A stretch of 64,000 bases of DNA, taken from assembly GCA_016206665.1 (NCBI GenBank), contig JACQRC010000100.1, positions 33 through 64,032 on the forward strand, read 5' to 3'. This DNA comes from Candidatus Omnitrophota bacterium (GTDB lineage: Bacteria; Omnitrophota; Gorgyraeia; Aquiviventales; JACQRC01). Positions 1 through 64,000 of this stretch are shown here, in pieces. Position numbers and translations under genes: made by a program. The notes under the pieces are model-generated. The model was not told the DNA's origin. It saw only the letters and a list, made by a program, of their open reading frames with translations, and did not search any database. Numbering within the stretch: the stretch's first letter is position 1; the number at the start of each line of letters is the position of its first letter.

Positions 1-9
1 CAGCCTAAC

Positions 10-2532
10 ATGCAATCCAGGGGTTGTCGAATAGTGGTACGTCACCGCCTCGGTGCCCGACTCGTGCTGGCCCTCGGCCTGTGGCTATGGCTGGCCCCGC
101 CCGCCTTCGCCCGGACCGCCACGTGGGATGGGGGGGGCGGCGATAATCTCGATTCCACGGCGGCGAACTGGGATTCAGATACCTTGCCGGTCGCTGGCGA
201 TGATATCGTCTTCAACGGCACCAGTACCACAAATTGTAATTGGGGCAATCTCGGGCTCGGGTACAACTCCTTCTCCATGAATGCCGGCTATACCGGGACG
301 GTATCGGGCGGGGATGTTCTCGCCGACACGATCACCGTCTCCTCGGGCACCCTGACGCAGGCAGCGGGTGGTGTCGTGGGTGATTCGGGTGGTGGCAGCG
401 TGAACACGCTGACCATCAACAGCGGTGCGACGTTCACGGCAGGCGGTTCCTGGATCACCGATTCCAACTCGACGCTGACGTTAAACGGCGCGGTCACCTT
501 CAACGGCAATGGTAGTACCTTAAGCGGCCCGACCACGATCGGGGGGACCATGACAGTCGTCTCACCGCTCACCATCTCATTTGCGTCGCCTACTGCCTTC
601 ACGCTGAACTCGGGTGGGACCATCAACGGCGCCGGCACGGTCAGCTATTCCCGTATTGTTGCTCCCACGCTGAATGGCACGATCACCATGCAGTCCGGCT
701 CCACCTTTGGGACGTTCCGGTATACCGTCGGGACGGCGGCCGTGCCCACCCTCACCGTGCCGGCCACGACGTATACGAGTCACCTGGACCTGAGACCGGC
801 GAACGTCAATGCCACCTACACCATTGGAGCTGGGACGCTCTCGGTCGCGGGCAACTTCCGCATGGACCATTCCACTGCCGGCAAGACGACGACGGTGACC
901 AACGCGACGAACAACACCCCGATCACGGTCGGCGGCAACTGGGATGATGATGGCACCGCCGGCTCTGCCACCTACACCCCTGGCACCGAGACGGTGACCT
1001 TCGATGGCAGCGGTGCGACCGGCACCATCACCATTGACACGACGAACATCACCACCACCTGGTACAACGTCACCTTCAACGAAAGCGGCACCACCTTCAA
1101 CGTCACCGGCACCGCCACGGTCACCGGCGCCTTGACGGTGGGCAGCGGCACCACCCTCGACATCGATGGGGACATGACCATAACCGCGAGTGGTTCGTCC
1201 ATCGACAACAGCGGCACGATCGATGAGACCGAAGGCCAGCTCCTCCATCCCGCCACCTCGCTGAAGCTCACCGACCAAGACGGCAACGAAGTCGCCGACT
1301 ACGACTTCGGGGCCGAGTCAGTCTACGTGACGTTGGTGGACGAGGATGAGAATCTGAACGGCACGAGTGCGGATACCGCCAACGGGGTGACGGTCACCTG
1401 CGGCAGTGACAGCGAGGCGATGTCCGGGAGCTTCCTCTTGACCGAAACCGGCGCCAAGACCGAGACCTTCCGCAACACGACCGCGCTGCCCACCCGGCTG
1501 CTGACCACGAGCCAGAGTCCCACGACCAACAACAGCAAGCTCGAGTGCCGGCCCACCGATACCATCTCGGTGGCCTACACCGACCAGGAGGATAGTACCG
1601 ACAACACCGGCACCGATACGACCACCGTCAACCCCGCCGGCGTCATCACGATCGGCCAGACGCTGAACAAGACGAAAGCCACCCCGGGGGAGCCGGTCCT
1701 CGTCACCGTCACCCTCACCAATAACGGGGCGGATAGCTACACCTTCAATGTGGAAGACAGCCTGCCCGCCGGCTTCGCCTTCAAGGAGGGCTCCGCCGCG
1801 CTCGATGGCGCCGCCGTGAGTCCCAGCTCGACAGGGAATCCGCTGGTCTTCAGTTCCATCACCACCACCGCGAACCAGGTCCGGACCCTCAAATACCTCC
1901 TCACCATCGGCAGCGTGCCGCCGGGCCAGTACATCAACTCGCTCATCGCGCGGCAAAATCCGGTCATCTCCAACCTCTCGGCCGTGACGCTCACGGTCGT
2001 GCCGGATCCGCTCTTCACCCTCGCCACCCTCCTCGGCAAGGTCTTCGTGGATGCCAACGCCAATGGCCGGCAGGACCGCCACGAACCCGGCCTCGCCGAT
2101 ATCCGCCTCGCCACCGAAGAAGGCGTCACCGTCACGACCGACACGGCGGGTCGCTTCCATCTGCCGGATCTCTTGCCCGGCCGGCATCTGCTCAAGCTCG
2201 ATCAAACCACCCTGCCCCCTGGGGCGACCCTCACCACGGAACATACCCGGCTCATCACGGCGACGGATGGCTCCTTGAGTAAGGTCAACTTCGGCGTCCG
2301 CCTGCCGTCAACAACGAACAGCGTCCTAAGTCCTAAGTCCGAAGTCCTGAGTCGCTCACCCGCGGAAACCGACATCGGACATAGGACGTTCTACCGCCTT
2401 GCGCGAGTTGGCCGTGACGCAGCTGCCGGCGGTGGCGCAGCCGCGGTTGGCCGTGAGCGTCTCGCCGGCCACGGTGCAGCTCACCCGCGAGGGCCGGTTC
2501 GCGGAGCCGGTGACGTTTACCATCAGCTGTAA
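10..2532 (+). CDS. Large secreted surface/adhesin-like protein, paralog A (frame-1 part; authentic sequence probably ends near nt 2350, the rest looks like out-of-frame read-through)
   Basis: ORF track 840 aa. Signal-like N-terminus LVLALGLWLWLAPPAFA. T/S/N/G-rich repetitive N-terminal half typical of beta-helix adhesins. DUF11-like repeat (VTLTNNGADSYTFNVEDSLPAGFAF). SdrD-B/Cna-B-like module (GKVFVDANANGRQDRHEPGLADIRL...TDTAGRFHL). Collinear with paralog B (2773..5337) up to KVNFGVRL. After the heptamer tract at 2323..2353, frame 1 turns Ala/Gly/Arg-rich with no counterpart in paralog B. GTG at 34 is an alternative start. Confidence 0.8.
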   Translation: MQSRGCRIVVRHRLGARLVLALGLWLWLAPPAFARTATWDGGGGDNLDSTAANWDSDTLPVAGDDIVFNGTSTTNCNWGNLGLGYNSFSMNAGYTGTVSGGDVLADTITVSSGTLTQAAGGVVGDSGGGSVNTLTINSGATFTAGGSWITDSNSTLTLNGAVTFNGNGSTLSGPTTIGGTMTVVSPLTISFASPTAFTLNSGGTINGAGTVSYSRIVAPTLNGTITMQSGSTFGTFRYTVGTAAVPTLTVPATTYTSHLDLRPANVNATYTIGAGTLSVAGNFRMDHSTAGKTTTVTNATNNTPITVGGNWDDDGTAGSATYTPGTETVTFDGSGATGTITIDTTNITTTWYNVTFNESGTTFNVTGTATVTGALTVGSGTTLDIDGDMTITASGSSIDNSGTIDETEGQLLHPATSLKLTDQDGNEVADYDFGAESVYVTLVDEDENLNGTSADTANGVTVTCGSDSEAMSGSFLLTETGAKTETFRNTTALPTRLLTTSQSPTTNNSKLECRPTDTISVAYTDQEDSTDNTGTDTTTVNPAGVITIGQTLNKTKATPGEPVLVTVTLTNNGADSYTFNVEDSLPAGFAFKEGSAALDGAAVSPSSTGNPLVFSSITTTANQVRTLKYLLTIGSVPPGQYINSLIARQNPVISNLSAVTLTVVPDPLFTLATLLGKVFVDANANGRQDRHEPGLADIRLATEEGVTVTTDTAGRFHLPDLLPGRHLLKLDQTTLPPGATLTTEHTRLITATDGSLSKVNFGVRLPSTTNSVLSPKSEVLSRSPAETDIGHRTFYRLARVGRDAAAGGGAAAVGRERLAGHGAAHPRGPVRGAGDVYHQL
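2323..2353 (+). repeat. Imperfect heptanucleotide tandem repeat GTCCTAA GTCCTAA GTCCGAA GTCCTGA GTC inside paralog A
   Basis: Read directly from the sequence. 7-nt period, 4 units plus a partial unit. Locally AT-richer than the surrounding gene. Coincides with the reading-frame change of paralog A. Confidence 0.9.
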
Positions 2533-2776
2533 CTATCCGCAGTTCATTACCCAGTGGACCCTCGTCGTGGCGCAGGATGAGCATTGGCTGGTCAAGGTCT
2601 TTACCGGCACAGGCCCACCGCCGACCACCCTGACGTGGCACGGTGAACTCGACACCGGTACCCTCGAGCCCTCGTTGTACCTGTACCGTCTCTTTGTGTG
2701 GGATCAGAAGCAGCATGAGGATTTTACACCGTTGCAGAGTGTTGAGGTGAGAAACGGGGGGGCGGTCACGCCGTGA
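2351..2776 (+). CDS. C-terminal Ig-like domain segment of paralog A, encoded in the +1 frame relative to 10..2532
   Basis: Frame is open from 2351 (ORF track calls 2399..2776). Translation ...LRELAVTQLPAVAQPRLAVSV...LYLYRLFVWDQKQHEDFTPLQSVEV is collinear with the C-terminus of paralog B. Stop TGA 2774..2776 overlaps the paralog B start (GTGATGA). Confidence 0.65.
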   Translation, partial: VAHPRKPTSDIGRSTALRELAVTQLPAVAQPRLAVSVSPATVQLTREGRFAEPVTFTISCNYPQFITQWTLVVAQDEHWLVKVFTGTGPPPTTLTWHGELDTGTLEPSLYLYRLFVWDQKQHEDFTPLQSVEVRNGGAVTP

Positions 2777-5337
2777 TGAGACGCCGCCTCGTCCTAGCCC
2801 TTCTGGTCGGTCTGGCGTGGGCCCCGCCGGCCTTCGCCGCCACGCGGACCTGGGATGGCGGGGGAGGCGACGCCAACGCCTCGACCGCGGCGAACTGGAG
2901 CGCGGATACGGCGCCGGTGGCTGCGGATGACGTCGTCTTCGACGGCACCAGCACCAAGGACTGCACGTGGGACTTAGCCCTCTCGGTGGCTTCGGTGTCG
3001 TTGAATAGCGGCTACACGGGCACCGTGACAGAGACCGCCGCGCTCACGGCGACCAGCAGCATGACCATCTCCGCAGGCGCCTGGAACATCAATAGCGGCA
3101 TCACTCTGACCAGCTCCGGCGCCACCTTCACGTTGAACTCGGGCGGCACCCTCAGCGGCACGGGCACCATCAACCGGACCAACACCACCGCCCCGACCCT
3201 CAGCGGGACGATTAACATGCAGTCGGGGACGACCTTTGGGACCTTCCGGTATACCCTGACGAGTAACGCGACCATCCCCGCCGCGACCTACACCAGCGAC
3301 CTCTCGCTGCGCGGTGGCTCAGGGGCCGGCACCCGCACCTTCACGGTCGGCGCCGGCACCTTGACCGTGGCGGGGAACCTGGATCTCGACAAGGCCACGC
3401 TCGGCTCCACGATGCTGCTGACCAACGCCACCAACAACACCAACCTCACCATCGGCGGCAACTGGGATGACGCCGGCCAAGCCGGCCTCAGCACCTACAC
3501 CGCCGGCACCGAGACGGTGACGTATAATGGCAGCGGGGCTACCGGCACGGTGACCCTTGACATAGTCAATTTCGTCACCACTTGGAACAACGTGACGTTC
3601 AATGAGAGTGGCACCACCTTCAACATCACCGAGGCCGCGACGATCACCGGGGCCTTGACCGTGGGTAGTGGAACCACCTTGGACATCGGCGGCGAGCTGG
3701 TCATGACCGCCAGCGGCTCCTCGATTGACAACAGCGGCACGATCGATGAGACCGGCGTCGATCAGGACGGCGACCCGGTCAAGATCACGCATCCGGCCAC
3801 CTCCTGCAAGCTCACCGACAAGGACGGTAACGAAGTTGCCGGCTACGCCCTCAAGGACGATCTCCTCTACGTGACGTTGGTCGATGAGGATGAGAACCTC
3901 AATGGCACGGCGGCGGATACCGCCAACGGGGTCACGGTCTCGATCTCCGGCGGCGATAGCGAGACGATGAGCGGGACGTACATCCTCACCGAGACCGGAG
4001 CGAAGACCGAGACCTTCCGCAACACGACCGGCCTGCCCACCGCGCTCCTCCAAGCCGGCCAGACCGGCACCGCCAATAACGGCGTCTTGGAGCTCCTGGC
4101 CACGGATACCATCTCCGTGGCCTACACCGATGGGGAAGACAGCACCGACAACGCCGCCAGCGATACCGCCGCCACCCAGACCGTGGGCGCGAGCCTCCTC
4201 ACCATCGGCCAGAGCCTCAGCAGTACCCGCGTCAGCCCGGGTCAGCCCGTGGCGGTCACGGCGACGCTCACCAACAACCAAACGACCAACGCCCTCACCT
4301 TCCGGGTGGAAGATACCCTGCCGGTCGGCTTCGTCTTCCAAGCGGGCAGTGCGGCCCTCGATGGCGTGGCCATGACGCCGACCGTCGCCGACCAGACGCT
4401 GACCTTCTCCAATATCACCGTCAATGCCACCGCCTCCAGGACGCTCCGGCTGCTCCTGATTCCTGGCAGCCTCACGCCAGGGGAATACATCAATAGGATG
4501 CTCGCGCGCATTAACCCCGTGATCTCGAACGTCAGTCAAGTCACGATCACCGTGACCCCTGACCCGCTCTTCACGCTCTCCACGCTGCTCGGCAAGGTCT
4601 TCGTGGATGCCAACGGCAATGGAAGACAAGATCGGGACGAACCGGGCCTCGCCGATATCCGCCTGGCCACCGAAGAAGGCGTGACCGTGACCACGGATAC
4701 CGCCGGCCGCTTCCATCTGCCGGATCTGCTCCCGGGCCGGCATTTGCTCAAACTCGACCGCACCACCTTGCCCCCCGGAGCGTCCCTGACCACGGAACAT
4801 ACCCGGCTCATCACGGCGACCGATGGCTCGCTCAGCAAAGTCAACTTTGGGGTGCGGCTGGGGCGGGAGGCCAGGAGCCAGCAATCAGCAATCAGCAATC
4901 AGCAATCAGCAGCCATCAGCCTGCCGAAGGAGTTACCCGTCACAGATCTCTCCGTCACCCAGCTGCCGGCGGTGGCGCGGCCGATCTTGGCGATTCGGGT
5001 GGAGCCACCGATCCTACGCATCGAGCAGACCAGCCTGGCAGAGCCGGCCGTCTTTCGCATTGACTGCAACTATCCGTTCTTCGTGAAGGCGTGGATCATT
5101 GCGATTGCCACGGATGACGAGCAGCTGCTCCAGACGCTCACCGGGGCCGGGCCGCCGCCAGCCTCGGTGGAATGGGATGGCCGATTAGAGGTGGGGGAGC
5201 TGCTCGCGGGCCGCAGCTACCGCTATCGGCTCTTTGTTTGGAATGGAGAGGGGCGCCAGGATTTCACCTCCTTACAGCGGTTTACCGTCGAGCTCTATCA
5301 ACCTCCGGCCACAGCAGTTTCCAAAACTTTCCCTTGA
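2773..5337 (+). CDS. Large secreted surface/adhesin-like protein, paralog B (intact; DUF11-like repeat, SdrD-B-like module, C-terminal Ig-like domain)
   Basis: ORF track 854 aa. Start is GTG 2773 or ATG 2776. Signal-like LVLALLVGLAWAPPAFA followed by TRTWDGGGGD as in paralog A. VTATLTNNQTTNALTFRVEDTLPVGFVF (DUF11-like). GKVFVDANGNGRQDRDEPGLADIRL... (SdrD-B-like). C-terminal WDGRLEVGELLAGRSYRYRLFVWNGEG motif typical of FlgD-Ig-like domains. Confidence 0.85.
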   Translation: MMRRRLVLALLVGLAWAPPAFAATRTWDGGGGDANASTAANWSADTAPVAADDVVFDGTSTKDCTWDLALSVASVSLNSGYTGTVTETAALTATSSMTISAGAWNINSGITLTSSGATFTLNSGGTLSGTGTINRTNTTAPTLSGTINMQSGTTFGTFRYTLTSNATIPAATYTSDLSLRGGSGAGTRTFTVGAGTLTVAGNLDLDKATLGSTMLLTNATNNTNLTIGGNWDDAGQAGLSTYTAGTETVTYNGSGATGTVTLDIVNFVTTWNNVTFNESGTTFNITEAATITGALTVGSGTTLDIGGELVMTASGSSIDNSGTIDETGVDQDGDPVKITHPATSCKLTDKDGNEVAGYALKDDLLYVTLVDEDENLNGTAADTANGVTVSISGGDSETMSGTYILTETGAKTETFRNTTGLPTALLQAGQTGTANNGVLELLATDTISVAYTDGEDSTDNAASDTAATQTVGASLLTIGQSLSSTRVSPGQPVAVTATLTNNQTTNALTFRVEDTLPVGFVFQAGSAALDGVAMTPTVADQTLTFSNITVNATASRTLRLLLIPGSLTPGEYINRMLARINPVISNVSQVTITVTPDPLFTLSTLLGKVFVDANGNGRQDRDEPGLADIRLATEEGVTVTTDTAGRFHLPDLLPGRHLLKLDRTTLPPGASLTTEHTRLITATDGSLSKVNFGVRLGREARSQQSAISNQQSAAISLPKELPVTDLSVTQLPAVARPILAIRVEPPILRIEQTSLAEPAVFRIDCNYPFFVKAWIIAIATDDEQLLQTLTGAGPPPASVEWDGRLEVGELLAGRSYRYRLFVWNGEGRQDFTSLQRFTVELYQPPATAVSKTFP
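4879..4920 (+). repeat. Heptanucleotide tandem repeat (CAGCAAT)x4 followed by degenerate CAGCAGC CATCAGC inside paralog B
   Basis: Read directly: four perfect units at 4879..4906. Translated in frame as SQQSAISNQQSAAIS. Sits at the same linker position as the 2323..2353 tract of paralog A. Confidence 0.9.
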
Positions 5338-5363
5338 CAGGGAAAACTTCTTAAAAGTATGAT
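5334..5363 (+). promoter_or_regulatory. Sigma70-like promoter candidate TTGACA-N18-TATGAT upstream of the barrel gene
   Basis: TTGACA at 5334..5339 (contains the stop TGA of paralog B) and TATGAT at 5358..5363. Lies in an AT-rich 78-bp gap. RBS AGGAGAGG at 5398..5405, 10 nt before ATG 5416. Confidence 0.4.
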
Positions 5364-5415
5364 AAAATGACGTTTAGCATCAACCGCACAAGCGCTTAGG
5401 AGAGGTTGCTGGCGT

Positions 5416-8400
5416 ATGCTCACCCGACCAGGGTGGGGAATCGTAGGCATCTGGTGCGCAGCGCTCTTGACGGCTCCTGCGCCGAGTTGGGCCGAGGGCT
5501 TTCCGCAACTCAACATGAGCCAACCCGGCCCGCAGCAGACGATTCCTGTCTCCGGCAACCTCATCCGCGTTGAAGGCTACGTCCCCCCACGACATGAACT
5601 CCGCATCAACGACCGCACCGCGCCCGTCTCCCGCGAACGCAAATTTTCCACCGAGCTGATTCTGCCGCAGGGCGAGCACGCCATCGATGTGGAGGTGGTT
5701 GACCCTGCGGGCCAGGTCTACCGCGAGACCAAGCCGGTGACGGTGAACGACCATTATCTCTTCTTCGTGTCGCTGAGCGAAGCGGAGCTCGGCCATCTCG
5801 CGGCGAAGGGGCAGGTGGGGTCGCTCACCAATGAGGATCGGCAGCGGATGGAGCGGGAGATCTACTTCGACGGCCGCGTCGCCTACTACCTCAAGGCCAA
5901 GGTCAAGGGCAAGTACCTGGTGACCTCCAGCTACGACATCGATCGGGAGCGCAAGGAGCTGTTCCGCAACTTGGAGCCGGAAGATTTTTATCCCATCTAC
6001 GGCGACAACTCGACGATCAACTATGACGCGGCGAACACGCAGGACCGGCTGTACCTGCTCGTCGAATCCGGCAAGTCGTCCTTCTTGTGGGGCAATTATG
6101 GCACGGGCCTCACCGGCACCGAGTTTGCCCGGTACAACCGGACCTTAAGCGGCGGCAAGCTCCATTACGAATCGGTGGCGACCTCCCAGCGCGGCGATCC
6201 CAACACCCTGCTGATTCTCTTTTCCGCTGCGGCGCGGCAATTAGCGGCGCATGACGATCTGCGCGGCACCGGCGGCAGCCTCTACTACCTGAAGAACAAG
6301 GACGTCATCCAGGGCAGCGAGAAACTGTCGCTCGAAATCCGGGATGAGACGACCGGGACGACGATCAGCCGGCAGCCGTTGGCCGTCGGCGCCGATTACG
6401 AGATCGACTACGACCAGGGGCGCCTCCTGATGACGCGGCCGGTGCCTTCGGTGTCGCAGGGGACCGATTTCTCCATCATCTCGACGAATATTCTCAACGG
6501 GAATCCCGTCGTGTTAGTGGCGGAGTATGAGTACAAGCCCTCGGCCACGATGAAGGATGAGACGTTCGGGAGCCGCGTGGCCCGGCAGTTCGGTCCGGTC
6601 CGGCTGGGCGGGACGCTGCTGCGCGAGACGCAGCAGAGCGCCGACTACGAACTGCGCGGACTCGACGCGGCCATTGACCTGCCGGCCCAGACCCGGGTGA
6701 GCGGCGAGTATGCCCTCTCGCAGGTCTCCAGCGCCCGCCAGAACTTCTCCTCCGACGGGGGCATCACCTTCACGAGCATCACGCAGCCGGGCGCCGGCAC
6801 AAAAGGGGAGGCCTACAAGATCGAGGCGACCGCCCAACCATTCAAAGGCACGACCATGACAGGGTTCCACCGTCAGGTGGACCAGGACTTCTCCAACACC
6901 GGCTCCGCCTTTGAGGCCGGCACCATCAAGACCGGCGGCTCCGTGACCCAGCGGTTGGGCCCCAACACGACGGTCAGCGCCTCCCACGTCCTGCAGCGGC
7001 TCGTCAAGGACGGCAACCAGCAATCGTCGCAGAACGTCGGCTCGCAGCGCGAGCGGACGACGAGCGTCCAGGCGACGCATCAGGTCGGCAAGTTGGGGCT
7101 GACGGGGGAGTACCGCCATCTGGACAAGAATCAACCCCTGAACGCCGCGACCAAACAGCAACAGGATCTGGCCGCGGCCCGGGTGAGCTATCAGGTCACG
7201 CCGAAGTGGAACGTCTACGCGCAGGACCAGGTGACGTTGCGCGGCGACAACTCGAACCAGGGGCAGGTCGGCACGACCTTCGCGCTCGCCGACAAGACGA
7301 CGGTGAGTCTCTCGCAGGCGGTGGGGAATCAGGGCGACGCCACCCAGTTTGGCCTCGAGCGTCAGTTGGATCCTCATTCTTCGCTCTACACGCACTACAC
7401 CCTGACCCAGCAGCCGTCCGGCCTCAAGCAGGCCACGACCACCTTCGGCGGCCGCACCAAGATGAATGACCGGACCTCGTTGTATACCGAGCAGGAGTAC
7501 CGCACCTATCCGGGCACGACGCAGTCCGCGAATATTCTCGGCGCGGGCACGCAGGTGAACGACCGGCTCTACCTCGACGCCTCCGTCGAGCGCTCGCACA
7601 CCGACACCAACGTTCAGGACTCGACGAACAACGCCGTCAAGTTGGGGCTCAACTACATCGACATTGATTGGATCAAGGCCTCGACGAGCGGCGAGCTGCG
7701 GTTCACCGAAGCGCCCACCCATGAGCGGCAGGTGGTCACAAAGAACGTCGTCGAGCTGCATCCGTCCAAGGAGTGGTCGTTGTTGGGCCGGTATGAGTAC
7801 GCGCCGACCCGCAACACCGTCACCGACACGAATCTCGCCCGCTTCCAGGAGTTGCATCTGGGGGCGGCCTACCGGCCGACGCGGTGGGATTGGCTCAACT
7901 GGTTGGGCCGCTACGTCCGTCTGGAAGATAAAGCCCCCGCCTCTCAGGCCGACACGACCGGCTCGATCTCGCGGACGAGCCAGATTTACTCCACCGAGGC
8001 CGTCATCGATCTGCCGGGGAATTTTGAGCTGGCTGAAAAGTTTGCCCGTAGGGACCGGCAGGAGCAGCTCGCCGGCATCGCCGGGCAGACGAACACGCAG
8101 ACCTACCTCTGGGTCAATCGGCTGACCTATCATCTGACGGATCGCTGGAACCTCATCGGCGAGTACCGGCTGTTGCGGCAGCGGCAGGCCGACGACGCCA
8201 GGCAGGGCGTGTTGTTGGAGGTGGACCGCAACTTCTTCAACACCGTCCGGGTGGGCGCAGGCTATAACTTCACCAACTTCCGCGACGACTTGACCGGGGC
8301 GAACGACTTCGACGCGCACGGCTTGTTCGTACGGCTGACGGGGACACTGACCGACCAGAGTCTCGACGATGTCCAGCGGTTCCTGCAACGCCACTGGGAG

Positions 8401-8751
8401 CAGAAGATCAACGCCTACGCGGAGGCCCTGCTGCGCGCCCGTCTCCAGCTGCCCGGCGACACGACATTAGCCGAGATGAGCCGCGACCTCGACGTGGCCC
8501 GTCAGGCGATGGCGGCAGGCGAGTTTGAGACGGCGCTGCAGCGCTACCATCAGATTCTGGCCAAGCACACCGCGCTCCGGTTGCATGCGCGCACCCTCAT
8601 TGACCAGCACATGGCCCAGGAGGCGGCAGCGCACCAGGCGTTGCGGCAAGCCCGGCAGAGTTTGCGCGCCGGATATCTCGAAGAGGCGGCCGCCCAATTT
8701 CAGCAGGCGAAAGCCCAGGCGCAGGGGTTGAGGCAGGCCCCATTACAATGA
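5416..8751 (+). CDS. Very large predicted outer-membrane beta-barrel protein with N-terminal Ig-like segment and C-terminal helical tail
   Basis: ORF track 1111 aa. Signal-like N-terminus GIVGIWCAALLTAPAPSWA. About 850 aa of Y/T/S/Q/G/N/R-rich alternating-strand sequence ending in an OMP-type terminal strand (VRVGAGYNFTNF...HGLFVRLTGTL). Last ~150 aa are Ala/Gln/Arg/Leu-rich and helical. Confidence 0.6.
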   Translation: MLTRPGWGIVGIWCAALLTAPAPSWAEGFPQLNMSQPGPQQTIPVSGNLIRVEGYVPPRHELRINDRTAPVSRERKFSTELILPQGEHAIDVEVVDPAGQVYRETKPVTVNDHYLFFVSLSEAELGHLAAKGQVGSLTNEDRQRMEREIYFDGRVAYYLKAKVKGKYLVTSSYDIDRERKELFRNLEPEDFYPIYGDNSTINYDAANTQDRLYLLVESGKSSFLWGNYGTGLTGTEFARYNRTLSGGKLHYESVATSQRGDPNTLLILFSAAARQLAAHDDLRGTGGSLYYLKNKDVIQGSEKLSLEIRDETTGTTISRQPLAVGADYEIDYDQGRLLMTRPVPSVSQGTDFSIISTNILNGNPVVLVAEYEYKPSATMKDETFGSRVARQFGPVRLGGTLLRETQQSADYELRGLDAAIDLPAQTRVSGEYALSQVSSARQNFSSDGGITFTSITQPGAGTKGEAYKIEATAQPFKGTTMTGFHRQVDQDFSNTGSAFEAGTIKTGGSVTQRLGPNTTVSASHVLQRLVKDGNQQSSQNVGSQRERTTSVQATHQVGKLGLTGEYRHLDKNQPLNAATKQQQDLAAARVSYQVTPKWNVYAQDQVTLRGDNSNQGQVGTTFALADKTTVSLSQAVGNQGDATQFGLERQLDPHSSLYTHYTLTQQPSGLKQATTTFGGRTKMNDRTSLYTEQEYRTYPGTTQSANILGAGTQVNDRLYLDASVERSHTDTNVQDSTNNAVKLGLNYIDIDWIKASTSGELRFTEAPTHERQVVTKNVVELHPSKEWSLLGRYEYAPTRNTVTDTNLARFQELHLGAAYRPTRWDWLNWLGRYVRLEDKAPASQADTTGSISRTSQIYSTEAVIDLPGNFELAEKFARRDRQEQLAGIAGQTNTQTYLWVNRLTYHLTDRWNLIGEYRLLRQRQADDARQGVLLEVDRNFFNTVRVGAGYNFTNFRDDLTGANDFDAHGLFVRLTGTLTDQSLDDVQRFLQRHWEQKINAYAEALLRARLQLPGDTTLAEMSRDLDVARQAMAAGEFETALQRYHQILAKHTALRLHARTLIDQHMAQEAAAHQALRQARQSLRAGYLEEAAAQFQQAKAQAQGLRQAPLQ

Positions 8752-10019
8752 CAGCGAACGGACGGCTCATGATGATGGTGATCGCCGTGGCGGCCTCGCT
8801 GGCCCCTAACGGTACGCCGGCCTTCGCAGCCGAGAAGCAGTCGCCCACCATTCCCACCAAGGGGTACAAGTATAATCTCGAGGCGATCATCAAGCAGGCG
8901 GAGCAGGGGTTGAAGGAAGCCGAGCACCAACTCGAGGAGCAGCGGCGCGCGGCGGAGCGCGCAAAAGAAGCCGAGGCGCTCCACACCCAAGTGGATGAGG
9001 CGAATCAGTTGTTAGAGGCCGGTCAGTACGTGCAGGCCAAAGCGAGTTTTGAGCGCATCCTGGCCACGGCCAAGGATCCGGCTATGCGTCAGGCGATGCG
9101 CCCGCTGCGCGAGCGGGCCGAGGCCCTCGAGCGGCAGGCCCAGCAGGAGCAGCGAGCAGCAAGCAGCCAGCAGCAAGCAGCACGAGCGGCCGAGCAGCGA
9201 CGACAACAACAGCAGCAAGTAGCGAGCAGCAAGCAGCAAGTAGCAAAAGAAAAAGAACAACGGCGACGACAGGAACGCGAACGTCGTGCCCAGGCCCGCG
9301 CCGAACGGCAGCGTCAACGGGAGTTAGTCAAACGGCAACGAGCCGAGGAACTACAGCAGCAACGCACCCGTCGAGAGCAAACCCAAGCAGAGGCGCAAGC
9401 ACAGCGCGCGCAGCAACAGGCCGAACAAGCGGAACAGCGACGTCTTCGTGAAGCACGGCGTCGCCAGGCGGAGGACCAGGCCCGGCAAGCCCGCGCTCAG
9501 CGAGAGGCCGAGCTCGCCAAACAGCACGAGGAGCGCCGACAGGCCGAGCAACGGCATGTTCAGGAACGCGCCGAGCGGGCCCGTGCCGAGACGGCGCGGA
9601 AAGCTGAAGTCAGACGGCAGGCCGAGGAGCGCCAGGCCCAGGCCCGCGCTGAGCGGCAGCGTCAACAGGAATTAGTCAAACGGCAACGAGCCGAAACACT
9701 GCAGCAACAACGCGCCACCGAGGCCCGCCAGGCGGAACAGGCTCGGCGGGCCAGGCAGCGCCAACGGCAGCGCCCCAAACCCCAATCATCACTGAACAGC
9801 GAGCGGCAAGCAGCGAGCAGCAAGCAGACAGCAGCCAGCACCCAGCCGGCGACGCAGGTCAAGGCCCAACGCGCCGCCGCCATGGAGGCGGCCGCCAGAG
9901 GGGCCCGCCTCCGCGCGCAGGAACGCCAACGCGTGATGGAGCGGGCGATGGACCGCCTCCACCGAGCCGATCGCGCCTCGTCGGCCCGCAACACCACCGC
10001 TACCTCCCCCCAACCGTAA
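8748..10019 (+). CDS. Secreted Q/R/E/A-rich coiled-coil protein
   Basis: ORF track 423 aa. ATG 8748 overlaps the upstream stop (ATGA). Signal-like MMMVIAVAASLAPNGTPAFA. More than 300 aa of charged Gln/Arg/Glu/Ala low-complexity helix-type sequence with an internal duplication. Confidence 0.7.
   Translation: MTANGRLMMMVIAVAASLAPNGTPAFAAEKQSPTIPTKGYKYNLEAIIKQAEQGLKEAEHQLEEQRRAAERAKEAEALHTQVDEANQLLEAGQYVQAKASFERILATAKDPAMRQAMRPLRERAEALERQAQQEQRAASSQQQAARAAEQRRQQQQQVASSKQQVAKEKEQRRRQERERRAQARAERQRQRELVKRQRAEELQQQRTRREQTQAEAQAQRAQQQAEQAEQRRLREARRRQAEDQARQARAQREAELAKQHEERRQAEQRHVQERAERARAETARKAEVRRQAEERQAQARAERQRQQELVKRQRAETLQQQRATEARQAEQARRARQRQRQRPKPQSSLNSERQAASSKQTAASTQPATQVKAQRAAAMEAAARGARLRAQERQRVMERAMDRLHRADRASSARNTTATSPQP
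9148..9245 (+). repeat. Two tracts with 7-nt periodicity (AGCAGCN x5 at 9148..9182; AGCAGCA AGTAGCG AGCAGCA AGCAGCA AGTAGCA at 9211..9245)
   Basis: Read directly from the sequence. Encodes AASSQQQAA... and QQVASSKQQVAKEK. Confidence 0.8.
9291..9716 (+). repeat. Two ~78-bp direct repeats (9291..9368 and 9639..9716), 348 bp apart, inside the coiled-coil gene
   Basis: CAGGCCCGCGC(C/T)GA(A/G)CGGCAGCGTCAAC...TTAGTCAAACGGCAACGAGCCGA... occurs twice. Protein-level repeat AQARAERQRQ(R/Q)ELVKRQRAE(E/T)LQQQR. Confidence 0.85.
9797..9845 (+). repeat. Seven consecutive CAGNNAG-type heptamers (CAGCGAG CGGCAAG CAGCGAG CAGCAAG CAGACAG CAGCCAG CACCCAG)
   Basis: Read directly from the sequence. Encodes SERQAASSKQTAASTQ. 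Confidence 0.75.
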
Positions 10020-10033
10020 ATTCCACAGTCGGC

Positions 10034-10062
10034 TTGCAATGGACGGCGCCTTCCCTTATAAT
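10034..10062 (+). promoter_or_regulatory. Sigma70-like promoter candidate TTGCAA-N17-TATAAT upstream of ugd
   Basis: TTGCAA at 10034..10039, 17-nt spacer, TATAAT at 10057..10062. AGGAG at 10079..10083 precedes ATG 10089. Confidence 0.5.
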
Positions 10063-10088
10063 GTCCCCCTGTTCTCACAGGAGCGCGC

Positions 10089-11393
10089 ATGGACCTTTGT
10101 GTGATCGGGGCCGGACATGTCGGACTGGTGACCGGGGCCTGTTTCGCCGAATTAGGCCACCACGTCATCATCGTGGACAACGACGCGGCCAAGATTCGGC
10201 AGTTGAAGCGGGGTCGCCTGCCCTTCTTTGAGCCGGGGCTGGAGGAGCTGGTCCACCGGACCGTGGCGGAGCGGCGCCTGCGGTTCACCGCCACGCTGGC
10301 GGAAGGGGTGCGCGCCTCCCTCATCATCTTTATCGCCGTGGGGACGCCGCAGAAGCCCAGCGGGGAAGCCGACTTGACGCACGTTGAGCACGTCACGCGG
10401 GGGATCGCCGCTCATCTGACCGGCTACCGCCTCATCGTCGAGAAGTCCACGGTGCCCGTCGAGACGGGGCAGTGGATCCAGCACACGCTGCGGACCTACA
10501 CGCGGCGGAAGGTTCCCTTCGACGTCGCCTCCAACCCCGAATTTCTGCGGGAGGGGACCGCGATCCAAGACCTCCTGCATCCCGACCGGATCGTGCTCGG
10601 CGTCGAGACGGCGCGGGCCAAGGAGCTCCTGCTCCAGCTCTATAAACCGTTGAACGCCCCCCTCGTGGTCACCGACATCCGCTCCGCGGAATTGATCAAG
10701 CACGCCTCCAATTCCTTCCTCGCCACCAAGATCTCCTTCATCAACGCGATTGCGCGCCTCTGCGAGCTGGTCGGCGCCGACGTGGTGAAGGTGGCCGAGG
10801 GGATGGGCCTCGATCCGCGGATCGGCCCGGCGTTTCTTTCGGCCGGCCTGGGCTTCGGGGGCTTCTGCCTGCCCAAGGACATCGATGCCTTTGTCCATCT
10901 GGCCGACAAGGTGGGCTACGACTTCGCCCTGCTGAAGGCGGTCAAGCAGATCAATGACGAGGCGCGCGAGCACTTCGTCCGCAAGATCGAGCAGGCCCTC
11001 TGGGTGGTCAAGGACAAGACGATCGCCATCCTGGGGCTGTCCTTCAAACCGGATACCGACGACATGCGCTATGCCCCCGCGCTCGACGTTATCCGTGCAC
11101 TGCAGCATGACGGGGCACGCATCCGGGCCTTCGACCCGCAGGCCATGGCCCACGCCGACGGCCTGCTGCCGAAGGTGACGATGTGCCGCGACCCCTACGA
11201 CGCCGCCAAAGGGGCCGACTGCCTCGCCATCGTGACGGATTGGAACGAGTTCAAGGAGCTGGATTTCAAGCGGTTGAAGCGGTTGCTGCGGCAACCGCTC
11301 ATTGTCGACGGCCGCAACGTCTACGACGCGGCCGTCCTGCGTCGCCTGGGCTTCCGCTATATCAGCGTCGGCCGCCGCGACGTCAGCGCCTGA
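10089..11393 (+). CDS. ugd: UDP-glucose 6-dehydrogenase
   Basis: 434 aa. N-terminal MDLCVIGAGHVGLVTGACFAELGHHV Rossmann motif. Central GFGGFCLPKD catalytic-Cys motif. Typical UDP-glucose/GDP-mannose dehydrogenase family layout. Confidence 0.9.
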   Translation: MDLCVIGAGHVGLVTGACFAELGHHVIIVDNDAAKIRQLKRGRLPFFEPGLEELVHRTVAERRLRFTATLAEGVRASLIIFIAVGTPQKPSGEADLTHVEHVTRGIAAHLTGYRLIVEKSTVPVETGQWIQHTLRTYTRRKVPFDVASNPEFLREGTAIQDLLHPDRIVLGVETARAKELLLQLYKPLNAPLVVTDIRSAELIKHASNSFLATKISFINAIARLCELVGADVVKVAEGMGLDPRIGPAFLSAGLGFGGFCLPKDIDAFVHLADKVGYDFALLKAVKQINDEAREHFVRKIEQALWVVKDKTIAILGLSFKPDTDDMRYAPALDVIRALQHDGARIRAFDPQAMAHADGLLPKVTMCRDPYDAAKGADCLAIVTDWNEFKELDFKRLKRLLRQPLIVDGRNVYDAAVLRRLGFRYISVGRRDVSA

Positions 11394-11403
11394 CGGAACG
11401 TTC

Positions 11404-12720
11404 ATGGCCTCCACCTCCCTCACCCTCCTCCAACGCCGCCTGATGAGCCACCACGCCACGATTGGCATCGTCGGCTTGGGCTATGTGGGCCTACCGCTGG
11501 CGGTCGGCTTCGCGCGCGCCGGCTTTTCCGTCATCGGCATCGATGTGGATGCCAAGCGTGTGGCCGCGGTCAATCGGGGCGACTCCTACATCCTCGACAT
11601 TGCCGGAGCCGATCTGCGCCCGCTCGTGCGCGCAGGCTCGCTGCGCGCCACCGCCGAGGAGCGCGCGTTGGACCGCTGCGACGTGGTCATCATCTGCGTG
11701 CCCACGCCGTTGCGCAAGACCCGCGAGCCGGACATCTCCTTCATCGTCGACGCCGCCGACCGGATCGCGCGCCATCTGCACCGCGGAGAGCTGATCATCC
11801 TGGAGAGCACCACCTATCCCGGTACCACGGAGGAGTTGATTCTGCCCCGCCTGGACGGGCGCCGGTTCAAGGTGGGGCGGGACTTCTTCCTCGCCTTTTC
11901 GCCGGAGCGGGTGGACCCGGGCAACCGGCAGTTCACGACGACGAACATCCCGAAGGTGGTGGGGGGGCAGACGCCGCGCTGTTCGGCGCTCGCGAAGCGG
12001 CTCTATGAGCAGATCGTGCCGCGCGTCGTGACGGTGTCGTCGACCCGCGCCGCCGAGATGGTGAAGCTGCTCGAGAACACCTTCCGCAGCGTCAACATCG
12101 GCCTCGTCAACGAAATGGCCCTCATGTGCCACCGGTTGAATCTCAATGTCTGGGAGATTATCGACGCGGCCAAGACGAAGCCCTTCGGCTTCATGCCCTT
12201 CTACCCGGGGCCGGGGCTGGGCGGCCACTGCCTGCCGATCGATCCGATCTATCTATCGTGGAAGGCGCGGATGCACGGCTTCGAGGCGCGCTTCATCGAG
12301 CTGGCCGCGCAGGTCAACGAGTACATGCCGCACTACGTCGTGGAGCGGCTGGGCGCGGCGCTCAATGAGGCCGGCCAGGCCCTCAAGGGCTCGCGCGTGC
12401 TGTTGGTGGGCATGGCCTACAAGAAGAATGTGAACGATATCCGCGAATCGCCCGCGCTGGAGATTGCCAGACTGTTAGGCGAGCGGGGGGCGAGGGTGGC
12501 CTACCATGATCCGCATGTGCCGGGCCTGCGGCTCGACGCCGTCTCGCTGCGATCGCAACCGCTGACGCCGGCCCTGCTGAAGCGGCAGCAGGCCGTCGTC
12601 ATCGTGACCGATCATGACCGCGTCAACTATGCGCGCCTGTTGCAGCATGCCCGGCTGGTGCTCGACACGCGCAACCGTCTCCACGGCGTCCGGGGACGCG
12701 CCAAGGTGGTGACCCTATGA
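11404..12720 (+). CDS. Nucleotide-sugar dehydrogenase, UDP-N-acetyl-hexosamine 6-dehydrogenase-like (WbpO/TviB/WecC type)
   Basis: ORF track starts at 11302, but ATG 11404 lies after the ugd stop and gives ...IGIVGLGYVGLPLAVGFARAGFSVIGIDVD. GLGGHCLPIDP catalytic-Cys motif. Confidence 0.8.
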   Translation: MASTSLTLLQRRLMSHHATIGIVGLGYVGLPLAVGFARAGFSVIGIDVDAKRVAAVNRGDSYILDIAGADLRPLVRAGSLRATAEERALDRCDVVIICVPTPLRKTREPDISFIVDAADRIARHLHRGELIILESTTYPGTTEELILPRLDGRRFKVGRDFFLAFSPERVDPGNRQFTTTNIPKVVGGQTPRCSALAKRLYEQIVPRVVTVSSTRAAEMVKLLENTFRSVNIGLVNEMALMCHRLNLNVWEIIDAAKTKPFGFMPFYPGPGLGGHCLPIDPIYLSWKARMHGFEARFIELAAQVNEYMPHYVVERLGAALNEAGQALKGSRVLLVGMAYKKNVNDIRESPALEIARLLGERGARVAYHDPHVPGLRLDAVSLRSQPLTPALLKRQQAVVIVTDHDRVNYARLLQHARLVLDTRNRLHGVRGRAKVVTL

Positions 12721-13655
12721 GCCTCTACCTGGTGACCGGCGGGGCCGGCTTCATCGGTTCGCACGTCGTCGACCGCCTCGTGGCCGACGGCGAGCAGGTC
12801 CGCGTCTTGGATGACCTCTCGACGGGCACACTGGGCAACTTGGCCGGCGTGCGCGGCCGGATCGAGTTTGTGCAGGCCGACATCCGCGACCGCGCGGCGG
12901 TGGCTGCGGCGGTTCGCGGCGTGGACTACGTGATTCACGAGGCGGCGTGGCGCAGCGTGCCCAAGTCGATGAGCGATCCCTGGGGCTACACCGAGGTCAA
13001 CGTGTTAGGGACGGTCAATCTCTTGGAGGCGGCGGCCAAAGCCAAGGTGAAGCAGGTGGCCAGCGTCTCCTCCAGCTCGGTCTACGGGGAGACGACCGTC
13101 ATGCCCCTCCGGGAGGATCTGCCGGCCAGTCCGATCTCGCCGTACGCGGCCTCGAAGTTGGCGGCGGAATTGATGTGCGGGTTGTTCAGCCGGGGCTTTG
13201 GCCTGCCGGCGGTGTCGGTCCGGTACTTCAATGTCTTCGGCCCGCGGCAGAGCCTCGACAACGAATATGCCGTCGTGGTGCCCAAGTTCATCGTCTGTCT
13301 GCTGCGCGGCGAATCCCCGCCGGTCTACGGCGACGGCCAACAGTCCCGGGACTTCACCTACATCGACAACGTCGTGGAGGCGACCATCCTCGCGGCCCGG
13401 ACGCCGGGCATCGGCGGGGAGGTGCTCAACGTGGCCCTCGGTGAAGAGCATTCGGTGCTGGACCTGCTCCGGGAACTGAACGCCATCCTGGGCCTGTCCA
13501 TCCCTCCGTCCCTGCAGCCGCCGCGTCCCGGCGATGTGCGCCGCACGCTCGCCGATCCCGCCAAGGCGCAGCGTCTGCTGCGGTGGCGCGGCCGCGTCGC
13601 CTTCGCGGAAGGCCTGCGCCGCACCGCCGCGTGGTTCCAAACCCATTCCGTCTGA
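12717..13655 (+). CDS. NAD-dependent nucleotide-sugar epimerase (WbpP/TviC-like SDR)
   Basis: 312 aa. ATGA overlap with the upstream gene. [12 protein letters not shown] glycine motif. YAASKLAAE (YxxxK). Sits next to the HexNAc dehydrogenase-like gene, as in WbpO/WbpP and TviB/TviC pairs. Confidence 0.7.
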   Translation: MSLYLVTGGAGFIGSHVVDRLVADGEQVRVLDDLSTGTLGNLAGVRGRIEFVQADIRDRAAVAAAVRGVDYVIHEAAWRSVPKSMSDPWGYTEVNVLGTVNLLEAAAKAKVKQVASVSSSSVYGETTVMPLREDLPASPISPYAASKLAAELMCGLFSRGFGLPAVSVRYFNVFGPRQSLDNEYAVVVPKFIVCLLRGESPPVYGDGQQSRDFTYIDNVVEATILAARTPGIGGEVLNVALGEEHSVLDLLRELNAILGLSIPPSLQPPRPGDVRRTLADPAKAQRLLRWRGRVAFAEGLRRTAAWFQTHSV

Positions 13656-13664
13656 CGGCCGCCC

Positions 13665-14792
13665 ATGAGCGTACCCTTCTTCGACCTCCGCCGGCAGTAC
13701 CGCGTGCTGCGCCCGGCGATGGACGCAGCCCTGCGACGCGTCTGTGCCAGCGGCGCCTTCATCCTGGGCCCGGAGGGGCGGGCGCTGGAGTCTGAATTGG
13801 CGCGCCTCTGCTGGGTGCCGCACGCCGTGGGGACGGCTTCAGGCACGGACGCCCTTGAGCTGGCGTTGCAGGCGCTTGGCCTCGGGCCGGGCGATGAGGT
13901 CATCACGACTCCGCTGACCTTCATTGCGACCGCCCAGGCCATTTCGCATACGGGGGCACGGCCCGTCTTCGCCGATGTCGATCCTGTCACCGCGACCCTC
14001 GACCCCGCGCGAGTGGCGCGTGCGATGACGCGTCGCACACGGGCGATCCTGCCCGTCCATCTCTACGGCCAACCCTGTGACATGGCCCCGCTGTTGCGGT
14101 TGGCGAAGCGGCGGGGCTTGCACGTCGTCGAAGATTGTGCCCAGGCCATTGGGGCGACCTTTCAGGGGCGGCCGGTCGGTTCCTTCGGCGACGCGGGGGC
14201 CTTCAGCTTTTATCCGACGAAGAATCTGGGGGCGTACGGCGATGCCGGTGCGGTCGTGACACGCTCCCGGGGGCTTGCCGCGCGGCTGCGGATGCTGCGC
14301 CAGCATGGCAGCGCCGATCGGGTCCGCTATCCCATGCTCGGCCGGAACTCGCGCCTCGATGAGCTCCAGGCGGCGGTGCTGCGGGTCAAGCTGCGGCATC
14401 TGCGGGCGTGGAACGTGGCGCGTCGCCGGCATGCCGCCACCTATCGCCGGCTCTTCAGACGCGCGGGGATCGCGGGAGCAGTGGGGCTGCCCGCCGAGCG
14501 GGCCGGCAGGCAGCACGTCTACCATCACTTCGTGATTCGGGTGCGGCGACGGGATGCGCTGCAGCGATACCTGGAGGGGCGGGGGATCGGTTGCGGCATC
14601 TACTATGCGCCGCCGCTCCATCTTCAGCCGCTCTATCGGGTGCTGGGCTACCGGCGCGGCGAGTTCCCCGTTGCGGAACGATTCAGTCAGGAGATCCTCT
14701 CTCTGCCGATGTACCCTGAATTGACCGCGAGCCAGCTGAGCCGGGTGGTGGATGCGGTTCGTGCCTTCATGCAGCGGAGAAGTACCAGTTGA
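13665..14792 (+). CDS. DegT/DnrJ/EryC1/StrS-family PLP-dependent sugar aminotransferase
   Basis: 375 aa. Family-typical N-terminus VPFFDLRRQY...ILGPEGRALESELA, TASGTDALELAL, and FSFYPTKNLGAYGDAG with Lys. Confidence 0.85.
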   Translation: MSVPFFDLRRQYRVLRPAMDAALRRVCASGAFILGPEGRALESELARLCWVPHAVGTASGTDALELALQALGLGPGDEVITTPLTFIATAQAISHTGARPVFADVDPVTATLDPARVARAMTRRTRAILPVHLYGQPCDMAPLLRLAKRRGLHVVEDCAQAIGATFQGRPVGSFGDAGAFSFYPTKNLGAYGDAGAVVTRSRGLAARLRMLRQHGSADRVRYPMLGRNSRLDELQAAVLRVKLRHLRAWNVARRRHAATYRRLFRRAGIAGAVGLPAERAGRQHVYHHFVIRVRRRDALQRYLEGRGIGCGIYYAPPLHLQPLYRVLGYRRGEFPVAERFSQEILSLPMYPELTASQLSRVVDAVRAFMQRRSTS

Positions 14793-14818
14793 CGGTGTGG
14801 GCAGGGGTTATGTACAAT
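14789..14818 (+). promoter_or_regulatory. Sigma70-like promoter candidate TTGACG-N18-TACAAT
   Basis: TTGACG at 14789..14794 (contains the stop TGA of the upstream gene) and TACAAT at 14813..14818. Lies in a 66-bp AT-richer gap. RBS AAGGAG at 14838..14843. Confidence 0.45.
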
Positions 14819-14849
14819 AGGACGTTCCAAATTTTTTAAGGAGCCATTC

Positions 14850-14864
14850 GTTCAACAAATGAAC
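14850..14864. promoter_or_regulatory. Palindromic operator-like site GTTCA-ACAAA-TGAAC overlapping the uxs start codon
   Basis: Read directly. Same GTTCA-N5-TGAAC architecture as the sites at 42286..42300 and 42321..42335. ATG 14859 is embedded in the site. Confidence 0.5.
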
Positions 14865-15800
14865 ATGCGGGTGCTCATCACAGGGGGCGCAGGATTCATC
14901 GGCTCCCACCTGTGCGAACGATTCCTCGCCGAAGGCCACACCGTGCTGTGCCTGGATAACTTCCTGACCGGCTCTGATGCCAATATCGCCCACCTGAAGG
15001 GCCAGCCGCGCTTTCAGCTCATCTTGCATAACATCGCCCAGCCCCTCGAGGTCGGCGGGAGCCTGGCCTACGTGCTCCACTTCGCCTCACCCGCCAGTCC
15101 CGTTGATTACCTGAAATTCCCTATTCAAACGTTGAAGGTCGGCTCCCTCGGCACGCTGAATGCCTTGGGCATTGCCAAGGCGAAGCGGGCCAAATTTTTG
15201 CTCGCCTCCACCTCGGAAGTGTATGGCGACCCCCAAGTCCATCCTCAGCCGGAGAGTTATTGGGGGCACGTCAACCCGGTCGGACCGCGCGGCGTCTATG
15301 ACGAGGCCAAGCGCTTCGCCGAGGCGTTGACGATGGCGTATCACCGCGAGCACGGCCTCGATACGCGGATCGCGCGCATCTTCAACACCTACGGACCGCG
15401 GATGCGCTTGAATGATGGTCGGGCCGTTCCCACCTTCATTGCCCAGGCGCTGCGCGGCGAGCCGCTCACCGTCTTTGGGGACGGCCGGCAGACCCGCAGC
15501 TTCTGCTACATCGACGACCTCGTTGAGGGCCTCCGGCGCGTGATGGATGCCGCCGTCCATGAGCCGATCAACGTCGGCAATCCCGACGAGCGGTCGATTC
15601 TGGAGATCGCCCAGCAGGTGCTGGCTTCCTGCAACGGCACGCAGAGCCGCGTGGAGTTCCGCCCGTTGCCGGAGGATGATCCCAAGCAGCGCCGGCCCGA
15701 TATCTCGAAGATCACCCGCCTGACGGGCTGGCAGCCGCGGGTCAGCCTCGATGAGGGATTGCCGGCGACGGTCGCCTGGTTCCGAGAGCATTGGAACTGA
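14859..15800 (+). CDS. uxs: UDP-glucuronate decarboxylase (UDP-xylose synthase)
   Basis: 313 aa. [64 protein letters not shown]...[12 protein letters not shown] is the characteristic UXS block. Confidence 0.88.
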
Positions 15801-17728
15801 TGGCCACCCCTGTCGAAGCGCCGCCTGAGCCACCGATGACGAGCGGTCCGAGCACCCGCCCCAGGCGGTCAGCTGCTCGGGGTTGGCTGATGGTCCTCGC
15901 CAGCACGCTGCTCACCCTGCTGTTATTAGAGGGGGCGATGCGGCTCTGGCGGCCCCAAAGTGAGTATGCCATCACGTGGGCCCCCTGGGGTTTCATCCAT
16001 CAACCCAACGCGACCATCACCTATTACACCGAAAAGCCCCGCCCCGGCAGGAAAGACGACAGCGGCATCCCGCCGCATCCCGTCAAAATCCATTACAACG
16101 CTCATGGATTTCGTGAGTTCGACTACCCCTACGCGAAACCGCCAGGCACCTTCCGTATCCTCTTTCTGGGGGATTCCTGGGCGGAGGACATGGGCAGTTA
16201 CTTCGAGAATCTCCATACGAAACACTTGGAGCGGAAACTGAATGCCCTCGGGCTGCCCCAGAAGTTTGAGGTGATCAACGCCGGCCATTACGCTTATGAC
16301 AATGCGCAGGAGCTGATGCTCTACCTCAACGAAGGCATCAAGTTCCAGCCCGATCTGGTGACGGTGCTGTATGTGGGCGATACGGCCAAACCCGAGCTGG
16401 CGACCGTGGAGCAGGGCGAGCTGCGGCTGCACGACCAACGGTATACGCCAATACAGAAGTTCTACCGGGCCATCGTGACGTGGACTCGTTCCCACTCGCA
16501 CCTGGGCAGCTTTCTCCTGAATGAGCTCTACCGCGTCAAGCACATTCAGCAGTGGCTGGTGGCGCATAAATGGAAGGAAGCCCCGGTGCCGGTGCCGTCG
16601 GTGCACGTCGCAGTCGCCGCCGAGATGCCGCCCCAAGCGGCGCTCATCCCTGCGCCTGCCACACCGCCCAAGACAGCGGCGCCCGCCCCGGTAGTGCCAG
16701 CGCAACCCACAGCACCGTCGCGTGACCCGCTCGTTGGTGTACCGACAGGCGTCAATCTCCTGCTCAACAGCTCCTTCGGAAGCTGGTCGCTGGGCGATGA
16801 GGATGACCCCGACTACTGGGTGGCTGGCTTTACCACGCCAGGATTCTCAGTCAAACGTGCCGTGACCGATGCCCGTCACGGGCGCTCTGCTTGTCGTCTG
16901 ATCAATCAGACTCCCGACGGGTGCCGTCTCAGCCAGGACCCGGTGATGATGGTGGATCCGGCGGGGCAGCGGCTTCGCTGGACTCAACTGCGCGGGAAAA
17001 CCGTGACGGCCGGGTGCTGGGTCAAGACCTCGACCCCTGAGGCCGTTTGGCTCTTTCTTCATGATGGGATCAGCGGCGCCGAATCGCCGCGCCATTCCGG
17101 CAGCGGAGCGTGGGAGTTCCTCACCACGACCCTCAATGTGCCTGGTGCGGCGTCGTCACTCGATTACCGCGTCATGGTGGGCAAAGGTGCTACGGTGGAT
17201 GTGGACGCCGCGACGCTCGCGCTGGGCCGGCGACCCGCGCAGCCGTTCCTGCCGGAGGGGGAGGAAGCCGACCAGATCGCAGCCCACCGGACGAAGATCC
17301 GCGAGCAGCTCGCTGCAGCCCAGGGCACCCTGGTGCCGCCGTCGCAGCTGCCGGAAGAGCTGATCGAAGAACAGGATGCCGAGTTCGCGCTGGTTGACCA
17401 GTTGATCTGGAAGAAATTCCGGGACACGGCCAAGGCGCAGGGGGGGCAATTCATCTTCCTGTCCGTAAGCCCGCTGACGCCATCCGAGCGCCTGTTCTTG
17501 AAGGAAGCCGGGATTCCTTGGCTGAGCTTCAAGCTGCCCTTCAACCCGAATGAACGACGGCAGAAAGACCTGCTCGCCGGCCGGTATGATCCCAGCCAGG
17601 ACTCCCACCGGTTCGGCTACCAGGCCAATGCGGAGGTGGCCGAGCAGATGCTGCAGTACCTGAAGGCGCGCCAGTTCATCCCCATGCCACAGCCACAGCA
17701 TGAAGGCGCTGGTTCTCGCCGCCGGTGA
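15800..17728 (+). CDS. Membrane-anchored SGNH/GDSL-like hydrolase or acyltransferase with inserted Pro/Ala linker and CBM4/9-like carbohydrate-binding-type domain
   Basis: ORF track starts at TTG 15791. ATG 15800 overlaps the upstream stop (TGATG). One N-terminal TM helix (WLMVLASTLLTLLLLEGA). FRILFLGDSWAED (GDS block). P/A-rich linker. NLLLNSSFGSW...GKTVTAGCWVKT...ATVDVDAATLALG resembles CBM_4_9. C-terminal QDSHRFGY (Asp/His block). Confidence 0.45.
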   Translation: MATPVEAPPEPPMTSGPSTRPRRSAARGWLMVLASTLLTLLLLEGAMRLWRPQSEYAITWAPWGFIHQPNATITYYTEKPRPGRKDDSGIPPHPVKIHYNAHGFREFDYPYAKPPGTFRILFLGDSWAEDMGSYFENLHTKHLERKLNALGLPQKFEVINAGHYAYDNAQELMLYLNEGIKFQPDLVTVLYVGDTAKPELATVEQGELRLHDQRYTPIQKFYRAIVTWTRSHSHLGSFLLNELYRVKHIQQWLVAHKWKEAPVPVPSVHVAVAAEMPPQAALIPAPATPPKTAAPAPVVPAQPTAPSRDPLVGVPTGVNLLLNSSFGSWSLGDEDDPDYWVAGFTTPGFSVKRAVTDARHGRSACRLINQTPDGCRLSQDPVMMVDPAGQRLRWTQLRGKTVTAGCWVKTSTPEAVWLFLHDGISGAESPRHSGSGAWEFLTTTLNVPGAASSLDYRVMVGKGATVDVDAATLALGRRPAQPFLPEGEEADQIAAHRTKIREQLAAAQGTLVPPSQLPEELIEEQDAEFALVDQLIWKKFRDTAKAQGGQFIFLSVSPLTPSERLFLKEAGIPWLSFKLPFNPNERRQKDLLAGRYDPSQDSHRFGYQANAEVAEQMLQYLKARQFIPMPQPQHEGAGSRRR

Positions 17729-18419
17729 AGGGCGCCGGCTGGGCGCCTTGACGGCCGACCGGCCGAAGCCGATGCTCCCGATCGGAGGCGTTCCGGTCCT
17801 GGAGCGGACCCTGCGGTGGCTGGCGCTGCACGGCATCCGGCAGATTGCCATCAATCTGCACCATCAGCCGCACACCATCCGCGCCCATGTGGGCGACGGC
17901 CGGCCGTTCGGTGTCCAGGCGACCTACTCGCTGGAACCCCGGCTGCTGGGCACGGCGGGTGCCGTCCGGCCCCTCGCCCGATGGCTGGATGAGCCGTTTC
18001 TGGTCGTGTATGGCGATAACCTGTTCGAGATCGACCTGACCGCCTTCATCGCCTCACACCGACGGCACGGCGGCGACGGCACCATCGCCCTGCATCATCG
18101 CGAGGACCCCACCGCCAGCGGGATCGCCGCCCTCGATGGCGAGGGACGCCTCACGCGGTTTGTGGAAAAACCGTCGCCCGACCAGGTCTTCAGCCATTGG
18201 GTGAGCGCCGGCCTCATGGTCTGGGAACCGCGGGTGGTGGCCGACATTCCTACCACCATTCCCTGCGACTGGGGGCGGGATCTGCTACCCCAGTGGGCCA
18301 CGGCCAAACGGATCTATGGGTACCAGCTGCCACCCACCGACCGCATCTGGTGGATGGATACGCCGGAGGATTACGCGCGCGCCCAGGCGGCCTTCGCCGC
18401 CACGGCACACACCAGCTAA
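17700..18419 (+). CDS. hddC: Sugar-1-phosphate nucleotidylyltransferase, D-glycero-alpha-D-manno-heptose-1-phosphate guanylyltransferase-like
   Basis: 239 aa. MKALVLAAGEGRRLG...DRPKPMLPIGG signature of NTP-transferase family. Sits adjacent to gmhA and near the hddA-like kinase. Confidence 0.6.
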   Translation: MKALVLAAGEGRRLGALTADRPKPMLPIGGVPVLERTLRWLALHGIRQIAINLHHQPHTIRAHVGDGRPFGVQATYSLEPRLLGTAGAVRPLARWLDEPFLVVYGDNLFEIDLTAFIASHRRHGGDGTIALHHREDPTASGIAALDGEGRLTRFVEKPSPDQVFSHWVSAGLMVWEPRVVADIPTTIPCDWGRDLLPQWATAKRIYGYQLPPTDRIWWMDTPEDYARAQAAFAATAHTS

Positions 18420-18432
18420 CGAGGAGCCGCTC

Positions 18433-19086
18433 ATGCCCACCGCCACCCGACGCCAGCCAACGCCGCGACCAGCATCCGACGCCGAGCTGATCGACAGCTA
18501 CATCGACGCCATGGGCACCCTCATGAAGGGCGTGCCCCGCGCCACCATCCAACGGGCAGTAGATCTCCTGTTTGACGCCTGGCAGCGGCACGCGGCCATC
18601 TACGTGGCAGGCAACGGCGGTTCGGCCTCGACCGCGTCGCACTTCGCGAGCGATCTCGCCAAATTCACCATCGCGGAAGGCCGGCCGCGCTTCAAGGTGG
18701 TCAGCCTCACCGACAACGTGCCGCTGGTGAGCGCCTGGACGAACGACTCCGGCTTCGGCTCGATCTTCGCCGAACAGATGGAGCCGTGGTTCCAAGCCGG
18801 CGACGGGCTGGTGGCCTTTTCAGTGCATGGCGGTTCCGGCAGCGGGGAGGCGGGCCCCTGGTCGCAGAACCTGACGCGCGCCGTAACACTCGCAAAACAG
18901 CGGCGCGGCTTTGTCATCGGCTTTTCCGGGTTCGACGGCGGGATGCTCAAGGCCGAGGCCGATGCCTGCATGGTGGTTCCCGCATCGCAGGAGCCGATGG
19001 CTACCCCCTTGGTCGAATCGCTCCATGTGGCCTTGCATCATCTGGTCTGCGTGGCGCTCAAAGTCCGCATCGCCGGCCGCGCGTAA
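18433..19086 (+). CDS. gmhA: Sedoheptulose-7-phosphate isomerase (SIS domain)
   Basis: ORF track starts at 18316. ATG 18433 is preceded by GAGGAG (18421..18426). IYVAGNGGSASTASHFASDL is the GmhA/SIS motif. Confidence 0.8.
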   Translation: MPTATRRQPTPRPASDAELIDSYIDAMGTLMKGVPRATIQRAVDLLFDAWQRHAAIYVAGNGGSASTASHFASDLAKFTIAEGRPRFKVVSLTDNVPLVSAWTNDSGFGSIFAEQMEPWFQAGDGLVAFSVHGGSGSGEAGPWSQNLTRAVTLAKQRRGFVIGFSGFDGGMLKAEADACMVVPASQEPMATPLVESLHVALHHLVCVALKVRIAGRA

Positions 19087-19108
19087 GACGCACCGAACGG
19101 CACGTCGC

Positions 19109-20977
19109 ATGCCCAAGCCGCTCCACATCCTCGGCGTCAACAACGGCCACAACGCCTCGGCCTGCCTCATCCGCGACGGCGAGCTCCTCGCCGCCTGCGA
19201 GCAGGAGCGGATGAATCGGGAGAAATACACCGCGGCCTTCCCGCAGGAGGCGATCGACGCGTGCTTGCGCGAGGGGGGCATCGACTGGCGGGGCGTCGAT
19301 ATCGTGGCCTTCCCGTGGGTGCGGCGGGACTTCCTGGCGAAGCGGGTCTTCTACCACACGATCCGGTACTATCCGCGGACCTGCCGCTGGTTCGCCGTCG
19401 TGAGCGAAAACGTCCTGCCCAACTATTTCGCCGCGACGTGGCGGATGCGGCGCGCCGGGTTCCGCGGGCAGTTCCGCATGGTCAATCACCATGACGCGCA
19501 TGCCGCCAGCGCTTTTTTTGTTTCGCCGTTCGAGCGCTCCGCCGTCCTCTCCGTCGACGGGGCCGGCGAATACAACTGCTCGGTCTTCTATCACGGGCAG
19601 GGCCACCGTCTGACGCGGCTGCAGGCGATCGACCTGCCGCATTCGGTGGGCGGCCTCTACGAGGTCATCTCCGTCTACCTCGGCTTTGATCTGCTCGAGG
19701 GGCCGGGCAAGGTCATGGGCCTGGCGGCCTTCGGGCAGCCCACCTATGCGGAGGTCTTCAGGCAATTTGTGACATGCCTGCCCGAGGGACGTTACGCCAT
19801 CGATTGCGACACGCTCAATTTGATCGGCGTTAGCGGCGAGCACTTCACCCCGAAGCTGCGCTCGCTGCTGGGCCCGCCGCGACGGGAGGGGGAACCCCTG
19901 ACCCAGCGGCACAAGGACATCGCAGCGAGCCTGCAGGAGATCGCCGAGGAATTGATGCTGCACATGGCGAGGCATCTGCATGCCACGACCGGTGAGCGGC
20001 GGCTGTGCCTCGCCGGGGGCGTGGCGCTCAACAGCGTCGCCAATGACCGCCTCCTCCGGGAAACGCCCTTTCAAGAGGTCTACATTCAGGCGGGCACGCA
20101 CGACGCGGGGACGGCGTTGGGGGCGGCCTATGCGGTCTACCATCAACAGTTGGGCTACCCGCGCCGGTTCGTGATGACCCACGCCTATTGGGGCCCGCGC
20201 TACTCGGCGCAGGAGATCGAGACGTGCCTCCGGGATCGTCCCGTCCGGTGGGAGCGGCTGTCACCGGCCGCAGTGCCGCAGCGCGTGGCGGAGGCGCTGG
20301 CGACCGGCAAGGTCGTGGGGTGGTTCCAGGACCGAATGGAGTTCGGTCCGCGGGCCCTGGGCAATCGCTCGATCCTCGCGGACCCTCGGCGGGCGACCGT
20401 GAAGGAGGAGTTGAACGCGAAGGTGAAATACCGCGAGGAGTTCCGTCCTTTTGCGCCCGCCGTCACGCGCGAAGCCTGCGCGGACTATTTTTCACCCGCT
20501 TACGACTCGCCCTTTATGCTGCTCGTTGCCGATACGCGCTCCGACAAACAGCAGATGGTGCCGGCGATCGTCCATGTCGACGGCACCGCGCGGTTGCAGA
20601 CGGTCGACCGAGAGACCAACCAGCGATTCTGGGAGCTGATCAAGGCCTTCGAGCAGCGGACGGGCGTGCCGGTCCTGCTGAACACGTCCTTCAACGTGCA
20701 CGAACCGATCGTCTGCTCGCCGGAGGATGCGGTGCGCACTTTTGAGGAATCCCGGATCGACCTGCTGGTCCTCGGCGACTATCTGGTGGAGCGCAACGGC
20801 CATGCCGTCGAGCCGTCGCGGTTGGCATCGAGCCGCCGGACGGTCCGGCGGGGCCTGCTCGAGCGCGCCCTGCGGTCCGGCTACTTCCGCGTCGTCGCCC
20901 CGGCGCTGTATTACACCCTCTTTCTCATCCTGGCGCTGGGGTATCACGCCTACCGGCGGGTGCGCCGGCTCGCATGA
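19109..20977 (+). CDS. NodU/CmcH-family O-carbamoyltransferase with C-terminal hydrophobic helix
   Basis: ORF track starts at 18911. ATG 19109 gives MPKPLHILGVNNGHNASACLIRDGELLAACEQERMNREK, typical of the carbamoyltransferase N domain. C domain has ...VDGTARLQTV...PVLLNTSFN. C-terminal YYTLFLILALGYHAY. Confidence 0.85.
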   Translation: MPKPLHILGVNNGHNASACLIRDGELLAACEQERMNREKYTAAFPQEAIDACLREGGIDWRGVDIVAFPWVRRDFLAKRVFYHTIRYYPRTCRWFAVVSENVLPNYFAATWRMRRAGFRGQFRMVNHHDAHAASAFFVSPFERSAVLSVDGAGEYNCSVFYHGQGHRLTRLQAIDLPHSVGGLYEVISVYLGFDLLEGPGKVMGLAAFGQPTYAEVFRQFVTCLPEGRYAIDCDTLNLIGVSGEHFTPKLRSLLGPPRREGEPLTQRHKDIAASLQEIAEELMLHMARHLHATTGERRLCLAGGVALNSVANDRLLRETPFQEVYIQAGTHDAGTALGAAYAVYHQQLGYPRRFVMTHAYWGPRYSAQEIETCLRDRPVRWERLSPAAVPQRVAEALATGKVVGWFQDRMEFGPRALGNRSILADPRRATVKEELNAKVKYREEFRPFAPAVTREACADYFSPAYDSPFMLLVADTRSDKQQMVPAIVHVDGTARLQTVDRETNQRFWELIKAFEQRTGVPVLLNTSFNVHEPIVCSPEDAVRTFEESRIDLLVLGDYLVERNGHAVEPSRLASSRRTVRRGLLERALRSGYFRVVAPALYYTLFLILALGYHAYRRVRRLA

Positions 20978-21963
20978 TCATCACGCGCACCCCGTTTCGC
21001 GTGCCGCTGGGCGGCGGGGGCACCGATTTGCCGGCCTACTCCTCGCGGCATGGCGGCTTCGTCCTGGGGGCTGCGATCGACAAATACATGTACATCACCC
21101 TGAGCCGCCGGCCCATCGACGACCGGTTGTGGATCAGCTACTCCAAGGTCGAGGTCGTGGATGCCATCGGGCAGATCCATCATGAGCTGGTGCGCGAGGC
21201 CCTGCAGCTCGTGGGTATTGCGCGGGGGATCGAGATCCATTCCATCTCGGAGGTCGTCGGCGGCACCGGGATGGGCTCATCGGCCTGCTTTACGGTGGGG
21301 CTCCTCAACGCGCTCCACGCGCTGAGCCGCAAGCCGGCCACCGTCAAGGACCTCGCCGAGGAGGCGTACCACATCGAGGTGGAACGGCTCGGCCACCCGA
21401 GTGGGAAACAGGACCAGTATCTCGTGGCCCACGGTGGCTTGACGTGCCTCCATATCGATGTCAACGGCCAGGTGCGGGTGGAACCGCTGTTGTTGTCCAC
21501 CCAGACGCTGGAGGCGCTGCAGGAGCGGCTGCTCATGTTCTACACCGGCATCGAGCGGGCCTCGGCGCAGATCTTGAGCGACCAGTCCGCCGGAGCCAGC
21601 CGCGGCGACGGCGAGGTCGTTGAGCAGATGCACGAGATCAAACGCATCGGCCTGGCCAGCAAGGAGGCGTTGGAGCGCGGCGAGGTGGACCGGTTCGGCG
21701 CGCTGTTAGATGAGCATTGGCAGGCCAAGCGCCGCATCTCCGCCAGGATGAGCAACGGCTGGATCGACGAATGTTACACGGAGGCCAGGCGCCTCGGCGT
21801 GACGGGCGGCAAGATCATCGGCGCCGGCGGGGGAGGCTTTTTCCTGTTCTACTGTCCGGGGGACAAGCAGCCGTTGCGCGAACGCTTGACCCAGATGGGA
21901 TTGCGCGAGATGCCGTTCCGGTTCGATTTTTCCGGCACCCAAGTGGTGGCCAATTTCTCATGA
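20974..21963 (+). CDS. hddA: GHMP-family kinase, D-glycero-alpha-D-manno-heptose-7-phosphate kinase-like
   Basis: 329 aa. ATGA overlap with the upstream gene. MIITRTPFRVPLGGGGTDLPAY... and GTGMGSSACFTVGLLNAL (GHMP motif II). Confidence 0.7.
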   Translation: MIITRTPFRVPLGGGGTDLPAYSSRHGGFVLGAAIDKYMYITLSRRPIDDRLWISYSKVEVVDAIGQIHHELVREALQLVGIARGIEIHSISEVVGGTGMGSSACFTVGLLNALHALSRKPATVKDLAEEAYHIEVERLGHPSGKQDQYLVAHGGLTCLHIDVNGQVRVEPLLLSTQTLEALQERLLMFYTGIERASAQILSDQSAGASRGDGEVVEQMHEIKRIGLASKEALERGEVDRFGALLDEHWQAKRRISARMSNGWIDECYTEARRLGVTGGKIIGAGGGGFFLFYCPGDKQPLRERLTQMGLREMPFRFDFSGTQVVANFS

Positions 21964-23294
21964 GCCTCGGGCAGCGCCTGCAGCGATGGTTGGATCTGAC
22001 GCTGGCGGTGCTCGTCCTGGTCATGCTGAGTGCGTGGCTGGTGGTGTGGTGCGCGTTACGCCAGCTGCGGTCACGCCGGCGCCGGACGCACGATCGGCCG
22101 CCGCGCATGGTGCAGATGGTGAGCGGCTCGATCGAGGGCGAGCAGCGCCGCAACGCCTTCGGGCGGCTGACCGACACCGATTATGGCTGGTTCGAGCACG
22201 TCTTTCATGTCTACTTCTACGCGCCGACGGCCGCACGGCAATCGGCGGGCCCGCGGCACAGCCTCATCAATTGGCGATTGTCGCCACTCGAGGGGTTGCG
22301 CGCCGCCGGGTGGAAACGGCTGCACCTGGCGCTCCACGAAGTGGCTTTTCTGGGTTGGCTCGGGCGATTCATCTCTCGCGAAGGCATTGCGGTGATCGAT
22401 GCAGCCGATCCCTATGTGACCGGCGTGAACGCCTGGTTGGGGAGCGTGGTGACTGGCGTGCCCTATACGGTCGAAATCCACCGTGACTATGATCTGGATT
22501 ACCGGCTGTTAGGGCGGCCCCATTTCGCGTACTTTCCTTCGTGGCAGGCGGAGCGGCGGGTGGGAGGATGGGTACTGCGGCACGCGCACCGCGTGATCGC
22601 CGACCACGACTGTTACGCGCGCTATGCGCTGGCGAACGGCGCCCGGCCTGAGCGGATCGTGAAGGTGCGGGCCACGAGCAATCTGGGCCGGCCGGGGTAT
22701 GCCCTGGCGGAGCAACCGCGCCCGCAGGCGCGCACCCGCTATGAGGCGGATGGGCGGCGCCTGCTCGTCTATGTCGGCCGGCTCGACCCGGATAAATTCG
22801 TCGAGGATCTCGTGCCGTGCCTCGAGCGTGTCGTGGCGCGGCGTCGTGACGTGCGTCTGCTGCTGGCCGGGGACGGCAGTCTCCGCGCCTCCCTGCTGCA
22901 GGCGGCGCGCGAGCGAGGATTGAGCGACTACATCCGTTGGTTGGGATCCTTGTCGCTCCCGGACGTCCTCGATCTCTTCTCGGCAGCCGATGTGGTGGTG
23001 GGTACGCATTTGGGGGCGACCTACCTGGAGGCGGCGCTCTGCGGCGCGCCCCTCGTGGCCTACGACATCGACCGCCATCCGGAGTTCATTCACGACGGTG
23101 AGACGGGGATGTTAGCGCCTTTTCGTGATGCGCAGCGCTTGTCCGAAGCGGTCCTGCGCGTGCTCGACGATGCCGCCCTGGCCGACCGACTGCGCCGAGG
23201 CGCCAAACGGCGCGTCCTCGAGCAGCACCGCCCCGAGCATTACATGGAGGATATGCGCCGCTGTTTTCAGGAGCTGCTGGGGGTGGTGGCATGA
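21960..23294 (+). CDS. Glycosyltransferase family 4 (GT-B, Glycos_transf_1 domain) with N-terminal TM helix
   Basis: ORF track starts at 21717. ATG 21960 overlaps the upstream stop (ATGA). LLVYVGRLDPDKF...RLLLAGDGSLR...EAALCGAPLVAYDIDRHPEFIHDGETG (E-x7-E-type GT1 motif). Confidence 0.8.
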   Translation: MSLGQRLQRWLDLTLAVLVLVMLSAWLVVWCALRQLRSRRRRTHDRPPRMVQMVSGSIEGEQRRNAFGRLTDTDYGWFEHVFHVYFYAPTAARQSAGPRHSLINWRLSPLEGLRAAGWKRLHLALHEVAFLGWLGRFISREGIAVIDAADPYVTGVNAWLGSVVTGVPYTVEIHRDYDLDYRLLGRPHFAYFPSWQAERRVGGWVLRHAHRVIADHDCYARYALANGARPERIVKVRATSNLGRPGYALAEQPRPQARTRYEADGRRLLVYVGRLDPDKFVEDLVPCLERVVARRRDVRLLLAGDGSLRASLLQAARERGLSDYIRWLGSLSLPDVLDLFSAADVVVGTHLGATYLEAALCGAPLVAYDIDRHPEFIHDGETGMLAPFRDAQRLSEAVLRVLDDAALADRLRRGAKRRVLEQHRPEHYMEDMRRCFQELLGVVA

Positions 23295-24952
23295 AGCGGC
23301 TCTGGGTGCTGGCGGCGATCGTGGTGGTCGGTGCGATCCCGCGGTTCTACCAGTGGCGCCAGGTGGGGCTCTTGACGCATGACGACGCCGCGGTCATGAA
23401 TGTCACCGGCACGGCGCTGGCGGCCGCCAACGTCGTGGGGCGCCACGCCGGTGACTTGCTGAGCCATCGCTGGACGCTGGCGGACGTGGAAGCCGCCGTG
23501 CACGCCGAGTTTGGTCCCGCCGATCTCCTTCAACGAGGAAAGCCGGGCCTGTTTCCCTTCTTGCTGCTCGGGGCGGGACTGACCGGTGTGTCGGATATGA
23601 CGCCCGCGCTGTGGATGGCCTGCTGTAGTCTGGCGGCGGCGCTGGCGGTGTATCTGCTGGGCCGCGAGGCGTGGGGGTCTGCCGTGGGCGGCGTGGCGGG
23701 CCTGCTCTTCGTCCTGTCGGGTCAGGTCTTGGTCTTTTCGCGCAACTACAAGATGGAAATCGCCCCCATGTGGCTGTGGTTGACATTAGGCACGTGGGCG
23801 TACCTGCGGGCGCGCCGCAGCGAGCGCCTGAGGTGGGTGGTGTTGAGTGGGCTGTTGGTGGGCTATGCCTTTACTTGCCATTACAGCATTCTGCTGTGGG
23901 TCGCCCTGTTTCCGCTCTTTGAACTGGCGTGGCCAGCCGATCCGGCGTGGCCGATCCATCGTCGGCTGAGGCGTGTCCTCGTCTGGGCTGGCGTGGCGGT
24001 CGTACCGGCCGTGCTGTTCCAACTCGCGACACTCGCCATCCGGCAGGTGTGGTTGCCGTTCATCACCTATTGGGGATCCGTGGGGTATCAGTTGAGTCAG
24101 CAGCAGCATCAGTCGCTGCCGGCCGATCCCTGGTACTACCTCTATTTTCTGTGGCGGCTGGACGGGCCGGCGAGCTTCCTCTGGCTGACGTTCGGCGCGG
24201 CAACGCTGACCTGGGCATGGCTCAGGCAGCGCGCGTTCGCCGCGGCACTACTCCTGACCCTGTGTACCGTGCCCCTGCTGGTCTTAAGCCTCTCAACGGC
24301 ATCGATCTTTACCGTGCCTCGCACCCTCGCGCCAGCGCTGCCCTTCCTGGCCGTGATGGCGGCGGTGGGGCTGGTGCGCTCCTCCGAGATCGTGGGACGC
24401 AGACTGCCGCAGCCGAGGCTGGCCTTGGCGCTGGCCGTCGGCATGACCGCCGCCGTGAACCTCCACCAGATTCTGCCGTTGACGCAGTGGCGCGCCGGCT
24501 ACCGCGACGCGGTCCGCTTCATCGCGAGCCGCACGGACTCCGGAGTGGCCGATCTAACGGACGCGCCGATCTGGCAATTCTATCTCCGTCGCACCGCCTT
24601 CGCGACCTCCGACCGGCAGGCCCTGGAGCAGCTCTACCGCTCCGGGCAGATCCGGTATCTGGCCGTGAGCCCCACAGCCACCATCCTGGCTACCTATCCC
24701 TCCAGTCTACCGGGGTCGATTCTGCATGAGTTTCAGGCCGTCGCGACGATGGTGGTGGACGTGCCGACCGTCGCCGAGTTTGAGCAGCCGGTAGTCGGGG
24801 AGCTGGACTATCTGGCTGAGGTGGGTCATCTGACGCGGCATCAGGTCCTGGAGATTCAGCGCCAGCCGGAACTGCGGCGGATCCGGCTCTATGATCTGGC
24901 CCAGCTCTTCGGGCCGCTTCAGACGGCGGCAGCAGCCGAGCGCAGCCCATGA
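23291..24952 (+). CDS. Polytopic GT-C-type glycosyltransferase (ArnT/PMT_2-like)
   Basis: 553 aa. ATGA overlap with the upstream gene. More than 10 predicted TM helices. First-loop acidic motif LLTHDDAAV. Soluble C-terminal domain. Followed by a polyprenyl-phosphate GT2-type gene. Confidence 0.6.
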   Translation: MKRLWVLAAIVVVGAIPRFYQWRQVGLLTHDDAAVMNVTGTALAAANVVGRHAGDLLSHRWTLADVEAAVHAEFGPADLLQRGKPGLFPFLLLGAGLTGVSDMTPALWMACCSLAAALAVYLLGREAWGSAVGGVAGLLFVLSGQVLVFSRNYKMEIAPMWLWLTLGTWAYLRARRSERLRWVVLSGLLVGYAFTCHYSILLWVALFPLFELAWPADPAWPIHRRLRRVLVWAGVAVVPAVLFQLATLAIRQVWLPFITYWGSVGYQLSQQQHQSLPADPWYYLYFLWRLDGPASFLWLTFGAATLTWAWLRQRAFAAALLLTLCTVPLLVLSLSTASIFTVPRTLAPALPFLAVMAAVGLVRSSEIVGRRLPQPRLALALAVGMTAAVNLHQILPLTQWRAGYRDAVRFIASRTDSGVADLTDAPIWQFYLRRTAFATSDRQALEQLYRSGQIRYLAVSPTATILATYPSSLPGSILHEFQAVATMVVDVPTVAEFEQPVVGELDYLAEVGHLTRHQVLEIQRQPELRRIRLYDLAQLFGPLQTAAAAERSP

Positions 24953-25653
24953 GCCTCCCGAGCCCTGCGCGGCGCCCGACGCTGACCGTGGCGATGTGCG
25001 TCTACAATGAGCGTCCGACCGCGCTCGACGTGTTCCGCAGGGTGCAGGCCGCGCCCCCCATCGACAAGGAGATCATCATCGTCGACAACTGCTCGACCGA
25101 CGGCACGCGGGAGCTGCTCCAGCAGCTGGACGGGCAGGCGACGGTGGTGCTGCACCCAAAGAATTTGGGCAAAGGGGCCTCGGTGCGGACCGCCATTGCG
25201 CGGGCGACCGGCGAGTACTTCATCATCCAGGATGCGGACACCGAGTATGACCCCGCCGAGTACCCCAAGCTGCTCGCCCGGGCCAGGGCCACCGGCGCGG
25301 ACGCGGTCTACGGCTCCCGGACGCTCACCGGACGCACGACCAAATATCTGCGGTTTTACTTCGGCGTGCAGCTGCTCACGTGGTTGACGAATCTGCTGTA
25401 CGGCGTGCATCTGACCGATGTGGCCACGGGTTTGAAGATGGTCAAGACCGACGTGATCCAGCAACTGCCCCTGCGGACCTCCGGCTTCGACTTCGACTTC
25501 GAGCTGACGAACCTGTTGTGCAAACGCGGCTGCCGTGTGGAGGAGGTGTCGATCGCGTACCACCCGCGCACCTTCGCCGAGGGCAAGAAGGTCCGCGCCT
25601 GGGACGGCGTGCGCGGGTTGTGGGTGATTCTCAAGAATCGTTTTGCGGATTGA
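24949..25653 (+). CDS. GT2 glycosyltransferase, polyprenyl-phosphate sugar synthase-like (Dpm1/ArnC/GtrB type)
   Basis: 234 aa. LTVAMCVYNE...IIIVDNCSTDGT...IIQDADTEYDP (DxD). Confidence 0.75.
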   Translation: MSLPSPARRPTLTVAMCVYNERPTALDVFRRVQAAPPIDKEIIIVDNCSTDGTRELLQQLDGQATVVLHPKNLGKGASVRTAIARATGEYFIIQDADTEYDPAEYPKLLARARATGADAVYGSRTLTGRTTKYLRFYFGVQLLTWLTNLLYGVHLTDVATGLKMVKTDVIQQLPLRTSGFDFDFELTNLLCKRGCRVEEVSIAYHPRTFAEGKKVRAWDGVRGLWVILKNRFAD

Positions 25654-25664
25654 GGAGCTGACGC

Positions 25665-26456
25665 ATGAAGACGGTCATTCTGTGCGGGGGGCTGGGGACG
25701 CGGTTGCGGGAGGAGACGGAGTTCCGGCCGAAGACGATGGTGCAAATCGGGGGCCATCCCATCCTCTGGCACATCATGCAGCTCTACGCCCACCACGGGT
25801 TCAACGAGTTCGTGCTCTGCCTGGGCCACCGGGGCGACGACATCAAGCAATATTTCCTGAACTACCCGTTCTACCACAGCGACTTCACCATCGAGGTGGG
25901 ACGGCCCGGGCGCGCCGTCGAGTTCCACGGCGGCCATCACGCGACGGGCTGGCGGGTGACGTGCGTCGATACCGGGCTGCAGACGCAGACAGGGGCGCGC
26001 CTGAAGCGGGTCGCCGGCTACGTGCCGGACGATACCTTTCTCTTCACGTACGGGGACGGGGTCGCGAATGTCGATCTCAAGCGGCTGATGGCGTTCCACC
26101 GCTCCCACGGCAAGATCGCGACGGTCACCGGCGTGCACCCCCCTTCGCGCTTCGGTGAGTTGCTGGTGCAAGGCGAGCGGGTGCAGGAGTTCAGCGAGAA
26201 ACCGCTCATCTCTGAGGGCCGCATCAACGGCGGCTTCTTTGTGCTGCAGCGCCGCATCTTTGACTATCTCTCGGATGAGGAGCTGCTCATCTTTGAGCGC
26301 GGGCCGCTCGAGCGGCTCGCCAAAGACGGGCAGCTGATGATGTATGCCCATGATGGCTTCTGGCAGTGCCTGGATACGCCGCGGGATCTGCAGCTGCTCA
26401 CCGAGCTGTGGGCGCAGGGGCGTCCCCCGTGGAAGGTGTGGGACAGCCGGTCATGA
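25665..26456 (+). CDS. rfbF: Glucose-1-phosphate cytidylyltransferase
   Basis: 263 aa. MKTVILCGGLGTRLREETEFRPKTMVQIGGHPILWHIMQLYAHHGFNEFVLCLGHRGDDIKQYF is near-diagnostic for RfbF/DdhA. Confidence 0.88.
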   Translation: MKTVILCGGLGTRLREETEFRPKTMVQIGGHPILWHIMQLYAHHGFNEFVLCLGHRGDDIKQYFLNYPFYHSDFTIEVGRPGRAVEFHGGHHATGWRVTCVDTGLQTQTGARLKRVAGYVPDDTFLFTYGDGVANVDLKRLMAFHRSHGKIATVTGVHPPSRFGELLVQGERVQEFSEKPLISEGRINGGFFVLQRRIFDYLSDEELLIFERGPLERLAKDGQLMMYAHDGFWQCLDTPRDLQLLTELWAQGRPPWKVWDSRS

Positions 26457-27424
26457 CCCTCGCAGGAGCGCGCGTCCTCGTCACGGGTGCCGCAGGGTTT
26501 CTGGCCTCGCACGTGGTGCGCCGCCTGCTCGCCTCCGGCGCTGAGGTGCATGGATGGGTGCGGCCGACGACGGACGCGTGGCGGCTCGCCGAGATGCGGT
26601 CCCGCCTGACGTTGCATCAGGTCGACCTGCGGGAGGCCGACCAGGTGCGGCAGGCCGTCGACCGCATTCGTCCATCGGTGTGCTTTCATTTGGCGGCGTA
26701 CGGCCTGAGCGCACGTCAGCATGATTGGGACGAGGCGGTGCGGACGAATGTGCTGGGTACCACGCACCTGCTGCAGGCGCTGGGAGCCGGCGGATGTCAG
26801 CGGCTGGTCTACACGACCACCTGTCACGAATATGCCTCGAAGGCGGAGGCCCTCAACGAGGAGGACCCGGTGGCGCCCCTCGAGCTCTACGGCAGCACCA
26901 AGGCGGCCGCCACCGCCGTGGTGCGGGCGTGGGCCTCAGGCGTCGGGCTGCCCACGGTGGTGCTGCGGTTGTTCGGGGTCTACGGCCCCTACGATGGGAC
27001 GAATAAGTTGATCCCCAACACGATCACCGCGCTGCTGAGCCGCCAGGTGGCGGCGGTCTCTCCGTGCGAGGTGGTGCGCGACTACACCTACGTCGATGAT
27101 ATCGTCGAGGGCATCCTGCGTTCCGCGGAGGCGTCCCTGAGCGGTGTCGTGACCATCAATCTGGGGTCCGGCCAGCCCGTCTCCCTGCGGCAGCTGGTGG
27201 AAGCGATCGCCGCACAGCTCGGCGGGCGTGTGGAGTTCGGCGCCATCCCGCCGCGCGCCGGCGAGGCGCAGAGCCTCTGGGCGGATGTCCGTCGGGCGGA
27301 AACGCTCCTGCACTGGCGCGCCACGGTCTCCTGGGAAGACGGGTTGCGCCGGACGATTGCCTGGTTTCGCACCCATGCGCGACACGAGCCGCTCTCCTCT
27401 TCGGCAGGGACGGCGCATGGCTGA
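26453..27424 (+). CDS. NAD(P)-dependent SDR epimerase/reductase (possibly CDP-4-keto-sugar reductase/epimerase)
   Basis: ORF track starts at 26366. ATG 26453 overlaps the upstream stop (ATGA). VLVTGAAGFLASHV. YGSTKAAA (YxxxK). Lies between rfbF and rfbG. Confidence 0.6.
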   Translation: MTLAGARVLVTGAAGFLASHVVRRLLASGAEVHGWVRPTTDAWRLAEMRSRLTLHQVDLREADQVRQAVDRIRPSVCFHLAAYGLSARQHDWDEAVRTNVLGTTHLLQALGAGGCQRLVYTTTCHEYASKAEALNEEDPVAPLELYGSTKAAATAVVRAWASGVGLPTVVLRLFGVYGPYDGTNKLIPNTITALLSRQVAAVSPCEVVRDYTYVDDIVEGILRSAEASLSGVVTINLGSGQPVSLRQLVEAIAAQLGGRVEFGAIPPRAGEAQSLWADVRRAETLLHWRATVSWEDGLRRTIAWFRTHARHEPLSSSAGTAHG

Positions 27425-28757
27425 GGAGCCCGTCGTGATCGTGGGGGCGGGGTTGGCGGGTCTCAGCGCCGCCTACCATCTGCGCCAGTACGGCATGGCC
27501 AGTCTGCTCTATGACAAGGAGGATCGTGCGGGGGGGCACACGCGCTCACACGCGCACGAGGGATTCATCTTCGATGAGGGGCCGCATGTCTCCTTCACCA
27601 AGGACGCGTATGTCCAGGAGCTCTTTGCCAAGAGTGCCGGCACCTATCATGAATTTTTATCGACCCAGCTCAACTACTACCACGGCGCCTGGCTCAAGCA
27701 CCCCGCCCTCTGCCATCTGCATGGGTTGCCCGTCGAGACGGTCGAGCGCTGTCTCGTCGATTTCTTCGAGGCCCAGCGCCGGTCGCATCCTGCGCCTACC
27801 GACTATGACCAATGGCTGCGGCAGCATTGCGGCAGTTACTTCACGGAGCAGTTTGCCGCGCGCTACACGCGCAAGTACTGGACGGTCGAGCCGGCGGAGC
27901 TGACCACGGACTGGGTGGGCGCACGCGTCTACGCGCCGCGGATCGAGGAGGTGGTGCGGGGCGCGCTCCAGCCGCAGGCGCAAGCACTCCACTACATTCA
28001 GCGCTGCCGCTATCCGGCCGCCGGCGGCTATGAAGCGTACACGCGCCTCCTTCAGGAGGGCGCCGAGGTGCGGACAGGCTGCGCCCTGGCCGAGCTGGAT
28101 GTCCGTCGTCACCGGGCCCTCTTCGCGAATGGCCAAGCCATCACCTATGGCAGCCTGGTCGCCACCCTGCCCCTGCCAGTGCTGGTGCAGATGATGACCG
28201 ACGCGCCCAGGGACGTCCGCGCGGCGGCCGACCGTCTGCGGTGGACGTCGGTCGCCCTGGTCAACGTGGGCGTGCGCCGGGCGGAGCTGTCCGGCGCCCA
28301 CTGGCTCTACTTCTACGATGAAGACCTCATTTTTTCGCGGGTCTCCTTTCCGCATCGGCTCTCACCGCAGAATGCACCACCGGGCTGTGGGAGCCTGCAG
28401 GCCGAAATCTATTACTCGCGATCCCGGCCGCTGCCCACCCGGCAGGTGCTCGAGCGCACCCTGGAGGATCTGCGGCGCGTGGGCCTGCTGCGCGCTGACG
28501 ACGAGCTCGTCGTGACCGCCACGCAGGAGATTGCTTTTGCCAATGTCATCTTTGATCACGCGCGCGAGGAGGCGGTCCGCTGTGTGCATCGGTTCTTGCG
28601 CGCGCATGGCATCCTGCCCTGCGGGCGGTATGGCGAATGGGGATATTTGTGGAGTGACCAGGCGGTCTTGAGCGGCCGGCGCATCGCCGAAGAGCTGGCC
28701 GGCAGCGCTGTGAGCTCCACCGTCGTCTCCGGCGGCAGCCGGAATCGGGAGGCATAG
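27417..28757 (+). CDS. FAD-dependent oxidoreductase of the amine-oxidase / UDP-galactopyranose-mutase-like superfamily
   Basis: ORF track starts at 27228. ATG 27417 gives MAEEPVVIVGAGLAGLSAAYHL...DRAGGH (dinucleotide-binding fold). FAARYTRKYWTVEPAELT resembles the mutase-family block. Confidence 0.55.
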   Translation: MAEEPVVIVGAGLAGLSAAYHLRQYGMASLLYDKEDRAGGHTRSHAHEGFIFDEGPHVSFTKDAYVQELFAKSAGTYHEFLSTQLNYYHGAWLKHPALCHLHGLPVETVERCLVDFFEAQRRSHPAPTDYDQWLRQHCGSYFTEQFAARYTRKYWTVEPAELTTDWVGARVYAPRIEEVVRGALQPQAQALHYIQRCRYPAAGGYEAYTRLLQEGAEVRTGCALAELDVRRHRALFANGQAITYGSLVATLPLPVLVQMMTDAPRDVRAAADRLRWTSVALVNVGVRRAELSGAHWLYFYDEDLIFSRVSFPHRLSPQNAPPGCGSLQAEIYYSRSRPLPTRQVLERTLEDLRRVGLLRADDELVVTATQEIAFANVIFDHAREEAVRCVHRFLRAHGILPCGRYGEWGYLWSDQAVLSGRRIAEELAGSAVSSTVVSGGSRNREA

Positions 28758-29792
28758 ATGGCCAAGACCTTTTGGGAGGACCGAGCCGTCTTCGTGACCG
28801 GCTGCACGGGGCTGCTCGGGTCGTGGATGACGAAGGCTCTCGTCGGCTCGGGAGCGCGCGTCGTGGGATTGGTCCGCGACCAAGTGCCGGACAGCCTGTT
28901 GGTGCAAGAGGGCCTCGAGGCGCAGATCACCGTTGTCCGTGGCTCGGTCGAGGAGTACGCGCTGCTGGAGCGGATCCTCAACGAATACGAGGTGGAGACC
29001 GTCTTCCATCTGGCGGCCCAGACGATCGTGACCATCGCCAACCGCAATCCGCTCTCGACCTTTGAATCCAACATCCGCGGGACCTGGAACGTCCTGGAGG
29101 CCTGCCGCCGCGTGCCGGCGGTGCGGCAGGTGCTCGTGGCCTCCAGCGACAAGGCCTACGGCACGCAGCCGCATCTGCCCTATGACGAGACGATGCCGCT
29201 CCAGGGCCGCCACTTCTATGACGTGTCGAAGAGCTGCGCCGATTTGCTGTCGGCCTCCTACTTCGAGATGGCGCAGCTGCCGGTCTGCATTATGCGCTGC
29301 GGCAATTTCTACGGCGGCGGCGATCTCAACTTCAACCGCATTGTCCCGCAGACGATCCGCGCAGCGCTGCGCAATGCCGCCCCGGTCATCCGCTCCGACG
29401 GCAGCTACGTGCGGGACTGGATTTACATCGAGGATGCCGTGGCTGCGTATGTGCTGCTGGCCGAGCGGATGGCGGAGCAACCGAAGCTCCTGGGGGAGGC
29501 GTTCAATTTTTCCAACGAGATGCAGATGACCGTCCTGCGCATCACCGAGGAGCTGTTGCGTGTCATGAGCCGCACCGATTTGCGGCCGCGCATCCTCAAT
29601 GAGCCGCTCAAGGAGATCCGCCACCAGTTCCTGAACGCCGGCAAGGCGCACCGGCTCCTCGGCTGGCAGCCGCGGTTCAGTCTGGAGGAGGGGCTGCAGC
29701 GGACGGTGGCGTGGTACCAGCGCTACTTCGCGCGCCATCAGGAGCTGTTGTCGGTGGAGCCGACAGGCACGGTCGAGGCGACCGAAGTCTAA
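28758..29792 (+). CDS. rfbG: CDP-glucose 4,6-dehydratase
   Basis: 344 aa. [21 protein letters not shown]-terminus. SSDKAYG and [11 protein letters not shown] (YxxxK) are typical of RfbG/DdhB. Confidence 0.8.
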
Positions 29793-29800
29793 GGAATCGC

Positions 29801-31153
29801 ATGCCCAAGAGTGTCGCACCGCAACCAGCAATCGGGGGGACGGCCAACGCCGAGACGGCCCGATTGCGCACGCAGATCCTGAAACTCGTTGACGAGTTTT
29901 ACCAGGCCGCTCATCGGCCAGCGGCCGCCTTTGTCCCCGGTGCGTCGAAGGTGCCATACGCCGGGCGCGTCTTCGATGCCCAGGAGATGCTCAAGCTGGT
30001 GGACGCGGCCCTGGACTTCTGGCTGACGGCAGGGCCGTATCACGCGGCGTTCGTTACGCGGATGCAGCGGTTTTTCGGCTCTCAGGGTTTCCTGCCGGTC
30101 AACTCCGGTTCCTCCGCGAATCTCTTGATGGTGGCCTCCGTGATGTCCGCGTCGTGGAAGCGGCATCTGCGTGCCGGCGATGAGGTCATCACGCCGGCCG
30201 TGACCTTTCCGACGACGGTCGCCCCCCTCGTGCAGCATGGCTTGATCCCTGTCTTCGTCGATGTGGATCTGGGCACCTATAACGCAGACCTCGACGAGGT
30301 CGAGGCCGCCATCTCCCCGAAGACCCGCGCGCTCTTTTTGCCGCACACGCTCGGCAATCCCTTGCCGATGGCTCGCGTGATGGCGCTCGTGGAGCGGCAT
30401 CACTTGATCCTGCTCGAGGACACCTGCGACGCCCTGGGTTCACGCTACGCGGGGCGCCTCGTCGGCACCTTCGGCACGATGGGGTCGCTGAGCTTCTACC
30501 CCGCGCATCACATGACGACGGGGGAGGGCGGCGGCGTCATCATCAACGACCCCACGATCAGCAAGGTGGCCCAGTCGGTGTGCGACTGGGGGCGTGACTG
30601 CTGGTGCCAGCCGGGCGTGAGCAACACCTGCGGCATGCGGTTCGGCTGGCAGCAGGGGAGTCTGCCCCAGGGCTATGACCACAAGTACATCTTCTCCAAC
30701 ATCGGCTACAACCTGAAGATGACTGAGCTGCAAGCCGCCATCGGCCTGGCCCAGGCGGAGAAGCTGCCGCAATTCGTGGCCGAGCGGCGGCGACGGTTCC
30801 AGCGCTATTATGATGCGTTTCAGCCCTATGCAGACCGCGTCATCCTGCCGCGCTGGGAGCCGGAGGCGGAGCCGGCCTGGTTCGGCTTTCCGCTCACCGT
30901 CCGGAAGGGTCTGTCGCGCGCGGAGCTGGTGGCGTGGCTCGAGGAGGTCCGGATCGAAACCCGGATGCTTTTCGGCGGCAACCTCCTCCGGCAGCCCGCT
31001 TATCAGCAGATCCCGCATCGCCGGGCGAGTGCGCTTAAGCGCTCGGACACGATCATGAACGACACCTTCTTCATCGGCGTCTATCCGGGCTTGACGGATT
31101 CCATGCAGGCCTTTGTCATCGAGCGCGTGTCGGAGTTTTTCCGCCGGCACTAA
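29801..31153 (+). CDS. rfbH: CDP-6-deoxy-L-threo-D-glycero-4-hexulose-3-dehydrase (E1; RfbH/DdhC/AscC type)
   Basis: ORF track starts at 29711 and ATG 29801 lies after the rfbG stop. DegT fold with His at the usual Lys position (SFYPAHHMTTGEGG). Cysteine pattern C-X57-C-X1-C-X7-C (DTC...DCWCQPGVSNTC), counted by hand, matches from memory the Fe-S motif reported for E1 dehydrase. Confidence 0.8.
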   Translation: MPKSVAPQPAIGGTANAETARLRTQILKLVDEFYQAAHRPAAAFVPGASKVPYAGRVFDAQEMLKLVDAALDFWLTAGPYHAAFVTRMQRFFGSQGFLPVNSGSSANLLMVASVMSASWKRHLRAGDEVITPAVTFPTTVAPLVQHGLIPVFVDVDLGTYNADLDEVEAAISPKTRALFLPHTLGNPLPMARVMALVERHHLILLEDTCDALGSRYAGRLVGTFGTMGSLSFYPAHHMTTGEGGGVIINDPTISKVAQSVCDWGRDCWCQPGVSNTCGMRFGWQQGSLPQGYDHKYIFSNIGYNLKMTELQAAIGLAQAEKLPQFVAERRRRFQRYYDAFQPYADRVILPRWEPEAEPAWFGFPLTVRKGLSRAELVAWLEEVRIETRMLFGGNLLRQPAYQQIPHRRASALKRSDTIMNDTFFIGVYPGLTDSMQAFVIERVSEFFRRH

Positions 31154-31160
31154 ACGGACC

Positions 31161-32183
31161 ATGCCTACCTGTTCCATTCTGCTGCCAACCTATCAGGCGG
31201 GCGCCTTCATCGGGCGCGCCATCGAGGGCGTCCTCGCCCAGCAGGAGACCGACTGGGAACTGCTCATCGGTGACAACGCGTCCCAGGATGAAACGGCACG
31301 CGTCGTGAGCCGGTTCCAGGACCCGCGCGTGCGCTACCTGCGCCGGCCCCACAACGTCGGCTACGTCCGCAATGTCCGACAGATGCTCGCCGAGGAGGCG
31401 CGGGGAGAGTACGCCGTCATCCTGTGCGCCGATGATTGGTGGGAAGCGGCGTATCTCCACACGGCCCTCGCCGTCTGCGCGCAGGATCCGACGGTGGGCT
31501 GGGTGCATACGGCCTTTCGTTTTCAGGATGACGCGGCGCAGACGGCACGCGCCCACGTCATGACCGACTGTCCCCGTGTGATGGAGGGGCGGGCGTTCCA
31601 CGAGCGCTTCTTCTTCGGGGGCGGCATGCTGGTCGCCCTCTCCTCGGTCCTGTTCCGGCGCGACTGGGCGCTGCAAGCGGAGGCCTTCCAGCAGGAGGTC
31701 TTTCACACCGACACGGCCCTGTGGCTGAAGCTGGCCTGCCTGGGCCGCGTCGGCTATTGCCCGGCACCGCTGGTGACCTACCGCTGGCGTTCCGACAATC
31801 TCTCGAATACCACGGCCCGCGCCCGGCGGCTCGAGGAATGGATCGATGCGTTGACCGGCGTCCTCGCCTTCGCGAGACGACAGGGTCTCGCGTCGAACCC
31901 GGCGTGGGAGCGGGCGGTGATGGCGCGGACGCTGACGTGGTGTCTGAAGGACGCGCCCAACGTGAAGATCGCCTCCGGCTCGAACCGTGAGGTCGCCCGC
32001 GTGGTGCGGAAGGTCTATCGCACCGCCCCGAGGGTTTTCCTGCACCCCGGCGTCCTGACGCGCGTGGCCCTGGCCTTCAGCGCGCCGCCGGGACCGCTGG
32101 CGATGCTGCGACGGTGGCGGAACTACGGGCGTCCCTCGGACAGCTTTCAACTGCCCCTGGACCACCTGGCCTCGACGACATGA
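31161..32183 (+). CDS. GT2 glycosyltransferase
   Basis: ORF track starts at 31113. ATG 31161 gives MPTCSILLPTYQAGAFIGRAIEGVLAQQ...LLIGDNASQDET...CADDWW. Confidence 0.8.
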   Translation: MPTCSILLPTYQAGAFIGRAIEGVLAQQETDWELLIGDNASQDETARVVSRFQDPRVRYLRRPHNVGYVRNVRQMLAEEARGEYAVILCADDWWEAAYLHTALAVCAQDPTVGWVHTAFRFQDDAAQTARAHVMTDCPRVMEGRAFHERFFFGGGMLVALSSVLFRRDWALQAEAFQQEVFHTDTALWLKLACLGRVGYCPAPLVTYRWRSDNLSNTTARARRLEEWIDALTGVLAFARRQGLASNPAWERAVMARTLTWCLKDAPNVKIASGSNREVARVVRKVYRTAPRVFLHPGVLTRVALAFSAPPGPLAMLRRWRNYGRPSDSFQLPLDHLASTT

Positions 32184-35100
32184 CACCAGCAGCCGGGCTC
32201 TCCACACCGAGGCACGACACCGCGACCATCCGTCAGTCCTTCCGCGATTATCAGGCCCTGGTGATCGGCCAGGGCGGCGCGGTCCTCCTGGCAACCGTGA
32301 ACAGCGTGGTCATGACCCGCTGGCTGGGATCCTCGGGCTATGGCCGGCTCGCCCTCTTCGTCATGGTCACGCAGGTCATCTTCACGACCCTCGCCGGGTG
32401 GTTGACCGCGGCCATCGTGCGGTATGGCTGCGAGGAACTGGTCCAGCAACGCTCCCTGCGCCGCACCGTCGGTGCCAGGCTGTTCATTCTGGGTCCGTTG
32501 CTGTGCCTGTTAGCGGCGGCGAGCTGGCTGTGGCGGGTGCCGTTGAGCCAGTACCTCGGTGTGCCGTCCTGGGCGGTGCTGTGGGTGGACATCGCCGTCG
32601 CCGGTTCCATCGCATCGGTCACGGTGCAGTCGCTGCTGCAAGCGAGCAGCGCCATGAAGGGTTATGCGTGGCTGTTACTGATCGAACGAGCCGGCGTGCT
32701 GGCCGGGTTGCTGTCGCTCCAAGCGGTCCGTGGCGTGGAGCCGGTCCTCGGCTGCATGATGTTAGTGGCCGTCATGCCGTGGCTCTCGACGCTCGCGGGG
32801 CTGCGGTTCCTGGCCTGGCGCGCCTGGTGGCCGCCGGTGGCGGATCTGTCCTGGGTGCGCCGGCACCTGCGTTTTTCCCTGCCCCTGATCCTCGCGGCGA
32901 CGGCGGCGACCGTGGCGACGTGGGCCGATGTGGCGTTGACGAATCACTTCGTGTCGACCCTGGAATTGGGCGCCTACGCGCTGGCGCGTCAGATGGCCAT
33001 GCTGCTCAAGCAGGGGGTCGTGCTGGCCGGATTCCTGGTCTCACCCATCCTCTTTCAGTGGCACGTCTCCGGCGAGCCTGCGCGCATCGACCGATACGTC
33101 CAGCGGCTCCTGCCGCTCGCGGCGCTGCTCTGGTGCAGCGTCGTCGCCATCCTGCTTCCCCTCGTGTGGTGGGTGCTCCCGCATATCTGGGGAGCCGAGT
33201 TTGCGCGCGCCGACTGGCCGTGGCTGCTCCTCGCCGTCGAGTTGGGACTGAGTGCCTGGTACTATCTTGGCGTGCCGGTCCTGACCGCGCATGAGGCCTC
33301 GGGCCGGATCACCCTCATCAACACACTGACCGCCATCCTGGTCCCGGCGCTCGGCTGGTGGCTCATTCCCCGTCACGGGATCGTGGGCAGCGCCTGGGCG
33401 GTCGTGTGCACCTCCTGGGCCGGGCAGGTGTTGGTGCTCTACTCTTTACGCCGCCTGAGCCATCTGCGCTGGGCGGCGTGCGCCGGCGCGATGCTCCCGC
33501 TGCTCCTCAGCGCCGGGCTCTGCTGGTGGGCGGGGCCGTGGACGGCCGTGCTGGGCACGGCGGTGCTGCTGCTCATCCTCGGCCGGTGGCTGTGGCGGCG
33601 GCGCGCATTTCTCGACGACGACGACCTCACGTTACTGCGTACCATCGAGCTGCCGGCCTGGAGTCAGTGGGCGCTGGACGGCGTGCGTTGGGTACTGAGC
33701 CAGGCCGTGCGCCCGCCCACCGTGGCCACGGCGTCGCAGCGCTCCACCACCCCGACGGTGAGTGTCATCATTCCCACCTTCAACCGGGCGGAGTTGGTCG
33801 TGCGGGCCGTCGAGAGCGTCTTGGCGCAGACCTGGCCGGAGTATGAAGTCATCGTGGTGGACGACGGCTCCACCGATGATACCGCCGACCGACTGCGCCC
33901 CTACGCAGGCCGCATGACGCTCCTGCGGCAACCGCATGCCGAGCGCGCCACGGCGCGCAACCGCGGTATTGCGGCCTCGCGCGGGGCCTTCATCGCCTTC
34001 CTCGATTCCGATGACCGCTGGTTGCCGGCCAAGCTGGCGGACGATCTCGCCGTCTTCGCCAGGTCGCCGGAGGCGGGACTCGTCTATTGCGGGGCGGCGC
34101 TCATCGACGCCGCGGAACGGCCGCTCAAGCGGCTGCGCACGCCGTGGAGGGAGGGGCAGGTCGTTGAGCCGCTCGTGTGGCAGACCAACTTCATTCCGAA
34201 CTCCTCGGTCACGGTGCGCCGCGCGTGCCTCGAGGCGGTCGGTGGGTTTCGTGAAGATCCGCAGCTCTCCGGCTCCGAGGATTGGGAGTTGTGGTTCCGC
34301 CTGGCGGCACGATTTCCTGTCGCTGCCGTGCGGCGGCACAACATTCAGCTGCGCGTGCATCAGCAGAATACCCTCCATAACGCCGCGCAGATGGAGCGCT
34401 CGATGTGGTGGGCGTGGACGCTCATCCAGCGACATCCCGCGCTGGCCCAGCAGTCACCGGCGCGGATCCGCCGCGCGGAAGCGGTCGTCGCCAGGCACAT
34501 CGCCGTGGGCTACTATGGGAGCCGGCAGATGGCGGCGGCGCGGACGTGGCTCCACCGGTCACGACGGCTGGACGGCGCTCAGGTGGCGACGTGGCGCTGG
34601 CTGACCACCTATTTCAAATCCTGGCTCCCGCGGCGCAGAGCCGCGGCGCCGGAGCCATCGCTGGCGGCCGACCTGCGCCGACGCATCGGCGCCATCGTGG
34701 AGCAGGCGGTGGCAGAGCTGCCGGACTTAGAGGTGTGGAAGAATCAGTTTCGTTTCCGCGCGAGAGAGTTTGAGCTCCTGGCGCGTCAGGCCCCGATGCC
34801 GCGCAGCCGGCGCGTGCTGGAGGTTGGCTGCGGCAACGGGCTCTCGGCCACGCTCCTGGCCCAGTCCGCCGATCTCGTCATCGCGACGGATCTGCCACAG
34901 GGCAATCCGCACACCGCCTCGCAGGGCATCGGATCGCCCCAACGGCTCTTCGACACACTCGGGGTCACCAACTGCCACCCCCTCGCCTGTCCCGGTGAGG
35001 CGCTGCCCTTTGCCGATGGCAGTTTCGATCTCGTCTTTTCTAGTCATACCCTGGAGCATATTCCCCAGCCGGCGTCCGCCCTGCAAGAGATGCATCGGGT

Positions 35101-35581
35101 CCTGGCGCCCGGCGGCTGGCTCTACCTGGTGCTGCCGACGACCGTGGAACGGATGACCTTTCTGCCGTCTTTTTATCAGCAACTCTGGGGTCGGGCGTGG
35201 GCTCGTGCGTGGCGACACCACGCGCCTGCGGATGCGGCCCCACCGGCGTCGTCAGGATCGAACGGTCGCATCACCTGGTGGGAATTATTGTGGCAGCGGC
35301 ATCCTCACTTTCCCTGGCCCGAGCCGCACGGTGCCTACCGTCACTTTCTCGCGGAGGTGGTGGCCTACCATCCCTGGCGATGGCGGCGGCTCGTGGAGCG
35401 CAACGGCTTCCAGATCCGTCAGCAATTTACAACGATACTGTTTCCCTACCATTTGGCGGGTCTGCTGACGGATCCGTTTCCCTGGTTTCTGCGCTGGTCG
35501 GACTGGGTGCGGCCCCTGCACGGGTGGCCCGTGCTGCGGTCGCTGGGGCATAACGTGTGCCTGGTGGCGCAGAAGGAGTGA
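32180..35581 (+). CDS. Tri-domain fusion: Wzx/MOP-type oligosaccharide flippase + GT2 glycosyltransferase + class I SAM methyltransferase
   Basis: ORF track starts at 32114. ATG 32180 overlaps the upstream stop (ATGA). About 500 aa polytopic with ...VVMTRWLGSSGYGRLALFV... typical of polysaccharide flippases. TVSVIIPTFNRAELV...VIVVDDGSTDDT...FLDSDDRW (GT2). RVLEVGCGNGL...FADGSFDLVFSSHTLEHI...LAPGGWLYL (methyltransferase motifs I-III). Confidence 0.75.
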   Translation: MTPAAGLSTPRHDTATIRQSFRDYQALVIGQGGAVLLATVNSVVMTRWLGSSGYGRLALFVMVTQVIFTTLAGWLTAAIVRYGCEELVQQRSLRRTVGARLFILGPLLCLLAAASWLWRVPLSQYLGVPSWAVLWVDIAVAGSIASVTVQSLLQASSAMKGYAWLLLIERAGVLAGLLSLQAVRGVEPVLGCMMLVAVMPWLSTLAGLRFLAWRAWWPPVADLSWVRRHLRFSLPLILAATAATVATWADVALTNHFVSTLELGAYALARQMAMLLKQGVVLAGFLVSPILFQWHVSGEPARIDRYVQRLLPLAALLWCSVVAILLPLVWWVLPHIWGAEFARADWPWLLLAVELGLSAWYYLGVPVLTAHEASGRITLINTLTAILVPALGWWLIPRHGIVGSAWAVVCTSWAGQVLVLYSLRRLSHLRWAACAGAMLPLLLSAGLCWWAGPWTAVLGTAVLLLILGRWLWRRRAFLDDDDLTLLRTIELPAWSQWALDGVRWVLSQAVRPPTVATASQRSTTPTVSVIIPTFNRAELVVRAVESVLAQTWPEYEVIVVDDGSTDDTADRLRPYAGRMTLLRQPHAERATARNRGIAASRGAFIAFLDSDDRWLPAKLADDLAVFARSPEAGLVYCGAALIDAAERPLKRLRTPWREGQVVEPLVWQTNFIPNSSVTVRRACLEAVGGFREDPQLSGSEDWELWFRLAARFPVAAVRRHNIQLRVHQQNTLHNAAQMERSMWWAWTLIQRHPALAQQSPARIRRAEAVVARHIAVGYYGSRQMAAARTWLHRSRRLDGAQVATWRWLTTYFKSWLPRRRAAAPEPSLAADLRRRIGAIVEQAVAELPDLEVWKNQFRFRAREFELLARQAPMPRSRRVLEVGCGNGLSATLLAQSADLVIATDLPQGNPHTASQGIGSPQRLFDTLGVTNCHPLACPGEALPFADGSFDLVFSSHTLEHIPQPASALQEMHRVLAPGGWLYLVLPTTVERMTFLPSFYQQLWGRAWARAWRHHAPADAAPPASSGSNGRITWWELLWQRHPHFPWPEPHGAYRHFLAEVVAYHPWRWRRLVERNGFQIRQQFTTILFPYHLAGLLTDPFPWFLRWSDWVRPLHGWPVLRSLGHNVCLVAQKE

Positions 35582-35585
35582 GGGT

Positions 35586-37925
35586 GTGAAGCTCTCGGTC
35601 GTCATTCCAGCCCACAACGAAGAGGAGAATCTGCCGCGGGTCATCCCGTCACTCCTGGCCATCCTGCAGCGGGAGGGGATCGAGCGGGAGATCATCCTCG
35701 TCGACGACAACAGCCGCGACGGCACCGCCGCGCTGATCGACGACTACGCACGTGCCCACCCGGAGATTCGAGCCGTGCACCGCCGAGGCCAGCCGGGCTT
35801 CGGCCGGGCGATCCGCGACGGCCTGGCCCAGGCGACCGGCGAGGCGGTGGCCATCGTGATGGGCGATCACTCGGACGACCCCGAGGATGTCGTGCGCATG
35901 TACCGCCGGCTCGCCGAGGGCTGCGATGCCGTCTTTGGTTCCCGCTTCATTCCGGGAGCATCCGTCAGGGATTACCCGCGGTTCAAATGGGTCGTCAACC
36001 GCCTGGCGAACCGGTTTTTGCAGCTGCTCTTCTGGTCGTCCTGCAACGACCTCACGAACGCGTTCAAGCTCTACCGTCGACAGGTCCTCCAGACGATCGG
36101 TCCCCTGCAGACGGAGCATTTCAACATCACCGCGGAGCTGCCGCTCAAAACGCTGCGGGCAGGCTGCCGGGTGGCCGTGGTGCCGGTCCGGTGGTACGGC
36201 CGGCGCAGCGGGGTTTCGAAGTTGAGCATCGCCCGCATGGGCCGGCATTATCTGCAGACGGCGCTGGACATTTGGGTGCGGTACCACCCGCGCGGGATCC
36301 CGTCTTGGATTTGGGGCGCTCTGGCCGGCCTCGTGCCGCTCGTCGTGTACTGGGCCTTTCCGAATCACAATTTTTCGAGCATCGATCCCATCAATTATGC
36401 GGATGCGATCCAGCGCGGTGGATGGCCGGTCCTGCTGAACCCGCACCATCTGCTGTATCACGTCGTGGGACGCGCCTGCTGGCTCGCCGCCCGGGGGCTC
36501 GGCCTGGCCGTGTCGCCGATGCACTTGATGCAGTGGTGCAATGGCGTGTGGGGGGCCGCGGGGGTCGTGCTCTGCTGGTCGATTCTCCGTGCCCTGAGCG
36601 GCTCGCGTCTCTCATCGGCAGGTGCCACGGTCTTCGCGTGGCTGCTCGCGAGCGCTTACGGGTACTGGTTCTTCTCGATCGAAAATGAGGTCTACATTCC
36701 GCCCGCCGTCCTCGCCTTGGCGACGTTTCGGCTGCTGATCGGCTTGACGCACGCTGGACACGCGGCCCAACAGATCCGTTGGGCGGTGGTCGTGGGCGTG
36801 CTGACGGCCCTCATGACCGGCTTCTACCAGACCTACGGTCTGTGGAGTGCGGTCGTGATCCTCTGGGCCCTCCGCACGCTCCCGCGCGGGTCGAGGCTGC
36901 GGTGGCTCTGCTGGTACGCAGTCACCGTGGCACTCGGTGTGGCCATCGCCTACGGGGTCGCGGCATGGTTGACGCTGCCACCGGCCGAGCGGTCATGGGG
37001 GGCCGCCCTGCGCTGGCCCCTCGGCTATCTGCAATCCGGACGGTGGGGAGCGGTTGATTTTCAAGCGATGCGCCTCTGGCCCTACGGCTTTGCGCGCGTG
37101 GTCCTGGCCGGGCGACCGATGCGAGACTGGCTGCTGAGCCCGCACTGGTCGCCGTCGGGCACGATCCTTCTCGGCAGCTGGGTGCTCGTCGGCGTGCTGG
37201 CGACCATCGTGGTCGTGCGAGGCCTTCGGAACGTGCGCGGCCTGCGGCAGGAACAGGCCGTGTGGGCGGGGTTGTTGACCCTGTGGGCGGCGCTGTTTGC
37301 CGTGGTCGCACTCTGGATCGAGCCGATTGACTGGCAATTTTGGGTGCCGGTCCTGATTCCGATAGCACTGCTGGTGGCCCTGGCGTGGTCCGCCGGACCG
37401 GTCTCGCGTCCTGGGTGGGAGCGTGTCGTGCCGGCAGGACTCGTGGCGAGCCTGGTGTGTGTCAACTTCCTGACCGCTGTCCATCCCGACACCGATCGCA
37501 CGCGCAACACCTGGTATCGGCTGGCGACCCAGCTCCACCAGCAGCGCCTCACGCAGCGGGATCTGCTCCTGATGTATGAGGAGGTGCCGGTCATGTACCA
37601 CTATTATTACGGCGTTCCCGCGCGCTCGGGCTCCCTGGGGCAGTACGTGACGCGCACGCCCGAGGAGCGCGCCAGGGCCTTTGGAACCTTGCGCGGTCTC
37701 ATCCATCAGACCCTCGAAAGCGGGGGCCGGGTCTTCATCGCCGAAACCGAGCTGCACCCGAATCCGCGGCGCCGCCTGCCATTCCGGTTCATGAGTCCGG
37801 GGGACTACACGGCTTTCTATCAATCGTATGAGCAGCAGATCACACCGGTCTTCTCCTTTTTCTTCGAGGGGGGAGAGCGCCGCATGTATCAACTCGTCAG
37901 CGACCTCAACCGCAAGGGAGGCTAA
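35586..37925 (+). CDS. Fusion of Dpm1-like GT2 (polyprenyl-phosphate sugar synthase type) with a ~540-aa polytopic GT-C-like membrane domain
   Basis: 779 aa. GTG start after AAGGAG. KLSVVIPAHNEEENL...LVDDNSRDGT...VMGDHSDDP. Then more than 10 TM helices and a soluble C-terminal segment. Confidence 0.65.
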   Translation: MKLSVVIPAHNEEENLPRVIPSLLAILQREGIEREIILVDDNSRDGTAALIDDYARAHPEIRAVHRRGQPGFGRAIRDGLAQATGEAVAIVMGDHSDDPEDVVRMYRRLAEGCDAVFGSRFIPGASVRDYPRFKWVVNRLANRFLQLLFWSSCNDLTNAFKLYRRQVLQTIGPLQTEHFNITAELPLKTLRAGCRVAVVPVRWYGRRSGVSKLSIARMGRHYLQTALDIWVRYHPRGIPSWIWGALAGLVPLVVYWAFPNHNFSSIDPINYADAIQRGGWPVLLNPHHLLYHVVGRACWLAARGLGLAVSPMHLMQWCNGVWGAAGVVLCWSILRALSGSRLSSAGATVFAWLLASAYGYWFFSIENEVYIPPAVLALATFRLLIGLTHAGHAAQQIRWAVVVGVLTALMTGFYQTYGLWSAVVILWALRTLPRGSRLRWLCWYAVTVALGVAIAYGVAAWLTLPPAERSWGAALRWPLGYLQSGRWGAVDFQAMRLWPYGFARVVLAGRPMRDWLLSPHWSPSGTILLGSWVLVGVLATIVVVRGLRNVRGLRQEQAVWAGLLTLWAALFAVVALWIEPIDWQFWVPVLIPIALLVALAWSAGPVSRPGWERVVPAGLVASLVCVNFLTAVHPDTDRTRNTWYRLATQLHQQRLTQRDLLLMYEEVPVMYHYYYGVPARSGSLGQYVTRTPEERARAFGTLRGLIHQTLESGGRVFIAETELHPNPRRRLPFRFMSPGDYTAFYQSYEQQITPVFSFFFEGGERRMYQLVSDLNRKGG

Positions 37926-38644
37926 TGTCACTCGTCACGTGGGAAACCTACTGGGATGGGCAGCATGGGCAGCAGTCCTCGGCCGTGGGCCGGTGGCTCT
38001 TCCGGTTGCGCGAGCAGCGCGTGGGGGTGGCGTACGCGCGGGTAGCGATGCGCTACGCGCCGCAGCGAGGACGGGTGCTGGAGGCCGGGTGCGGGTCGGC
38101 CGTCGGCTCGCTGTGGCTCGCGAAGCTGCGCCACGACGAAATCGTGGCGCTCGATATCTTCCTGCGGGCATTGGAGGTGGTGCGGGATCGCGCCCAGGTC
38201 CATCAGGTGAAGGTGGGGCTCGTGCGGGGTGACCTCCGGGGGTTGCCCTTTCCGGACAAGACCTTTGATCTATGCTGGAACAGCGGGACGCTCGAGCATT
38301 TCTATCACGACGACGTCATTGCCCTCATCCGGGAGATGCGCCGGGTCTCGAAGGTCGCCCTCGGCATCGTGCCGGCCCAGCATCCGATCTGGTCCTGGCC
38401 GCTCAAGATTGCGCGCTGGATGGGGCCCAAGGTCGAGTCGCTCGTCCTCGAAGGCGGGTACTACCGTCTCTATCGTGAACGGGAATTCCGCGTCCTCTTC
38501 GAGGAGGCGGGATTCGACCGGGTGGAGTCGATGACGATGTGGAGCGCTGGGTTTCCCTTTGTAGTCGCGGCAGGCTTCGAGGTTGCGCCCCGGCCGCAGG
38601 CACCGGCGACGCGTCACGTCGCAGGAACGGCCGCGCGCGGATGA
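37925..38644 (+). CDS. Class I SAM-dependent methyltransferase
   Basis: 239 aa. ATG overlaps the upstream TAA. RVLEAGCGSAVGSLWL...LPFPDKTFDLCWNSGTLEHF. Confidence 0.75.
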   Translation: MSLVTWETYWDGQHGQQSSAVGRWLFRLREQRVGVAYARVAMRYAPQRGRVLEAGCGSAVGSLWLAKLRHDEIVALDIFLRALEVVRDRAQVHQVKVGLVRGDLRGLPFPDKTFDLCWNSGTLEHFYHDDVIALIREMRRVSKVALGIVPAQHPIWSWPLKIARWMGPKVESLVLEGGYYRLYREREFRVLFEEAGFDRVESMTMWSAGFPFVVAAGFEVAPRPQAPATRHVAGTAARG

Positions 38645-39573
38645 GCCTGGCCGTGTTGTGCGAGGTGTGCCGGGGCCAGGAGTGGGGCACGGCCTTTCGG
38701 TTGCCCACGCTCACGGTGTGGCGGTGCCGCCGCTGCGCCTTGCTGCGGGCGGGCGATGTCACGCCAGAACTCGGCAGCGATGGAGCAGCGACCCAGCACT
38801 TCACCGCCTATGATTTGGAGACGTATCGGGCCTACTATCAGCCCTTCAGGGAGCAGGCCTTTCGGCGGTTGCTCTCCGAGATTCAGGCCCTGCAGCCGTC
38901 GGGACGGCTGCTGGACGTCGGCTGCGGCTATGGTTGGCTGCTGCGGGTGGCTCGGGAGGCGGGCTACGACGTGCTCGGCGTGGAGCCGTCGGCGGAGGTG
39001 GCGCGGAGCGCCCGGCAGGAGACCGGATTGCCGGTGGTGGAGGGTGCTCTGGCGGTGCTCGGCGACGGAGAGCGCTTCGAGGTCATCACTCTCTGCAATG
39101 TGCTCGAGCACTTGCCGCAGCCGCGCGAGTCGCTGCGCCAGTTAACGCGCTTGCTGCGACCGGATGGGGTACTCGCCATCTGCGTACCTAATATTCAGGG
39201 GCTGCTGCATCGGTGCGTCACCTGGGGGTACCGCGCCACGGGCGGACGCTGGACCGCTCCGCTGGAGATGTTGTATCAAACCGACAATGCCTGCCGCCAT
39301 CTCTACCACTTTTCCCCGGACACCCTCACCGCGCTGGTTCGGGAGGCGGGGCTGTCGGTGCGTCGCTGCCGCACTCAAAAGATCATTGACGTGGATCGAT
39401 TGGAGCTGCGGACACGGCTCAGCCCCTCGGCGGAGCGTCTGCGGTGGGCCGCCACACCACCGGTCAAGCTGCTCCTCAAGGGCCTGCTCGGGATGGGTGT
39501 GTGGTGCGGTCTCGGCGACGAGCTCGTCGTGGTGGCCCAGCGGCCGCAGGAGCCGGTGGAGATCCTCGCATGA
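38641..39573 (+). CDS. Class I SAM-dependent methyltransferase with N-terminal CxxC...CxxC zinc-ribbon
   Basis: ORF track starts at 38539. ATG 38641 overlaps the upstream stop (ATGA). CEVC...CRRC. LLDVGCGYGWLL...FEVITLCNVLEHLPQP...LRPDGVLAICVPN. Confidence 0.75.
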   Translation: MSLAVLCEVCRGQEWGTAFRLPTLTVWRCRRCALLRAGDVTPELGSDGAATQHFTAYDLETYRAYYQPFREQAFRRLLSEIQALQPSGRLLDVGCGYGWLLRVAREAGYDVLGVEPSAEVARSARQETGLPVVEGALAVLGDGERFEVITLCNVLEHLPQPRESLRQLTRLLRPDGVLAICVPNIQGLLHRCVTWGYRATGGRWTAPLEMLYQTDNACRHLYHFSPDTLTALVREAGLSVRRCRTQKIIDVDRLELRTRLSPSAERLRWAATPPVKLLLKGLLGMGVWCGLGDELVVVAQRPQEPVEILA

Positions 39574-40970
39574 ACCGTCAGACGATGATTGCGGGAGTGA
39601 TGGGCGGCATCCTGCTCGGTGTCCTGGCGGCGTGCTCACCGATGAGTGTCGCGGCCATCGTCGTCAGCCTCGGCATCGCCTGGCTCCTGCGCCGCGCACT
39701 TGCCGAGGAAGGTCCCTGGATCGCGAGGCTGTTTCTATGGGGGATGGGCACGAGGCTGGCGGTGACCGCGGCGCTGCACGCGTGGCATGCGTGGGCCTTT
39801 CCCCGGGCTCAGGTGGCGCTCAGCTGGGACAGTGGGGGGTATCTACTGATGGCGCAGCGGCTGGCCCTGGTGTTGGCCAACAAGTTTCCCTCACTGGAGA
39901 CGCTGGTGCTGATGACGACCCCGCCGACCCTGATGAATGAATGGTACGGATATGCGGGGAACGTGGTCTGGCTCGGGTTCGCCTATTACCTGCTGGGATT
40001 TGCTCCCATCGTCGGCACCGTGGTGAGCAGCTTCCTCTATATGGGGGCGGTGGTGCTCATCTACCAGACGGCCCTCGAACTCTTCAACCGGCCCGCGGCA
40101 CGATGCGCCGCCTGGCTGGCCACCTTCCTGCCGACGACCTTCTATTGGTCCATCAATCACGGCAAGGAGCCGTTGGGCACCCTGGGGCTGGCCATCATCG
40201 TGTGGGCGGCCCTGCGGTGGCAGCAGCGCCGTCGGCACGGGTACCTGGCGGCGTTGGCGGCGGGAGCCTGGATCTTCTGGACGGTGAAACCGCGCATGAT
40301 GCCGCTGGTGATCCTCGGCGGAGTGCTGGCGGCTGTGTGGGCCGTCTATCGACGCGGGGGACGCCTCCGCGGCGCCGTGGTGGTGATCATCGGCGCGCTG
40401 CTGTGCGTCGAGGCCGCCAGCTGGACCGGTCTGGTCGCGCGCCGGGGGCCGGTCACCCGCGTCTACTACGAGTGGGTCAGACGCTGCATGGGCCAGAATC
40501 GAGTCTTGCAATACGGCGATTCGGTGTACCGTATTTATCCTCAGGGGATGCTGCGCTCGGACGGCAACCTCCATCCGGCCAACTTCAGCCACGGCCAATT
40601 TGCGCTGGGCGTGGCGCGGGGTCTGTCGCGCTTCCTATTCACCCTGGTGCCGCCGTGGGCCGTGCAGAAGCCCGGCTGGCTGGCCCTGATCCCACAAGTC
40701 GTGTTCGGCTATCTGATCCTCCCATGGATGGTGCCGGGATTTGCCTCGGCCCTGCGGAAAGATAGCCGGCTCGCCTGCTTCGGCTGTCTGATGCTCATCC
40801 TCCTGACCATCAATCTGGCTGCCACGGAAGCCAACGTCGGCACCGCCCTGCGCCACCGGGATATGCTGATGCCTTTCTATCTCCTCTATGCCGTGGGCGG
40901 CCTGGTCACCGTCTTGTCGGCACTGGCCGGTCAGCGGCGGGACTCCGCCGCTGCGGCGATGGCGGGTTGA
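39570..40970 (+). CDS. Polytopic integral membrane protein (possible GT-C glycosyltransferase or glycan polymerase/ligase)
   Basis: ORF track starts at 39444. ATG 39570 overlaps the upstream stop (ATGA). About 466 aa with more than 10 hydrophobic helices. No soluble-enzyme motifs recognised. Confidence 0.45.
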   Translation: MNRQTMIAGVMGGILLGVLAACSPMSVAAIVVSLGIAWLLRRALAEEGPWIARLFLWGMGTRLAVTAALHAWHAWAFPRAQVALSWDSGGYLLMAQRLALVLANKFPSLETLVLMTTPPTLMNEWYGYAGNVVWLGFAYYLLGFAPIVGTVVSSFLYMGAVVLIYQTALELFNRPAARCAAWLATFLPTTFYWSINHGKEPLGTLGLAIIVWAALRWQQRRRHGYLAALAAGAWIFWTVKPRMMPLVILGGVLAAVWAVYRRGGRLRGAVVVIIGALLCVEAASWTGLVARRGPVTRVYYEWVRRCMGQNRVLQYGDSVYRIYPQGMLRSDGNLHPANFSHGQFALGVARGLSRFLFTLVPPWAVQKPGWLALIPQVVFGYLILPWMVPGFASALRKDSRLACFGCLMLILLTINLAATEANVGTALRHRDMLMPFYLLYAVGGLVTVLSALAGQRRDSAAAAMAG

Positions 40971-40980
40971 GGACCGGAGC

Positions 40981-42273
40981 ATGACGATACGCGGCCTCTG
41001 CTTCTACATCAACCTGCTCGGGCTTGCCACCGCGGCTGCCGTCATCAGTCCGCTCTACAGACACACCTCGCTGCAACCGGTGGCGTTGGGGTACAGCCTG
41101 CCTCTGCTCGTGGGATTGGGCCTCGTCACGTTGGTGGGATTGATCGTCTTCATCGCCATCCTGACGCAGGGGCCGGTCTTCAACCGCCGTCTCTGCGTGG
41201 GGATGGTCGCGGCGGCCGGGCTGCTCGAAGCCGGCGCGCGGCTCCTACCGGGCGGTCCGTCGGCTATTGAGGACACCGGCCGCTGGCCCAAACCGTATGT
41301 GATGTTCGGCGGCAAGCCCCACACGGCCCAGTTCAACGGGCAGGGATTTCGCATCGCGGGACCTGTGCCGCAGGAAAAGGCCCCCGGCGAACTGCGCGTG
41401 ATGGTCATCGGCGCCTCGGCGGTGCTCTACGGCTCAACCGTTGCGCAGACCATCCCCGGCGTCCTCGAGCAATTGTGGCATGAGGCCGGAGCGCGCCAGG
41501 CGCGGGTCTATAATGTGGGCGTGGTCAGTTATGTCTCCGGCCAGGAGCTGGCGTTACTGCTCCACACGATCGTCGATTACCACCCTGATCTGGTCATCGT
41601 CTATGACGGCGGCAACGACCTGTATCTGCCCATGGTCGCTGATCCCCGGCCGGGGTACCCCTTCAATTATCTGATGACGGAGGCCGGGCTCGCGCAGGTG
41701 GCAGGGCGCACCTCCGGGGTACAGGCGTGGACCTCGTTGTGGTACCGGAGCCGCTTCCTCCAGCGGCTCCTGGGCCATCAGATCGCAGACAGTGTGGCAT
41801 CGCTGGGCCGCCTGCGGCGGGAATCCGGGTATCAAACGCCGGCGTGGGAAGAGGCGATCGTCGTGGCCTACCTGACCAACGTGGAGAAGATGTGCCGCCT
41901 CGCGCGGGCCTACGACTTCAAGCTGGCGGTCTTCCTGCAGCCGATGCTCTACACCAAAACGCCGGTGGGGAAGGAGCAACAGATCGCGTTGGGTGCCGCC
42001 TCCGTTTCACAGTACATGCAGCGGCAGTATGACCGCGCGCGCGCCGGCTTGCAAGACCTCAACGCTGGCTTTGCGGCGGAGGGTCGGTGCCACTGCGTGG
42101 ATCTGAGCCAGGCCCTGACGGCCTACGACCGTCCCACCTTCCATGATGTCATCCACACCGATGATGCCGGCAACGCCTTCATGGCCCGACAGATCGCCGC
42201 GGCGCTGGCGCAGCGCGGCTGGCTTGGGACCCGGTCTCAGGCTGCGCTTGACAACACCAGACAGGTAAGATAA
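40981..42273 (+). CDS. Membrane-anchored SGNH/GDSL-like hydrolase
   Basis: ORF track starts at 40888. ATG 40981 gives two N-terminal TM helices. LRVMVIGASAV (block I-like). DLVIVYDGGNDLY (GxND block). FHDVIHTDDAGN (DxxH block). Confidence 0.5.
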   Translation: MTIRGLCFYINLLGLATAAAVISPLYRHTSLQPVALGYSLPLLVGLGLVTLVGLIVFIAILTQGPVFNRRLCVGMVAAAGLLEAGARLLPGGPSAIEDTGRWPKPYVMFGGKPHTAQFNGQGFRIAGPVPQEKAPGELRVMVIGASAVLYGSTVAQTIPGVLEQLWHEAGARQARVYNVGVVSYVSGQELALLLHTIVDYHPDLVIVYDGGNDLYLPMVADPRPGYPFNYLMTEAGLAQVAGRTSGVQAWTSLWYRSRFLQRLLGHQIADSVASLGRLRRESGYQTPAWEEAIVVAYLTNVEKMCRLARAYDFKLAVFLQPMLYTKTPVGKEQQIALGAASVSQYMQRQYDRARAGLQDLNAGFAAEGRCHCVDLSQALTAYDRPTFHDVIHTDDAGNAFMARQIAAALAQRGWLGTRSQAALDNTRQVR

Positions 42274-42276
42274 GGT
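42248..42276 (+). promoter_or_regulatory. Sigma70-like promoter candidate TTGACA-N17-TAAGGT upstream of the regulator gene
   Basis: Perfect -35 TTGACA at 42248..42253 (inside the 3' end of the upstream CDS). TAAGGT at 42271..42276, whose TAA is the upstream stop codon. Confidence 0.4.
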
Positions 42277-42283
42277 AAACCCA

Positions 42284-42302
42284 ATGTTCATCATATGAAC
42301 AT
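42284..42302. promoter_or_regulatory. Palindromic operator-like site ATGTTCAT-CAT-ATGAACAT (core GTTCA-N5-TGAAC)
   Basis: Read directly. 8-bp perfect inverted arms. Lies immediately downstream of the candidate -10. Confidence 0.55.
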
Positions 42303-42320
42303 AAGGAATAAGGATAGCAC

Positions 42321-42335
42321 GTTCATTTAATGAAC
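42321..42335. promoter_or_regulatory. Palindromic operator-like site GTTCAT-TTA-ATGAAC overlapping the regulator start codon
   Basis: Read directly. 6-bp perfect inverted arms. ATG 42330 is embedded in the site. Confidence 0.55.
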
Positions 42336-42962
42336 TCTTCCGCCTACAAAGAGTTACAGCTGCTGAATGAAATCGCCACCGAGCCCTCGGTGACGCAGCG
42401 CAGCCTCGCCAAGAAACTCGAAATGGCCCTTGGACTGACCAATCTGATGATCCGGCGGTTCATCAATAAGGGCCATGTGAAGGTCGTCAACATCCAGAAG
42501 AACCGCATCCGCTACCTCCTCACCCCGCAAGGCATCGCCGAGAAGACCCGCCTCACCTACGAATACCTCCAATACTCCCTCCACCTCTACCGCCGCGTAC
42601 GGGAGGTGGTGCGCGCCAGCCTCGCGCGGGTGGCCCAGGCCGGCGGCCGCACTATCCTGCTCTACGGGGTGGGCGAGATTGCCGAGATCGCCTACCTGGC
42701 CCTGAAGGAGCAAGGACTGACGCTGGTCGGTGCCATCGATGATCGCGACGGTGTCGCCGGGTTTGTGGGTCTGCCCGTCTTGCGCTCCGATCAGATTCCG
42801 ACGTTGTCGTTCGACTGCGTCATCGTCAGTTCGCTTGCGCATTGGGAGGATGGCCTCCAGCGCCTGCAGGCGCTGGGTGTGCCGGACCAGAAGATCATCA
42901 TTATCGAGCAGGCCGGTCCGGCCGTCCGGGCCGTGCAGCCGGAACCGGAGGTGGTGGGGTGA
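42330..42962 (+). CDS. Winged-helix (MarR-type, EPS-associated-like) transcriptional regulator fused to a Rossmann-like C-terminal domain
   Basis: 210 aa. N-terminal ELQLLNEIATEPSVTQRSLAKKLEMALGLTNLMIRRFINKGHVKVVNIQKNRIRYLLTPQGIAEKTRLT resembles MarR-family EPS-locus regulators. C-terminal ILLYGVGEIAEIAYLAL...LVGAIDD has a GxGxxA nucleotide-binding-type motif. Confidence 0.65.
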   Translation: MNSSAYKELQLLNEIATEPSVTQRSLAKKLEMALGLTNLMIRRFINKGHVKVVNIQKNRIRYLLTPQGIAEKTRLTYEYLQYSLHLYRRVREVVRASLARVAQAGGRTILLYGVGEIAEIAYLALKEQGLTLVGAIDDRDGVAGFVGLPVLRSDQIPTLSFDCVIVSSLAHWEDGLQRLQALGVPDQKIIIIEQAGPAVRAVQPEPEVVG

Positions 42963-43525
42963 ACCGCGCCGTGTTTCTGGACCGAGACGGCGTCATCAAC
43001 CGCGCGATCATGCGCGAGGGCCGGCCGTATCCGCCGGCGTCGCTGGAGGAATTCGAGCTGCTGCCGGGGGTGGGGGAGGCGATCGCCGCCCTGCGCGCCG
43101 CCGGCTACCGCGTCATCGTGGTCACGAACCAGCCCGATGTGGCCGCAGGCCTGCGGACGCGCGAAGCGGTGGAGGCGATCCACCGCCATCTGCGCGGCAC
43201 GCTGGCCATTGATGATCTCCGGGTCTGCTATCACGTGGATGCGGACGAGTGCGCGTGCCGCAAGCCGAAGGCCGGGCTGTTGCTGGAGGCAGCACGGCAA
43301 TGGTCGCTCGATCTGCGCCAGTCGGTCATGGTCGGCGACCGGTGGCGCGATATCGCCGCAGGCCAGGCGGCAGGCTGCCGGACCATCCTGATTGCGGCGG
43401 CGTATCGGGAGCGGCAGGCGGAGTCGCCGGATGCGGTTGTCAACAGCCTCGCGGAAGCGGCACAGCTCATCCTCTCATCGTGGCACGGCCACGAACTCAC
43501 GCGGAGCGGCGCATGGACAGCCTGA
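42959..43525 (+). CDS. gmhB: D-glycero-D-manno-heptose-1,7-bisphosphate 7-phosphatase (HAD-IIIA)
   Basis: ORF track starts at 42842. GTG 42959 overlaps the upstream stop (GTGA). AVFLDRDGVIN (DxDG motif I). VVTNQPDVA (motif II). CYH...C.CRKPK zinc/loop motif. MVGDRWRD (motif IV). Confidence 0.8.
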   Translation: MNRAVFLDRDGVINRAIMREGRPYPPASLEEFELLPGVGEAIAALRAAGYRVIVVTNQPDVAAGLRTREAVEAIHRHLRGTLAIDDLRVCYHVDADECACRKPKAGLLLEAARQWSLDLRQSVMVGDRWRDIAAGQAAGCRTILIAAAYRERQAESPDAVVNSLAEAAQLILSSWHGHELTRSGAWTA

Positions 43526-44262
43526 AGACCCTGCGGGTCAAGATCTTCGCGGACGGGGCGGAACTCTCCGGCATCGCCGAGCTGGCGCAACGGCCGTACA
43601 TCCGCGGCTTCACCACCAATCCTACGCTCATGCGCAAGGCCGGGGTGACCGACTACCGCGCCTTCGCCCGCAAGGTGCTGCAGCTCGTCGGCGGCCGGCC
43701 GGTCTCCTTCGAAGTCTTCTCGGATGAGTTCGCGGAGATGGAGCGTCAGGCGAACGAAATCGCCTCGTGGGGTGAGAACGTCTACGTCAAGATTCCTGTC
43801 ACCAACACCCTAGGCGACTTTGCGGGGCCGCTCATTCGGCGATTATCATCATCCAGGGTGCAGGTCAATGTGACGGCGCTCACGACGGTCGAGCAGGTCG
43901 CCGAGGTCGCCGGCTGCCTGTCACCGGAGACCAAGAGCTGCGTCTCGGTCTTCGCCGGTCGCGTCGCCGACACCGGACGGGATCCGGTGCCCCTCATGGC
44001 AGAGGCGGTTGCGGCGCTGCGCTCCTGCCCGGCGGCGGAGCTGATCTGGGCGAGCCCGCGGGAACTGCTGAACCTGATCCAGGCCGACACGGTGGGTTGT
44101 CACATCATCACGATGACGAACGAGCTCCTGGCGAAGCTGCCGCTCTTGGGCAAGGACCTCGTCGCCTTTTCGCTCGAGACGGTGCAGATGTTCCGGCAGG
44201 ACGCGCTCAAGGCGGGCTTCACGATTCCGCTGCCGACCGCCAAGGAGGAAGCCACGACGTGA
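43513..44262 (+). CDS. Transaldolase-family protein (short type 3B transaldolase / fructose-6-phosphate aldolase-like)
   Basis: ORF track starts at 43249. ATG 43513 gives MDSLKTLRVKIFADGAELSGI...IRGFTTNPTLMRKAG...NVYVKIPVT (Schiff-base Lys block). Confidence 0.75.
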   Translation: MDSLKTLRVKIFADGAELSGIAELAQRPYIRGFTTNPTLMRKAGVTDYRAFARKVLQLVGGRPVSFEVFSDEFAEMERQANEIASWGENVYVKIPVTNTLGDFAGPLIRRLSSSRVQVNVTALTTVEQVAEVAGCLSPETKSCVSVFAGRVADTGRDPVPLMAEAVAALRSCPAAELIWASPRELLNLIQADTVGCHIITMTNELLAKLPLLGKDLVAFSLETVQMFRQDALKAGFTIPLPTAKEEATT

Positions 44263-45257
44263 CACGGGTGCTGGTGACCGGCGGGGCCGGCTACGTCGGG
44301 TGCGTGCTCGTGCCGAAATTGCTGGAGGCGGGCCATGAGGTGGTGGTCTACGACCTCATGCTGTTTGGGTCCGGCGGCTTGCCGGCGCATCCGCGGCTGA
44401 CGGTGATCGCCGGTGACATCCGTGACGCGGCGCGTTTCGCACAGGCGCTGCGCGGGGCGCACAGCGTCATCCACATGGCCTGCCTGTCGAATGATCCCAG
44501 TTTCGAGTTGGACCCGGCGCTCTCCCGTTCGATCAACTATGACTGTTTCGAGCCGCTGGTGGCGGCGTGTCGGGATGCCGGTGTGCGGCGGTTCATCTAC
44601 GCCTCGACGAGCTCGGTCTACGGGGTGAGCGAGGCGCCGGAGGTGACCGAGGAGTTTCCGCTCGTGCCGCTGACCGACTACAACAAGTACAAGGGGCTGT
44701 GCGAACCGATTCTGCTGCGGTACCAGTCGCCGACCTTCACGACGGTCATCATTCGCCCGGCGACGGTGTGCGGTTACTCTCCAAGAATGCGCTTCGATTT
44801 GACGGTGAACATTCTCACCAACCTGGCGGTGCGCAAGCGCTCCATCACCGTCTTCGGCGGGACGCAGAAGCGGCCGAACATCCATGTGGAGGATCTGGCG
44901 GAGCTCTACGTGCAGCTGCTCGAGTTGCCCGACCGCCTGGTCTCCGGCGAGATCTTCAACGCCGCCTATCAGAATTACACCATCGCCGAGCTGGCACAGA
45001 TGGTGCGCGGTGTCGTGGAACGGGAGCTGCCGGAGACGGCGCCCATCGAAATTACCACGAGCCCCAGCAATGACCTGCGCTCCTACCATGTCTCGTCGAA
45101 AAAGATCGCGGAGCGGCTGGGGTATGTGCCGCGGCGGTCAGTGGAGGAAGCGATTCGTGATCTGTGCGGCGCCTTCCGCGCAGGGAAGCTGCCGAACAGT
45201 CTGGAGGATGACCGGTACGTGAACGTGCGCGTCGTCAAGAAAGTGGGACTCCGATGA
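44259..45257 (+). CDS. NAD-dependent nucleotide-sugar epimerase/dehydratase (SDR)
   Basis: ORF track starts at 44097. GTG 44259 overlaps the upstream stop (GTGA), with AAGGAGGA 10 nt upstream. VLVTGGAGYVGCVL. STSSVYG. YNKYKGLCE (YxxxK). Confidence 0.75.
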   Translation: MTRVLVTGGAGYVGCVLVPKLLEAGHEVVVYDLMLFGSGGLPAHPRLTVIAGDIRDAARFAQALRGAHSVIHMACLSNDPSFELDPALSRSINYDCFEPLVAACRDAGVRRFIYASTSSVYGVSEAPEVTEEFPLVPLTDYNKYKGLCEPILLRYQSPTFTTVIIRPATVCGYSPRMRFDLTVNILTNLAVRKRSITVFGGTQKRPNIHVEDLAELYVQLLELPDRLVSGEIFNAAYQNYTIAELAQMVRGVVERELPETAPIEITTSPSNDLRSYHVSSKKIAERLGYVPRRSVEEAIRDLCGAFRAGKLPNSLEDDRYVNVRVVKKVGLR

Positions 45258-46258
45258 GCGACCGCTTGGCGGTGGTGACGGGCGGCGCAGGCTTTATCGG
45301 CAGCCACATGGTGGACCTGCTCTTGGCCGAAGGCTACCGCGTGCATGTCATTGACAATCTCGCCAGCGGCCGCCGCGACAATCTCGCCCATCACGCGTCG
45401 CATCCGCGGCTGCGCGTGGAGGTGAAGGATCTGCGCGACGTCTCTGCAGAAGATGCGCTCTTCCGCGGGGCGGAGCACCTGTTCCATTTCGCCGGGCTGG
45501 GCGACATCGTGCCATCGATCAACCGGCCCATCGACTATCTCTCGACGAACGTGCTGGGCACCATTCACGCGCTCGAAGCGGCCAGGCTCGCGCGCGTGCG
45601 CAAGTTTGTGTACGCGGCCTCCTCCTCCTGTTACGGCCTGGCGACCGAGTTGCCGACGACAGAATCAGCTCCCATCAGCCCGCAGTACCCGTACGCGTTG
45701 AGCAAGTACGTCGCGGAAGAGGCCGTGCTGCACTGGGGCCGGGTCTACCGGCTGCCCGCCGTCTCCATCCGGATCTTCAATGCCTACGGCCCGCGGTCGC
45801 GCACGACCGGCGCCTACGGCGCCGTCTTCGGCGTCTTTCTGAAGCAGAAGCTCGCCGGCAAACCCTTCACGGTGGTTGGCGACGGGACCCAGCGACGCGA
45901 TTTCGTCTATGTGACGGATGTCACGCGAGCGTTTCTCTTGGCGGCCGAAGCCGAGCGCTCTGGCGCAGTGTACAACCTCGGCGGCGGCAACCCGCAGTCC
46001 GTGAACCGGCTCGTGGAGTTGCTGGGCGGGCCGGTCGTTTTCGTGCCGAAGCGGCCCGGCGAGCCGGATTGTACGTGGGCTGACATCACCAAGATCCGGC
46101 GGGAGTTGGGCTGGAGCCCGCGCGTGTCATTCGAGGAGGGTGTGGCGGCGATGCTGCAACAGATCGACTACTGGCGCGACGCGCCGCTCTGGGACCCCGC
46201 CTCCATTGAGGCGGCGACAAAGGACTGGTTCACCACGCTGGCCGGAGCGAACAGCTGA
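45254..46258 (+). CDS. NAD-dependent nucleotide-sugar epimerase/dehydratase (GalE-like SDR)
   Basis: 334 aa. ATGA overlap with the upstream gene. [30 protein letters not shown] (YxxxK). Confidence 0.75.
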   Translation: MSDRLAVVTGGAGFIGSHMVDLLLAEGYRVHVIDNLASGRRDNLAHHASHPRLRVEVKDLRDVSAEDALFRGAEHLFHFAGLGDIVPSINRPIDYLSTNVLGTIHALEAARLARVRKFVYAASSSCYGLATELPTTESAPISPQYPYALSKYVAEEAVLHWGRVYRLPAVSIRIFNAYGPRSRTTGAYGAVFGVFLKQKLAGKPFTVVGDGTQRRDFVYVTDVTRAFLLAAEAERSGAVYNLGGGNPQSVNRLVELLGGPVVFVPKRPGEPDCTWADITKIRRELGWSPRVSFEEGVAAMLQQIDYWRDAPLWDPASIEAATKDWFTTLAGANS

Positions 46259-47805
46259 TGCCGGAAACCACCGAGCACGACTACCGCCGGAAGATCAAGA
46301 CCCGCGAGGAGCTGCGCGCGCTCATCGGCGGGCGGCCGCGGCAGCGCTCCGTCATCATGTGCCACGGCGCCTTCGACCTGGTGCATCCCGGCCACATCCG
46401 CCATCTCATGTACGCCAAGAGCAAGGCCGAGATCCTCGTCGCAAGTCTTACCAGCGATGCCCACATTGCCAAGGCGAACTTCCGGCCCTTCGTGCCGCAG
46501 GAATTGCGGGCCATGAATCTGGCGGCGCTCGAGGTAGTCGACTACGTCATCATCGATGCCAGCCCCACGCCGATTGAGAATATCCGCTTCCTCCAGCCCG
46601 AGTACTTCGCGAAGGGGTATGAGTACCACAAAGACGGCCTGCACCCCAAGACGCGCGAAGAGCTCTCGGCCCTGGAGAGCTACGGAGGCGAGCTGCTCTT
46701 CACCCCGGGCGATGTGATCTACTCCTCCTCCGCCGTCATCGAGCACGCGCCGCCGAAATTAGCGGGGGAGAAGCTGGTGACGCTGATGGAATCCGAAGGC
46801 GTCACCTTTGAGGCGCTGCGCGCGGCCATCGAGGCCTGCCGGGGGATCCGCGTTCATGTGTTGGGCGATACCATCGTGGATTCCCACACCCACTGCTCGC
46901 TCTTGGGGGGGATTACCAAGACCCCCACCTTCAGTCTCAAGCATGACCGGCAGGTGAGCTTCGCCGGGGGGGCTGCGGTCGTCGCAAAGCACGTGCGCGA
47001 GGCGGGGGGCGAAGTGCGGCTCACGACGGTGTTAGGACAGGATGCGTGGCGCGACTTCGTGCTGCAGGATCTTTCCGCATCTGGGGTTGCCTGCGAGCCG
47101 GTCATCGACCACACCCGGCCCACCACGCACAAGAATGTCTTCATCACCGGCGGCTACCGGATGCTCAAGGTCGATACCGTGGACAACCATCCCATCTCCG
47201 AGAAAGTGTTGGAGCGGTTGACCGACTCGCTCAAGGCCCACCGGGCCGATGCCGTCATCTGCAGCGACTTCCGCCACGGCATCTTCGGTCCGGAGACGAT
47301 CCCGCCGCTCTTGGCGGCGCTGCCGGAGGGCGCGTTTCGGGCGGCCGACAGTCAGGTCGCGAGCCGCTGGGGCAACATTCTCGACTTTCAGGACTTCGAT
47401 CTCATTACGCCGAACGAGCGCGAGGTGCGCTTCGCCCTCGGCGACCAGGACTCGGTCGTGCGGCCGCTGGCCCTGGAGCTGTACCAGCGCGCCCGCTGCA
47501 AGACGCTGATCATGAAACTGGGCGACCGGGGCCTCATCACCTATCGCGCGCCCAGCCCGGATGTCCGCTCCTTTTTCACCATCGACAGCTTCGCCTCGAC
47601 GGTGGTCGATTCGGTGGGGGCGGGCGACGCGCTCTTGGCGTACGCAACGCTGGCCATGGCGGCAACCGGCTCCAACGTCATCGCCTCGATCCTCGGTTCG
47701 ATGGCGGCGGCCATCGCCTGCGAGCAGGAGGGCAACCAGCCGGTCAAGCCCGAGGCCGTCATCAAGAAGCTGTCGTCGATCGAGCAATCGATGGAGTTTG
47801 TCTGA
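46258..47805 (+). CDS. Bifunctional cytidylyltransferase-like nucleotidyltransferase (N-terminal) + PfkB/ribokinase-family sugar kinase (C-terminal); HldE-like but with reversed domain order
   Basis: 515 aa. CHGAFDLVHPGHIRHLMYAK (HxGH motif of the cytidylyltransferase superfamily) in the first ~150 aa. C-terminal GAGDALLAYATLAMAATG (PfkB signature 2). Confidence 0.7.
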   Translation: MPETTEHDYRRKIKTREELRALIGGRPRQRSVIMCHGAFDLVHPGHIRHLMYAKSKAEILVASLTSDAHIAKANFRPFVPQELRAMNLAALEVVDYVIIDASPTPIENIRFLQPEYFAKGYEYHKDGLHPKTREELSALESYGGELLFTPGDVIYSSSAVIEHAPPKLAGEKLVTLMESEGVTFEALRAAIEACRGIRVHVLGDTIVDSHTHCSLLGGITKTPTFSLKHDRQVSFAGGAAVVAKHVREAGGEVRLTTVLGQDAWRDFVLQDLSASGVACEPVIDHTRPTTHKNVFITGGYRMLKVDTVDNHPISEKVLERLTDSLKAHRADAVICSDFRHGIFGPETIPPLLAALPEGAFRAADSQVASRWGNILDFQDFDLITPNEREVRFALGDQDSVVRPLALELYQRARCKTLIMKLGDRGLITYRAPSPDVRSFFTIDSFASTVVDSVGAGDALLAYATLAMAATGSNVIASILGSMAAAIACEQEGNQPVKPEAVIKKLSSIEQSMEFV

Positions 47806-48728
47806 TGCGCATCGTGATCGTCGGGCTGGGCATCCAGGGACGCAAGCGCGCCGCCGTCGCCGGGTCGGAGGTGGTGGCTACGGTGGACCCCGCCGTACCG
47901 GAAGCGGCGTACCGCACCATCGAGCAGGTGCCGGTGTCGGACTACGATGCCGCCCTCGTCTGTGTGCCGGATGCGGCGAAACCCGCCCTCGTGCGGTATC
48001 TGCTGACCCAGCGCAAGCACGTCCTCGTGGAGAAGCCGCTGCTCGCGTCCGACGCGGAGCTGGCGGAATTCGAGACATTAGCGCGCGCCGGTCGCGTGGC
48101 CTGCTACACCGCCTACAATCATCGCTTCGAACCGCACCTGGTGCGGATGAAGGCGCTCCTCGACGCAGACACGCTGGGACCGATTTACCTCGTCCGCGGC
48201 TTCTACGGCAACGGCACGGCGCGCGATGTAAAGCTTTCGGCCTGGCGCGACCAGGGGCTGGGGGTGCTGCCGGATTTGGGTTCGCACCTGCTGGATTTGT
48301 TCCACTGGTACTGGGCTCCGGTGACGCGGACCTTCGAGCCGTGGAGCTGCAACCGCGAAGAGAATCGCGCCCCCGACCATATCCTCTTCGGCGCGTCCGG
48401 CCAACCGGCGGTCGTCCTTGAGGCGACCCTGCTGTCGTGGCGGAACACCTTTCAGTGGGATGTCATCGGCGAGCGCGGCAGCGCCCACGTGCAGGGATTG
48501 TGCAAGTGGGGTCCGAGCACCTTCACGCTGCGCACGCGGGTCCTGCCGAGCGGCCGTCCGGAGGAGCAGGTCGAGACCCTGACCCGGCCGGACCCGACCT
48601 GGGCGCTCGAGTATGATCATTTCAAGCAGCTGTGCCGCACCGGAGGCACGAATCTGGATAACGACCGATGGGTGAGCCGCATCTTCAGCGACCTGGAGCA
48701 GCCACTGACAGCTAAGGCCACAGTATGA
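47805..48728 (+). CDS. Gfo/Idh/MocA-family NAD(P)-dependent oxidoreductase (WbpB-like)
   Basis: ORF track starts at 47046. ATG 47805 overlaps the upstream stop (TGATG). MRIVIVGLGIQGRKR...VLVEKPL. Confidence 0.75.
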   Translation: MRIVIVGLGIQGRKRAAVAGSEVVATVDPAVPEAAYRTIEQVPVSDYDAALVCVPDAAKPALVRYLLTQRKHVLVEKPLLASDAELAEFETLARAGRVACYTAYNHRFEPHLVRMKALLDADTLGPIYLVRGFYGNGTARDVKLSAWRDQGLGVLPDLGSHLLDLFHWYWAPVTRTFEPWSCNREENRAPDHILFGASGQPAVVLEATLLSWRNTFQWDVIGERGSAHVQGLCKWGPSTFTLRTRVLPSGRPEEQVETLTRPDPTWALEYDHFKQLCRTGGTNLDNDRWVSRIFSDLEQPLTAKATV

Positions 48729-49978
48729 TTGGGATCGCGGGCTTATCACATCTGGGCATCGTGACCAGCGCGGCGACCGCGGCGCAGGGGTTCGACGTGG
48801 TCGCGTATGACGCGGATGCCGAGCGTTGCGCATCGCTGGCCCGGGGCCGGCTGCCTGTCGTCGAACCGGGCTTGGCGGAGTTGCTTGCCGCGCATCGCGC
48901 GCGGATCCGGTTCACGAACGAGGCTGCGGCACTGCGGGGCTGCGAGCTCATCATCTGCGCATCCGACGTGCCGACGGATGAGCAAGACCGCAGCGATCCG
49001 ACGGTCATTAACGATTTACTCGAGACGGTCGTCCACCACGCCGCACCGGGGAGCGCGCTGGTCGTGTTGAGCCAGGTGCCTCCGGGATTCACCCGCACGC
49101 TCGCGAACGGGGCCGCGTCGGCGCTGGCCGTCTTCTACCAGGTGGAAACCCTGATCTTCGGCGCCGCCGTGGAACGGGCCCTGCATCCGGAGAGGTTCAT
49201 CGTCGGCTGCGACGATCCGTCAGCGGCTCTGCCGGCGCCCTACGCCGCGTGGCTTTCGGCCTTCGGCTGTCCGGTGCTGCGGATGCGCTATGAAAGCGCG
49301 GAGTTATCGAAGATTGCGATCAACATGCTGTTGGCTTCCTCAGTGGCCACCGCCAAGACCTTGGCGGCACTCTGCGAGGATATCGGCGCAGACTGGTCGG
49401 AGATCGTGCCGGCGCTCACCTCGGACCGCCGGATCGGGCCCCATGCCTACGTGCGGCCCGGGCTGGGAATTGGCGGGGGCAACATCCCCCGGGACCTCGC
49501 TACCGTGCGCGCCCTGGCGGACCAGCATGGAACGCCTGATCGTGACTGGGTCTTGCGCACGTTGCATCGTGAAGTGCTGTCGCACCGGCCCGACCCGGTG
49601 ATTGCGCTCTGGGGGCTGGCCTATAAGCCAGGGACAAACTCGACCACACATTCACCGGCGATGGATCTGCTCGAGGTCCTCGGCTCGCCCACGGCCCAGA
49701 TTACCGTCCAGGTCTATGACCCGCAGGTCCGTTGCAATGGCCGGCACCCGCGACAGCTGCAGGCCGCCTCAGCGCTGGATGCCTGCCGTGGCGCCGACGC
49801 TTTGGCGATCATGACACCGTGGCCGGAATTCGCTGCCGTGAGTCTGGCGCAGGTACGTGAGATGCTGCGCGGCTCGGTCATCGTGGATCCTTACGGCGTC
49901 ACGAATGGACGGGAGTGCGAGGCGCTGGGTCTGCGTCACTTGCGATTGGGCGCTCCAACGCTGGCAGGAACGTGCTGA
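48725..49978 (+). CDS. UDP-glucose/GDP-mannose dehydrogenase-family nucleotide-sugar dehydrogenase (divergent)
   Basis: 417 aa. ATGA overlap with the upstream gene. MIGIAGLSHLGIVTSAATAAQGFDVVAYD...LPVVEPGLAELL. Central GLGIGGGNIPRD in place of the usual GFGGxCLPKD. Confidence 0.65.
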   Translation: MIGIAGLSHLGIVTSAATAAQGFDVVAYDADAERCASLARGRLPVVEPGLAELLAAHRARIRFTNEAAALRGCELIICASDVPTDEQDRSDPTVINDLLETVVHHAAPGSALVVLSQVPPGFTRTLANGAASALAVFYQVETLIFGAAVERALHPERFIVGCDDPSAALPAPYAAWLSAFGCPVLRMRYESAELSKIAINMLLASSVATAKTLAALCEDIGADWSEIVPALTSDRRIGPHAYVRPGLGIGGGNIPRDLATVRALADQHGTPDRDWVLRTLHREVLSHRPDPVIALWGLAYKPGTNSTTHSPAMDLLEVLGSPTAQITVQVYDPQVRCNGRHPRQLQAASALDACRGADALAIMTPWPEFAAVSLAQVREMLRGSVIVDPYGVTNGRECEALGLRHLRLGAPTLAGTC

Positions 49979-49980
49979 CG

Positions 49981-50898
49981 ATGGTCACGCACCGCTGGCA
50001 GACGCCGCAGAGACCCTCGCGCGTGGTCATTCTCGGCGGGTCAGGTTTCGTGGGACGCAGCGTAAAAGAACACCTTGAAAGCCAGGGCTTCAAGGTGGCC
50101 GCCGTCTCATCGTCAGACCTGGACTTATGTCAGCCCGGCGCTGTCGAGAAGCTCAGCGAGTTGATTCAGCCCGATGACGCGTTGGTCTTCGCCGCCGCCA
50201 TCACGCCGGACAAGGGCAAGGATTTTGAGACGTACCGTAAAAATTTGCTGATGGGGGAGCATGTCTGCCAGTTCTTTTTCAAGGGGGGCCGTTGCAGGCA
50301 GGTGATCTACATCAGCTCTGATGCCATGTATGGTGAGCGCGTTGAGAACCCTGTACGCGAATCCTCGCAGGGGCAATCCCCAAATTGGCATGGGCTGATG
50401 CATCGGCATCGAGAACAGTGGCTGCAGCAGATCGTGCCTCCTGCGGTCGTTCTGACCATGCTGCGTCCCTGCGCGCTCTATGGACCAGGCGACACACATA
50501 ATTCGTACGGGCCGAATCGTTTTCTTCAAAGTGCCGTCCATGAGCGCAAGATTACGCTATTCGGTGAAGGCGAGGAGCTGCGGGACCATGTCTATATCGG
50601 CGACCTGTGCCGGCTGATTGAGCTCTCCTTGCTTCATCGCAGTGACGGCAAACTCAATGTGGCCACGGGCCATGCCGTTTCGTTTGCCGATGTGGCAAAG
50701 CGAGCGGCAGCGCTGTGCCCGGAGCCGGTACGGATCGATCCATCCCCACGGCACACACCGGTGACCCACCGTCACTTCGACATCACGGAGCTGGTCCGGG
50801 CCTTTCCGACCTTCCGCATGACGCCATTAGAGGAAGGTCTGGCGGTCACGTACCGCGCGCTCCTATGCCGCGAGCCAGCCACAGCGGTGAAGACATGA
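49981..50898 (+). CDS. NAD-dependent epimerase/dehydratase-family protein (SDR)
   Basis: ORF track starts at 49915. ATG 49981 lies just after the upstream stop. VVILGGSGFVGRSV. Confidence 0.65.
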   Translation: MVTHRWQTPQRPSRVVILGGSGFVGRSVKEHLESQGFKVAAVSSSDLDLCQPGAVEKLSELIQPDDALVFAAAITPDKGKDFETYRKNLLMGEHVCQFFFKGGRCRQVIYISSDAMYGERVENPVRESSQGQSPNWHGLMHRHREQWLQQIVPPAVVLTMLRPCALYGPGDTHNSYGPNRFLQSAVHERKITLFGEGEELRDHVYIGDLCRLIELSLLHRSDGKLNVATGHAVSFADVAKRAAALCPEPVRIDPSPRHTPVTHRHFDITELVRAFPTFRMTPLEEGLAVTYRALLCREPATAVKT

Positions 50899-52076
50899 GC
50901 CCCAAGCCCCTGTCCGGCGCACCGGCGTCTACCGGAGTGCCGGCGTCCTTGACGACGTTCTGGGATGCAGCGCCCGCAGTCAAGGTTCCCTATACGGCGC
51001 TGGGACAACAGGCCGCGGCGCTCAAGCAGGACCTGCTGGCGGCCTGCCAGTCGATACTGGAGAGCGGCCAGTACGTGATGGGGCCGGAGCTCGCCGCCTT
51101 CGAGCGAGAATTTGCGGAGTACTGCGGCACACGATTTGCCGTCGGCGTGGCCAACGGCACCGACGCGCTCATCCTCGTGCTGCGCCGCCTGGCATTGCAG
51201 GCCGGCGATGAGGTCATCACCGCGCCCAACTCCTTCATCGCCTCGGCCTCATCGATTGCGCTCGCCGGCGGCCGGCCGGTCTTTGCCGATATCGGCGTAG
51301 ATTTGAACCTGGATCCCGCGCAGGTCGAGGCGGCCATCACGCCGAGGACGAAGGCGATCGTGCCTGTGCACTTGACCGGGCGGCCGGCGCGGATGGATGA
51401 GATCCTGGCCATCGCGAAGCGGTACCGGCTCTATGTGCTGGAGGACGCGGCGCAGGCGGTGGGGGCAAAGCTGCACGATCGGCGGGCAGGCAGTTGGGGC
51501 GATGCGGCGTGCTTTAGCCTGCATCCGCTCAAGAATTTGCATGCCTTTGGCGACGGCGGTGTTGTCACCACCAATGATGAGCCGCTCTATCGCTGGCTGC
51601 TGCAGGCGCGCAACCACGGGCTGAAAAATCGGGACGAGTGCGCCTTCTGGAGCGTCAATTCCCGGCTCGATGAGATCCAGGCGGCGATGCTGCGCGTCCA
51701 ACTGCGCCATCTGGATCAGTGGACGGCCGAGCGGCGTCGTCTGGCTGCCCGCTACGCTGTCCTGCTCAAGCCGCATGTGGAGGTGCCGGAGGAACGACCC
51801 GGGGAGCACCACGTCTTTCAGACCTACATGATTCAGGCCGACCGACGCGATGCGCTCCTGCGCCATCTCAATGACCACGATATCGAGGCGCGCGTGCATT
51901 ATCCCGTGCCCCTGCACCGCCAGCCGGTCACACGCGACTTGGGGTATGGCACTGATGCGCTACCAATCGCGACGCGGGCAGCGGGACGCATTCTGAGCCT
52001 TCCGCTGTATCCGGGCCTCACCGAGGCGCAACAGCAGCGTGTGGCGCAGTTGATTGCGGAATTCTACCGGCGATGA
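50895..52076 (+). CDS. DegT/DnrJ/EryC1/StrS-family sugar aminotransferase
   Basis: ORF track starts at 50715. ATG 50895 overlaps the upstream stop (ATGA). GQYVMGPELAAFEREFAEYCG. GTDALILVL. FSLHPLKNLHAFGDGG (Lys). Confidence 0.85.
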   Translation: MSPKPLSGAPASTGVPASLTTFWDAAPAVKVPYTALGQQAAALKQDLLAACQSILESGQYVMGPELAAFEREFAEYCGTRFAVGVANGTDALILVLRRLALQAGDEVITAPNSFIASASSIALAGGRPVFADIGVDLNLDPAQVEAAITPRTKAIVPVHLTGRPARMDEILAIAKRYRLYVLEDAAQAVGAKLHDRRAGSWGDAACFSLHPLKNLHAFGDGGVVTTNDEPLYRWLLQARNHGLKNRDECAFWSVNSRLDEIQAAMLRVQLRHLDQWTAERRRLAARYAVLLKPHVEVPEERPGEHHVFQTYMIQADRRDALLRHLNDHDIEARVHYPVPLHRQPVTRDLGYGTDALPIATRAAGRILSLPLYPGLTEAQQQRVAQLIAEFYRR

Positions 52077-53224
52077 GAGTGCCCTACGCGTACCTCGACC
52101 AGCAATTTGCCGATGCGGAGGCCTACTTCAAAGACCTGCGCCGGCTCGTCGCCAGCGGCGAGTTCACGCTCGGGCCCTTTGTGGAAGAGTTCGAGCATAA
52201 GTTCGCCGCGTATCTCGGTGTCAAGCATGCCATCGGCACCAACACCGGCACCGACGCGCTGATGCTGGCACTCAAGGCGGTGGGCGTGCAGCCGGACGAT
52301 GAGGTGATCACCGTCCCCAACACCTTTATCGCCACCGTGGGCGCCGTCATCGCGGCAGGCGCGCGGCCGGTCTTTGTCGATAGCGATGACCGGTACCAGA
52401 TCGACGTGACGAAGATCGCCGCGGCGATCACGCCGCGCACCCGCGCCATCGTGCCGGTCCATTGGGGCGGCTGCCCGGCGGACATCGAAGCGGTGCTGGC
52501 CATCGCCAACGAGCGCGGCCTCGCCGTCGTCGAAGACGCCTGCCCGGCCGTGGGCGCGCGGGTGCGCGGGCGCAGCGTCGGCACCTTTGGGCGGGTGAAT
52601 GCCTTCAGCTTGCATCCGCTCAAGCCGCTCAATGTCTGGGGTGACGGTGGCGTGGCGGTGACCGACGACGATAAAGCGGCCGCCTGGCTGCGGCTCTACC
52701 GTAACCACGGGCTGCGCGACCGGGACCACGTCGAGCTCTGGGGCGTCAACACCCGGCTGCAGCCGGTGCAGGCGGTGGTGGCCAGCCGCCTCATGGGCCA
52801 GATTCCGGAGATTGTCGCCACGCGCATCAGAAACGCCCACCGGCTCGACGCGGGTCTGGCCGATCTGGCCGGTTCGGTGCGCGTGCCGCGCCGCCCCGAG
52901 GGCTACCGTGAGGTGTATCAGCTCTATCTCATCAGCGTGGAGCGCCGGGATGCGCTGCTCGCCTTCCTGACGAAGCAGGGCATCGAGGCGAAGGTGCACT
53001 ATCCTGTGCCGCTGCATCTGCAGGAGGCCGCCGCCACCCTCGGCTACCGGCGCGGCGATTTTCCGGTCTGCGAGCGGCAGGCGGACGAGGTCCTGACCCT
53101 ACCGGCGCACCAGCACCTCACGGCCCGGCAGATCGACTACATCATTGAGGCCATCCACGCTTTCTACCGGCGGCCGGTGCACACGCGCCGGCCGGCTTCC
53201 GCCGGCGCAGGGATGGCGTCATGA
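52073..53224 (+). CDS. DegT/DnrJ/EryC1/StrS-family sugar aminotransferase
   Basis: 383 aa. ATGA overlap with the upstream gene. GEFTLGPFVEEFEHKFAAYLG. GTDALMLAL. FSLHPLKPLNVWGDGG (Lys). Confidence 0.85.
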   Translation: MRVPYAYLDQQFADAEAYFKDLRRLVASGEFTLGPFVEEFEHKFAAYLGVKHAIGTNTGTDALMLALKAVGVQPDDEVITVPNTFIATVGAVIAAGARPVFVDSDDRYQIDVTKIAAAITPRTRAIVPVHWGGCPADIEAVLAIANERGLAVVEDACPAVGARVRGRSVGTFGRVNAFSLHPLKPLNVWGDGGVAVTDDDKAAAWLRLYRNHGLRDRDHVELWGVNTRLQPVQAVVASRLMGQIPEIVATRIRNAHRLDAGLADLAGSVRVPRRPEGYREVYQLYLISVERRDALLAFLTKQGIEAKVHYPVPLHLQEAAATLGYRRGDFPVCERQADEVLTLPAHQHLTARQIDYIIEAIHAFYRRPVHTRRPASAGAGMAS

Positions 53225-54180
53225 GCCACGAAGGCGCGTTGTCCGCTGAGGTGCGACGACGGCTGTATTATCGGCTGCGCCTGCTGCGGCAGGTGGAGGA
53301 ACGGATTGTTGCGGACTACCATCATAAAGAGATGCGTTCGCCGCCGCACCTCTACATCGGCCACGAGGCCGTGGCCGTCGGGGTCTGTACGGCCCTGCGA
53401 GCCGATGATCTGGTATTTCCGTATTATCGTTCCCACGGATGGTACCTGGCGAAGGGTGGGGAGCTGAAGGCACTCATGGCAGAACTCTTTGGCCGCGAGA
53501 CGGGATGTAGTAAAGGATGGGGCGGGTCGATGCACGTGATCGACCTCAAGGCCGGTGTCATGGGCACCTCCGCCATCGTCGGGGGGACGATCTCCCATGC
53601 CCTCGGAGCGGCGCTCGCCCTCCGGATGCAAGGCAAGACCTCCGTCGTCGCCGTCAGCTTCGGCGATGGCGCCACGGAAGAGGGCGTGTTTCACGAGGCG
53701 CTGAACTTTGCTACCTTGCGTCGGCTGCCCATCTTATTTGTCTGCGAGAATAATCTCTACTCGACCAACACCCATATCCGAGATCGACAGGCACAGCTCG
53801 ATATTTATCGCCGCGCGGAAGGGTATGGGTTACCCGGCCATCTCGTTGATGGTAATGACGTCGTGGCGGTGTATGGCGAGGCGGCCCAGGCGATTGCGCG
53901 AGCCCGGAGCGGTGGCGGGCCGACGTTGCTGGAATGCCGCACCTACCGTGTGCTGGAGCACTGCGGCGTTAACGCAGACGACGACCTCGGCTATCGAACA
54001 GCCAATGAGGTCGCGCAGTGGCGGGCGAGGGATCCATTAACACAGGCTCGGCATCTCGTCGCGGGGAACGAGGCAGAGCGCATCGTCGAGGAGATTCGTG
54101 TCAGCGTTGACGAGGCCTTCGCCGACGCCCGGTCTTCGCCATTTCCCGCCTCGCTGGTTCCTGAGGGGGCGCGGCCATGA
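53221..54180 (+). CDS. Thiamine-diphosphate-dependent dehydrogenase E1 component, alpha subunit-like
   Basis: 319 aa. ATGA overlap with the upstream gene. YRLRLLRQVEERI...YIGHEAVAVG...YRSHG. ThDP motif GDGATEEGVFHEALNFATLRRLPILFVCENN. Confidence 0.8.
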   Translation: MSHEGALSAEVRRRLYYRLRLLRQVEERIVADYHHKEMRSPPHLYIGHEAVAVGVCTALRADDLVFPYYRSHGWYLAKGGELKALMAELFGRETGCSKGWGGSMHVIDLKAGVMGTSAIVGGTISHALGAALALRMQGKTSVVAVSFGDGATEEGVFHEALNFATLRRLPILFVCENNLYSTNTHIRDRQAQLDIYRRAEGYGLPGHLVDGNDVVAVYGEAAQAIARARSGGGPTLLECRTYRVLEHCGVNADDDLGYRTANEVAQWRARDPLTQARHLVAGNEAERIVEEIRVSVDEAFADARSSPFPASLVPEGARP

Positions 54181-55202
54181 AATTCCGTGAAGCGATTCGC
54201 GCGGCCACGCTGCAGGCCATGGAGCTCGACCCCGCCGTCTTTCTGATCGGTGTCGGAATTACCGACCCGCGGGCGGTGTGGGGCACGCTCTCCGGCGCGT
54301 TGCAGCAGTTCGGCCCTGGGCGGGTCATCGAGGGTCCGCTGGCCGAGGAGGCGCTGACCGGCATCTGCGTCGGTGCCGCCACCATGGGCCTGCGGCCGCT
54401 GCTCATCCATCACCGCGTGGACTTCGTCATGCTCTCGATGAATCAACTGGTCAACCACGCCGCCAAATGGCGGCAGATGTTTGGCATGCAGCAGACGGTG
54501 CCGATGGTCGTGCGCGCAGTGGTCGGGCGCGGCTGGGGTAACGGACCGCAGCACACGCAAAGCCATCACGCCCTCTTCGCTCATATTCCCGGCCTGAAGG
54601 TGCTCGTGCCTGCCAACCCGTACGACGCCAAGGGGCTGCTCCTCGCGGCATTGCGTGACGAGGATCCGGTCATCTACATTGAGCACCGCTGGCTCCACGA
54701 AGACGACGCGCCGGTGCCCGAGGCGTACTATCTGACCCCCATCGGCAAGGCCGCCGTCGTGCGTCCGGGCACCGATGTGACGATCGTCGCAGTTGGGCCG
54801 ATGGTCCCAGAGTCCTTGAAGGCGGCTGCGGCACTCGAGCCGACGGGTCTCTCCGCTGAAGTGATTGATGTGAGGACCCTACGGCCCTTGGATCTCGAGG
54901 CGGTGCTGCAGTCGGTGACGAAAACCGGGCGACTGGTCGTGGCCGATTCCGACTGGGGACCGTGCGGGATCGCAGGGGAGATCATCGCGCGCGTGGCTGA
55001 AGCGGCGCACGACGCGCTCAAAGCCAGGCCGGTCCGGATCACCTGGCCGGACAGCGCAGTGCCCAGCAGCCAGGCGATTGAGGCCCGGTTCTATCCCGGG
55101 GCGGCCGAGATCCAAGCGGCGATTCTGCAGACGGTCGCCCGGCAGCGTGACACCGAGCTGCTGGCGCCCAGCACGGTCAAGAAGTTCGACGGTCCGTTCT
55201 AA
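54177..55202 (+). CDS. Thiamine-diphosphate-dependent dehydrogenase E1 component, beta subunit-like (transketolase-like Pyr + C-terminal domains)
   Basis: 341 aa. ATGA overlap with the upstream gene. FREAIRAATLQAMELDPAVFLIGVG...VIEGPLAEEALTGICVGAA...EVIDVRTLRPLD. Confidence 0.8.
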   Translation: MKFREAIRAATLQAMELDPAVFLIGVGITDPRAVWGTLSGALQQFGPGRVIEGPLAEEALTGICVGAATMGLRPLLIHHRVDFVMLSMNQLVNHAAKWRQMFGMQQTVPMVVRAVVGRGWGNGPQHTQSHHALFAHIPGLKVLVPANPYDAKGLLLAALRDEDPVIYIEHRWLHEDDAPVPEAYYLTPIGKAAVVRPGTDVTIVAVGPMVPESLKAAAALEPTGLSAEVIDVRTLRPLDLEAVLQSVTKTGRLVVADSDWGPCGIAGEIIARVAEAAHDALKARPVRITWPDSAVPSSQAIEARFYPGAAEIQAAILQTVARQRDTELLAPSTVKKFDGPF

Positions 55203-55220
55203 GGAGACGCGGTTCCAGCG

Positions 55221-55934
55221 ATGCCCATGCTGCGCGAGCTGACTCACCGGGCGTCCGCGCGACGCCGGTCCCGCTACGTGGATTTCGTCAGCGCGGTCCA
55301 CACGCGCACCCGGCGCGACTACCTGCGGGAACGGGTAATCGGCGTGGACAAGGCCGCCTGCGCGACCATTGCCAAGCAGTTCGGCCGGGATTACTGGGAC
55401 GGTGAGCGCCAGTACGGCTACGGAGGCTACACCTATGACGGCCGCTGGCGTCCGGTCGCCGAGCAGATGGCTGCGTATTACCGGCTCAAGCCCGGCGACC
55501 GGATCCTCGATGTGGGCTGCGGCAAGGGATATCTGCTCTACGAGTTCACCCAGGTGCTGCCGGGGGCGCGCGTCGCGGGCCTGGATATCTCGGCCTACGC
55601 GATCGCGCACGCCAAGCCGGAGATCAAGCCGTTCCTGCGGCGGGGCCAGGCGGTCAAGCTGCCATATCCGGACCGCAGCTTCGACTTGGTCATGTCGATC
55701 AACGTGCTGCACAACCTCCACAACTATGAGTTGCGGCGCGCGCTGCAGGAGGTCGAACGGGTGGGCAAACGCCACACATGCGTCGTGGTGGATTCCTACC
55801 GGAATGAGCGGGAGAAAGTGAACCTGCTGTACTGGCAGTTGACCTGTGAGACATTCTACACGCCCAAGGAGTGGGAGTGGTTCTTCAAAGAGAGCGGCTA
55901 CACGGGCGATTACGGATTTGTCTTCTATGAATAG
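55221..55934 (+). CDS. Class I SAM-dependent methyltransferase
   Basis: 237 aa. DRILDVGCGKGYLL...LPYPDRSFDLVMSINVLHNL. Confidence 0.75.
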   Translation: MPMLRELTHRASARRRSRYVDFVSAVHTRTRRDYLRERVIGVDKAACATIAKQFGRDYWDGERQYGYGGYTYDGRWRPVAEQMAAYYRLKPGDRILDVGCGKGYLLYEFTQVLPGARVAGLDISAYAIAHAKPEIKPFLRRGQAVKLPYPDRSFDLVMSINVLHNLHNYELRRALQEVERVGKRHTCVVVDSYRNEREKVNLLYWQLTCETFYTPKEWEWFFKESGYTGDYGFVFYE

Positions 55935-55958
55935 CCTGCAGCGCGCGCGGAGACGACC

Positions 55959-56852
55959 ATGCACGTTGTGGTGACCGGAGCCGGCGGATTCATCGGGTCG
56001 CACCTGGTCCAGGCCCTGGCTGGTGAGGGTCATGAGGTGACGGCCGTGTACCGGCGGAGCCGGCCCGAATCCTGGCAGACCTTGCGGGCTGTGCGCTGGG
56101 TGCAGGCGGACCTGGCCCACGGTGCGGCGGAACTGCCCGCCGCGGAGGCCGTGGTGCACGCGGCGGCCCTGCACTACCAGTCGCAGCCGCGGCCGACGCC
56201 GGCGGACCTCGTGAGAGCCAACGTCCTGTCGACACTCCACCTCGCGGAATGGGCCAGGCGCTGTGCCGTGCGCTGCTTTATTCATCTGTCGACGGTGACG
56301 GTACACGGCACCGTGCAGGAGCCGCTCCTGACGGAGACCACCCCAGTGGTCGAGCCGGACCTGTACGGGGCGACGAAGTTTGCCGGGGAGCGGATATTAC
56401 AGGCCTACGGAGAGGCCTTTCCGGTGACCGTCTTGCGGCTGCCGGGGGTGGTGGGGTCCGGCACCGATGGACCGTGGCTCGGCCGCGTCCTGCGGCTGGC
56501 CCTGGCGCACGAGCCGATTGCCATCTACAACGGCGAGGTGTGGTTCAACAACGTGACCGATGTCACAGAGCTGGAGCACTTGGTGCTGCGGCTGTTGGAA
56601 CGTCCGCCGTCGGGTTACCGGGCCTTGCCGGTGGGAGCGGCCGAGCCGATGCGGTTGCGTGAGGTCGTCGAGTTGGTGGTGTCGGCGACCCGCTCACGTT
56701 CTGCCATCGTGGAAGCGCCAACGACCCGACGGTCATTTACCATTGATATCGATCCGCTGGTGTGCGCGACGGAATTTCAACCCTCCACGACCCGGGCGCT
56801 GGTCGAGCGGTACGTGAGGTCCAACTTGGGGCTTGCGGCACATGTGGCGTAA
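55959..56852 (+). CDS. NAD-dependent epimerase/dehydratase-family protein (SDR)
   Basis: 297 aa. MHVVVTGAGGFIGSHL. YGATKFAGE (YxxxK). Confidence 0.7.
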   Translation: MHVVVTGAGGFIGSHLVQALAGEGHEVTAVYRRSRPESWQTLRAVRWVQADLAHGAAELPAAEAVVHAAALHYQSQPRPTPADLVRANVLSTLHLAEWARRCAVRCFIHLSTVTVHGTVQEPLLTETTPVVEPDLYGATKFAGERILQAYGEAFPVTVLRLPGVVGSGTDGPWLGRVLRLALAHEPIAIYNGEVWFNNVTDVTELEHLVLRLLERPPSGYRALPVGAAEPMRLREVVELVVSATRSRSAIVEAPTTRRSFTIDIDPLVCATEFQPSTTRALVERYVRSNLGLAAHVA

Positions 56853-58017
56853 GCTGCGCACGGTGCTGGAGTCGGTGGTGGCCCTGGTGCCCCTGATGAT
56901 CGTGCGGGCGCTGCGGCCGCTCATGCTCATCCGCTTCGGACCGCTGCGCAGCGAACGGCTCGGCCATTTCGCGGCGAACACCGAACTGTATCTCTGCGAA
57001 CGGGAGGCGGGCCTGCATGGCCGGCGAACCTTGGACATCTTTTATCACACGCCGCCCATCTGCAATCGGCAGTTGGCGCGCATGTGGGAACGACGGCTGC
57101 GCGTCTGGAAGGCTGCGCGGTGGCTGGACCGGCTCAATCGGCGGCTGCCGGGCGGAGGCGCACACGTCATCCCGATGCCATCCGACATAGACATCCGGGG
57201 ACTGTTGCCGAAGATGCCGGCGCATCTGACATTTACACCGGAGGAGGAGGACCAGGCCCGCAAGGGGTTGCGCGCACTGAGCATTCCGGAGGGCGTACCG
57301 CTCGTGTGTCTCCACTCGCGTGATGCCGCCTACCTCGCGCAGGCCCTGCCGGGGAGCGACTGGGGGTATCACGACTTCAGGAATTCGTCCATCGCCAACT
57401 TTGTCCCTGCGGCCGAGGAGCTGGCGCGACGCGGCTACGTGGTCGTCCGCACCGGGGCCGCGGTGGAGCAGCCGATACCCTCGAATCATGCGCGGATTGT
57501 GGACTATGCCGTCTGCGGCCGGACGGCGCTGCTGGATGTCTATCTGGCCGCAGCGTGCCGGTTTTACCTGGGGGACACCTGCGGCTTCGATGCGCTGCCG
57601 CGCGTCTTCCGGAAGCCGCTGGCGGTCGTGAACGTGGTTCAACTGAGCAGCGCGCGGACTGAACAGGCGATCATCATTCTAAAGCAGTTCTGGTCGCGCG
57701 AGCTGCACCGGGCGCTGACCCTCGAGGAGATCTTCGCATCGCGCGCGGCCTGGTATGCGCGCCGCGAGCAGTTCGCGCAGGCCGGCATCGAGCTGATCGA
57801 GAATTCCGGCGAGGAGATCGCCGCCCTCGCCATCGAGATGGACGAGCGGCTGAACGGCACGTGGCAGGCGACGGCAGAGGATGCGCAGCTGCAGGCACGA
57901 TTTCAGGCGATCTTCGCGCCGCACATGACGGACGGCCTGCAGGCGCCGCGGCTCGGCGCGGCCTTTCTGCGGCAGCACCAGGCGTTGTTAGGCGACAGGG
58001 TGGCATGCGCATCATGA
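56842..58017 (+). CDS. Uncharacterised protein; possibly a glycosyltransferase-like family seen in sugar-modification loci
   Basis: ORF track starts at TTG 56833, with ATG at 56842. N-terminal LIRFGPLRSERLGHFAANTELYLCERE resembles, from memory only, proteins annotated as a TIGR04372-type putative glycosyltransferase. No catalytic motif verified. Confidence 0.35.
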   Translation: MWRKLRTVLESVVALVPLMIVRALRPLMLIRFGPLRSERLGHFAANTELYLCEREAGLHGRRTLDIFYHTPPICNRQLARMWERRLRVWKAARWLDRLNRRLPGGGAHVIPMPSDIDIRGLLPKMPAHLTFTPEEEDQARKGLRALSIPEGVPLVCLHSRDAAYLAQALPGSDWGYHDFRNSSIANFVPAAEELARRGYVVVRTGAAVEQPIPSNHARIVDYAVCGRTALLDVYLAAACRFYLGDTCGFDALPRVFRKPLAVVNVVQLSSARTEQAIIILKQFWSRELHRALTLEEIFASRAAWYARREQFAQAGIELIENSGEEIAALAIEMDERLNGTWQATAEDAQLQARFQAIFAPHMTDGLQAPRLGAAFLRQHQALLGDRVACAS

Positions 58018-59807
58018 GCCTGATTCGTGAGCTGTTCAAGAAATTCCCGGCTCTGCTGATCGGCAATATCGCCTTATTGGTCATCGAAAGCGCCCTCGCC
58101 ATCCTGGCGCTGTTCAGCATCGCGCCGGCGATCGATCTGTTCCTGGCGCCGAATCTCCAACAGGCCAGCCCCATCACGCGACACCTCGCTTCATGGATGC
58201 AGGCAGCGGGGTTGCCGGTGACACTGGCGAGTTGCCTGTTAGTGGCATTCGGACTGTTTGCGCTGAAGAACGGGCTGACCATCTTCATCCGGTACCGGCT
58301 GCTGCAGACGAAATACGCCGTGCTGCGGGAGCTGATGCTCGGGAGTTTCGAGGATTTCTTCAATGCGCGCTGGCTCTTCTTCAGCGGCCAAAGCCAGGGC
58401 ACGCTGCTCAACACCTTTCTGCGCGAGATGATGATGGTGGGGGATGCGTTTGGGGCGCTGGCCTGGCTGAGCGCGGCGGCCTTCCAGCTTGCTGGCACGT
58501 TGGTGGTACCGTGCGTGGTCTCGTGGCGGGTCACGGCGTGGAGCCTGGGTGCCGCGGTCCTCTTCGCCCTGCCCGGCTGGTGGTTGAGCCGTCTCAGTTA
58601 CCGATTGGGGCAGCAGAATGTCACGACCGCCAACCGCATCGGCGTCGTCATCCAGGAAAGTCTGGGCGCGGCCAAGGTCATCCTCGGCTTCGGGAATCCG
58701 GAGACGCAGCGCCGGCACCTGGGCCAGGCCTTTGACGCCCACCGTCGGGTGACGGTGCCGTCGCAGCTGATGAATGTGGCGACACCGCTCTTGTATGAGC
58801 CGTTTGGGCTGCTCGTGATCGTCATCGCGCTGGGCGTGGCACGACACTACGCGGTGCCCCTCGCGGACACCGCGGTGCTGCTGTGGGCGCTGCGCTCGTG
58901 CGTGCCATTGCTCGGGGCGATCACCATGCAGCGCAACGCCCTCGCGAACTTCGTGCCCAGTTACGAGCAGGTCCAGCGGTTGCGCGCGCAGGCGCAATCG
59001 TGGCGGCAGCCAACGGGGACACGGCCGTTTACCGGACTCCAGCGCGGGATGACCCTGGAGCGGCTGACCTTCACCTATCCGGGCCGCGAGGCGGCGCTGG
59101 TCGACGTGACCCTGCGGATCCCGCGTGGCCGGGTGGTGGCTATCGTGGGTGAGTCGGGCAGCGGTAAGTCGACCTTGCTGGATCTACTCCTCGGGCTGCA
59201 TGAACCGGCGGCAGGGCAGATCCTGGTGGATGATAGGCCGTTCGGCGAGCTCGACCTGCTGACCTTTCGCCGACGCGTCGGCTACGTGCCGCAGGACACG
59301 GTCTTGTTCAACCTCTCGGTGCGCGACAACCTGCGATGGGCTCATGCGGAGGCCACCAATGGGGAGATCGAGGAAGCCTGCCGGCGCGCGCATGCCGACG
59401 AATTCATCACGCGGTTGCCGCAGGGCTACGACACGCTGGTGGGTGACCGGGGGGTGCGCCTCTCGGGCGGGCAGTGTCAGCGGCTCGCGCTCGCGCGCGC
59501 CCTGGTGCGCCGGCCCGACCTGCTCATCCTCGATGAGGCGACGAGCGCGCTCGATACCCGCTCGGAACGCTTGATTCAGGAAGCCCTCGAAGCGTTAGGC
59601 GGCCAGACCACGGTGGTCGTGGTCGCGCATCGGCTGTCAACCATCGTCAACGCCGATCACATTTATGTCCTGGATCGCGGGCGTCTCGCTGAGGACGGCA
59701 CCTATGCCGAGCTCATGGGGCGCGATGGATTGTTCAAACTGATGGTGCAGCGCCAGGCGCTGGAGGCGGCGTCGCCGGAAGAGCCGGCGCTGTCGCGCGC
59801 GCCGTAA
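58014..59807 (+). CDS. ABC exporter, fused permease + ATPase (MsbA/PglK-type)
   Basis: ORF track starts at 57861. In-frame ATGs at 58005 and 58014, the latter overlapping the upstream stop (ATGA). Six N-terminal TM helices. Walker A GESGSGKST. Signature LSGGQCQRLALARAL. Walker B LLILDEATSALD. Confidence 0.85.
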   Translation: MSLIRELFKKFPALLIGNIALLVIESALAILALFSIAPAIDLFLAPNLQQASPITRHLASWMQAAGLPVTLASCLLVAFGLFALKNGLTIFIRYRLLQTKYAVLRELMLGSFEDFFNARWLFFSGQSQGTLLNTFLREMMMVGDAFGALAWLSAAAFQLAGTLVVPCVVSWRVTAWSLGAAVLFALPGWWLSRLSYRLGQQNVTTANRIGVVIQESLGAAKVILGFGNPETQRRHLGQAFDAHRRVTVPSQLMNVATPLLYEPFGLLVIVIALGVARHYAVPLADTAVLLWALRSCVPLLGAITMQRNALANFVPSYEQVQRLRAQAQSWRQPTGTRPFTGLQRGMTLERLTFTYPGREAALVDVTLRIPRGRVVAIVGESGSGKSTLLDLLLGLHEPAAGQILVDDRPFGELDLLTFRRRVGYVPQDTVLFNLSVRDNLRWAHAEATNGEIEEACRRAHADEFITRLPQGYDTLVGDRGVRLSGGQCQRLALARALVRRPDLLILDEATSALDTRSERLIQEALEALGGQTTVVVVAHRLSTIVNADHIYVLDRGRLAEDGTYAELMGRDGLFKLMVQRQALEAASPEEPALSRAP

Positions 59808-59837
59808 CGCGTGCTGAACCGATAAGGAGGGGGGATC

Positions 59838-60893
59838 GTGAACCGCTACACGTTCCTGGACGGCAAGAGCGTGCTGATCACCGGTGGCACGGGCTCCTTT
59901 GGCCAGAAGTTCACGGAGCTGCTGCTGCATGAGAGCCGGGTCAAGACGTTGCGCATCTACTCGCGCGACGAGCTCAAGCAGCACGAGATGAACCGGCGGC
60001 TCACCGATGAGCGGCTCCGTTTCCTCATCGGGGATGTCCGGGACAAGGAGCGGCTGAGCCGGGCCATGCGCGGCGTGGATTACGTCATCCATGCGGCGGC
60101 GCTCAAGCAGGTGCCGACCTGCGAGTACAACCCTTTCGAAGCCGTCAAGACCAACATCCTCGGCGCGGAGAACCTCATTGACGTGGCCATCGACTGCGGG
60201 GTGTCGCGGGTGATGGCCTTAAGCTCTGACAAGGCGGTCAACCCGGTCAACCTCTACGGGGCGACCAAACTCTGCGCGGAAAAGCTCTTCGTGCAGGGCA
60301 ACGCCTACGTTGGCTCCGGCGGCACGCGCTTCAGCTGCGCGCGCTACGGCAATGTCGTCGGCTCGCGAGGGAGCGTCATCCCCACCTTTTTGCACCAGCG
60401 GACGACCGGCACGGTGACGGTCACCGACCAGCGGATGACGCGATTCTGGATCACGCTGGAGGAGGGGGCTCGTTTCGTGCTCCGGTGCCTGGAGACGATG
60501 CACGGCGGCGAGATCTTCGTGCCCAAGATTCCGCGCATGAGCATCATGGATTTGGTGCAGGCCGTGGCCCCCGCGTGCGAGGTCAAGGTCACCGGTATCC
60601 GTCCGGGTGAAAAGCTGCACGAGCTCTTGATCTCGACGGATGAGGGGCGGCACACCCTCGAATTCGAAGACCACTTCGTCATCCAGCCGCTCCATCCGTG
60701 GTGGAAAGTGGAGAACTGGTCGGACGGGGTGCCCTTGGCGGACGGCTTCACATATGCCAGCAATACCTTTCCGGACCAGCTCAGCGTCGATGCGCTGCGG
60801 ACGATGGTGGCGGAGCAGGAGATCGAGCTGGAGCAGCGCGGCGGCGGGCCTGCCGCCGGCGTTGAGCGTGAGTCGGTGGAAGAGGAGGCGTAA
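59838..60893 (+). CDS. pseB: UDP-N-acetylglucosamine 4,6-dehydratase (inverting), PseB/FlaA1-like
   Basis: 351 aa. GTG start after AAGGAGGGG. SVLITGGTGSFGQKF...RIYSRDELKQHEM...FLIGDVRDKERL...HAAALKQVPTCEYNPFEAVKTNILGAENL...LSSDKAVNPVNLYGATKLCAEK. Confidence 0.8.
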   Translation: MNRYTFLDGKSVLITGGTGSFGQKFTELLLHESRVKTLRIYSRDELKQHEMNRRLTDERLRFLIGDVRDKERLSRAMRGVDYVIHAAALKQVPTCEYNPFEAVKTNILGAENLIDVAIDCGVSRVMALSSDKAVNPVNLYGATKLCAEKLFVQGNAYVGSGGTRFSCARYGNVVGSRGSVIPTFLHQRTTGTVTVTDQRMTRFWITLEEGARFVLRCLETMHGGEIFVPKIPRMSIMDLVQAVAPACEVKVTGIRPGEKLHELLISTDEGRHTLEFEDHFVIQPLHPWWKVENWSDGVPLADGFTYASNTFPDQLSVDALRTMVAEQEIELEQRGGGPAAGVERESVEEEA

Positions 60894-60899
60894 GGTTTC

Positions 60900-62114
60900 G
60901 TGGTGAGGGTTCAAACCGCACCGAAATCCGAGTTGGCGCTGCACGGGGGAGTACCGGTCCGCCGGACCCTGCTGCCGTACGCCCGACACACCGTGACAGA
61001 GGCTGACATCGAAGCGGTGGCGGCGGTACTGCGCTCCAGCCGATTGACGACCGGGCCGAAGGTCGCCGAGTTCGAGGAGGCGGTCTCATCCTACGTGAGG
61101 GCGCGTGAGGCCGTGGCCTTCAGTTCGGGGACGGCCGCGCTGCATGCGGCTGCGTTTGCCGCCGGGCTGGGGCCGGGCGACGAAGCGGTGACGACGCCGC
61201 TGACCTTCTGTGCCACGGCGAACGCGGCGCTGTATCAGGGCGCGCGGCCCGCCTTTGCCGATGTGCGCGACGACACGTTGAATCTCGACCCTGCCGCGGT
61301 GGAAGCGAGGCTCACTCCGCGCACGAAGGCGGTCCTGCCGGTGGATTATGCGGGCCATCCGGCTGATCTGGAGGCATTGCTGGCTCTGGCGGCGCGGCAG
61401 GGGCTCACCGTTATCGAGGACGCCTGTCATGCGCTGGGAGCGGCCGACCGCGGGCGCAAGGTTGGCGGGATCAGCCACATGACGGTCTTCAGTTTTCATC
61501 CGATCAAGGCGATCACCACCGGCGAGGGGGGGATGGTGACGACGAATGAGGCCGCATTGGCCAAGCGGCTGCGGTTGTTCCGCAATCATGGCATCGACAG
61601 CGACCCCAATGCGCGCCAGGCGTCGGGAGCCTGGTTCTACGAGATGACGGCGCTCGGCTTCAACTACCGGTTGACCGACCTGGGCTGTGCGCTGGGTCTC
61701 TCGCAGTTGTCGCGGCTTGATGCGGCACTGGCTCATCGGCGCGCGATTGCCCTGCGATACCTGCAGGCCTTCGCGGCGCATCCGGAGCTCGTCCTGCCAG
61801 CCGTGCGTCCGGAGAGCGAGAGCGCGTGGCATCTGTTTCCCGTGCGGCTGGTGCTGGAACGGTTGAGCGCCGATCGGGCCGAGATCATCAGAGCGCTTCA
61901 CGCCGAAGGCATCGGCGTCAATGTGCACTATCTGCCGGTCTATCGGCATCCGTATTATGTGGAACGATTCGGCGACCAGGCCGGGACCTGCCCGGTGGCC
62001 GAGGCTGCCTACGAGCGGCTGATCAGCCTGCCGCTTTTCGCCGGGATGACAGACCAGGACGTGGAGGATGTGATTCGCGCCGTGACCAAGGTGTGCGCCG
62101 CCTATGCCCGCTAA
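60900..62114 (+). CDS. pseC: UDP-4-amino-4,6-dideoxy-hexosamine transaminase, PseC-like (DegT family)
   Basis: 404 aa. GTG start. LLPYARHTVTEADIEAVAAVLRSSRLTTGPKVAEFEEAV... FSFHPIKAITTGEGG (Lys). Lies immediately downstream of the pseB-like gene. Confidence 0.7.
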   Translation: MVRVQTAPKSELALHGGVPVRRTLLPYARHTVTEADIEAVAAVLRSSRLTTGPKVAEFEEAVSSYVRAREAVAFSSGTAALHAAAFAAGLGPGDEAVTTPLTFCATANAALYQGARPAFADVRDDTLNLDPAAVEARLTPRTKAVLPVDYAGHPADLEALLALAARQGLTVIEDACHALGAADRGRKVGGISHMTVFSFHPIKAITTGEGGMVTTNEAALAKRLRLFRNHGIDSDPNARQASGAWFYEMTALGFNYRLTDLGCALGLSQLSRLDAALAHRRAIALRYLQAFAAHPELVLPAVRPESESAWHLFPVRLVLERLSADRAEIIRALHAEGIGVNVHYLPVYRHPYYVERFGDQAGTCPVAEAAYERLISLPLFAGMTDQDVEDVIRAVTKVCAAYAR

Positions 62115-63117
62115 GATCGCGACAGCCCTGCGCACCGCGGTCATCGGGTGCGGCTCGATCGGGTTGCGCCACCTGCGCAATTTGCATCGGCTGGGCTGGG
62201 ATGATCTGGTTGTCTGGGATCCGCAGGCCGACCGGCGTGCGGAGGCCCGGCGGGCGTGTGGTGCGCGTCCCGCCGTTTCATTGGCTGACGCCGTAGGTGG
62301 CGGCGCTCAGGTCGCGTTCGTCACGACGCCGACGGCACTGCATCTTCCGGCGGCGCTTGAGGCGGCGCGGGCCGGGTGCCATCTCTTTATCGAGAAGCCG
62401 TTGTCGCACACCGCCGAAGGGCTGGAGGAGCTGGTGGAGAAGGTGCGCCGCCACCAGCTCATCACGCTCGTCGGCTGCAACATGCGGTTCCACCACGGGC
62501 CGGCGACGATCAAACGATTGCTGGACGAGGGTGCGGTGGGCCGCGTCATCTCCGCCAGCTTCGATGCGGGGCAGTATCTGCCGGATTGGCATCCGGAGCA
62601 GGATTATCGCCAACAGTACAGCGCGCGGCGGGCGTTGGGGGGCGGGGTGGTCCTCGACGGCATTCATGAACTCGATCTGGCGCGGTGGTTCTTCGGCGAG
62701 GTGGCCGAGGCCTTCGCCTACGGAGGACACCGCAGCTCGCTCGAGATTGATGTCGAGGACACGGCGGATATCCTGTTGAAATTTCAGCGCGGCGCCTCGG
62801 CGACGGTGCATCTTGATTATGTCCAACGGGTGTATGGGCGGCGGTGCAAGGTGATCGGCGAGCAGGGCACGATCCTGTGGGATATGACCGAGGGGTCGGT
62901 TCGGCTTTATACAGCCTCCACGCGTGGTTGGCAGGAATTTCCTCCGCCAGCCGGCTATACGGTGAATGACATGTATGTGGCCGAGTTGCAGCATTTCCTG
63001 CGGTGTCTTGAAGGCACGGAGCAGCCAATGCAGGATCTTCACGAAGCGCGGCAGGCGCTGCACCTGGCGCTCGCCGTACAATCCTCTCTCGATACCGGCT
63101 CGGCCGTGCGCCCATGA
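62104..63117 (+). CDS. Gfo/Idh/MocA-family oxidoreductase
   Basis: 337 aa. LRTAVIGCGSIGLRHLRNL...LFIEKPLS. Confidence 0.75.
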   Translation: MPAKIATALRTAVIGCGSIGLRHLRNLHRLGWDDLVVWDPQADRRAEARRACGARPAVSLADAVGGGAQVAFVTTPTALHLPAALEAARAGCHLFIEKPLSHTAEGLEELVEKVRRHQLITLVGCNMRFHHGPATIKRLLDEGAVGRVISASFDAGQYLPDWHPEQDYRQQYSARRALGGGVVLDGIHELDLARWFFGEVAEAFAYGGHRSSLEIDVEDTADILLKFQRGASATVHLDYVQRVYGRRCKVIGEQGTILWDMTEGSVRLYTASTRGWQEFPPPAGYTVNDMYVAELQHFLRCLEGTEQPMQDLHEARQALHLALAVQSSLDTGSAVRP

Positions 63118-64000
63118 AGGCCCAGGCCGCGACCAGGAAAGTGGTGGCAATTTTGCAGGCCCGTGTCGGGTCCACACGGCTGCCGGGCAAGGTGCTGGCC
63201 GATATTTGCGGACAGCCGATGTTGTGGCACCAGATGCAGCGCATCAAGCTCGCGCGGCGTATCGATGAGCTGGTCTTGGCGACCACGGCGCAGCCCGAGG
63301 ACCAGCCACTGGCAGCCCTGGCAAAGACGGCCGGTATTCCCGTCTTCCTCGGCTCGAGTGAGGACGTCCTCGACCGGTATTACCAGGCCGCCACCAAACA
63401 CGCAGCGGAGTTAATCGTCCGCCTGACGGGTGACTGCCCGCTGATTGATCCCACCGTGATTGATACGGTCGTCGAATATGCGCAAACCCATGCGGTGGAT
63501 TACGTCGGCACCGGTTGGGATTTCCCCGATGGCCTTGACGTGGAAGTCTTCACCATGGAAGCGTTGGAGCGGGCCTGGAGGGAGGCGGCGAAACCCTCGG
63601 AGCGCGAGCACGTGGCCCTCTACATGAACAGCACGGGACGGTTTCGGACGCACCGGCTCAGCGCCGGACGAGATCTGGCTGCGCACCGCTGGGTCGTGGA
63701 CGAGCCGGACGATCTGGAGGCGATACGCCGCATCTATGAAGCCCTGTATCCTGCCCAGGGCCACCGGTTCACCACGGAGGATATCCTGCGGCTGTTGGCG
63801 GCAGACCCCTCCATCCAGGCGCTCAACGGCCATATCGCACGCAACGACGGTTTATTGCAGTCCTGGAAGCGCGAGCGACCGTCCGGCTTGCCGCGGCGGC
63901 ATCCGTTGGCGCGCTCCGAGGAACTCTGGCAGCGTGCGGCCCGCATCATTCCTGCCGGCACACAGACCATGAGCAAGGGGCCGACACAATATGTGGGTGG
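63114..64000 (+). CDS. SpsF/FlmC-type cytidylyltransferase-fold protein continuing in frame into what looks like the N-terminus of a class-III (glutamate-1-semialdehyde aminomutase-like) aminotransferase; 3' end outside the window
   Basis: Not in the ORF track because no stop is reached. ATG 63114 overlaps the upstream stop (ATGA). My translation: MKAQAATRKVVAILQARVGSTRLPGKVLADICGQPMLWHQMQRI...IVRLTGDCPLIDPTVID (SpsF motifs). The frame stays open through ...SEELWQRAARIIPAGTQTMSKGPTQYVG at the window edge. Confidence 0.7.
   Translation, partial: MKAQAATRKVVAILQARVGSTRLPGKVLADICGQPMLWHQMQRIKLARRIDELVLATTAQPEDQPLAALAKTAGIPVFLGSSEDVLDRYYQAATKHAAELIVRLTGDCPLIDPTVIDTVVEYAQTHAVDYVGTGWDFPDGLDVEVFTMEALERAWREAAKPSEREHVALYMNSTGRFRTHRLSAGRDLAAHRWVVDEPDDLEAIRRIYEALYPAQGHRFTTEDILRLLAADPSIQALNGHIARNDGLLQSWKRERPSGLPRRHPLARSEELWQRAARIIPAGTQTMSKGPTQYVG

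Follow-up and report, generated by a model that had tools for sequence, protein, structure and literature searches.

The window analyzed here is a 64,000-nt stretch of contig JACQRC010000100.1 (GCA_016206665.1) from Candidatus Omnitrophota bacterium, an uncultured groundwater bacterium that is represented by a metagenome-assembled genome (MAG) and is not a pathogen. Two paralogous genes, A and B, lie at its beginning, and a polysaccharide biosynthesis cluster is located downstream of them. The features of the two genes are as follows.

10..2532, + strand: ORF of paralog A in frame 1, 840 aa in the ORF listing
10..2304, + strand: body of paralog A in frame 1, with a signal peptide, a beta-strand-rich region and DUF11-like and SdrD_B-like regions, ending in KVNFGVRL
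2305..2413, + strand: linker of paralog A, 109 nt (1 mod 3), which must contain the frame change
2323..2353, + strand: main heptamer tract of A, GTCCTAA GTCCTAA GTCCGAA GTCCTGA GTC
2323-2329, 2330-2336 and 2337-2343, + strand: units 1, 2 and 3 of the main tract (GTCCTAA, GTCCTAA and GTCCGAA); the partial GTC is at 2351-2353
2344..2350, + strand: unit 4 (GTCCTGA), which carries the last frame-2 stop and whose deletion yields a 919-aa ORF
2354..2532, + strand: out-of-frame tail of A in frame 1, RSPAETDIGHRTFYRLARVGRD...YHQL and stop, with no homolog and a composition that is not coding-like
2371..2387, + strand: second 7-nt tandem duplication, GACATCG GACATAG GAC, with units spanning 2371..2384
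2384..2773, + strand: C-terminal domain of A in frame 2, predicted to be Ig/FN3-like and distantly FlgD_ig-like
2773..2779, + strand: A/B junction GTGATGA, where the frame-2 TGA (2774..2776) overlaps the possible B starts GTG 2773 and ATG 2776
2773..5337, + strand: paralog B (P0001), the intact full-length comparator, with DUF11, SdrD_B and a C-terminal Ig-like domain
4879..4911, + strand: perfect heptamer tract (CAGCAAT)4.7 in the linker of B, at the site homologous to the tract of A

In the NCBI annotation, the body of A corresponds to HY597_06740 (MBI4356124, 832 aa), and HY597_06745 (107 aa) lies within the C-terminal domain, covering only part of it. The N-terminus of A is a signal-like sequence ending in AFA, as judged by eye; together with DUF11 and SdrD_B in B and the Ig/FN3-like sandwich at the C-terminus, it marks the products as environment-facing.

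Paralog A is collinear with B (59% identity) as far as KVNFGVRL (2304), and the C-terminal domain then continues in frame 2, which is +1 relative to frame 1, as the first-pass annotation had described. No stop interrupts frame 2 between 2351 and the TGA at 2774..2776, and its segment 2405..2752 aligns with the C-terminus of B at 44% identity (E=7e-33). The GC content by codon position of this segment (.62/.45/.81) resembles that of the B C-terminus (.66/.46/.79), and the downstream domain is intact and coding-like. The values for the frame-1 tail at 2354..2532 (.95/.65/.54) are unlike those of real genes, and the tail has a counterpart in neither B nor the A-type ortholog L003. The frame change inside the linker of A is real. 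The reported heptamer sequence and its coordinates, 2323..2353, were confirmed, as was the coupling of the frame-2 stop to the start of B via GTGATGA. The frame change had also been placed exactly at the heptanucleotide repeat. This holds insofar as unit 4 contains the last frame-2 stop; homology, however, supports frame 2 only from near 2384 onward, so that the lesion could lie anywhere within about 2344..2384.

Comparison with relatives, which had been proposed as a check, identified an A-type ortholog in two independent assemblies of metagenomes, L002 (JGI 3300025157) and L003 (Ga0137796), the latter from the same population as the former. The ortholog is a single uninterrupted ORF, in frame throughout, with a linker of 15 codons (45 nt) that contains no heptamers, and A shares 76% identity with L003 over 1504..2307. 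Because the ortholog is uninterrupted, the fused protein is the normal state, and the domain is fused in every comparator, namely the ortholog and B. L003 was the only close relative obtained from the metagenome scan; in the remaining 51 loci the similarity is confined to the SdrD_B-like part, and their C-termini are unrelated. Scans of genome contigs gave no relevant relative, exact-product look-ups with A, with B from either possible start, with P0003 and with the 107-aa ORF matched no contig on record, and when the restored C-terminal half of A was searched against proteins, P0057 alone was returned; the A and B proteins are on record in this MAG only. P0003 is a third paralog, C, and its contig stops short of the linker. 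The distant homolog P0004 (38% identity) lacks the C-terminal domain, and a truncated architecture is therefore not absurd, although P0004 is too remote to be informative about A.

No significant Pfam or NCBIfam family was found for the C-terminal domain alone, and the domain was instead placed by profile search and fold. The profile search gave 786 matches, mainly tandem FlgD_ig arrays, and the AF2 model of the domain of B (pLDDT 84.6) is a beta-sandwich. The module can be named as an Ig/FN3-like domain that has a distant relationship to FlgD_ig repeats. A role in T9SS-type C-terminal sorting, which CHU_C matches of relatives had brought into consideration, was rejected because the domains of A and B do not match those models. 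The domain of A shares 60-64% identity with that of the ortholog and retains the signature residues common to B and the ortholog (AEP, CNY, GPPP, RLFVW and DFT.LQ). No stops or indels occur in frame 2 across 2351..2776, GC3 is 0.81, and omega amounts to 0.30 in comparison with the ortholog and to 0.40 with B, the latter equal to the 0.40 of the intact DUF11 region, although with dS saturated (about 1.2) these omega values say little about the recent past. The domain is thus unlike a decaying pseudogene. On the branch of A, 12 unique amino-acid changes fall in the domain against 5, and 15 against 23 upstream (Fisher p=0.044), which is a weak and marginal sign of relaxed constraint. With dS at 0.76-1.25 throughout, nothing indicated that A and B have recently undergone gene conversion.

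The first-pass annotation had pointed out that deleting unit 4 joins the two frames, and its arithmetic is right: removal of 2344..2350 gives a single ORF of 919 aa. However, removal of either unit of the second duplication also gives a 919-aa ORF, with the linker ...SRSPAETDIGRSTALREL..., and a 1-nt deletion anywhere in 2348..2404 restores the frame as well, so that the culprit is not unique. Peptides that would mark expression of an in-frame allele are ...SEVAHPRK... or ...AETDIGRSTALREL..., and peptides from RSPAETDIGHRTFYRLARVGRD would mark the truncated product. Across the linker of A, self-matches at lag 7 number 59 in 118 positions, compared with 22-32 at lags 3, 6, 8 and 9. The gain of a 7-nt unit, as had been suggested, is the most plausible lesion, preferred by inference over a 1-nt indel.

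Taken together, the locus is best explained by a real, fairly recent truncation allele that arose through a 7-nt gain in a heptamer-prone linker rather than by a dedicated switch, a reading to which we assign a probability of roughly 0.5. Paralog A is a secreted adhesin-like surface protein whose normal form is a single polypeptide consisting of a signal peptide, a beta-rich region, DUF11, SdrD_B, a short linker and the C-terminal Ig/FN3-like domain. Its linker may have been enlarged by 7-nt tandem duplications, which would have produced the 4.4-unit GTCCTAA-type tract and the 2-unit GACATMG tract, and one 7-nt gain, either of unit 4 in the main tract or of one unit in the second, could have brought it to 109 nt through slipped-strand or tandem-duplication mutation. 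Translation from the start of A would then run through 60 out-of-frame codons to the stop at 2530..2532 and give an 840-aa protein lacking the last domain, while the coding sequence of the domain (about 2384..2773) would stay untranslated yet undamaged. Loss of the right 7 nt could revert the allele. In this scheme, we infer that the cause was a gain of 7 nt and not an indel of 1 nt, that the event is recent and that the truncated protein is the product; the undamaged domain and the stop coupled to B would fit equally well with a switch that leaves the domain expressed in part of the population or with a consensus error. A fixed inactivating mutation, which the first-pass annotation had listed as an alternative, comes close to this explanation, and the assembly error listed beside it is unlikely.

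The heptamer repeat of A exceeds chance. Just three sites in the 64 kb (2323-2353, 4870-4921 and 9147-9182) show period-7 self-matches that reach 21/24 or more; none was obtained in 200 Markov-1 simulations or in related loci of other organisms totaling 459 kb, and periods 4-6 and 8-12 gave no self-matches at this level in the window. Among short periods, enrichment in the window is confined to period 7, and the switch interval of at most 80 nt contains one of these arrays. The second array is in the 93-nt linker of B, and the third, of the CAGCAAG type, is in the adjacent secreted coiled-coil gene at 8748..10019; the other 54 kb outside these three neighboring secreted-protein genes contain no heptamer arrays. 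This distribution points to a mutational bias of the lineage or, alternatively, to selection for repeats that shift the frame. The local period-7 enrichment is a more interesting point than the frameshift of A itself. The 7-mer units are not over-represented elsewhere in the window, and an origin of the units from a dispersed element or a transposon footprint was rejected on this ground.

Contingency switching, as originally proposed for A, would mean that heptamer slippage toggles the Ig-like domain at high frequency and that the MAG consensus caught the OFF state. Several parts of that proposal stand, namely the frame change, a unit length that is not divisible by 3 in a tract within the ORF of a surface protein, and a preserved domain coupled to B. 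The perfect tract of 4.7 units at the homologous linker of B and the array in the gene at 8748..10019 also favor it, and a precedent exists in Haemophilus influenzae PittAA, where an intragenic (AATTTTG)14 tract comes with a frameshift in hmw1a, which encodes a large adhesin (PMC2651432). The properties of the tract in A argue against it. TRF reports period 7, 4.4 copies, 87% matches and a score of 48, and the tract consists of two identical adjacent units followed by two variant ones, which falls short of the minimum of three uninterrupted units applied to heptanucleotide repeats in H. influenzae (PMC2651432). Unit 4 matches no neighboring unit exactly and is therefore not a fresh slippage product. 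The units also carry stops: the TAA of unit 1 and the TGA of unit 4 are read in frame 2, the TAA of unit 2 is read in frame 3, and unit 3 has GAA at the position where frame 1 would meet a stop. Among 20 modeled deletions and duplications of unit blocks, the full ORF was restored in two, the loss of unit 4 and the loss of all four units; loss of unit 1, 2 or 3 led to an in-frame TGA and two-unit duplications to in-frame stops. Reversible ON/OFF switching by simple slippage would accordingly be heavily constrained. Judged by its letters, the main tract is probably a poor slippage substrate, too short and degenerate for a dedicated high-frequency switch, and the ortholog has no tract at all. Tracts with experimentally demonstrated variation are, as a rule, much longer. 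Switching of A is thus unlikely.

The tract of B appears to be the better switch candidate of the two, as far as its sequence goes. Its 4.7 perfect units would exceed the three-unit threshold (PMC2651432), and in the model B is full-length at 1, 4 or 7 units, with other counts truncating it at about aa 760-776. The broader proposal, that the linker heptamers of A, B and the coiled-coil gene are contingency tracts attaching the Ig-like domain paralog by paralog, with A now OFF and B ON, is a speculative one that we regard as quite unlikely.

The frameshift could alternatively be an artefact of assembly, consensus or sequencing, the true protein being in frame and about 919 aa long. The single record of a metagenome-assembled genome, the wholly undamaged downstream domain and the location of the lesion in repetitive sequence, with a possible mix of strain variants, would all be compatible with such an error. 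However, the repeats of 31 nt and 17 nt are far below the length of Illumina reads and the largest assembly k-mers, and collapse or expansion would not be expected; the MAG presumably belongs to a groundwater study that used 150-bp Illumina reads and MEGAHIT (PMC7906910). In addition, no gene other than A is visibly split when GC3 is mapped across the entire 64 kb, which indicates that the assembly is not generally poor, and the split into HY597_06740 and HY597_06745 is also present in the NCBI annotation of the deposited record. We therefore hold an artefact to be decidedly improbable.

Separate production of the C-terminal domain from an internal start, either GTG 2453 (HY597_06745) or TTG 2399, is very unlikely. 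NCBI calls the 107-aa gene, the ORF 2399..2776 is listed and TTG 2399 is preceded by AGGA at a distance of 11 nt, but the product would lack a signal peptide although the domain belongs to a secreted protein, GTG 2453 would drop the conserved ELAVTQLPAVAQPRLA segment, the domain is always fused in the ortholog and B, and a search of 2200..2900 revealed neither a promoter-like nor a terminator-like site. Recoding by programmed +1 ribosomal frameshifting, with CCC-G (2359..2362) as a conceivable site, would suit the +1 relation of frame 2, a CCC G within the permissive interval and the intact domain, but is hardly credible, since the A site holds neither a stop nor a rare codon, a Shine-Dalgarno-like stimulator of the prfB kind is missing upstream, a prfB-like motif is absent from 2344..2384, and the ortholog is in frame without the CCC-G site, so that no recoding signal is conserved.

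If A is a plain frameshift allele, HY597_06740 and HY597_06745 are one broken gene and the value of the finding is mainly practical. If variation in repeat length among reads proves true, phase variation of surface-protein architecture by simple sequence repeats (SSRs) would be extended to an uncultured, non-host-associated phylum, and a true switch would be a case where one domain, not the whole protein, is removed. Searching the literature for phase variation in Omnitrophica returned nothing relevant.

Similar to the hmw1a contingency locus, A has a 7-nt unit within a large secreted adhesin-like ORF, the copy number of which sets the downstream frame, and its present allele is out of frame, as in hmw1a of PittAA. 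In contrast to the hmw-associated tracts of H. influenzae, which contain 13-38 perfect units (PMC2651432), the tract of A comprises 4.4 degenerate units, two of them identical, and its units hold stops, so that most copy-number changes leave the ORF broken. Contingency loci are known from host-adapted bacteria, whereas A belongs to an uncultured groundwater Omnitrophota and only its last domain is affected. The locus also resembles split-gene frameshift pseudogenes, in which gain of a short direct repeat gives a truncated ORF and an orphan ORF that are annotated as two hypothetical proteins. Unlike ordinary frameshift pseudogenes, however, the orphan part of A is undecayed and keeps the coupling junction to the next gene, and the lesion lies in a linker that is built of heptamers in both paralogs. 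The STRR heptanucleotide sequences of heterocystous cyanobacteria are lineage-specific 7-nt arrays that are mostly intergenic and dispersed genome-wide. The arrays described here are likewise lineage-specific 7-nt arrays but, unlike STRR sequences, are located within the coding linkers of three adjacent secreted-protein genes.

In a metagenome-assembled genome (MAG) labelled Candidatus Omnitrophica/Omnitrophota, the coding sequence of paralog A, a surface-protein gene, changes reading frame within a linker, and its parts and surroundings are annotated as follows.

10..2532, frame-1 ORF of paralog A, 840 aa (HY597_06740 in the public annotation, 832 aa from an alternative start)
2453..2776, part of the frame-2 ORF of paralog A (HY597_06745 in the public annotation, 107 aa, 'hypothetical protein'), called from a GTG start that lies inside the conserved N-terminal segment of the orphan domain
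2773..5337 (+), paralog B, the intact comparator (MBI4356126 in the public annotation, an unnamed DUF11 domain-containing protein)
10089..15800 (+), gene cluster for nucleotide-sugar and polysaccharide biosynthesis that follows the surface-protein genes directly, with two NDP-sugar dehydrogenases, epimerases/dehydratases and a PseC/DegT-type aminotransferase

The frame-1 ORF is 59% identical to paralog B until KVNFGVRL, which ends at 2304. Frame 2 contains no stop from 2351 until the TGA at 2774..2776, and its stretch 2405..2752 matches the C-terminal domain of paralog B with 44% identity (E=7e-33). The GC content by codon position is.62/.45/.81 in frame 2, against.66/.46/.79 in the domain of paralog B and a value of.95/.65/.54 in the frame-1 tail that is not coding-like; frame 2 is thus the true coding frame downstream of the switch. 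Removal of 2344..2350 generates a single 919-aa ORF, and the frame-2 stop overlaps the start of paralog B in a GTGATGA junction. The tract, the two frames, the 919-aa restoration and this overlap were all present as described in the first-pass annotation. The separate 107-aa gene call is an artefact that the split produced in the annotation. No promoter-like or terminator-like sites were found in 2200..2900, each of the three annotated proteins has one database record only, and paralog A is the sole split gene in a GC3-based map of the whole 64 kb.

A profile search with the C-terminal domain across 1.8 billion representative proteins identified 786 relatives, mostly tandem domain arrays in proteins of 1000-1800 aa, including P0052, in which the repeats are Pfam FlgD_ig and an OmpA domain forms the end. 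The search also yielded P0057, a 220-aa fragment from a metagenome contig (L002) that carries an A-type ortholog; the ortholog is also present on L003, a longer contig of a different JGI metagenome. This ortholog shows 76% identity to paralog A in frame 1 (1504..2307) and 60-64% in frame 2 from about 2384. Because it is an uninterrupted single ORF on both contigs, with a linker of only 15 codons (LPQPKAGGRAPLRELSVTQ) that lacks heptamers, the fused protein is the ancestral, normal state. The linkers of paralogs A (109 nt) and B (93 nt) are lineage-specific expansions, largely of 7-nt repeats. The A-type gene of the relative is followed by two small minus-strand, toxin-antitoxin-like genes (L002 682..1229; L003 1223..1767) and no B paralog, so that either the A-B tandem is lineage-specific or the relative's copy is the last of its series. 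A third paralog, P0003 (MBI4355503.1; 753 aa, partial), combines an A-like N-terminus with a B-like middle, and its 3567-nt contig, which apparently belongs to the same MAG judging from its neighbouring accession number, breaks off at ...RQDRHEP, just short of the linker.

The main tract of paralog A reads GTCCTAA GTCCTAA GTCCGAA GTCCTGA GTC (2323..2353). The last frame-2 stop lies in unit 4 (2344..2350) and frame-2 homology to the ortholog begins at about 2384, which places the switch within about 2344..2384. A second 7-nt tandem duplication, GACATCG GACATAG GAC (2371..2387; lag-7 matches 9/10), is also found in the linker, and removal of either of its units gives a 919-aa protein with the linker ...SRSPAETDIGRSTALREL.... 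Since loss of unit 4 or of either of these units restores the ORF, the two 7-nt gains are equally good frameshift candidates; the first-pass annotation, which had missed the second duplication, had fixed the site exactly at unit 4, a possible position but too narrow a one. A single ORF is likewise restored by 1-nt deletions anywhere from 2348 onward and by 7-nt deletions from 2342 onward, except for the deletion starting at 2394. Both candidate gains support a heptamer-duplication mechanism, with neither proven over a 1-nt indel. The most likely reading, with a probability of about one half, is that paralog A is a real, evolutionarily recent frameshift allele, its linker being prone to heptamer repeats and having gained 7 nt in tandem; such a gain would shift the frame and leave an 840-aa protein without the Ig-like end domain.

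The period-7 repeat in paralog A (TRF: period 7, 4.4 copies, 87% matches) exceeds chance, because windows with at least 21/24 self-matches occurred in the 64-kb window at lag 7 only (2323-2353, 4870-4921 and 9147-9182) and at none of the other lags between 4 and 12, and none appeared in 200 Markov-1 simulations or in related loci of other organisms, 459 kb in total. Exact lag-7 matches spanning two units and a further 2 nt start only at 2323, 4879 and 9225. All three arrays lie within the first 10 kb, in paralog A, paralog B and the ORF 8748..10019. The latter encodes a secreted, Q/R/E-rich, coiled-coil-like protein of 423 aa and neighbours the two paralogs; its degenerate CAGCAAG-type arrays (9147..9182, 9213..9240 and 9797..9840) are all in frame, and their unit is one base off the CAGCAAT unit of paralog B. 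That three adjacent secreted-protein genes have linkers enriched specifically in period-7 repeats is an unexplained side observation. The region 5416..10019 also includes a 1111-aa ORF with a weak Glucodextran_B-like N-terminal match, below the Pfam gathering score. The 1111-aa and 423-aa ORFs overlap by 4 nt (ATGA), have signal-like N-termini and no family match, and may belong to the same surface structure as paralogs A and B.

True phase variation of paralog A is unlikely: an intact orphan domain, a frame-2 stop still coupled to the start of paralog B and the clustering of heptamer tracts in adjacent surface-protein genes would fit it, but the tract is degenerate and contains stops. A perfect GTCCTAA array carries TAA once per three units in each frame. 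In paralog A, units 1 and 4 place their stops in frame 2, unit 2 places its stop in frame 3, and unit 3 has GAA at the exact spot where frame 1 would meet TAA, which suggests that the tract was translated in frame 1 long enough for selection to shape it. Of 20 modelled changes, each a deletion or duplication of a contiguous block of units, only deletion of unit 4 (919 aa) or of all four units (912 aa) gave the full ORF; deletion of unit 1, 2 or 3, or duplication of two units, gave the right length with an in-frame stop. Unit 4 matches no neighbouring unit exactly, so fresh slippage did not produce it. Identity between adjacent units is limited to two of them, short of the three uninterrupted units that a permissive threshold demands of heptanucleotide SSRs in H. 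influenzae (PMC2651432). The first-pass interpretation is partly supported: a 7-nt gain is plausible, and a contingency switch sits poorly with such a tract. Unlike that of paralog A, the tract of paralog B behaves as a textbook SSR and is the better phase-variation candidate. It is a perfect (CAGCAAT)4.7 (4879..4911; extended array 4870..4921, with two degenerate units after the perfect tract), located directly after KVNFGVRL at the position homologous to the tract of paralog A. Its translation is SQQSAISNQQSAAIS, it is stop-free in every frame, and in the model 1, 4 or 7 units give the full-length protein and other counts truncation at about aa 760-776.

An assembly or consensus error is rather improbable, since reads and k-mers both far exceed the repeats in length; the MAG may come from the Illumina/MEGAHIT groundwater study PMC7906910. 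Damage expected of a decaying pseudogene was absent from the orphan domain, which has 0 stops or indels in 141 codons and retains the residues invariant between paralog B and the ortholog. By the Nei-Gojobori method, its omega is 0.30 relative to the ortholog and 0.40 relative to paralog B (0.40 for the intact DUF11 region of A versus B), with saturated dS, so that these values reflect long-term rather than recent constraint. With paralog B as outgroup, 12 A-specific and 5 ortholog-specific amino-acid changes were counted in the domain versus 15 and 23 upstream (Fisher p=0.044, domain against upstream), with no comparable bias at third codon positions, a weak hint of relaxed constraint that is compatible with a period in which the domain may have been untranslated. 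The AlphaFold model of the domain of paralog B (pLDDT 84.6) is an Ig/FN3-like beta-sandwich with only generic structural matches, such as the PorU Ig-like domain, GbpA and FN3 modules. Where the C-terminal domain begins, TRF detects a two-copy 39-nt repeat (2402..2480, 78% matches; LAVTQLPAVAQPR / LAVSVSPATVQLT); a similar duplication seems present in the ortholog and would thus be old. An internal start that expresses the domain on its own is very improbable, as the piece of a secreted protein made in this way would stay in the cytoplasm, and programmed +1 frameshifting is scarcely credible, its motif being absent and unconserved in the ortholog.

Given a tract short of contingency quality and no pseudogene damage, paralog A is classed among tandem-duplication frameshifts of surface-protein genes. 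Of the precedents found, the nearest is hmw1a of H. influenzae PittAA, an adhesin gene with the same mechanism, an intragenic SSR frameshift, at an internal (AATTTTG)14 tract; the tract of paralog A is of lower quality than hmw-type SSRs, with two identical units against the 13-38 units cited for hmw-associated tracts in H. influenzae (PMC2651432).

Follow-up and report, generated by a model that had tools for sequence, protein, structure and literature searches.

Heptanucleotide repeats within coding sequences are an established switching device, a point already made in the earlier note on this DNA, and neuO and pglE are precedents for it. The neuO gene of the Escherichia coli K1 prophage CUS-3 carries an (AAGACTC)n tract of 3-53 units in its 5' coding region, with 20 units as the commonest number. 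Switching of this gene was measured, and only unit numbers divisible by 3 give full-length protein. In Neisseria, a heptanucleotide repeat controls the switching of pglE. In Haemophilus influenzae strain PittAA, hmw1A contains a mid-ORF (AATTTTG)14 tract together with a frameshift, and 13-38 units are known for hmw. Tandem heptamers were also described for Xanthomonas (GGGAATC), cyanobacteria and Beggiatoaceae (TAACTGA), where 2-26 units are found, some of them arranged as inverted pairs that could form stem-loops, and often with mixed units. Rickettsia palindromic elements, reportedly described by Ogata et al. in 2000, are said to be inserted in frame in protein-coding genes. According to general surveys, heptamers are over-represented among prokaryotic long repeats and provide their most abundant unit, polymerase slippage was proposed as the cause, and heptamer long repeats are commoner in large, high-G+C, non-pathogen genomes (Mrazek and co-workers 2007, summarised in PMC4679880, PMC4692102).

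The locus analysed here lies on one contig of a metagenome-assembled Candidatus Omnitrophica genome, obtained from groundwater. The term "window" is used for the whole stretch of DNA analysed (64 kb), and all features are given for its forward (+) strand. Two tandem paralogous genes, A and B, encode large secreted, adhesin-like proteins of surface type. Both are composed, in this order, of a signal peptide, a beta-rich N-terminal region, DUF11, an SdrD-B-like module, a linker and one FlgD-Ig-like C-terminal domain. As assembled, the ORF of paralog A (10..2532, frame 1; NCBI protein HY597_06740, P0002) comprises the signal peptide, the beta-strand-rich N-terminal region, a DUF11-like region and the SdrD-B-like module, with the end of the conserved KVNFGVRL at 2304. 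Downstream of its repeat tract an out-of-frame tail follows, with the stop at 2530..2532. The C-terminal FlgD-Ig-like domain of paralog A was found in an open stretch of frame 2 (2351..2776), part of which is annotated as NCBI HY597_06745 (P0068, 107 aa). Similarity of this stretch to paralog B and to the orthologue begins with LRELAVTQLPAVAQP, from 2399, and its stop (2774..2776) overlaps the ATG of paralog B. Paralog B is an intact ORF of 854 codons (2773..5337; NCBI start ATG 2776; P0001) in which DUF11 and SdrD_B were detected by Pfam. Here KVNFGVRL ends at 4860, and the C-terminal FlgD-Ig-like domain (4951..5334) is 44-45% identical to that of A. The conserved VTQLPAVA(Q/R)P is found downstream of the tract in both paralogs, and the module flanking the repeat and hairpin of A shows 80-88% identity between the paralogs. 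Each of the window proteins was recorded from one contig only, and exact-protein look-ups of paralog B and of the relative P0003 yielded nothing on record.

Tract B (4879..4920) consists of (CAGCAAT)x4.7, exact to 4911, followed by the degenerate CAGCCATCAG. TRF reported 4879..4911 with period 7, 4.7 copies, 100% matches, a score of 66 and the unit CAGCAAT; a degenerate leading unit, CAGGAGC, precedes the tract at 4872..4878. The unit is free of stops in every sense frame. The tract lies in frame and is translated into QQSAISNQQSAAIS, and the linker region reads SQQSAISNQQSAAIS, as had been stated in the earlier note. No hairpin was predicted for tract B (fold z = +0.7). It represents the sole exact period-7 repeat of at least 3 copies in the 64 kb, and the few CAGCAA-like matches outside the tract in the window were mostly found in one Gln-rich gene. 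The perfect units suggest recent slippage. Tract A (2323..2353) is composed of the units GTCCTAA, GTCCTAA, GTCCGAA and GTCCTGA and a final GTC (TRF: period 7, 4.4 copies, 87% matches, score 48, unit GTCCTAA). Only two adjacent units are identical. In frame 1 the change in unit 3 (TAA>GAA) removes a would-be in-frame stop, and the change in unit 4 (TAA>TGA) is silent (CTA>CTG). Within the consensus unit there is a TAA on one strand and a TAG on the opposite strand. Three perfect copies of GTCCTAA place a stop in all six frames; expansion by perfect units closes every frame.

The earlier note had described the two tracts as AT-richer islands of unrelated sequence at the same linker position in both paralogs. 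This description was confirmed. KVNFGVRL ends with the codon CTG in A (2304) as well as in B (4860), then six codons ending with AGC follow, and then the tract, i.e. both tracts start exactly 18 nt past the KVNFGVRL codons. Both units have a G+C content of 43% compared to 65.7% for the window, and they share 3 of 7 bases in the best register. The extents of the repeats, with period 7 at 2323..2353 and 4879..4911 and degenerate units to 4920, were also reproduced. The conclusion drawn from these observations, that equal unit length and position indicate a maintained frame-shifting property, was not supported: period 7 is the default, linkers tolerate tracts, and the orthologue is without the repeat. 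The common unit length is probably due to mutational bias and the common position to tolerance, and selection for frameshifting is suggested by neither. If this is correct, the fact that two paralogs have the same unit length says little, seven being the default.

Three features of paralog A, its frame break, the stops brought in by perfect units and the inverted partner of tract A, had been overlooked before. The last of these forms an imperfect palindrome of ~60 nt (2330..2387), with the left arm (2330..2346) in tract A and the right arm at 2371..2387. The right arm consists of inverted heptamers, reading GTCCTAT, GTCCGAT and GTC on the minus strand. Complementarity between the arms is 88%, with a spacing of 24 nt and CCGCGG within the loop, and an RNA fold of 91 nt gave -31.5 kcal/mol (z = -4.2). 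Neither a second copy of the hairpin nor another GTCCTAA-type site was found in the 64-kb window. The search for an intrinsic terminator or promoter at either tract yielded none, G-quadruplex potential was not evident from the unit sequences, and Rfam gave no match in window positions 1..12000, heptamer hairpins producing spurious microRNA-hairpin matches only.

With the body of paralog A in frame 1 and the conserved C-terminal domain in frame 2, a net +1 shift lies between the tract and the domain, and the assembled sequence encodes a truncated body and an uncoupled domain. In this gene of 2.8 kb the break is confined to a stretch of ~90 nt that holds the tract, indicating that this region underwent a frameshift or was mis-assembled. 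The C-terminal domain of A comprises 142 open codons and retained every family-invariant residue; thus, either its translation ceased not long ago or the domain is still expressed in some way. In simulations a protein of 919 residues was restored by a single-base deletion anywhere in 2348..2413 or by removal of unit 4. The latter was the only one of 14 simulated unit changes that restored the frame, while the other 13 met stops. Because of the stops in the consensus unit on both strands, the degenerate units and the single restoring change, tract A is predicted not to work as a reversible switch. For paralog B, simulated gain or loss of 1 or 2 units truncated the protein before the C-terminal domain, in agreement with the earlier prediction, and changes by 3 units retained the full length.

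Only one full orthologue lineage was identified, represented in two metagenomes (L002, L123). The word-indexed search yielded P0069 only and the metagenome scan L123 only, both of the same lineage. This orthologue possesses the short linker PQPKAGGRAP and no tandem repeat, and the hairpin of tract A is not present in either sample. As the orthologue is without either tract, the tracts are lineage-specific insertions, of ~64 nt in A and ~45 nt in B. An alignment of orthologous loci had been proposed as a check for recurring repeats at this linker; the sole full orthologue lineage, in two samples, has none. Other SdrD-B relatives in the metagenome scan carry different tails. The relative P0004 is without the C-terminal domain, and the contig of P0003 stops before the linker. 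An exhaustive profile search with the C-terminal domain yielded 1043 proteins, in which the domain is repeated in several copies within different architectures, with 5-14 tandem occurrences in other large proteins. The downstream gene of 1111 residues was considered as a relative of the C-terminal domain and rejected, being unrelated on comparison.

Taken together, the tracts are probably heptamer repeats born by slippage and tolerated in a permissive linker; paralog B is in frame, and the break in paralog A is either present in the genome or due to mis-assembly. Within the 3' third of the gene the linker alone is unconstrained. Bacterial replication slippage, which according to the literature favours 7-nt units, may have made and expanded a tract in each paralog, or once in the common ancestor with a subsequent turnover of the units. 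Such tracts would persist where their translation does no harm. For tract B the current effect is an extension of the linker by a Gln/Ser-rich stretch. Tract A is additionally paired with an inverted copy, resulting in a small heptamer-stem hairpin of a form that is common in other bacterial genomes, and the shift in A most likely reflects a recent frameshift in the repeat/hairpin region or a local assembly error. We are aware of the fact that two independent events would rarely give an identical offset, 18 nt past KVNFGVRL and directly behind AGC, which counts against this explanation. The location of the break of A in the repeat/hairpin segment, the intact C-terminal domain of A and the perfect units of B also speak against it. 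The identical offset of both tracts requires one ancestral tract with complete unit turnover, or an unnamed site preference.

How general period-7 repeats are was deduced from the window and from comparison loci. With one mismatch allowed, the window contained 3 tracts of period 7 (shuffles 0.0), 2 of period 6 and none of periods 8-15. In the comparison loci from other phyla (0.89 Mb), all of which had been chosen because they contain one heptamer type, the count of non-ascertained heptamer tracts was 74, compared to 6, 14, 9 and 2 tracts for periods 5, 6, 8 and 9, respectively. The period-7 excess in the window and in the comparison loci resembles that of generic prokaryotic long repeats (Mrazek and co-workers 2007). 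However, these surveys stress intergenic sites and an under-representation of non-triplet units in ORFs, whereas the tracts of the window are coding. The arrays of Xanthomonas, cyanobacteria and Beggiatoaceae resemble the comparison loci L003-L122, with inverted pairs and mixed units. They differ from the locus studied here in that one unit occupies hundreds of genome sites there, while each unit is found at one locus in the 64-kb window. In-frame heptamer tracts between domains or in loops were observed for ValRS, a PEP-synthase-like enzyme, HemB, a 5'-3' exonuclease, an aminotransferase, RACo and MutL, and in the exonuclease (L043) the whole heptamer hairpin is translated. For the in-frame tracts of the essential proteins ValRS, MutL and HemB switching is implausible. 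If slippage and tolerance are the right explanation, a non-triplet repeat in a surface-protein gene alone is not evidence of a switch. Heptamer tracts and hairpins translated in the linkers of essential proteins from many phyla represent a little-described route of adding residues to proteins. A special, horizontally spread GTCC(T/G)(A/G)A family (>120 loci, many phyla) was considered and rejected. In viral contigs GTCCKRA tracts were found at 15 loci, three controls with shuffled units at 15, 13 and 15 loci, and CAGCAAT x3 at 9 loci; shuffled units were equally frequent there, so the GTCC(T/G)(A/G)A unit is not special.

A contingency locus, in which slipped-strand mispairing alters the number of 7-nt units and thereby couples or uncouples the FlgD-Ig-like domain, with B ON and A OFF, is an unlikely explanation. 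A one-on, one-off contingency pair would look alike, with the break of A in the repeat/hairpin and B in frame. The phase-variation reading of the earlier note stood insofar as true non-triplet repeats are present within the ORFs of tandem paralogous surface-type genes and B can be truncated; the claim of maintained frame-shifting was found unsupported. Similar to neuO, whose repeat yields a heptad peptide, B carries a translated 7-nt tandem repeat within the ORF, and its 4.7 perfect units, open in all sense frames, followed the same divisible-by-3 arithmetic in the simulation, with 1-2 unit changes truncating the protein and 3 keeping it whole. However, the (AAGACTC)n repeat of neuO is found near the 5' end, whereas the 4.7 units of tract B lie ~84% into the gene, where the C-terminal domain alone is at stake and the OFF state still makes ~765 residues. 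In hmw1A, with its mid-ORF (AATTTTG)14, a heptanucleotide repeat deep in a large adhesin gene coincides with a frameshift, as observed here. Nevertheless, hmw1A and the heptamer-controlled pglE possess many perfect units, in host-adapted pathogens and with copy-number variation between strains, in contrast to tract A, which is short, degenerate and stop-bearing, with stops on both strands and deletion of unit 4 alone (1/14) restoring the frame. The copy numbers of 4.4 and 4.7 fall at the low end of what is known from proven heptamer switches, most of which possess far more units. The break of A maps to the tract/hairpin and the downstream domain is undecayed, but the orthologue is without the repeat, and both a 7-nt unit and the linker position are expected without selection. 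Phase variation of B, considered by itself, is regarded as improbable, and a true contingency pair of A and B acting on the C-terminal domain, with one gene ON and the other OFF in the population sampled, as more doubtful still. If reads showed unit-number heterogeneity at tract B, this would to our knowledge be an early example for Omnitrophota of phase variation driven by repeats. A contingency pair, if true, would mean that repeat-driven phase variation, known from host-adapted pathogens, also occurs in an environmental candidate phylum, in the form of a switch of one domain rather than of the whole protein.

We also consider it unlikely that the frameshift of A is an assembly or consensus artefact, with both paralogs in frame in the cells and the tracts plain linker-coding sequence. 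The break falls within a short repeat and its hairpin, next to the module that is 80-88% identical between the paralogs, and the contig of a third relative ends within the same module, indicating a region that is hard to assemble. Nevertheless, short-read assemblers seldom create indels in heptamer tracts of 4 units. The two variant units of tract A are exactly those that keep frame 1 open, and that part looks real. A one-base deletion in 2348..2413 or removal of unit 4 gives the 919-residue protein, the downstream domain is intact, and the stop overlapping the start of B corresponds to a normal operon junction, all of which speaks for an artefact.

Least probable is that the ~64 extra bases of A are a small mobile palindromic element inserted in the linker and breaking the frame, with a slippage product only in B: a hairpin with heptamer-periodic arms is indeed missing from the orthologue, and its architecture recurs in many phyla, mostly intergenic and sometimes translated within genes, but the 64-kb window holds no second copy, the hairpins elsewhere share no conserved loop or terminal sequence, their stems being the local heptamer, the extra length of A does not have the form of a clean element bordered by target duplications, and local inversion or template switching fits better, as 16/74 tracts with other units also form hairpins. 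These 16 tracts have an inverted partner within 250 nt, which was likewise found for 36 of 134 GTCC-type tracts, the partners of the latter being mostly 5-100 nt distant. The Rickettsia palindromic elements resemble the exonuclease hairpin of L043 as a short palindrome at a permissive ORF site, translated as extra residues. They form a dispersed, conserved family, whereas the hairpin of A is single in the window and out of frame.

Further candidates were rejected. A programmed ribosomal frameshift in A needs a +1 shift after 2350; there is no zero-frame stop, no slippery motif was seen by eye, and the hairpin mostly precedes or overlaps the required shift zone. CAACAACGAACAGC, located upstream of tract A, was considered as a possible relic of a B-type tract, but its match to (CAGCAAT)n at 9/14 positions is not significant (p 0.03-0.12). 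The CCGAAG (Pro-Lys) in the linker of the orthologue as seed of the unit of A was a six-base match only, and is speculation. Finally, two further in-frame period-7 tracts were found in one other gene of the window (9148..9246, 9797..9840), and all four period-7 tracts of the window sit in coding linkers or low-complexity segments.

The tandem paralogs A and B, two surface-type protein genes on the plus strand of a metagenome-assembled Candidatus Omnitrophica genome (locus tags HY597_; 65.7% G+C in the window), were read as ORFs at 10..2532 (A, as it stands) and 2773..5337 (B). Both showed the same order of parts: a signal-peptide-like N-terminus, a long Thr/Gly/Asn-rich beta-type region, a DUF11-type region with an SdrD-B-like module (Pfam hits for both in B), a short linker and a C-terminal domain of approximately 125 residues (A 2399..2773, B 4951..5334, plus strand). 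Judged from its sequence, this domain is assigned to the large FlgD-Ig-like repeat-domain family as a divergent fold; direct Pfam hits were faint, and the best remote relative, P0070, carries seven FlgD_ig repeats plus OmpA. The profile of the domain yielded 1043 hits, the majority being proteins of 1000-1900 residues that carry 5-14 copies, the top hit ending in OmpA, and in the paralogs of the window a single copy is found at the extreme C-terminus. The SdrD-B-like modules (A 2011..2310, B 4580..4860) were 80-88% identical at the DNA level versus approximately 55-78% for the rest of the genes, which suggests gene conversion or an exceptionally strong constraint. Identity dropped sharply at the linker, the only stretch within the 3' third where the similarity of A and B collapses.

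In this linker each paralog carries a heptamer tract. Tract A (2323..2353, plus strand; TRF period 7, 4.4 copies, 87% matches) consists of two GTCCTAA units, GTCCGAA, GTCCTGA and a final GTC, tract B (4879..4911, plus strand; period 7, 4.7 copies, 100% matches) of (CAGCAAT)x4.7 followed by the degenerate CAGCCATCAG. Both start exactly 18 nt, or six codons, past the last codon of KVNFGVRL, the conserved end of the SdrD-B-like module, with AGC immediately before, and both lie upstream of the conserved VTQLPAVA(Q/R)P. Thus, the two tracts indeed share one linker position, as the earlier note had proposed, and their units are as unrelated as it had described, with 3/7 bases common in the best register. 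Start offsets identical to the base argue for a single ancestral tract with later unit turnover or for a site preference; the similarity tests applied were not significant. The 18-nt spacers themselves (2305..2322 and 4861..4878) were not alike (6/18). Tract B was the only exact period-7 repeat with at least three copies in the 64 kb, and at one mismatch three tracts of period 7 (shuffles 0.0), two of period 6 and none of periods 8-15 were found.

The body of paralog A is in frame 1 and runs past the tract into a meaningless tail to 2532. Its conserved C-terminal domain, intact despite being out of frame with the gene body, follows a net +1 shift in the assembly and lies in frame 2, which is open over 2351..2776 and has a stop overlapping the ATG of B. 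In the NCBI annotation the region is split into P0002 (832 aa) and P0068 (107 aa). In simulations the 919-residue protein was restored by any single-base deletion in 2348..2413 or by loss of unit 4 (2344..2350), which maps the frame break to the tract or just after it; among the 14 simulated events that added or removed one or two units, this deletion of unit 4 alone succeeded. As read directly from the sequence, every frame of a heptamer repeat passes through all seven codons of the unit, so that a stop-containing unit closes three frames at three units. GTCCTAA contains TAA and its complementary strand TAG, and three perfect units therefore leave none of the six frames open. Frame 1 stays open through tract A solely because TAA was changed to GAA in unit 3; the change of TAA to TGA in unit 4 is silent in this frame (CTA to CTG). 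CAGCAAT contains no sense-strand stop, and tract B is in frame, adding a Gln/Ser-rich stretch. The truncation of B foreseen upon unit gain or loss was reproduced by simulation for changes of one or two units, while three units kept the protein whole.

Genome surveys, as summarised in PMC4679880 and PMC4692102, found heptamers to outnumber the other long repeat units in the majority of prokaryotic genomes, with a particular abundance in non-pathogens whose genomes are large and high in G+C; polymerase slippage was proposed as the cause. A scan for at least three GTCC(T/G)(A/G)A units, with each species represented by a single genome, identified at least 120 loci; the phyla among the loci listed were Acidobacteriota, Verrucomicrobiota, Planctomycetota, Bacteroidota, Chloroflexota, cyanobacteria and others, with one from Omnitrophota. 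A special GTCC-type family was rejected: viral contigs held 15 loci versus 15, 13 and 15 for shuffled-unit controls, hence the unit is not special, and CAGCAAT x3 was found there at 9 loci. Within 0.89 Mb of loci, which were chosen for carrying a heptamer tract and are not an unbiased genome sample, 74 heptamer tracts with unrelated units were counted after exclusion of the ascertained ones, compared to 6, 14, 9 and 2 tracts for periods 5, 6, 8 and 9, respectively. Mutation bias alone therefore predicts that A and B have units of equal length. Composite arrays, in which tracts of other units adjoin the first tract, were frequent. Of the 74 non-ascertained tracts 35 lay within 300 nt of an ascertained one, and unrelated heptamer units were found few bases apart in loci L014 (7572-7751), L057 (5593-5745), L092 (2875-3166) and L003 (6960-7017).

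The position was approached by inspecting tracts of other genomes spanned by long ORFs, with Pfam used to identify the proteins. Seven ORFs proved to encode real proteins in which the tract is read in frame and placed in a loop or at the junction of two domains: valyl-tRNA synthetase (ahead of the C-terminal arm), a PEP-synthase-like enzyme (tract separating the ATP-binding from the mobile domain), HemB, a 5'-3' exonuclease (L043; between its two domains, both hairpin arms being translated), a class-III aminotransferase, RACo (two tracts) and MutL (in its disordered linker). Their loci are L090, L104, L120, L043, L115, L074 and L010, and peptides such as SPKSEVR, SPESGVR and DSGLRTQ recurred among the translated tracts. 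Several of these proteins are essential, which makes phase variation implausible there. Linkers are sites where translated heptamers are tolerated.

Relatives with an A/B-type tail were very rare. The first protein search returned only the proteins of the window, P0003, a partial relative 69% identical to B whose 3.6-kb contig stops inside the SdrD-B-like module before the linker, and P0004, a 38%-identical low-G+C relative without the C-terminal domain. A profile search with the C-terminal domain added a single fragment of a true orthologue (P0069, locus L002), and in a metagenome scan this lineage turned up again in another sample (L123). Their linker reads KVNFGVRL-PQPKAGGRAP-LRELSVTQLPAVAQP in frame; the repeats sought at the orthologue linker were absent from both samples. 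Relative to it, A carries approximately 64 and B approximately 45 extra bases, indicating that both tracts were inserted after the split from that lineage. More distant SdrD-B relatives, whose tails differ, showed no period-7 tract over a total of 292 kb.

The tracts belong to the known class of heptanucleotide simple repeats in coding DNA. They probably represent heptamer repeats of the ordinary kind, born by slippage and lodged in the one linker of these paralogous surface-type genes that is permissive; in A an inverted partner accompanies the tract. Two point changes accommodated tract A in frame 1. Both tracts would have originated by slippage, and the frameshift of A would be recent or an artefact. 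The earlier note had suggested from equal unit length and position that frame-shifting is maintained; its arithmetic for B stands, a frame break that it does not describe is present at A, and the maintenance itself is not upheld, as mutation bias predicts 7 nt and linkers tolerate translated tracts. Phase variation of A and B, for which the perfect units of B, a pair with one member in and one out of frame, the undecayed C-terminal domain of A and the precedents neuO, pglE and hmw1A speak, is considered unlikely in view of these two points, the orthologue lineage without a repeat, the low copy number and the location of the tract after approximately 84% of the gene length. That the shift in A is an assembly artefact is plausible, albeit improbable; a repeat, a hairpin and a module highly similar between the paralogs come together in this region, and the contig of the third relative, P0003, ends within the same module.

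Tract A forms one arm of a hairpin (2330..2346 / 2371..2387, 88% complementary, 24-nt gap) with a right arm composed of inverted heptamers. Its RNA fold reached -31.5 kcal/mol (z = -4.2, equalled by no shuffle), and no comparable structure was obtained for tract B against shuffles (z = +0.7). An inverted partner within 250 nt accompanied 36 of the 134 GTCC-type tracts in the bacterial loci, mostly at a distance of 5-100 nt and well over the background rate, and 16 of the 74 tracts built from other units. Viral contigs rarely showed such partners (1/72). These hairpins fold as long stable stems of heptamer repeats, of which that of A is a small, degenerate example, and an Rfam search with them gave no family match. 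Examples across many phyla are L029 589-728 (-107 kcal/mol), L048 6738-6847, L061 7411-7568, L099 6141-6238, L102 6767-6853, L012 355-480 and L043 1564-1660; in L099 one heptamer hairpin lies directly 3' of the RNase P RNA gene (5762-6133). No loop or terminal sequence was common to the hairpins of the compared loci from other genomes, for which reason a local origin looks more likely than transposition. That A carries a mobile palindromic element is very unlikely, with no second copy in the 64-kb window.

Two further period-7/period-14 tracts of the window (9148..9246 and 9797..9840) lie in the ORF 8748..10019, their unit CAGCAAG being one base off the CAGCAAT of paralog B. They are in frame, encode repeats like ASSKQQV and belong to a Gln/Arg/Ala/Glu-rich protein that is probably a coiled coil; each of the four period-7 tracts in the window thus lies in a low-complexity coding segment. 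A strong match to a sigma-70-like promoter (5334..5363, TTGACA-18 nt-TATGAT, 11/12) was observed right where paralog B ends, upstream of a 1111-residue ORF (5416..8751).

Follow-up and report, generated by a model that had tools for sequence, protein, structure and literature searches.

The rfb (O-antigen) loci of Leptospira hold ∼78 genes on average. S-layer glycan clusters often adjoin the gene for the structural protein, and can carry GDP-heptose genes, as in Aneurinibacillus. E1-type enzyme pairs that add two-carbon branches from pyruvate have been documented for AviB1/B2 and Pau11/12 (PMC4753412). The locus described here lies in a window of 64,000 nucleotides (the whole stretch of DNA analysed) from a metagenome-assembled genome of an uncultured bacterium, Candidatus Omnitrophica (Omnitrophota). 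When genes were called from stop-to-stop ORFs, the GC content at third codon positions and the context of start codons, the result was a run of 46 consecutive + strand genes (G1–G46; ∼54 kb, positions 10089–64000; Table 1), preceded by four further genes on the same strand (U1–U4, positions 10–10019). Since the window is almost the whole of its 64,080-bp contig, the locus is truncated at the contig end, and the final gene, G46, is open. The region is probably a super-locus, modular in build, for making cell-envelope glycans. It encodes at least seven modules that activate or modify sugars, among them those for UDP-GlcA/UDP-Xyl, a UDP-HexNAc-uronate pair with an aminotransferase, HddA/HddC-type heptose with an embedded carbamoyltransferase, CDP-hexose 3-deoxygenation with a mutase homolog, the G29–G39 cassette, and the first pseudaminic-acid-type genes.

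Table 1. Predicted genes and candidate regulatory sites in the window, with the matches on which each assignment is based
Feature	Position	Strand	Assignment	Basis
U1	10..2532	+	Secreted Thr/Gly-rich surface protein, DUF11-type repeat	Signal-peptide-like N-terminus, 17% Thr; TIGR01451 32 bits (cut-off 24)
U2	2773..5337	+	Secreted surface protein, U1 paralogue (DUF11, SdrD_B)	Family matches
U3	5416..8751	+	Secreted, 1111 aa, family not assigned	Signal-peptide-like N-terminus; weak Glucodextran_B match only
U4	8748..10019	+	Secreted coiled-coil protein, Q/R/E/A-rich	Start overlaps U3 stop (ATGA); no match in family searches
Promoter	10034..10062	+	Sigma70-like candidate, TTGCAA-17-TATAAT	10/12 match; 69-bp U4–G1 gap, 5′ of G1
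G1	10089..11393	+	UDP-glucose 6-dehydrogenase, Ugd/TuaD-like	TuaD 549 bits; TIGR03026 449, above cut-off; GGFCLPKD (catalytic Cys) intact
G2	11404..12720	+	UDP-HexNAc 6-dehydrogenase, WecC/TviB/WbpO-like	TIGR03026 442 bits; best equivalogs UDP-ManNAc DH 283, TviB 245; Cys kept (GGHCLPID)
G3	12717..13655	+	UDP-HexNAc(A) 4-epimerase, WbgU/WbpP/TviC-like	PDB WbgU 206 bits, WbpP 201; TviC 193
G4	13665..14792	+	DegT-family sugar aminotransferase	Pfam 404 bits; PLP Lys kept
Promoter	14789..14818	+	Sigma70-like candidate, TTGACG-18-TACAAT	10/12 match; G4–G5 gap
Palindrome	14850..14864	+	Operator-like, GTTCAAcaaATGAAC	Overlaps G5 start codon
G5	14859..15800	+	UDP-glucuronate decarboxylase (UDP-xylose synthase)	Human UXS1 375 bits, E 3e-111
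G6	15800..17728	+	Membrane-anchored SGNH/AlgX-like, inserted domain	One N-terminal TM helix; GDS at 124–126; GDSL_2 E 0.049
G7	17700..18419	+	Sugar-1-phosphate nucleotidyltransferase, ManC/HddC-like	NTP_transferase 124 bits; ManC-type 128, HddC 71, both under cut-off
G8	18433..19086	+	SIS-domain sugar-phosphate isomerase, GmhA-like	SIS_2; GmhA 78 bits, under cut-off
G9	19109..20977	+	NodU/CmcH-type carbamoyltransferase	Carbam_trans_N 179 bits, Carbam_trans_C 246
G10	20974..21963	+	GHMP sugar kinase, HddA-like	HddA top match, 163 bits, under cut-off
G11	21960..23294	+	GT4 glycosyltransferase	Profile matches
G12	23291..24952	+	GT-C membrane glycosyltransferase, PMT_2/ArnT-type	PMT_2 31.5 bits; at least 7 TM helices; no PDB relative found
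G13	24949..25653	+	Small GT2, polyprenyl-phosphate sugar synthase type (AglJ/DPM/PpgS/ArnC-like)	Profile matches
G14	25665..26456	+	Glucose-1-phosphate cytidylyltransferase, RfbF	TIGR02623 344 bits (cut-off 300)
G15	26453..27424	+	SDR epimerase/reductase	Profile matches
G16	27417..28757	+	FAD enzyme, eukaryote-type UDP-galactopyranose mutase homolog	T. cruzi UGM 4dsg 132 bits
G17	28758..29792	+	CDP-glucose 4,6-dehydratase-like, RfbG	TIGR02622 top match, 222 bits (cut-off 278)
G18	29801..31153	+	CDP-4-keto-6-deoxyglucose 3-dehydrase, RfbH/E1	605 bits (cut-off 423)
G19	31161..32183	+	GT2 glycosyltransferase	Profile matches
G20	32180..35581	+	Wzx-type flippase domain + GT2 + SAM methyltransferase triple fusion	1133 aa; Polysacc_synt 26–291, GT2 528–730, MT 864–1012; 10 TM helices
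G21	35586..37925	+	GT2 (polyprenyl-P sugar synthase type) + 6-TM GtrII-like membrane domain	Glucos_trans_II E 3e-4
G22	37925..38644	+	SAM methyltransferase	Domain match
G23	38641..39573	+	SAM methyltransferase	Domain match
G24	39570..40970	+	Second GT-C membrane glycosyltransferase (PMT_2)	PMT_2 26.1 bits, at cut-off; 8 TM helices
G25	40981..42273	+	Membrane-anchored SGNH hydrolase/acyltransferase	GDSL_2 33.4 bits; GGND + DVIH blocks
Palindrome	42286..42300	+	Operator-like, GTTCATcatATGAAC, site 1, G25–G26 gap	Motif search
Palindrome	42321..42335	+	Operator-like, GTTCATttaATGAAC, site 2	Overlaps G26 start codon
G26	42330..42962	+	MarR/wHTH EPS-associated transcriptional regulator	HTH_24; TIGR04176 71.5 bits, under cut-off (88)
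G27	42959..43525	+	HAD-IIIA sugar bisphosphate phosphatase, GmhB-like	Profile match, under curated cut-off
G28	43513..44262	+	Transaldolase	TIGR02134 330 bits (cut-off 282)
G29	44259..45257	+	SDR, opens conserved cassette	Syntenic in L165, 75% identity
G30	45254..46258	+	GalE/WbpP-like SDR epimerase, cassette	69–75% identity in L164, L165
G31	46258..47805	+	Nucleotidyltransferase + PfkB sugar-kinase fusion, cassette	64–72% identity in L162, L164, L165
G32	47805..48728	+	Gfo/Idh/MocA oxidoreductase, cassette	Profile, synteny
G33	48725..49978	+	UDP-glucose-dehydrogenase-like, Asn for catalytic Cys, cassette	Profile, catalytic-residue check
G34	49981..50898	+	Divergent SDR without YxxxK, cassette	Domain match, synteny
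G35	50895..52076	+	DegT aminotransferase, Lys kept, cassette	Domain match, synteny
G36	52073..53224	+	DegT aminotransferase, Lys kept, cassette	Domain match, synteny
G37	53221..54180	+	ThDP-dependent E1 alpha subunit, cassette	E1_dh 243 bits; ThDP motif present; PDH E1α 294, under cut-off (394)
G38	54177..55202	+	E1 beta subunit, cassette	69–79% identity in five contexts
G39	55221..55934	+	SAM methyltransferase, final conserved cassette gene	Domain match, synteny
G40	55959..56852	+	SDR reductase-like, candidate ketoreductase	Profile matches
G41	56842..58017	+	TIGR04372-family glycosyltransferase	202 bits (cut-off 45)
G42	58014..59807	+	ABC exporter, fused TMD-NBD (HepA/MsbA/PglK-like)	Profile matches
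G43	59838..60893	+	UDP-GlcNAc 4,6-dehydratase, inverting, PseB	478 bits (cut-off 408)
G44	60900..62114	+	PseC aminotransferase	466 bits (cut-off 424)
G45	62104..63117	+	Gfo/Idh/MocA oxidoreductase, conserved Pse-type cassette	Profile, synteny
G46	63114..64000	+	CTP_transf_3 cytidylyltransferase + class-III aminotransferase fusion	Cut by window/contig end

The initial annotation had reported about 46 consecutive genes running to the window end, with more than 25 overlapping start/stop junctions and only two internal gaps above 40 bp, and this long same-strand array of glycan genes is confirmed. Coding density across the run is 99.7%. Of the 45 junctions inside it, 28 are overlaps: by 4 bp in 19 cases (ATGA/GTGA), by 1 bp in four (TGATG/TAATG) and by 8–29 bp in five. 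The gap preceding G5 measures 66 bp and that preceding G26 56 bp; using the NCBI start of G6, 30 codons later (P0272, 612 aa), would add a third, of 89 bp. All − strand ORFs of ≥100 aa lie within + strand genes, nearly all with the low GC1 and high GC2 of a shadow frame. No tRNA genes were found in the window, and a search of Rfam returned no matches. The source being a metagenome-assembled genome, the array might be an assembly chimera of several loci, but this is barely credible: tetranucleotide composition is homogeneous (r 0.94–0.98 between 8-kb segments spanning 8–64 kb), reading frames overlap over module boundaries, the gene order of sub-cassettes matches that of independently assembled contigs, the last 2.3 kb are reproduced at 99.3% identity in an independent Logan assembly, and no repeats or mobile elements were found at the junctions.

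When the six sugar pathways proposed in the initial annotation were checked by profile searches, five survived and one failed. Support was strong for the ugd + uxs route to UDP-GlcA and UDP-Xyl (G1, G5), and both members of the proposed WbpO/WbpP-like pair (G2, G3) gave matches above 200 bits. The heptose route was recovered at the family level only: GmhA, HddA, GmhB and ManC/HddC were the top matches of G8, G10, G27 and G7, all under curated cut-offs. For the CDP-3,6-dideoxyhexose route, RfbF and RfbH exceeded their curated cut-offs, while RfbG was a top match below its own, and no E3 reductase partner for RfbH was found in the window. In G18 the PLP Lys is replaced by His, and the Fe-S motif CxCx7C is present. 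The neighbouring G16, absent from the initial annotation, aligns near full-length with the trypanosomal enzyme (query 5–441 of 446, chain 11–465 of 484) and is a candidate nucleotide-sugar pyranose/furanose mutase. The pseB/pseC-like call held for both genes; the synthase is off-contig, although it lies 3′ of this cassette in relatives, where the Pse-type genes continue into PseG-like, GNAT and NeuB genes. G46 is lengthened to 324 aa by L001, and shows 52% identity to a fused homolog of 688 aa. Also borne out were the four methyltransferase domains (G20 C-terminus, G22, G23, G39), the single carbamoyltransferase (G9), the ThDP E1 pair (G37/G38, alpha/beta) and the two SGNH-like proteins, of which G25 passes Pfam and G6 is recognised by its GDS motif and distant GDSL_2/AlgX homologs (PF13472 + PF16822). 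Close homologs of G6 occur in Omnitrophica MAGs only; the protein probably acts on glycans, as an O-acyl transferase or an esterase.

The most interesting part of the locus is the 11-gene cassette G29–G39, the gene order of which is kept in unrelated metagenomes (46–79% identity); it is widely conserved, and possibly encodes a new sugar pathway. Literature searches found no characterised member of the G27–G40 cassette. G32 lies immediately 5′ of G33 in all four contexts having both (L162, L164–L166), a transaldolase gene is also found 3′ of the E1 beta gene in L162 and L166, and a homolog of G41 (44%) lies 3′ of the cassette in L164. At least 120 orthologs of G37 show 61–76% identity, and no E2/E3 partner for it was found in the window. 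G31, which the initial annotation lacked, has the same domains as HldE in reversed order. The failed pathway call concerned this cassette: a WbpB-like oxidoreductase, a dehydrogenase and two DegT aminotransferases had been taken to make a 3-amino or diamino uronate-like sugar. The Pfam families do agree with WbpA (UDPG_MGDP_dh), WbpB (Gfo/Idh/MocA) and WbpE (DegT), such that G32–G36 might make a UDP-2,3-diamino-2,3-dideoxy-uronate-type sugar, with the E1 pair as an unrelated decoration. This reading is disfavoured as very improbable, since WbpB is not among the PDB matches of G32, a domain search of the window found no WbpD-type acetyltransferase or WbpI-type 2-epimerase, and the cassette genes are syntenic in unrelated genomes with HldE-like, transaldolase, SIS and HAD genes and the E1 pair. 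Moreover, the catalytic Cys position in the G33 family is occupied by Asn in 123 of the top 150 representatives (His in 19, Cys in one); with this substitution, G33 cannot form a uronate via the canonical mechanism. By analogy at the family level, G31 would instead activate a phospho-heptose-type sugar, which the G32/G33 pair would oxidise or dehydrate and G35 and G36 would aminate; the E1 pair might add a pyruvate-derived two-carbon unit, with G39 methylating and G40 reducing the sugar. No N-acyltransferase was detected in the window, although four aminotransferases are present.

The window encodes four cytoplasmic glycosyltransferases (G11, G19, the GT2 domain of G20, and G41), components of the polyprenyl-phosphate-sugar synthase/GT-C type (G13 with G12, the G21 fusion, and G24) and two export devices, the Wzx-type flippase domain of G20 and the MsbA/PglK-type ABC exporter G42. 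This transport and GT-C logic is missing from the initial annotation. The predicted Wzx-GT2-methyltransferase fusion in G20 is unique, with no homologs at E ≤ 1e-20 besides itself. Oligosaccharide units would be assembled in the cytoplasm, attached to a polyprenyl carrier, and then flipped outward, and the GT-C enzymes would decorate them outside the membrane with lipid-linked monosaccharides. The final acceptor is most likely an O-antigen- or capsule-like polysaccharide, and possibly a surface glycoprotein. A domain search of the window detected no initiating phosphoglycosyltransferase, Wzy polymerase, chain-length regulator, O-antigen ligase or oligosaccharyltransferase; these assembly genes may sit past the contig end or elsewhere.

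Directly 5′ of the locus, U1 (the start of which may lie 5′ of the window) and U2 encode proteins with signal peptides, DUF11 surface repeats and 16–17% Thr, an adjacency commonly seen between S-layer glycan clusters and their structural genes. Together with the pairing of two PMT_2 GT-C enzymes with polyprenyl-P-sugar synthases, whose best NCBIfam match is the archaeal S-layer glycosyltransferase AglJ, this would agree with protein O-glycosylation, in which G12 and G24 glycosylate Ser/Thr of U1–U3 to give an S-layer or adhesin glycan. We consider this unlikely: adjacency is the sole link to U1–U4, the U4–G1 gap holds a separate promoter-like site, PMT_2 includes ArnT-type enzymes that modify lipid A or glycans, the matches to it are weak (26–31 bits, no PDB relative), and no oligosaccharyltransferase of the PglB, PglL or AglB type was found in the window.

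Promoter-like sites are confined to gaps, and terminator-like sites occur at chance level. The palindrome GTTCA-N5-TGAAC is present three times in the window (0.02 expected), at both internal gaps, and in 2.2 Mb of other loci all eight exact copies lie 26–95 bp upstream of homologs of G26, a regulator that the initial annotation had not mentioned. These sequence patterns point to candidate promoters and operators: transcription would probably start 5′ of G1, G5 and G26, with G26 binding the palindromes at G5 and G26. Three probable transcription units and two distinct export devices would also fit several adjoining but independent glycan systems (for example, an O-antigen- or capsule-like polymer, lipid-linked monosaccharide decoration and nonulosonate glycosylation), sharing only orientation and perhaps regulation. 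Such an arrangement has somewhat less than an even chance of being correct. The Pse-type and G29–G39 cassettes are each found alone in other genomes, and at least seven sugar modules stand against four Leloir-type glycosyltransferases in the window; yet the dense coding and the overlaps extend between modules (G40–G41, G41–G42), one regulator motif marks both internal gaps, and single O-antigen loci of the size found in Leptospira are known. Independent systems are also compatible with the favoured reading, a modular super-locus, and sequence alone does not separate the two.

The locus is real and probably builds elaborate cell-surface sugars. Its description as ‘exceptionally large’ was overstated, and it is not unprecedented: its 46 genes compare with the ∼78 of an average Leptospira rfb locus.

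Gene calling combined stop-to-stop ORFs with the context of start codons and the GC content by codon position, and rendered 46 consecutive plus-strand genes (G1–G46) running from position 10089 to the end of the window, with a coding density of 99.7%. Reading frames overlapped at 28 of the 45 junctions (by 4 bp, as ATGA or GTGA, in 19 cases, by 1 bp in four and by 8–29 bp in five), and only two gaps exceeded 40 bp, one of 66 bp before G5 and another of 56 bp before G26. The structure described in the initial annotation (gene count, overlaps and two gaps) was thus correct; the start of G6 is placed 30 codons later in the NCBI annotation, and adopting it would open a further gap of 89 bp. Minus-strand ORFs were contained in plus-strand genes and were nearly all GC1-low and GC2-high, a shadow-frame pattern. 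No tRNA genes or Rfam matches were detected in the window.

Since the window takes in nearly the whole of its 64,080-bp contig, the locus is truncated where that contig ends. The only other copy found was a 2.4-kb Logan contig (L001), which is 99.3% identical to positions 61711–64000 and extends the sequence by 85 bp. When exact proteins were looked up beyond the window, G45 rendered only this Logan contig and G37 nothing; neither the GTDB species representatives (best match 57%) nor the JGI metagenome set (62%) contained a close relative. GC content was flat across the window (0.63–0.69), the region from 8 to 64 kb, divided into 8-kb segments, gave tetranucleotide profiles that correlated with one another at 0.94–0.98, and reading frames run over each other at module borders; neither composition nor frame overlaps gave any sign of a chimeric assembly. 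Directly upstream of the locus lie four co-directional genes specifying secreted proteins (U1–U4), possible glycoprotein substrates or components of a surface structure. U1 and U2 are paralogous Thr/Gly-rich proteins with DUF11 repeats and a common N-terminus (TWDGGGGD...ANW); the idea that these N-termini form an autotransporter repeat found no support in Pfam or NCBIfam, which recognized the DUF11 repeats only. U3 (1111 amino acids) was assigned to no family. U4 is a coiled-coil protein so extremely rich in Q, R, E and A that it gives rise to the strong A-over-T skew at 8–10 kb.

Coordinates of the genes and sites discussed in the text
Feature	Sequence	Position	Remark
Secreted-protein genes U1–U4	window	10–10019	plus strand
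Carbamoyltransferase gene G9	window	19109–20977	
Mutase homolog gene G16	window	27417–28757	
Flippase/GT2/methyltransferase gene G20	window	32180–35581	
Cys-less dehydrogenase-like gene G33	window	48725–49978	
Cytidylyltransferase/aminotransferase gene G46	window	63114–64000	incomplete at contig end
G46 on the Logan contig	L001	1404–2375	
Operator-like palindrome	window	14850–14864	over G5 start codon
Operator-like palindrome	window	42286–42300	AT-rich gap before G26
Operator-like palindrome	window	42321–42335	AT-rich gap before G26
Operator copies elsewhere	L116	1232/1247	
Operator copies elsewhere	L117	298/313	
Operator copy elsewhere	L003	4011	
Operator copy elsewhere	L139	1638	
Operator copy elsewhere	L134/L016	7274	
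Radical-SAM or NUDIX/DegT feature of relatives	L162	15042–16706	E1 cassette context
Radical-SAM or NUDIX/DegT feature of relatives	L164	14003–16105	E1 cassette context
Fused homolog of G46	L006	4260–6326	
Fused homolog of G46	L026	10993–13068	

Genes G32–G36 had been read as a route to 3-amino or diamino uronates, on the strength of a WbpB-like oxidoreductase, a dehydrogenase and two DegT aminotransferases. A homolog search with the E1 alpha protein G37 listed 120 proteins (61–76% identity), and synteny was analysed from the gene contexts of such homologs and by tblastn comparison (L162 and L164–L167). L165 carries G29–G39 in identical order at 46–75% identity; L164 carries G30–G39 at 53–79% identity, followed by a homolog of the glycosyltransferase gene G41. 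In L162 and L166, the core of this gene set has HAD and transaldolase genes inside it (with a SIS gene as well in L162), and L167 retains only DegT-DegT-E1alpha-E1beta. G29–G39 is a syntenic unit that recurs in unrelated metagenomes at 46–79% identity. No E2, E3 or lipoyl domain was found in the window or in the five 20-kb contexts, and the gene for the Gfo protein G32 lay directly upstream of that for G33 in all four contexts having both (L162, L164–L166). Downstream of the E1 cassette, relatives have genes for B12-binding radical-SAM enzymes, candidate C-methyltransferases which the window lacks; also absent from it is the NUDIX domain that, in L164 and L165, is fused to or beside the first DegT protein.

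The dehydrogenase-like protein G33 shows an Asn at the position of the catalytic Cys (GGGN-IPRD, compared with GGFCLPKD in G1), as do all four of its orthologs. An exhaustive search rendered 1,269 cluster representatives of the G33 family at E ≤ 1e-30; in the top 150 of these 1,269, the Cys column held Asn in 123 and His in 19 (Asn or His, 142), and Cys in one. In this Cys-less branch (P0122–P0271), Ser or Thr usually takes the place of the second Rossmann-motif Gly. A PDB search found no solved structure for the branch, which is currently annotated with the generic name 'nucleotide sugar dehydrogenase'. Among the other cassette proteins, the aminotransferases G35 and G36 retain the PLP lysine and G37 has an intact ThDP motif, the SDR G34 is devoid of YxxxK, and G31 is an HldE-like kinase/nucleotidyltransferase with its domains reversed and scores below the HldE cut-offs.

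The uronate reading of these genes was not supported. The presence of an Asn in place of the catalytic Cys in G33 and its orthologs speaks against this protein as a uronate-forming enzyme, and G32 could not be sustained as WbpB-like since the PDB search rendered only generic Gfo matches (≤48 bits) and nothing better. Pfam showed no acetyltransferase or 2-epimerase family match in the window that might correspond to the WbpD N-acetyltransferase or the WbpI 2-epimerase. The Cys-less nature of G33, the conserved synteny and the position of G32 directly before G33 together argue that G32–G36 do not form a WbpA/B/E-type uronate route. A Pfam-level pattern (Gfo plus dehydrogenase plus DegT, taken as a 'WbpB pathway') can mis-assign sugar pathways, and the labels 'pyruvate dehydrogenase' and 'nucleotide-sugar dehydrogenase' borne by cassette proteins in genome annotation are probably misleading. 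The cassette would rather form one pathway starting with the HldE-like G31 and drawing on transaldolase, SIS and HAD functions.

It is possible, if somewhat doubtful, that G29–G39 and three accessory genes (G27, G28 and G40) specify an environmentally widespread pathway to an NDP-activated higher-carbon sugar. Its heptose- or octose-type skeleton would undergo dehydration or oxidation by the Gfo/Cys-less pair and one or two aminations; a free-standing E1 pair would lengthen or branch it with two pyruvate-derived carbons, and it would also be methylated. The product might represent a new class of surface sugar. Such a pathway would start from a phospho-heptose-type sugar derived from sedoheptulose-7-P, or from a transaldolase-built octulose phosphate, the sugar phosphate being isomerised by G8. 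G31 would carry out phosphorylation at C1 and nucleotidylation, with G27 acting as the phosphatase. The resulting NDP-sugar would be epimerised by the SDRs G29, G30 and G34, oxidised or dehydrated by G32 and G33 (the latter capable of a single oxidation at most), and aminated by G35 and G36. Addition of the C2 unit via the E1 pair G37/G38 would be followed by methylation by G39 and reduction by G40. If this proposal is true, bacterial surface glycans would share a chemistry that is not known to date outside actinomycete antibiotics (the lincosamide octose and the C-acetyl branches of avilamycin and paulomycin), and the Cys-less dehydrogenase-like proteins would constitute a new functional subfamily.

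Literature searches brought up no relevant work on the E1/DegT/heptose cassette or on O-antigen clusters with E1 pairs; precedents for parts of the cassette do occur in antibiotic biosynthesis. The E1-type pairs AviB1/AviB2 (avilamycin) and Pau11/Pau12 (paulomycin) are proposed to perform pyruvate-derived C-acetyl branching of keto-sugars, followed by a ketoreductase (PMC4753412); YerE of yersiniose is a functional analogue of such C2-branching enzymes. As in those systems, G37 and G38 form an E1 alpha/beta pair with an intact ThDP motif, without E2 or E3, amid sugar-nucleotide enzymes, and the pair is followed by an SDR, a candidate ketoreductase. In contrast to the actinomycete antibiotic clusters, however, they come from an uncultured Gram-negative lineage and from a locus for surface glycans, and their substrate is probably a heptose-type sugar rather than a 2,6-dideoxyhexose.

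The second precedent is the lincosamide octose, which is produced by the transaldolase LmbR, the isomerase LmbN, the kinase LmbP, the phosphatase LmbK and the nucleotidyltransferase LmbO (PMC4351081 Table 2; PMC12945683). The GDP-octose is then handled by LmbM (a step listed as epimerase), LmbL ('dehydrogenase'), LmbZ ('oxidoreductase') and the aminotransferase LmbS (PMC4351081; PMC12945683). The transaldolase, isomerase, kinase, phosphatase, nucleotidyltransferase, dehydrogenase, oxidoreductase and aminotransferase roles each have a family-level counterpart in the window (G28, G8, G31, G27, G33, G32 and G35/G36). We take LmbL to belong to the UDP-glucose-dehydrogenase family, as G33 does, and LmbZ to the Gfo/Idh/MocA family, as does G32. 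Both sub-clusters are compact, with 4-bp overlaps (PMC7014725 for lincosamide). The cassette differs from the lincosamide pathway in that its kinase and nucleotidyltransferase form an HldE-like fusion and in having, besides, a methyltransferase, an E1 pair and one more aminotransferase; its product, unlike an antibiotic, would enter a glycan.

The other nucleotide-sugar modules followed more familiar lines. The assignment of ugd and uxs, for UDP-GlcA and UDP-Xyl, was supported, since G1 passes TIGR03026 and has the catalytic Cys, and G5 scored 375 bits against human UXS1; G30, also considered as a UXS, proved GalE/WbpP-like in the PDB search. The pair G2/G3, presumed in the initial annotation to be WbpO/WbpP-like, stands at the family level: G2 is WecC/TviB-like with the Cys kept, G3 is WbgU/WbpP-like (>200 bits), and the pair is followed by the aminotransferase gene G4. 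A GDP-heptose set had also been called, and this remains plausible only. The best or near-best families were indeed ManC/HddC for G7, GmhA for G8, HddA for G10 and GmhB for G27, but none reached its curated cut-off (NCBIfam scores of 78 against 209 for GmhA, 163 against 600 for HddA, 134 against 178 for GmhB and 71 against 300 for HddC). Within this heptose-type module, the gene for a NodU/CmcH-type carbamoyltransferase, G9, is flanked by those for the SIS isomerase and the GHMP kinase. Since 7-O-carbamoyl-heptose occurs in the LPS core of Pseudomonas aeruginosa, a carbamoylated heptose is a reasonable guess.

The call of a CDP-3,6-dideoxyhexose pathway was supported by RfbF (344 bits) and RfbH (605 bits), both above their equivalog cut-offs (300 and 423). 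In RfbH (G18), His replaces the PLP lysine and the CxCx7C Fe-S motif is present, while the best hit of G17 was RfbG, at 222 bits and below the cut-off of 278. The E3 reductase of such pathways (RfbI/DdhD, an Fe-S flavoprotein) was not seen, there being no Fer2, FAD_binding_6 or NAD_binding_1 protein in the window by Pfam. Between rfbF and the rfbG/rfbH genes lies G16, which had been left out of the initial account and was identified here by PDB alignment: it scored 132 bits with the UDP-galactopyranose mutase (UGM) of T. cruzi and aligned over nearly its full length with eukaryote-type mutases. The NCBIfam label for its family is only 'hypothetical protein PRK07208'. On the strength of this alignment, G16 was rejected both as an amine oxidase and as the E3 reductase that the pathway lacks. 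Since it is with UDP-galactopyranose mutases that G16 aligns nearly end to end, a furanose sugar is likely, and the block hints at the furanose form of a CDP- or UDP-sugar. Compared with the rfbF/G/H/I and ddhA-D sets of Salmonella and Yersinia, RfbF and RfbH score above the cut-offs, the RfbH signatures are present and RfbG is the best hit of G17; here, however, RfbI/DdhD is missing and an SDR and the mutase homolog are inserted between the genes.

The nonulosonate-type call was likewise supported for PseB (478 bits) and PseC (466 bits; curated cut-offs 408 and 424). The block concerned, G43–G46, recurs in many phyla. What comes next in relatives is a class-III aminotransferase gene, frequently fused with that of the cytidylyltransferase, together with PseG-like, GNAT and NeuB genes; PseH/PseG/PseI-stage genes follow the cassette in L006, L009 and L026, and the window ends before that point. 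G46 is of the fused cytidylyltransferase/class-III aminotransferase form; this incomplete protein scored 99.6 bits with CTP_transf_3, and the NCBIfam matches listed for it were weak ones of KdsB type, with none of PseF type among them. Two features of this Pse-type cassette, which is found in many phyla, suggest a modified nonulosonate or an additional amino substituent: its supernumerary Gfo/Idh/MocA oxidoreductase, and a cytidylyltransferase often fused to an aminotransferase of the class-III, glutamate-semialdehyde type. The set resembles the PseB,C,H,G,I,F pathway of Campylobacter and Helicobacter in its PseB and PseC and in the PseG-like, GNAT and NeuB genes that continue it in relatives, but is a variant with the additional oxidoreductase and the fusion, and the contig lacks PseG, PseH and PseI.

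As for assembly, the Leloir-type transferases comprise the GT4 protein G11, the GT2 protein G19, G20 through its GT2 domain, and G41, which exceeds the cut-off of its TIGR04372 family. A resemblance to polyprenyl-phosphate-sugar synthases (AglJ, DPM, ArnC) was seen in G13 and in the N-terminus of G21, the C-terminal half of G21 is weakly GtrII-like, and G12 and G24 are PMT_2-type GT-C proteins with 7–8 predicted TM helices. This pairing of GT2 synthases with multi-TM GT-C or GtrII-like proteins recalls the Gtr and Arn systems (GtrB with a Gtr-type protein, ArnC with ArnT); the differences are that no GtrA-type flippase was identified in the window and that G21 fuses synthase and membrane transferase. 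As read from the MAG sequence, G20 is a single ORF of 1133 amino acids joining a Wzx-type flippase (residues 1–480; Polysacc_synt, 47.6 bits for a cut-off of 28.2; 10 TM helices), a GT2 domain and a SAM methyltransferase; at E ≤ 1e-20, no other protein matched it in a collection of 5.8 billion sequences. The sole ABC protein, G42, is a fused ABC_membrane/ABC_tran exporter of the HepA/MsbA/PglK type. Pfam showed no Wzm/Wzt (ABC-2 type) permease/ATPase pair and no Wzy_C, O-antigen-polymerase or Wzz match in the window, where no ligase or oligosaccharyltransferase was found either. An initiating phosphoglycosyltransferase, for which the 50 window proteins showed no Bac_transf or Glycos_transf_4 match, could lie beyond the contig end. 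The window has four true DegT aminotransferases (G4, G35, G36 and G44) and several methyltransferases but no gene for an N-acetyl-, N-acyl- or N-formyl-transferase. The amino sugars may thus be left free or become N-methylated, unless the acyltransferases lie off-contig. G6, G12 and G24 have no sequence relatives in the PDB, and close homologs of G6 occur solely in Omnitrophica MAGs.

With regard to expression, the two best sigma70-like matches (10/12) fell in the gaps before G1 and before G5; intrinsic terminators were at chance level across the window, with none in a gap. The palindrome GTTCAT-N3-ATGAAC is present in three copies in the window, compared with 0.02 expected. When 2.2 Mb of fetched loci were searched, all eight exact copies of GTTCA-N5-TGAAC were found 26–95 bp upstream of homologs of G26, in several phyla. 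G26 has a wHTH domain and scored 71.5 bits with TIGR04176 (MarR family EPS-associated regulator; cut-off 88). GTTCA-N5-TGAAC is probably the conserved operator of the G26-type regulator family, and we infer that G26 would be an autoregulator also controlling the G5–G25 unit. Acting at its own gap and at G5, it would divide the locus into three transcription units: G1–G4, G5–G25 and G26 onward. The combination of a MarR-EPS-type protein and this palindrome, conserved across phyla, could help delimit glycan operons in metagenomes.

Taken as a whole, the initial interpretation holds to varying degrees for five of its six sugar pathways, the uronate route being re-assigned to the G29–G39 cassette. 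Every nucleotide-sugar module except this cassette falls in a known pathway family, and the overall logic is standard: cytoplasmic assembly, flipping and extracytoplasmic decoration by GT-C proteins. Large loci of this sort are known. In Leptospira, nearly all genes of the rfb locus point in one direction, and many belong to sugar-nucleotide, DegT, SDR and nonulosonate families. Twenty-two representative rfb loci encode 1,714 proteins, some 78 genes each, and are delimited by a MarR-family regulator gene (PMC10958091), so the view of the present locus as exceptionally large was not borne out. Given the known pathway families, the standard logic and the existence of such loci, it is best seen as one more large surface-glycan cluster, informative mainly through its origin in Omnitrophota, an uncultured phylum. 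It shares with the Leptospira LPS O-antigen locus its very large size, dense packing and MarR-family gene. It differs in belonging to another phylum and in that the MarR gene lies inside the array with its own conserved palindrome; the acceptor in Leptospira is LPS. Further from known systems lie G29–G39, with its Cys-less subfamily and free E1 pair, the mutase in the CDP block, the G20 fusion and the conserved operator.
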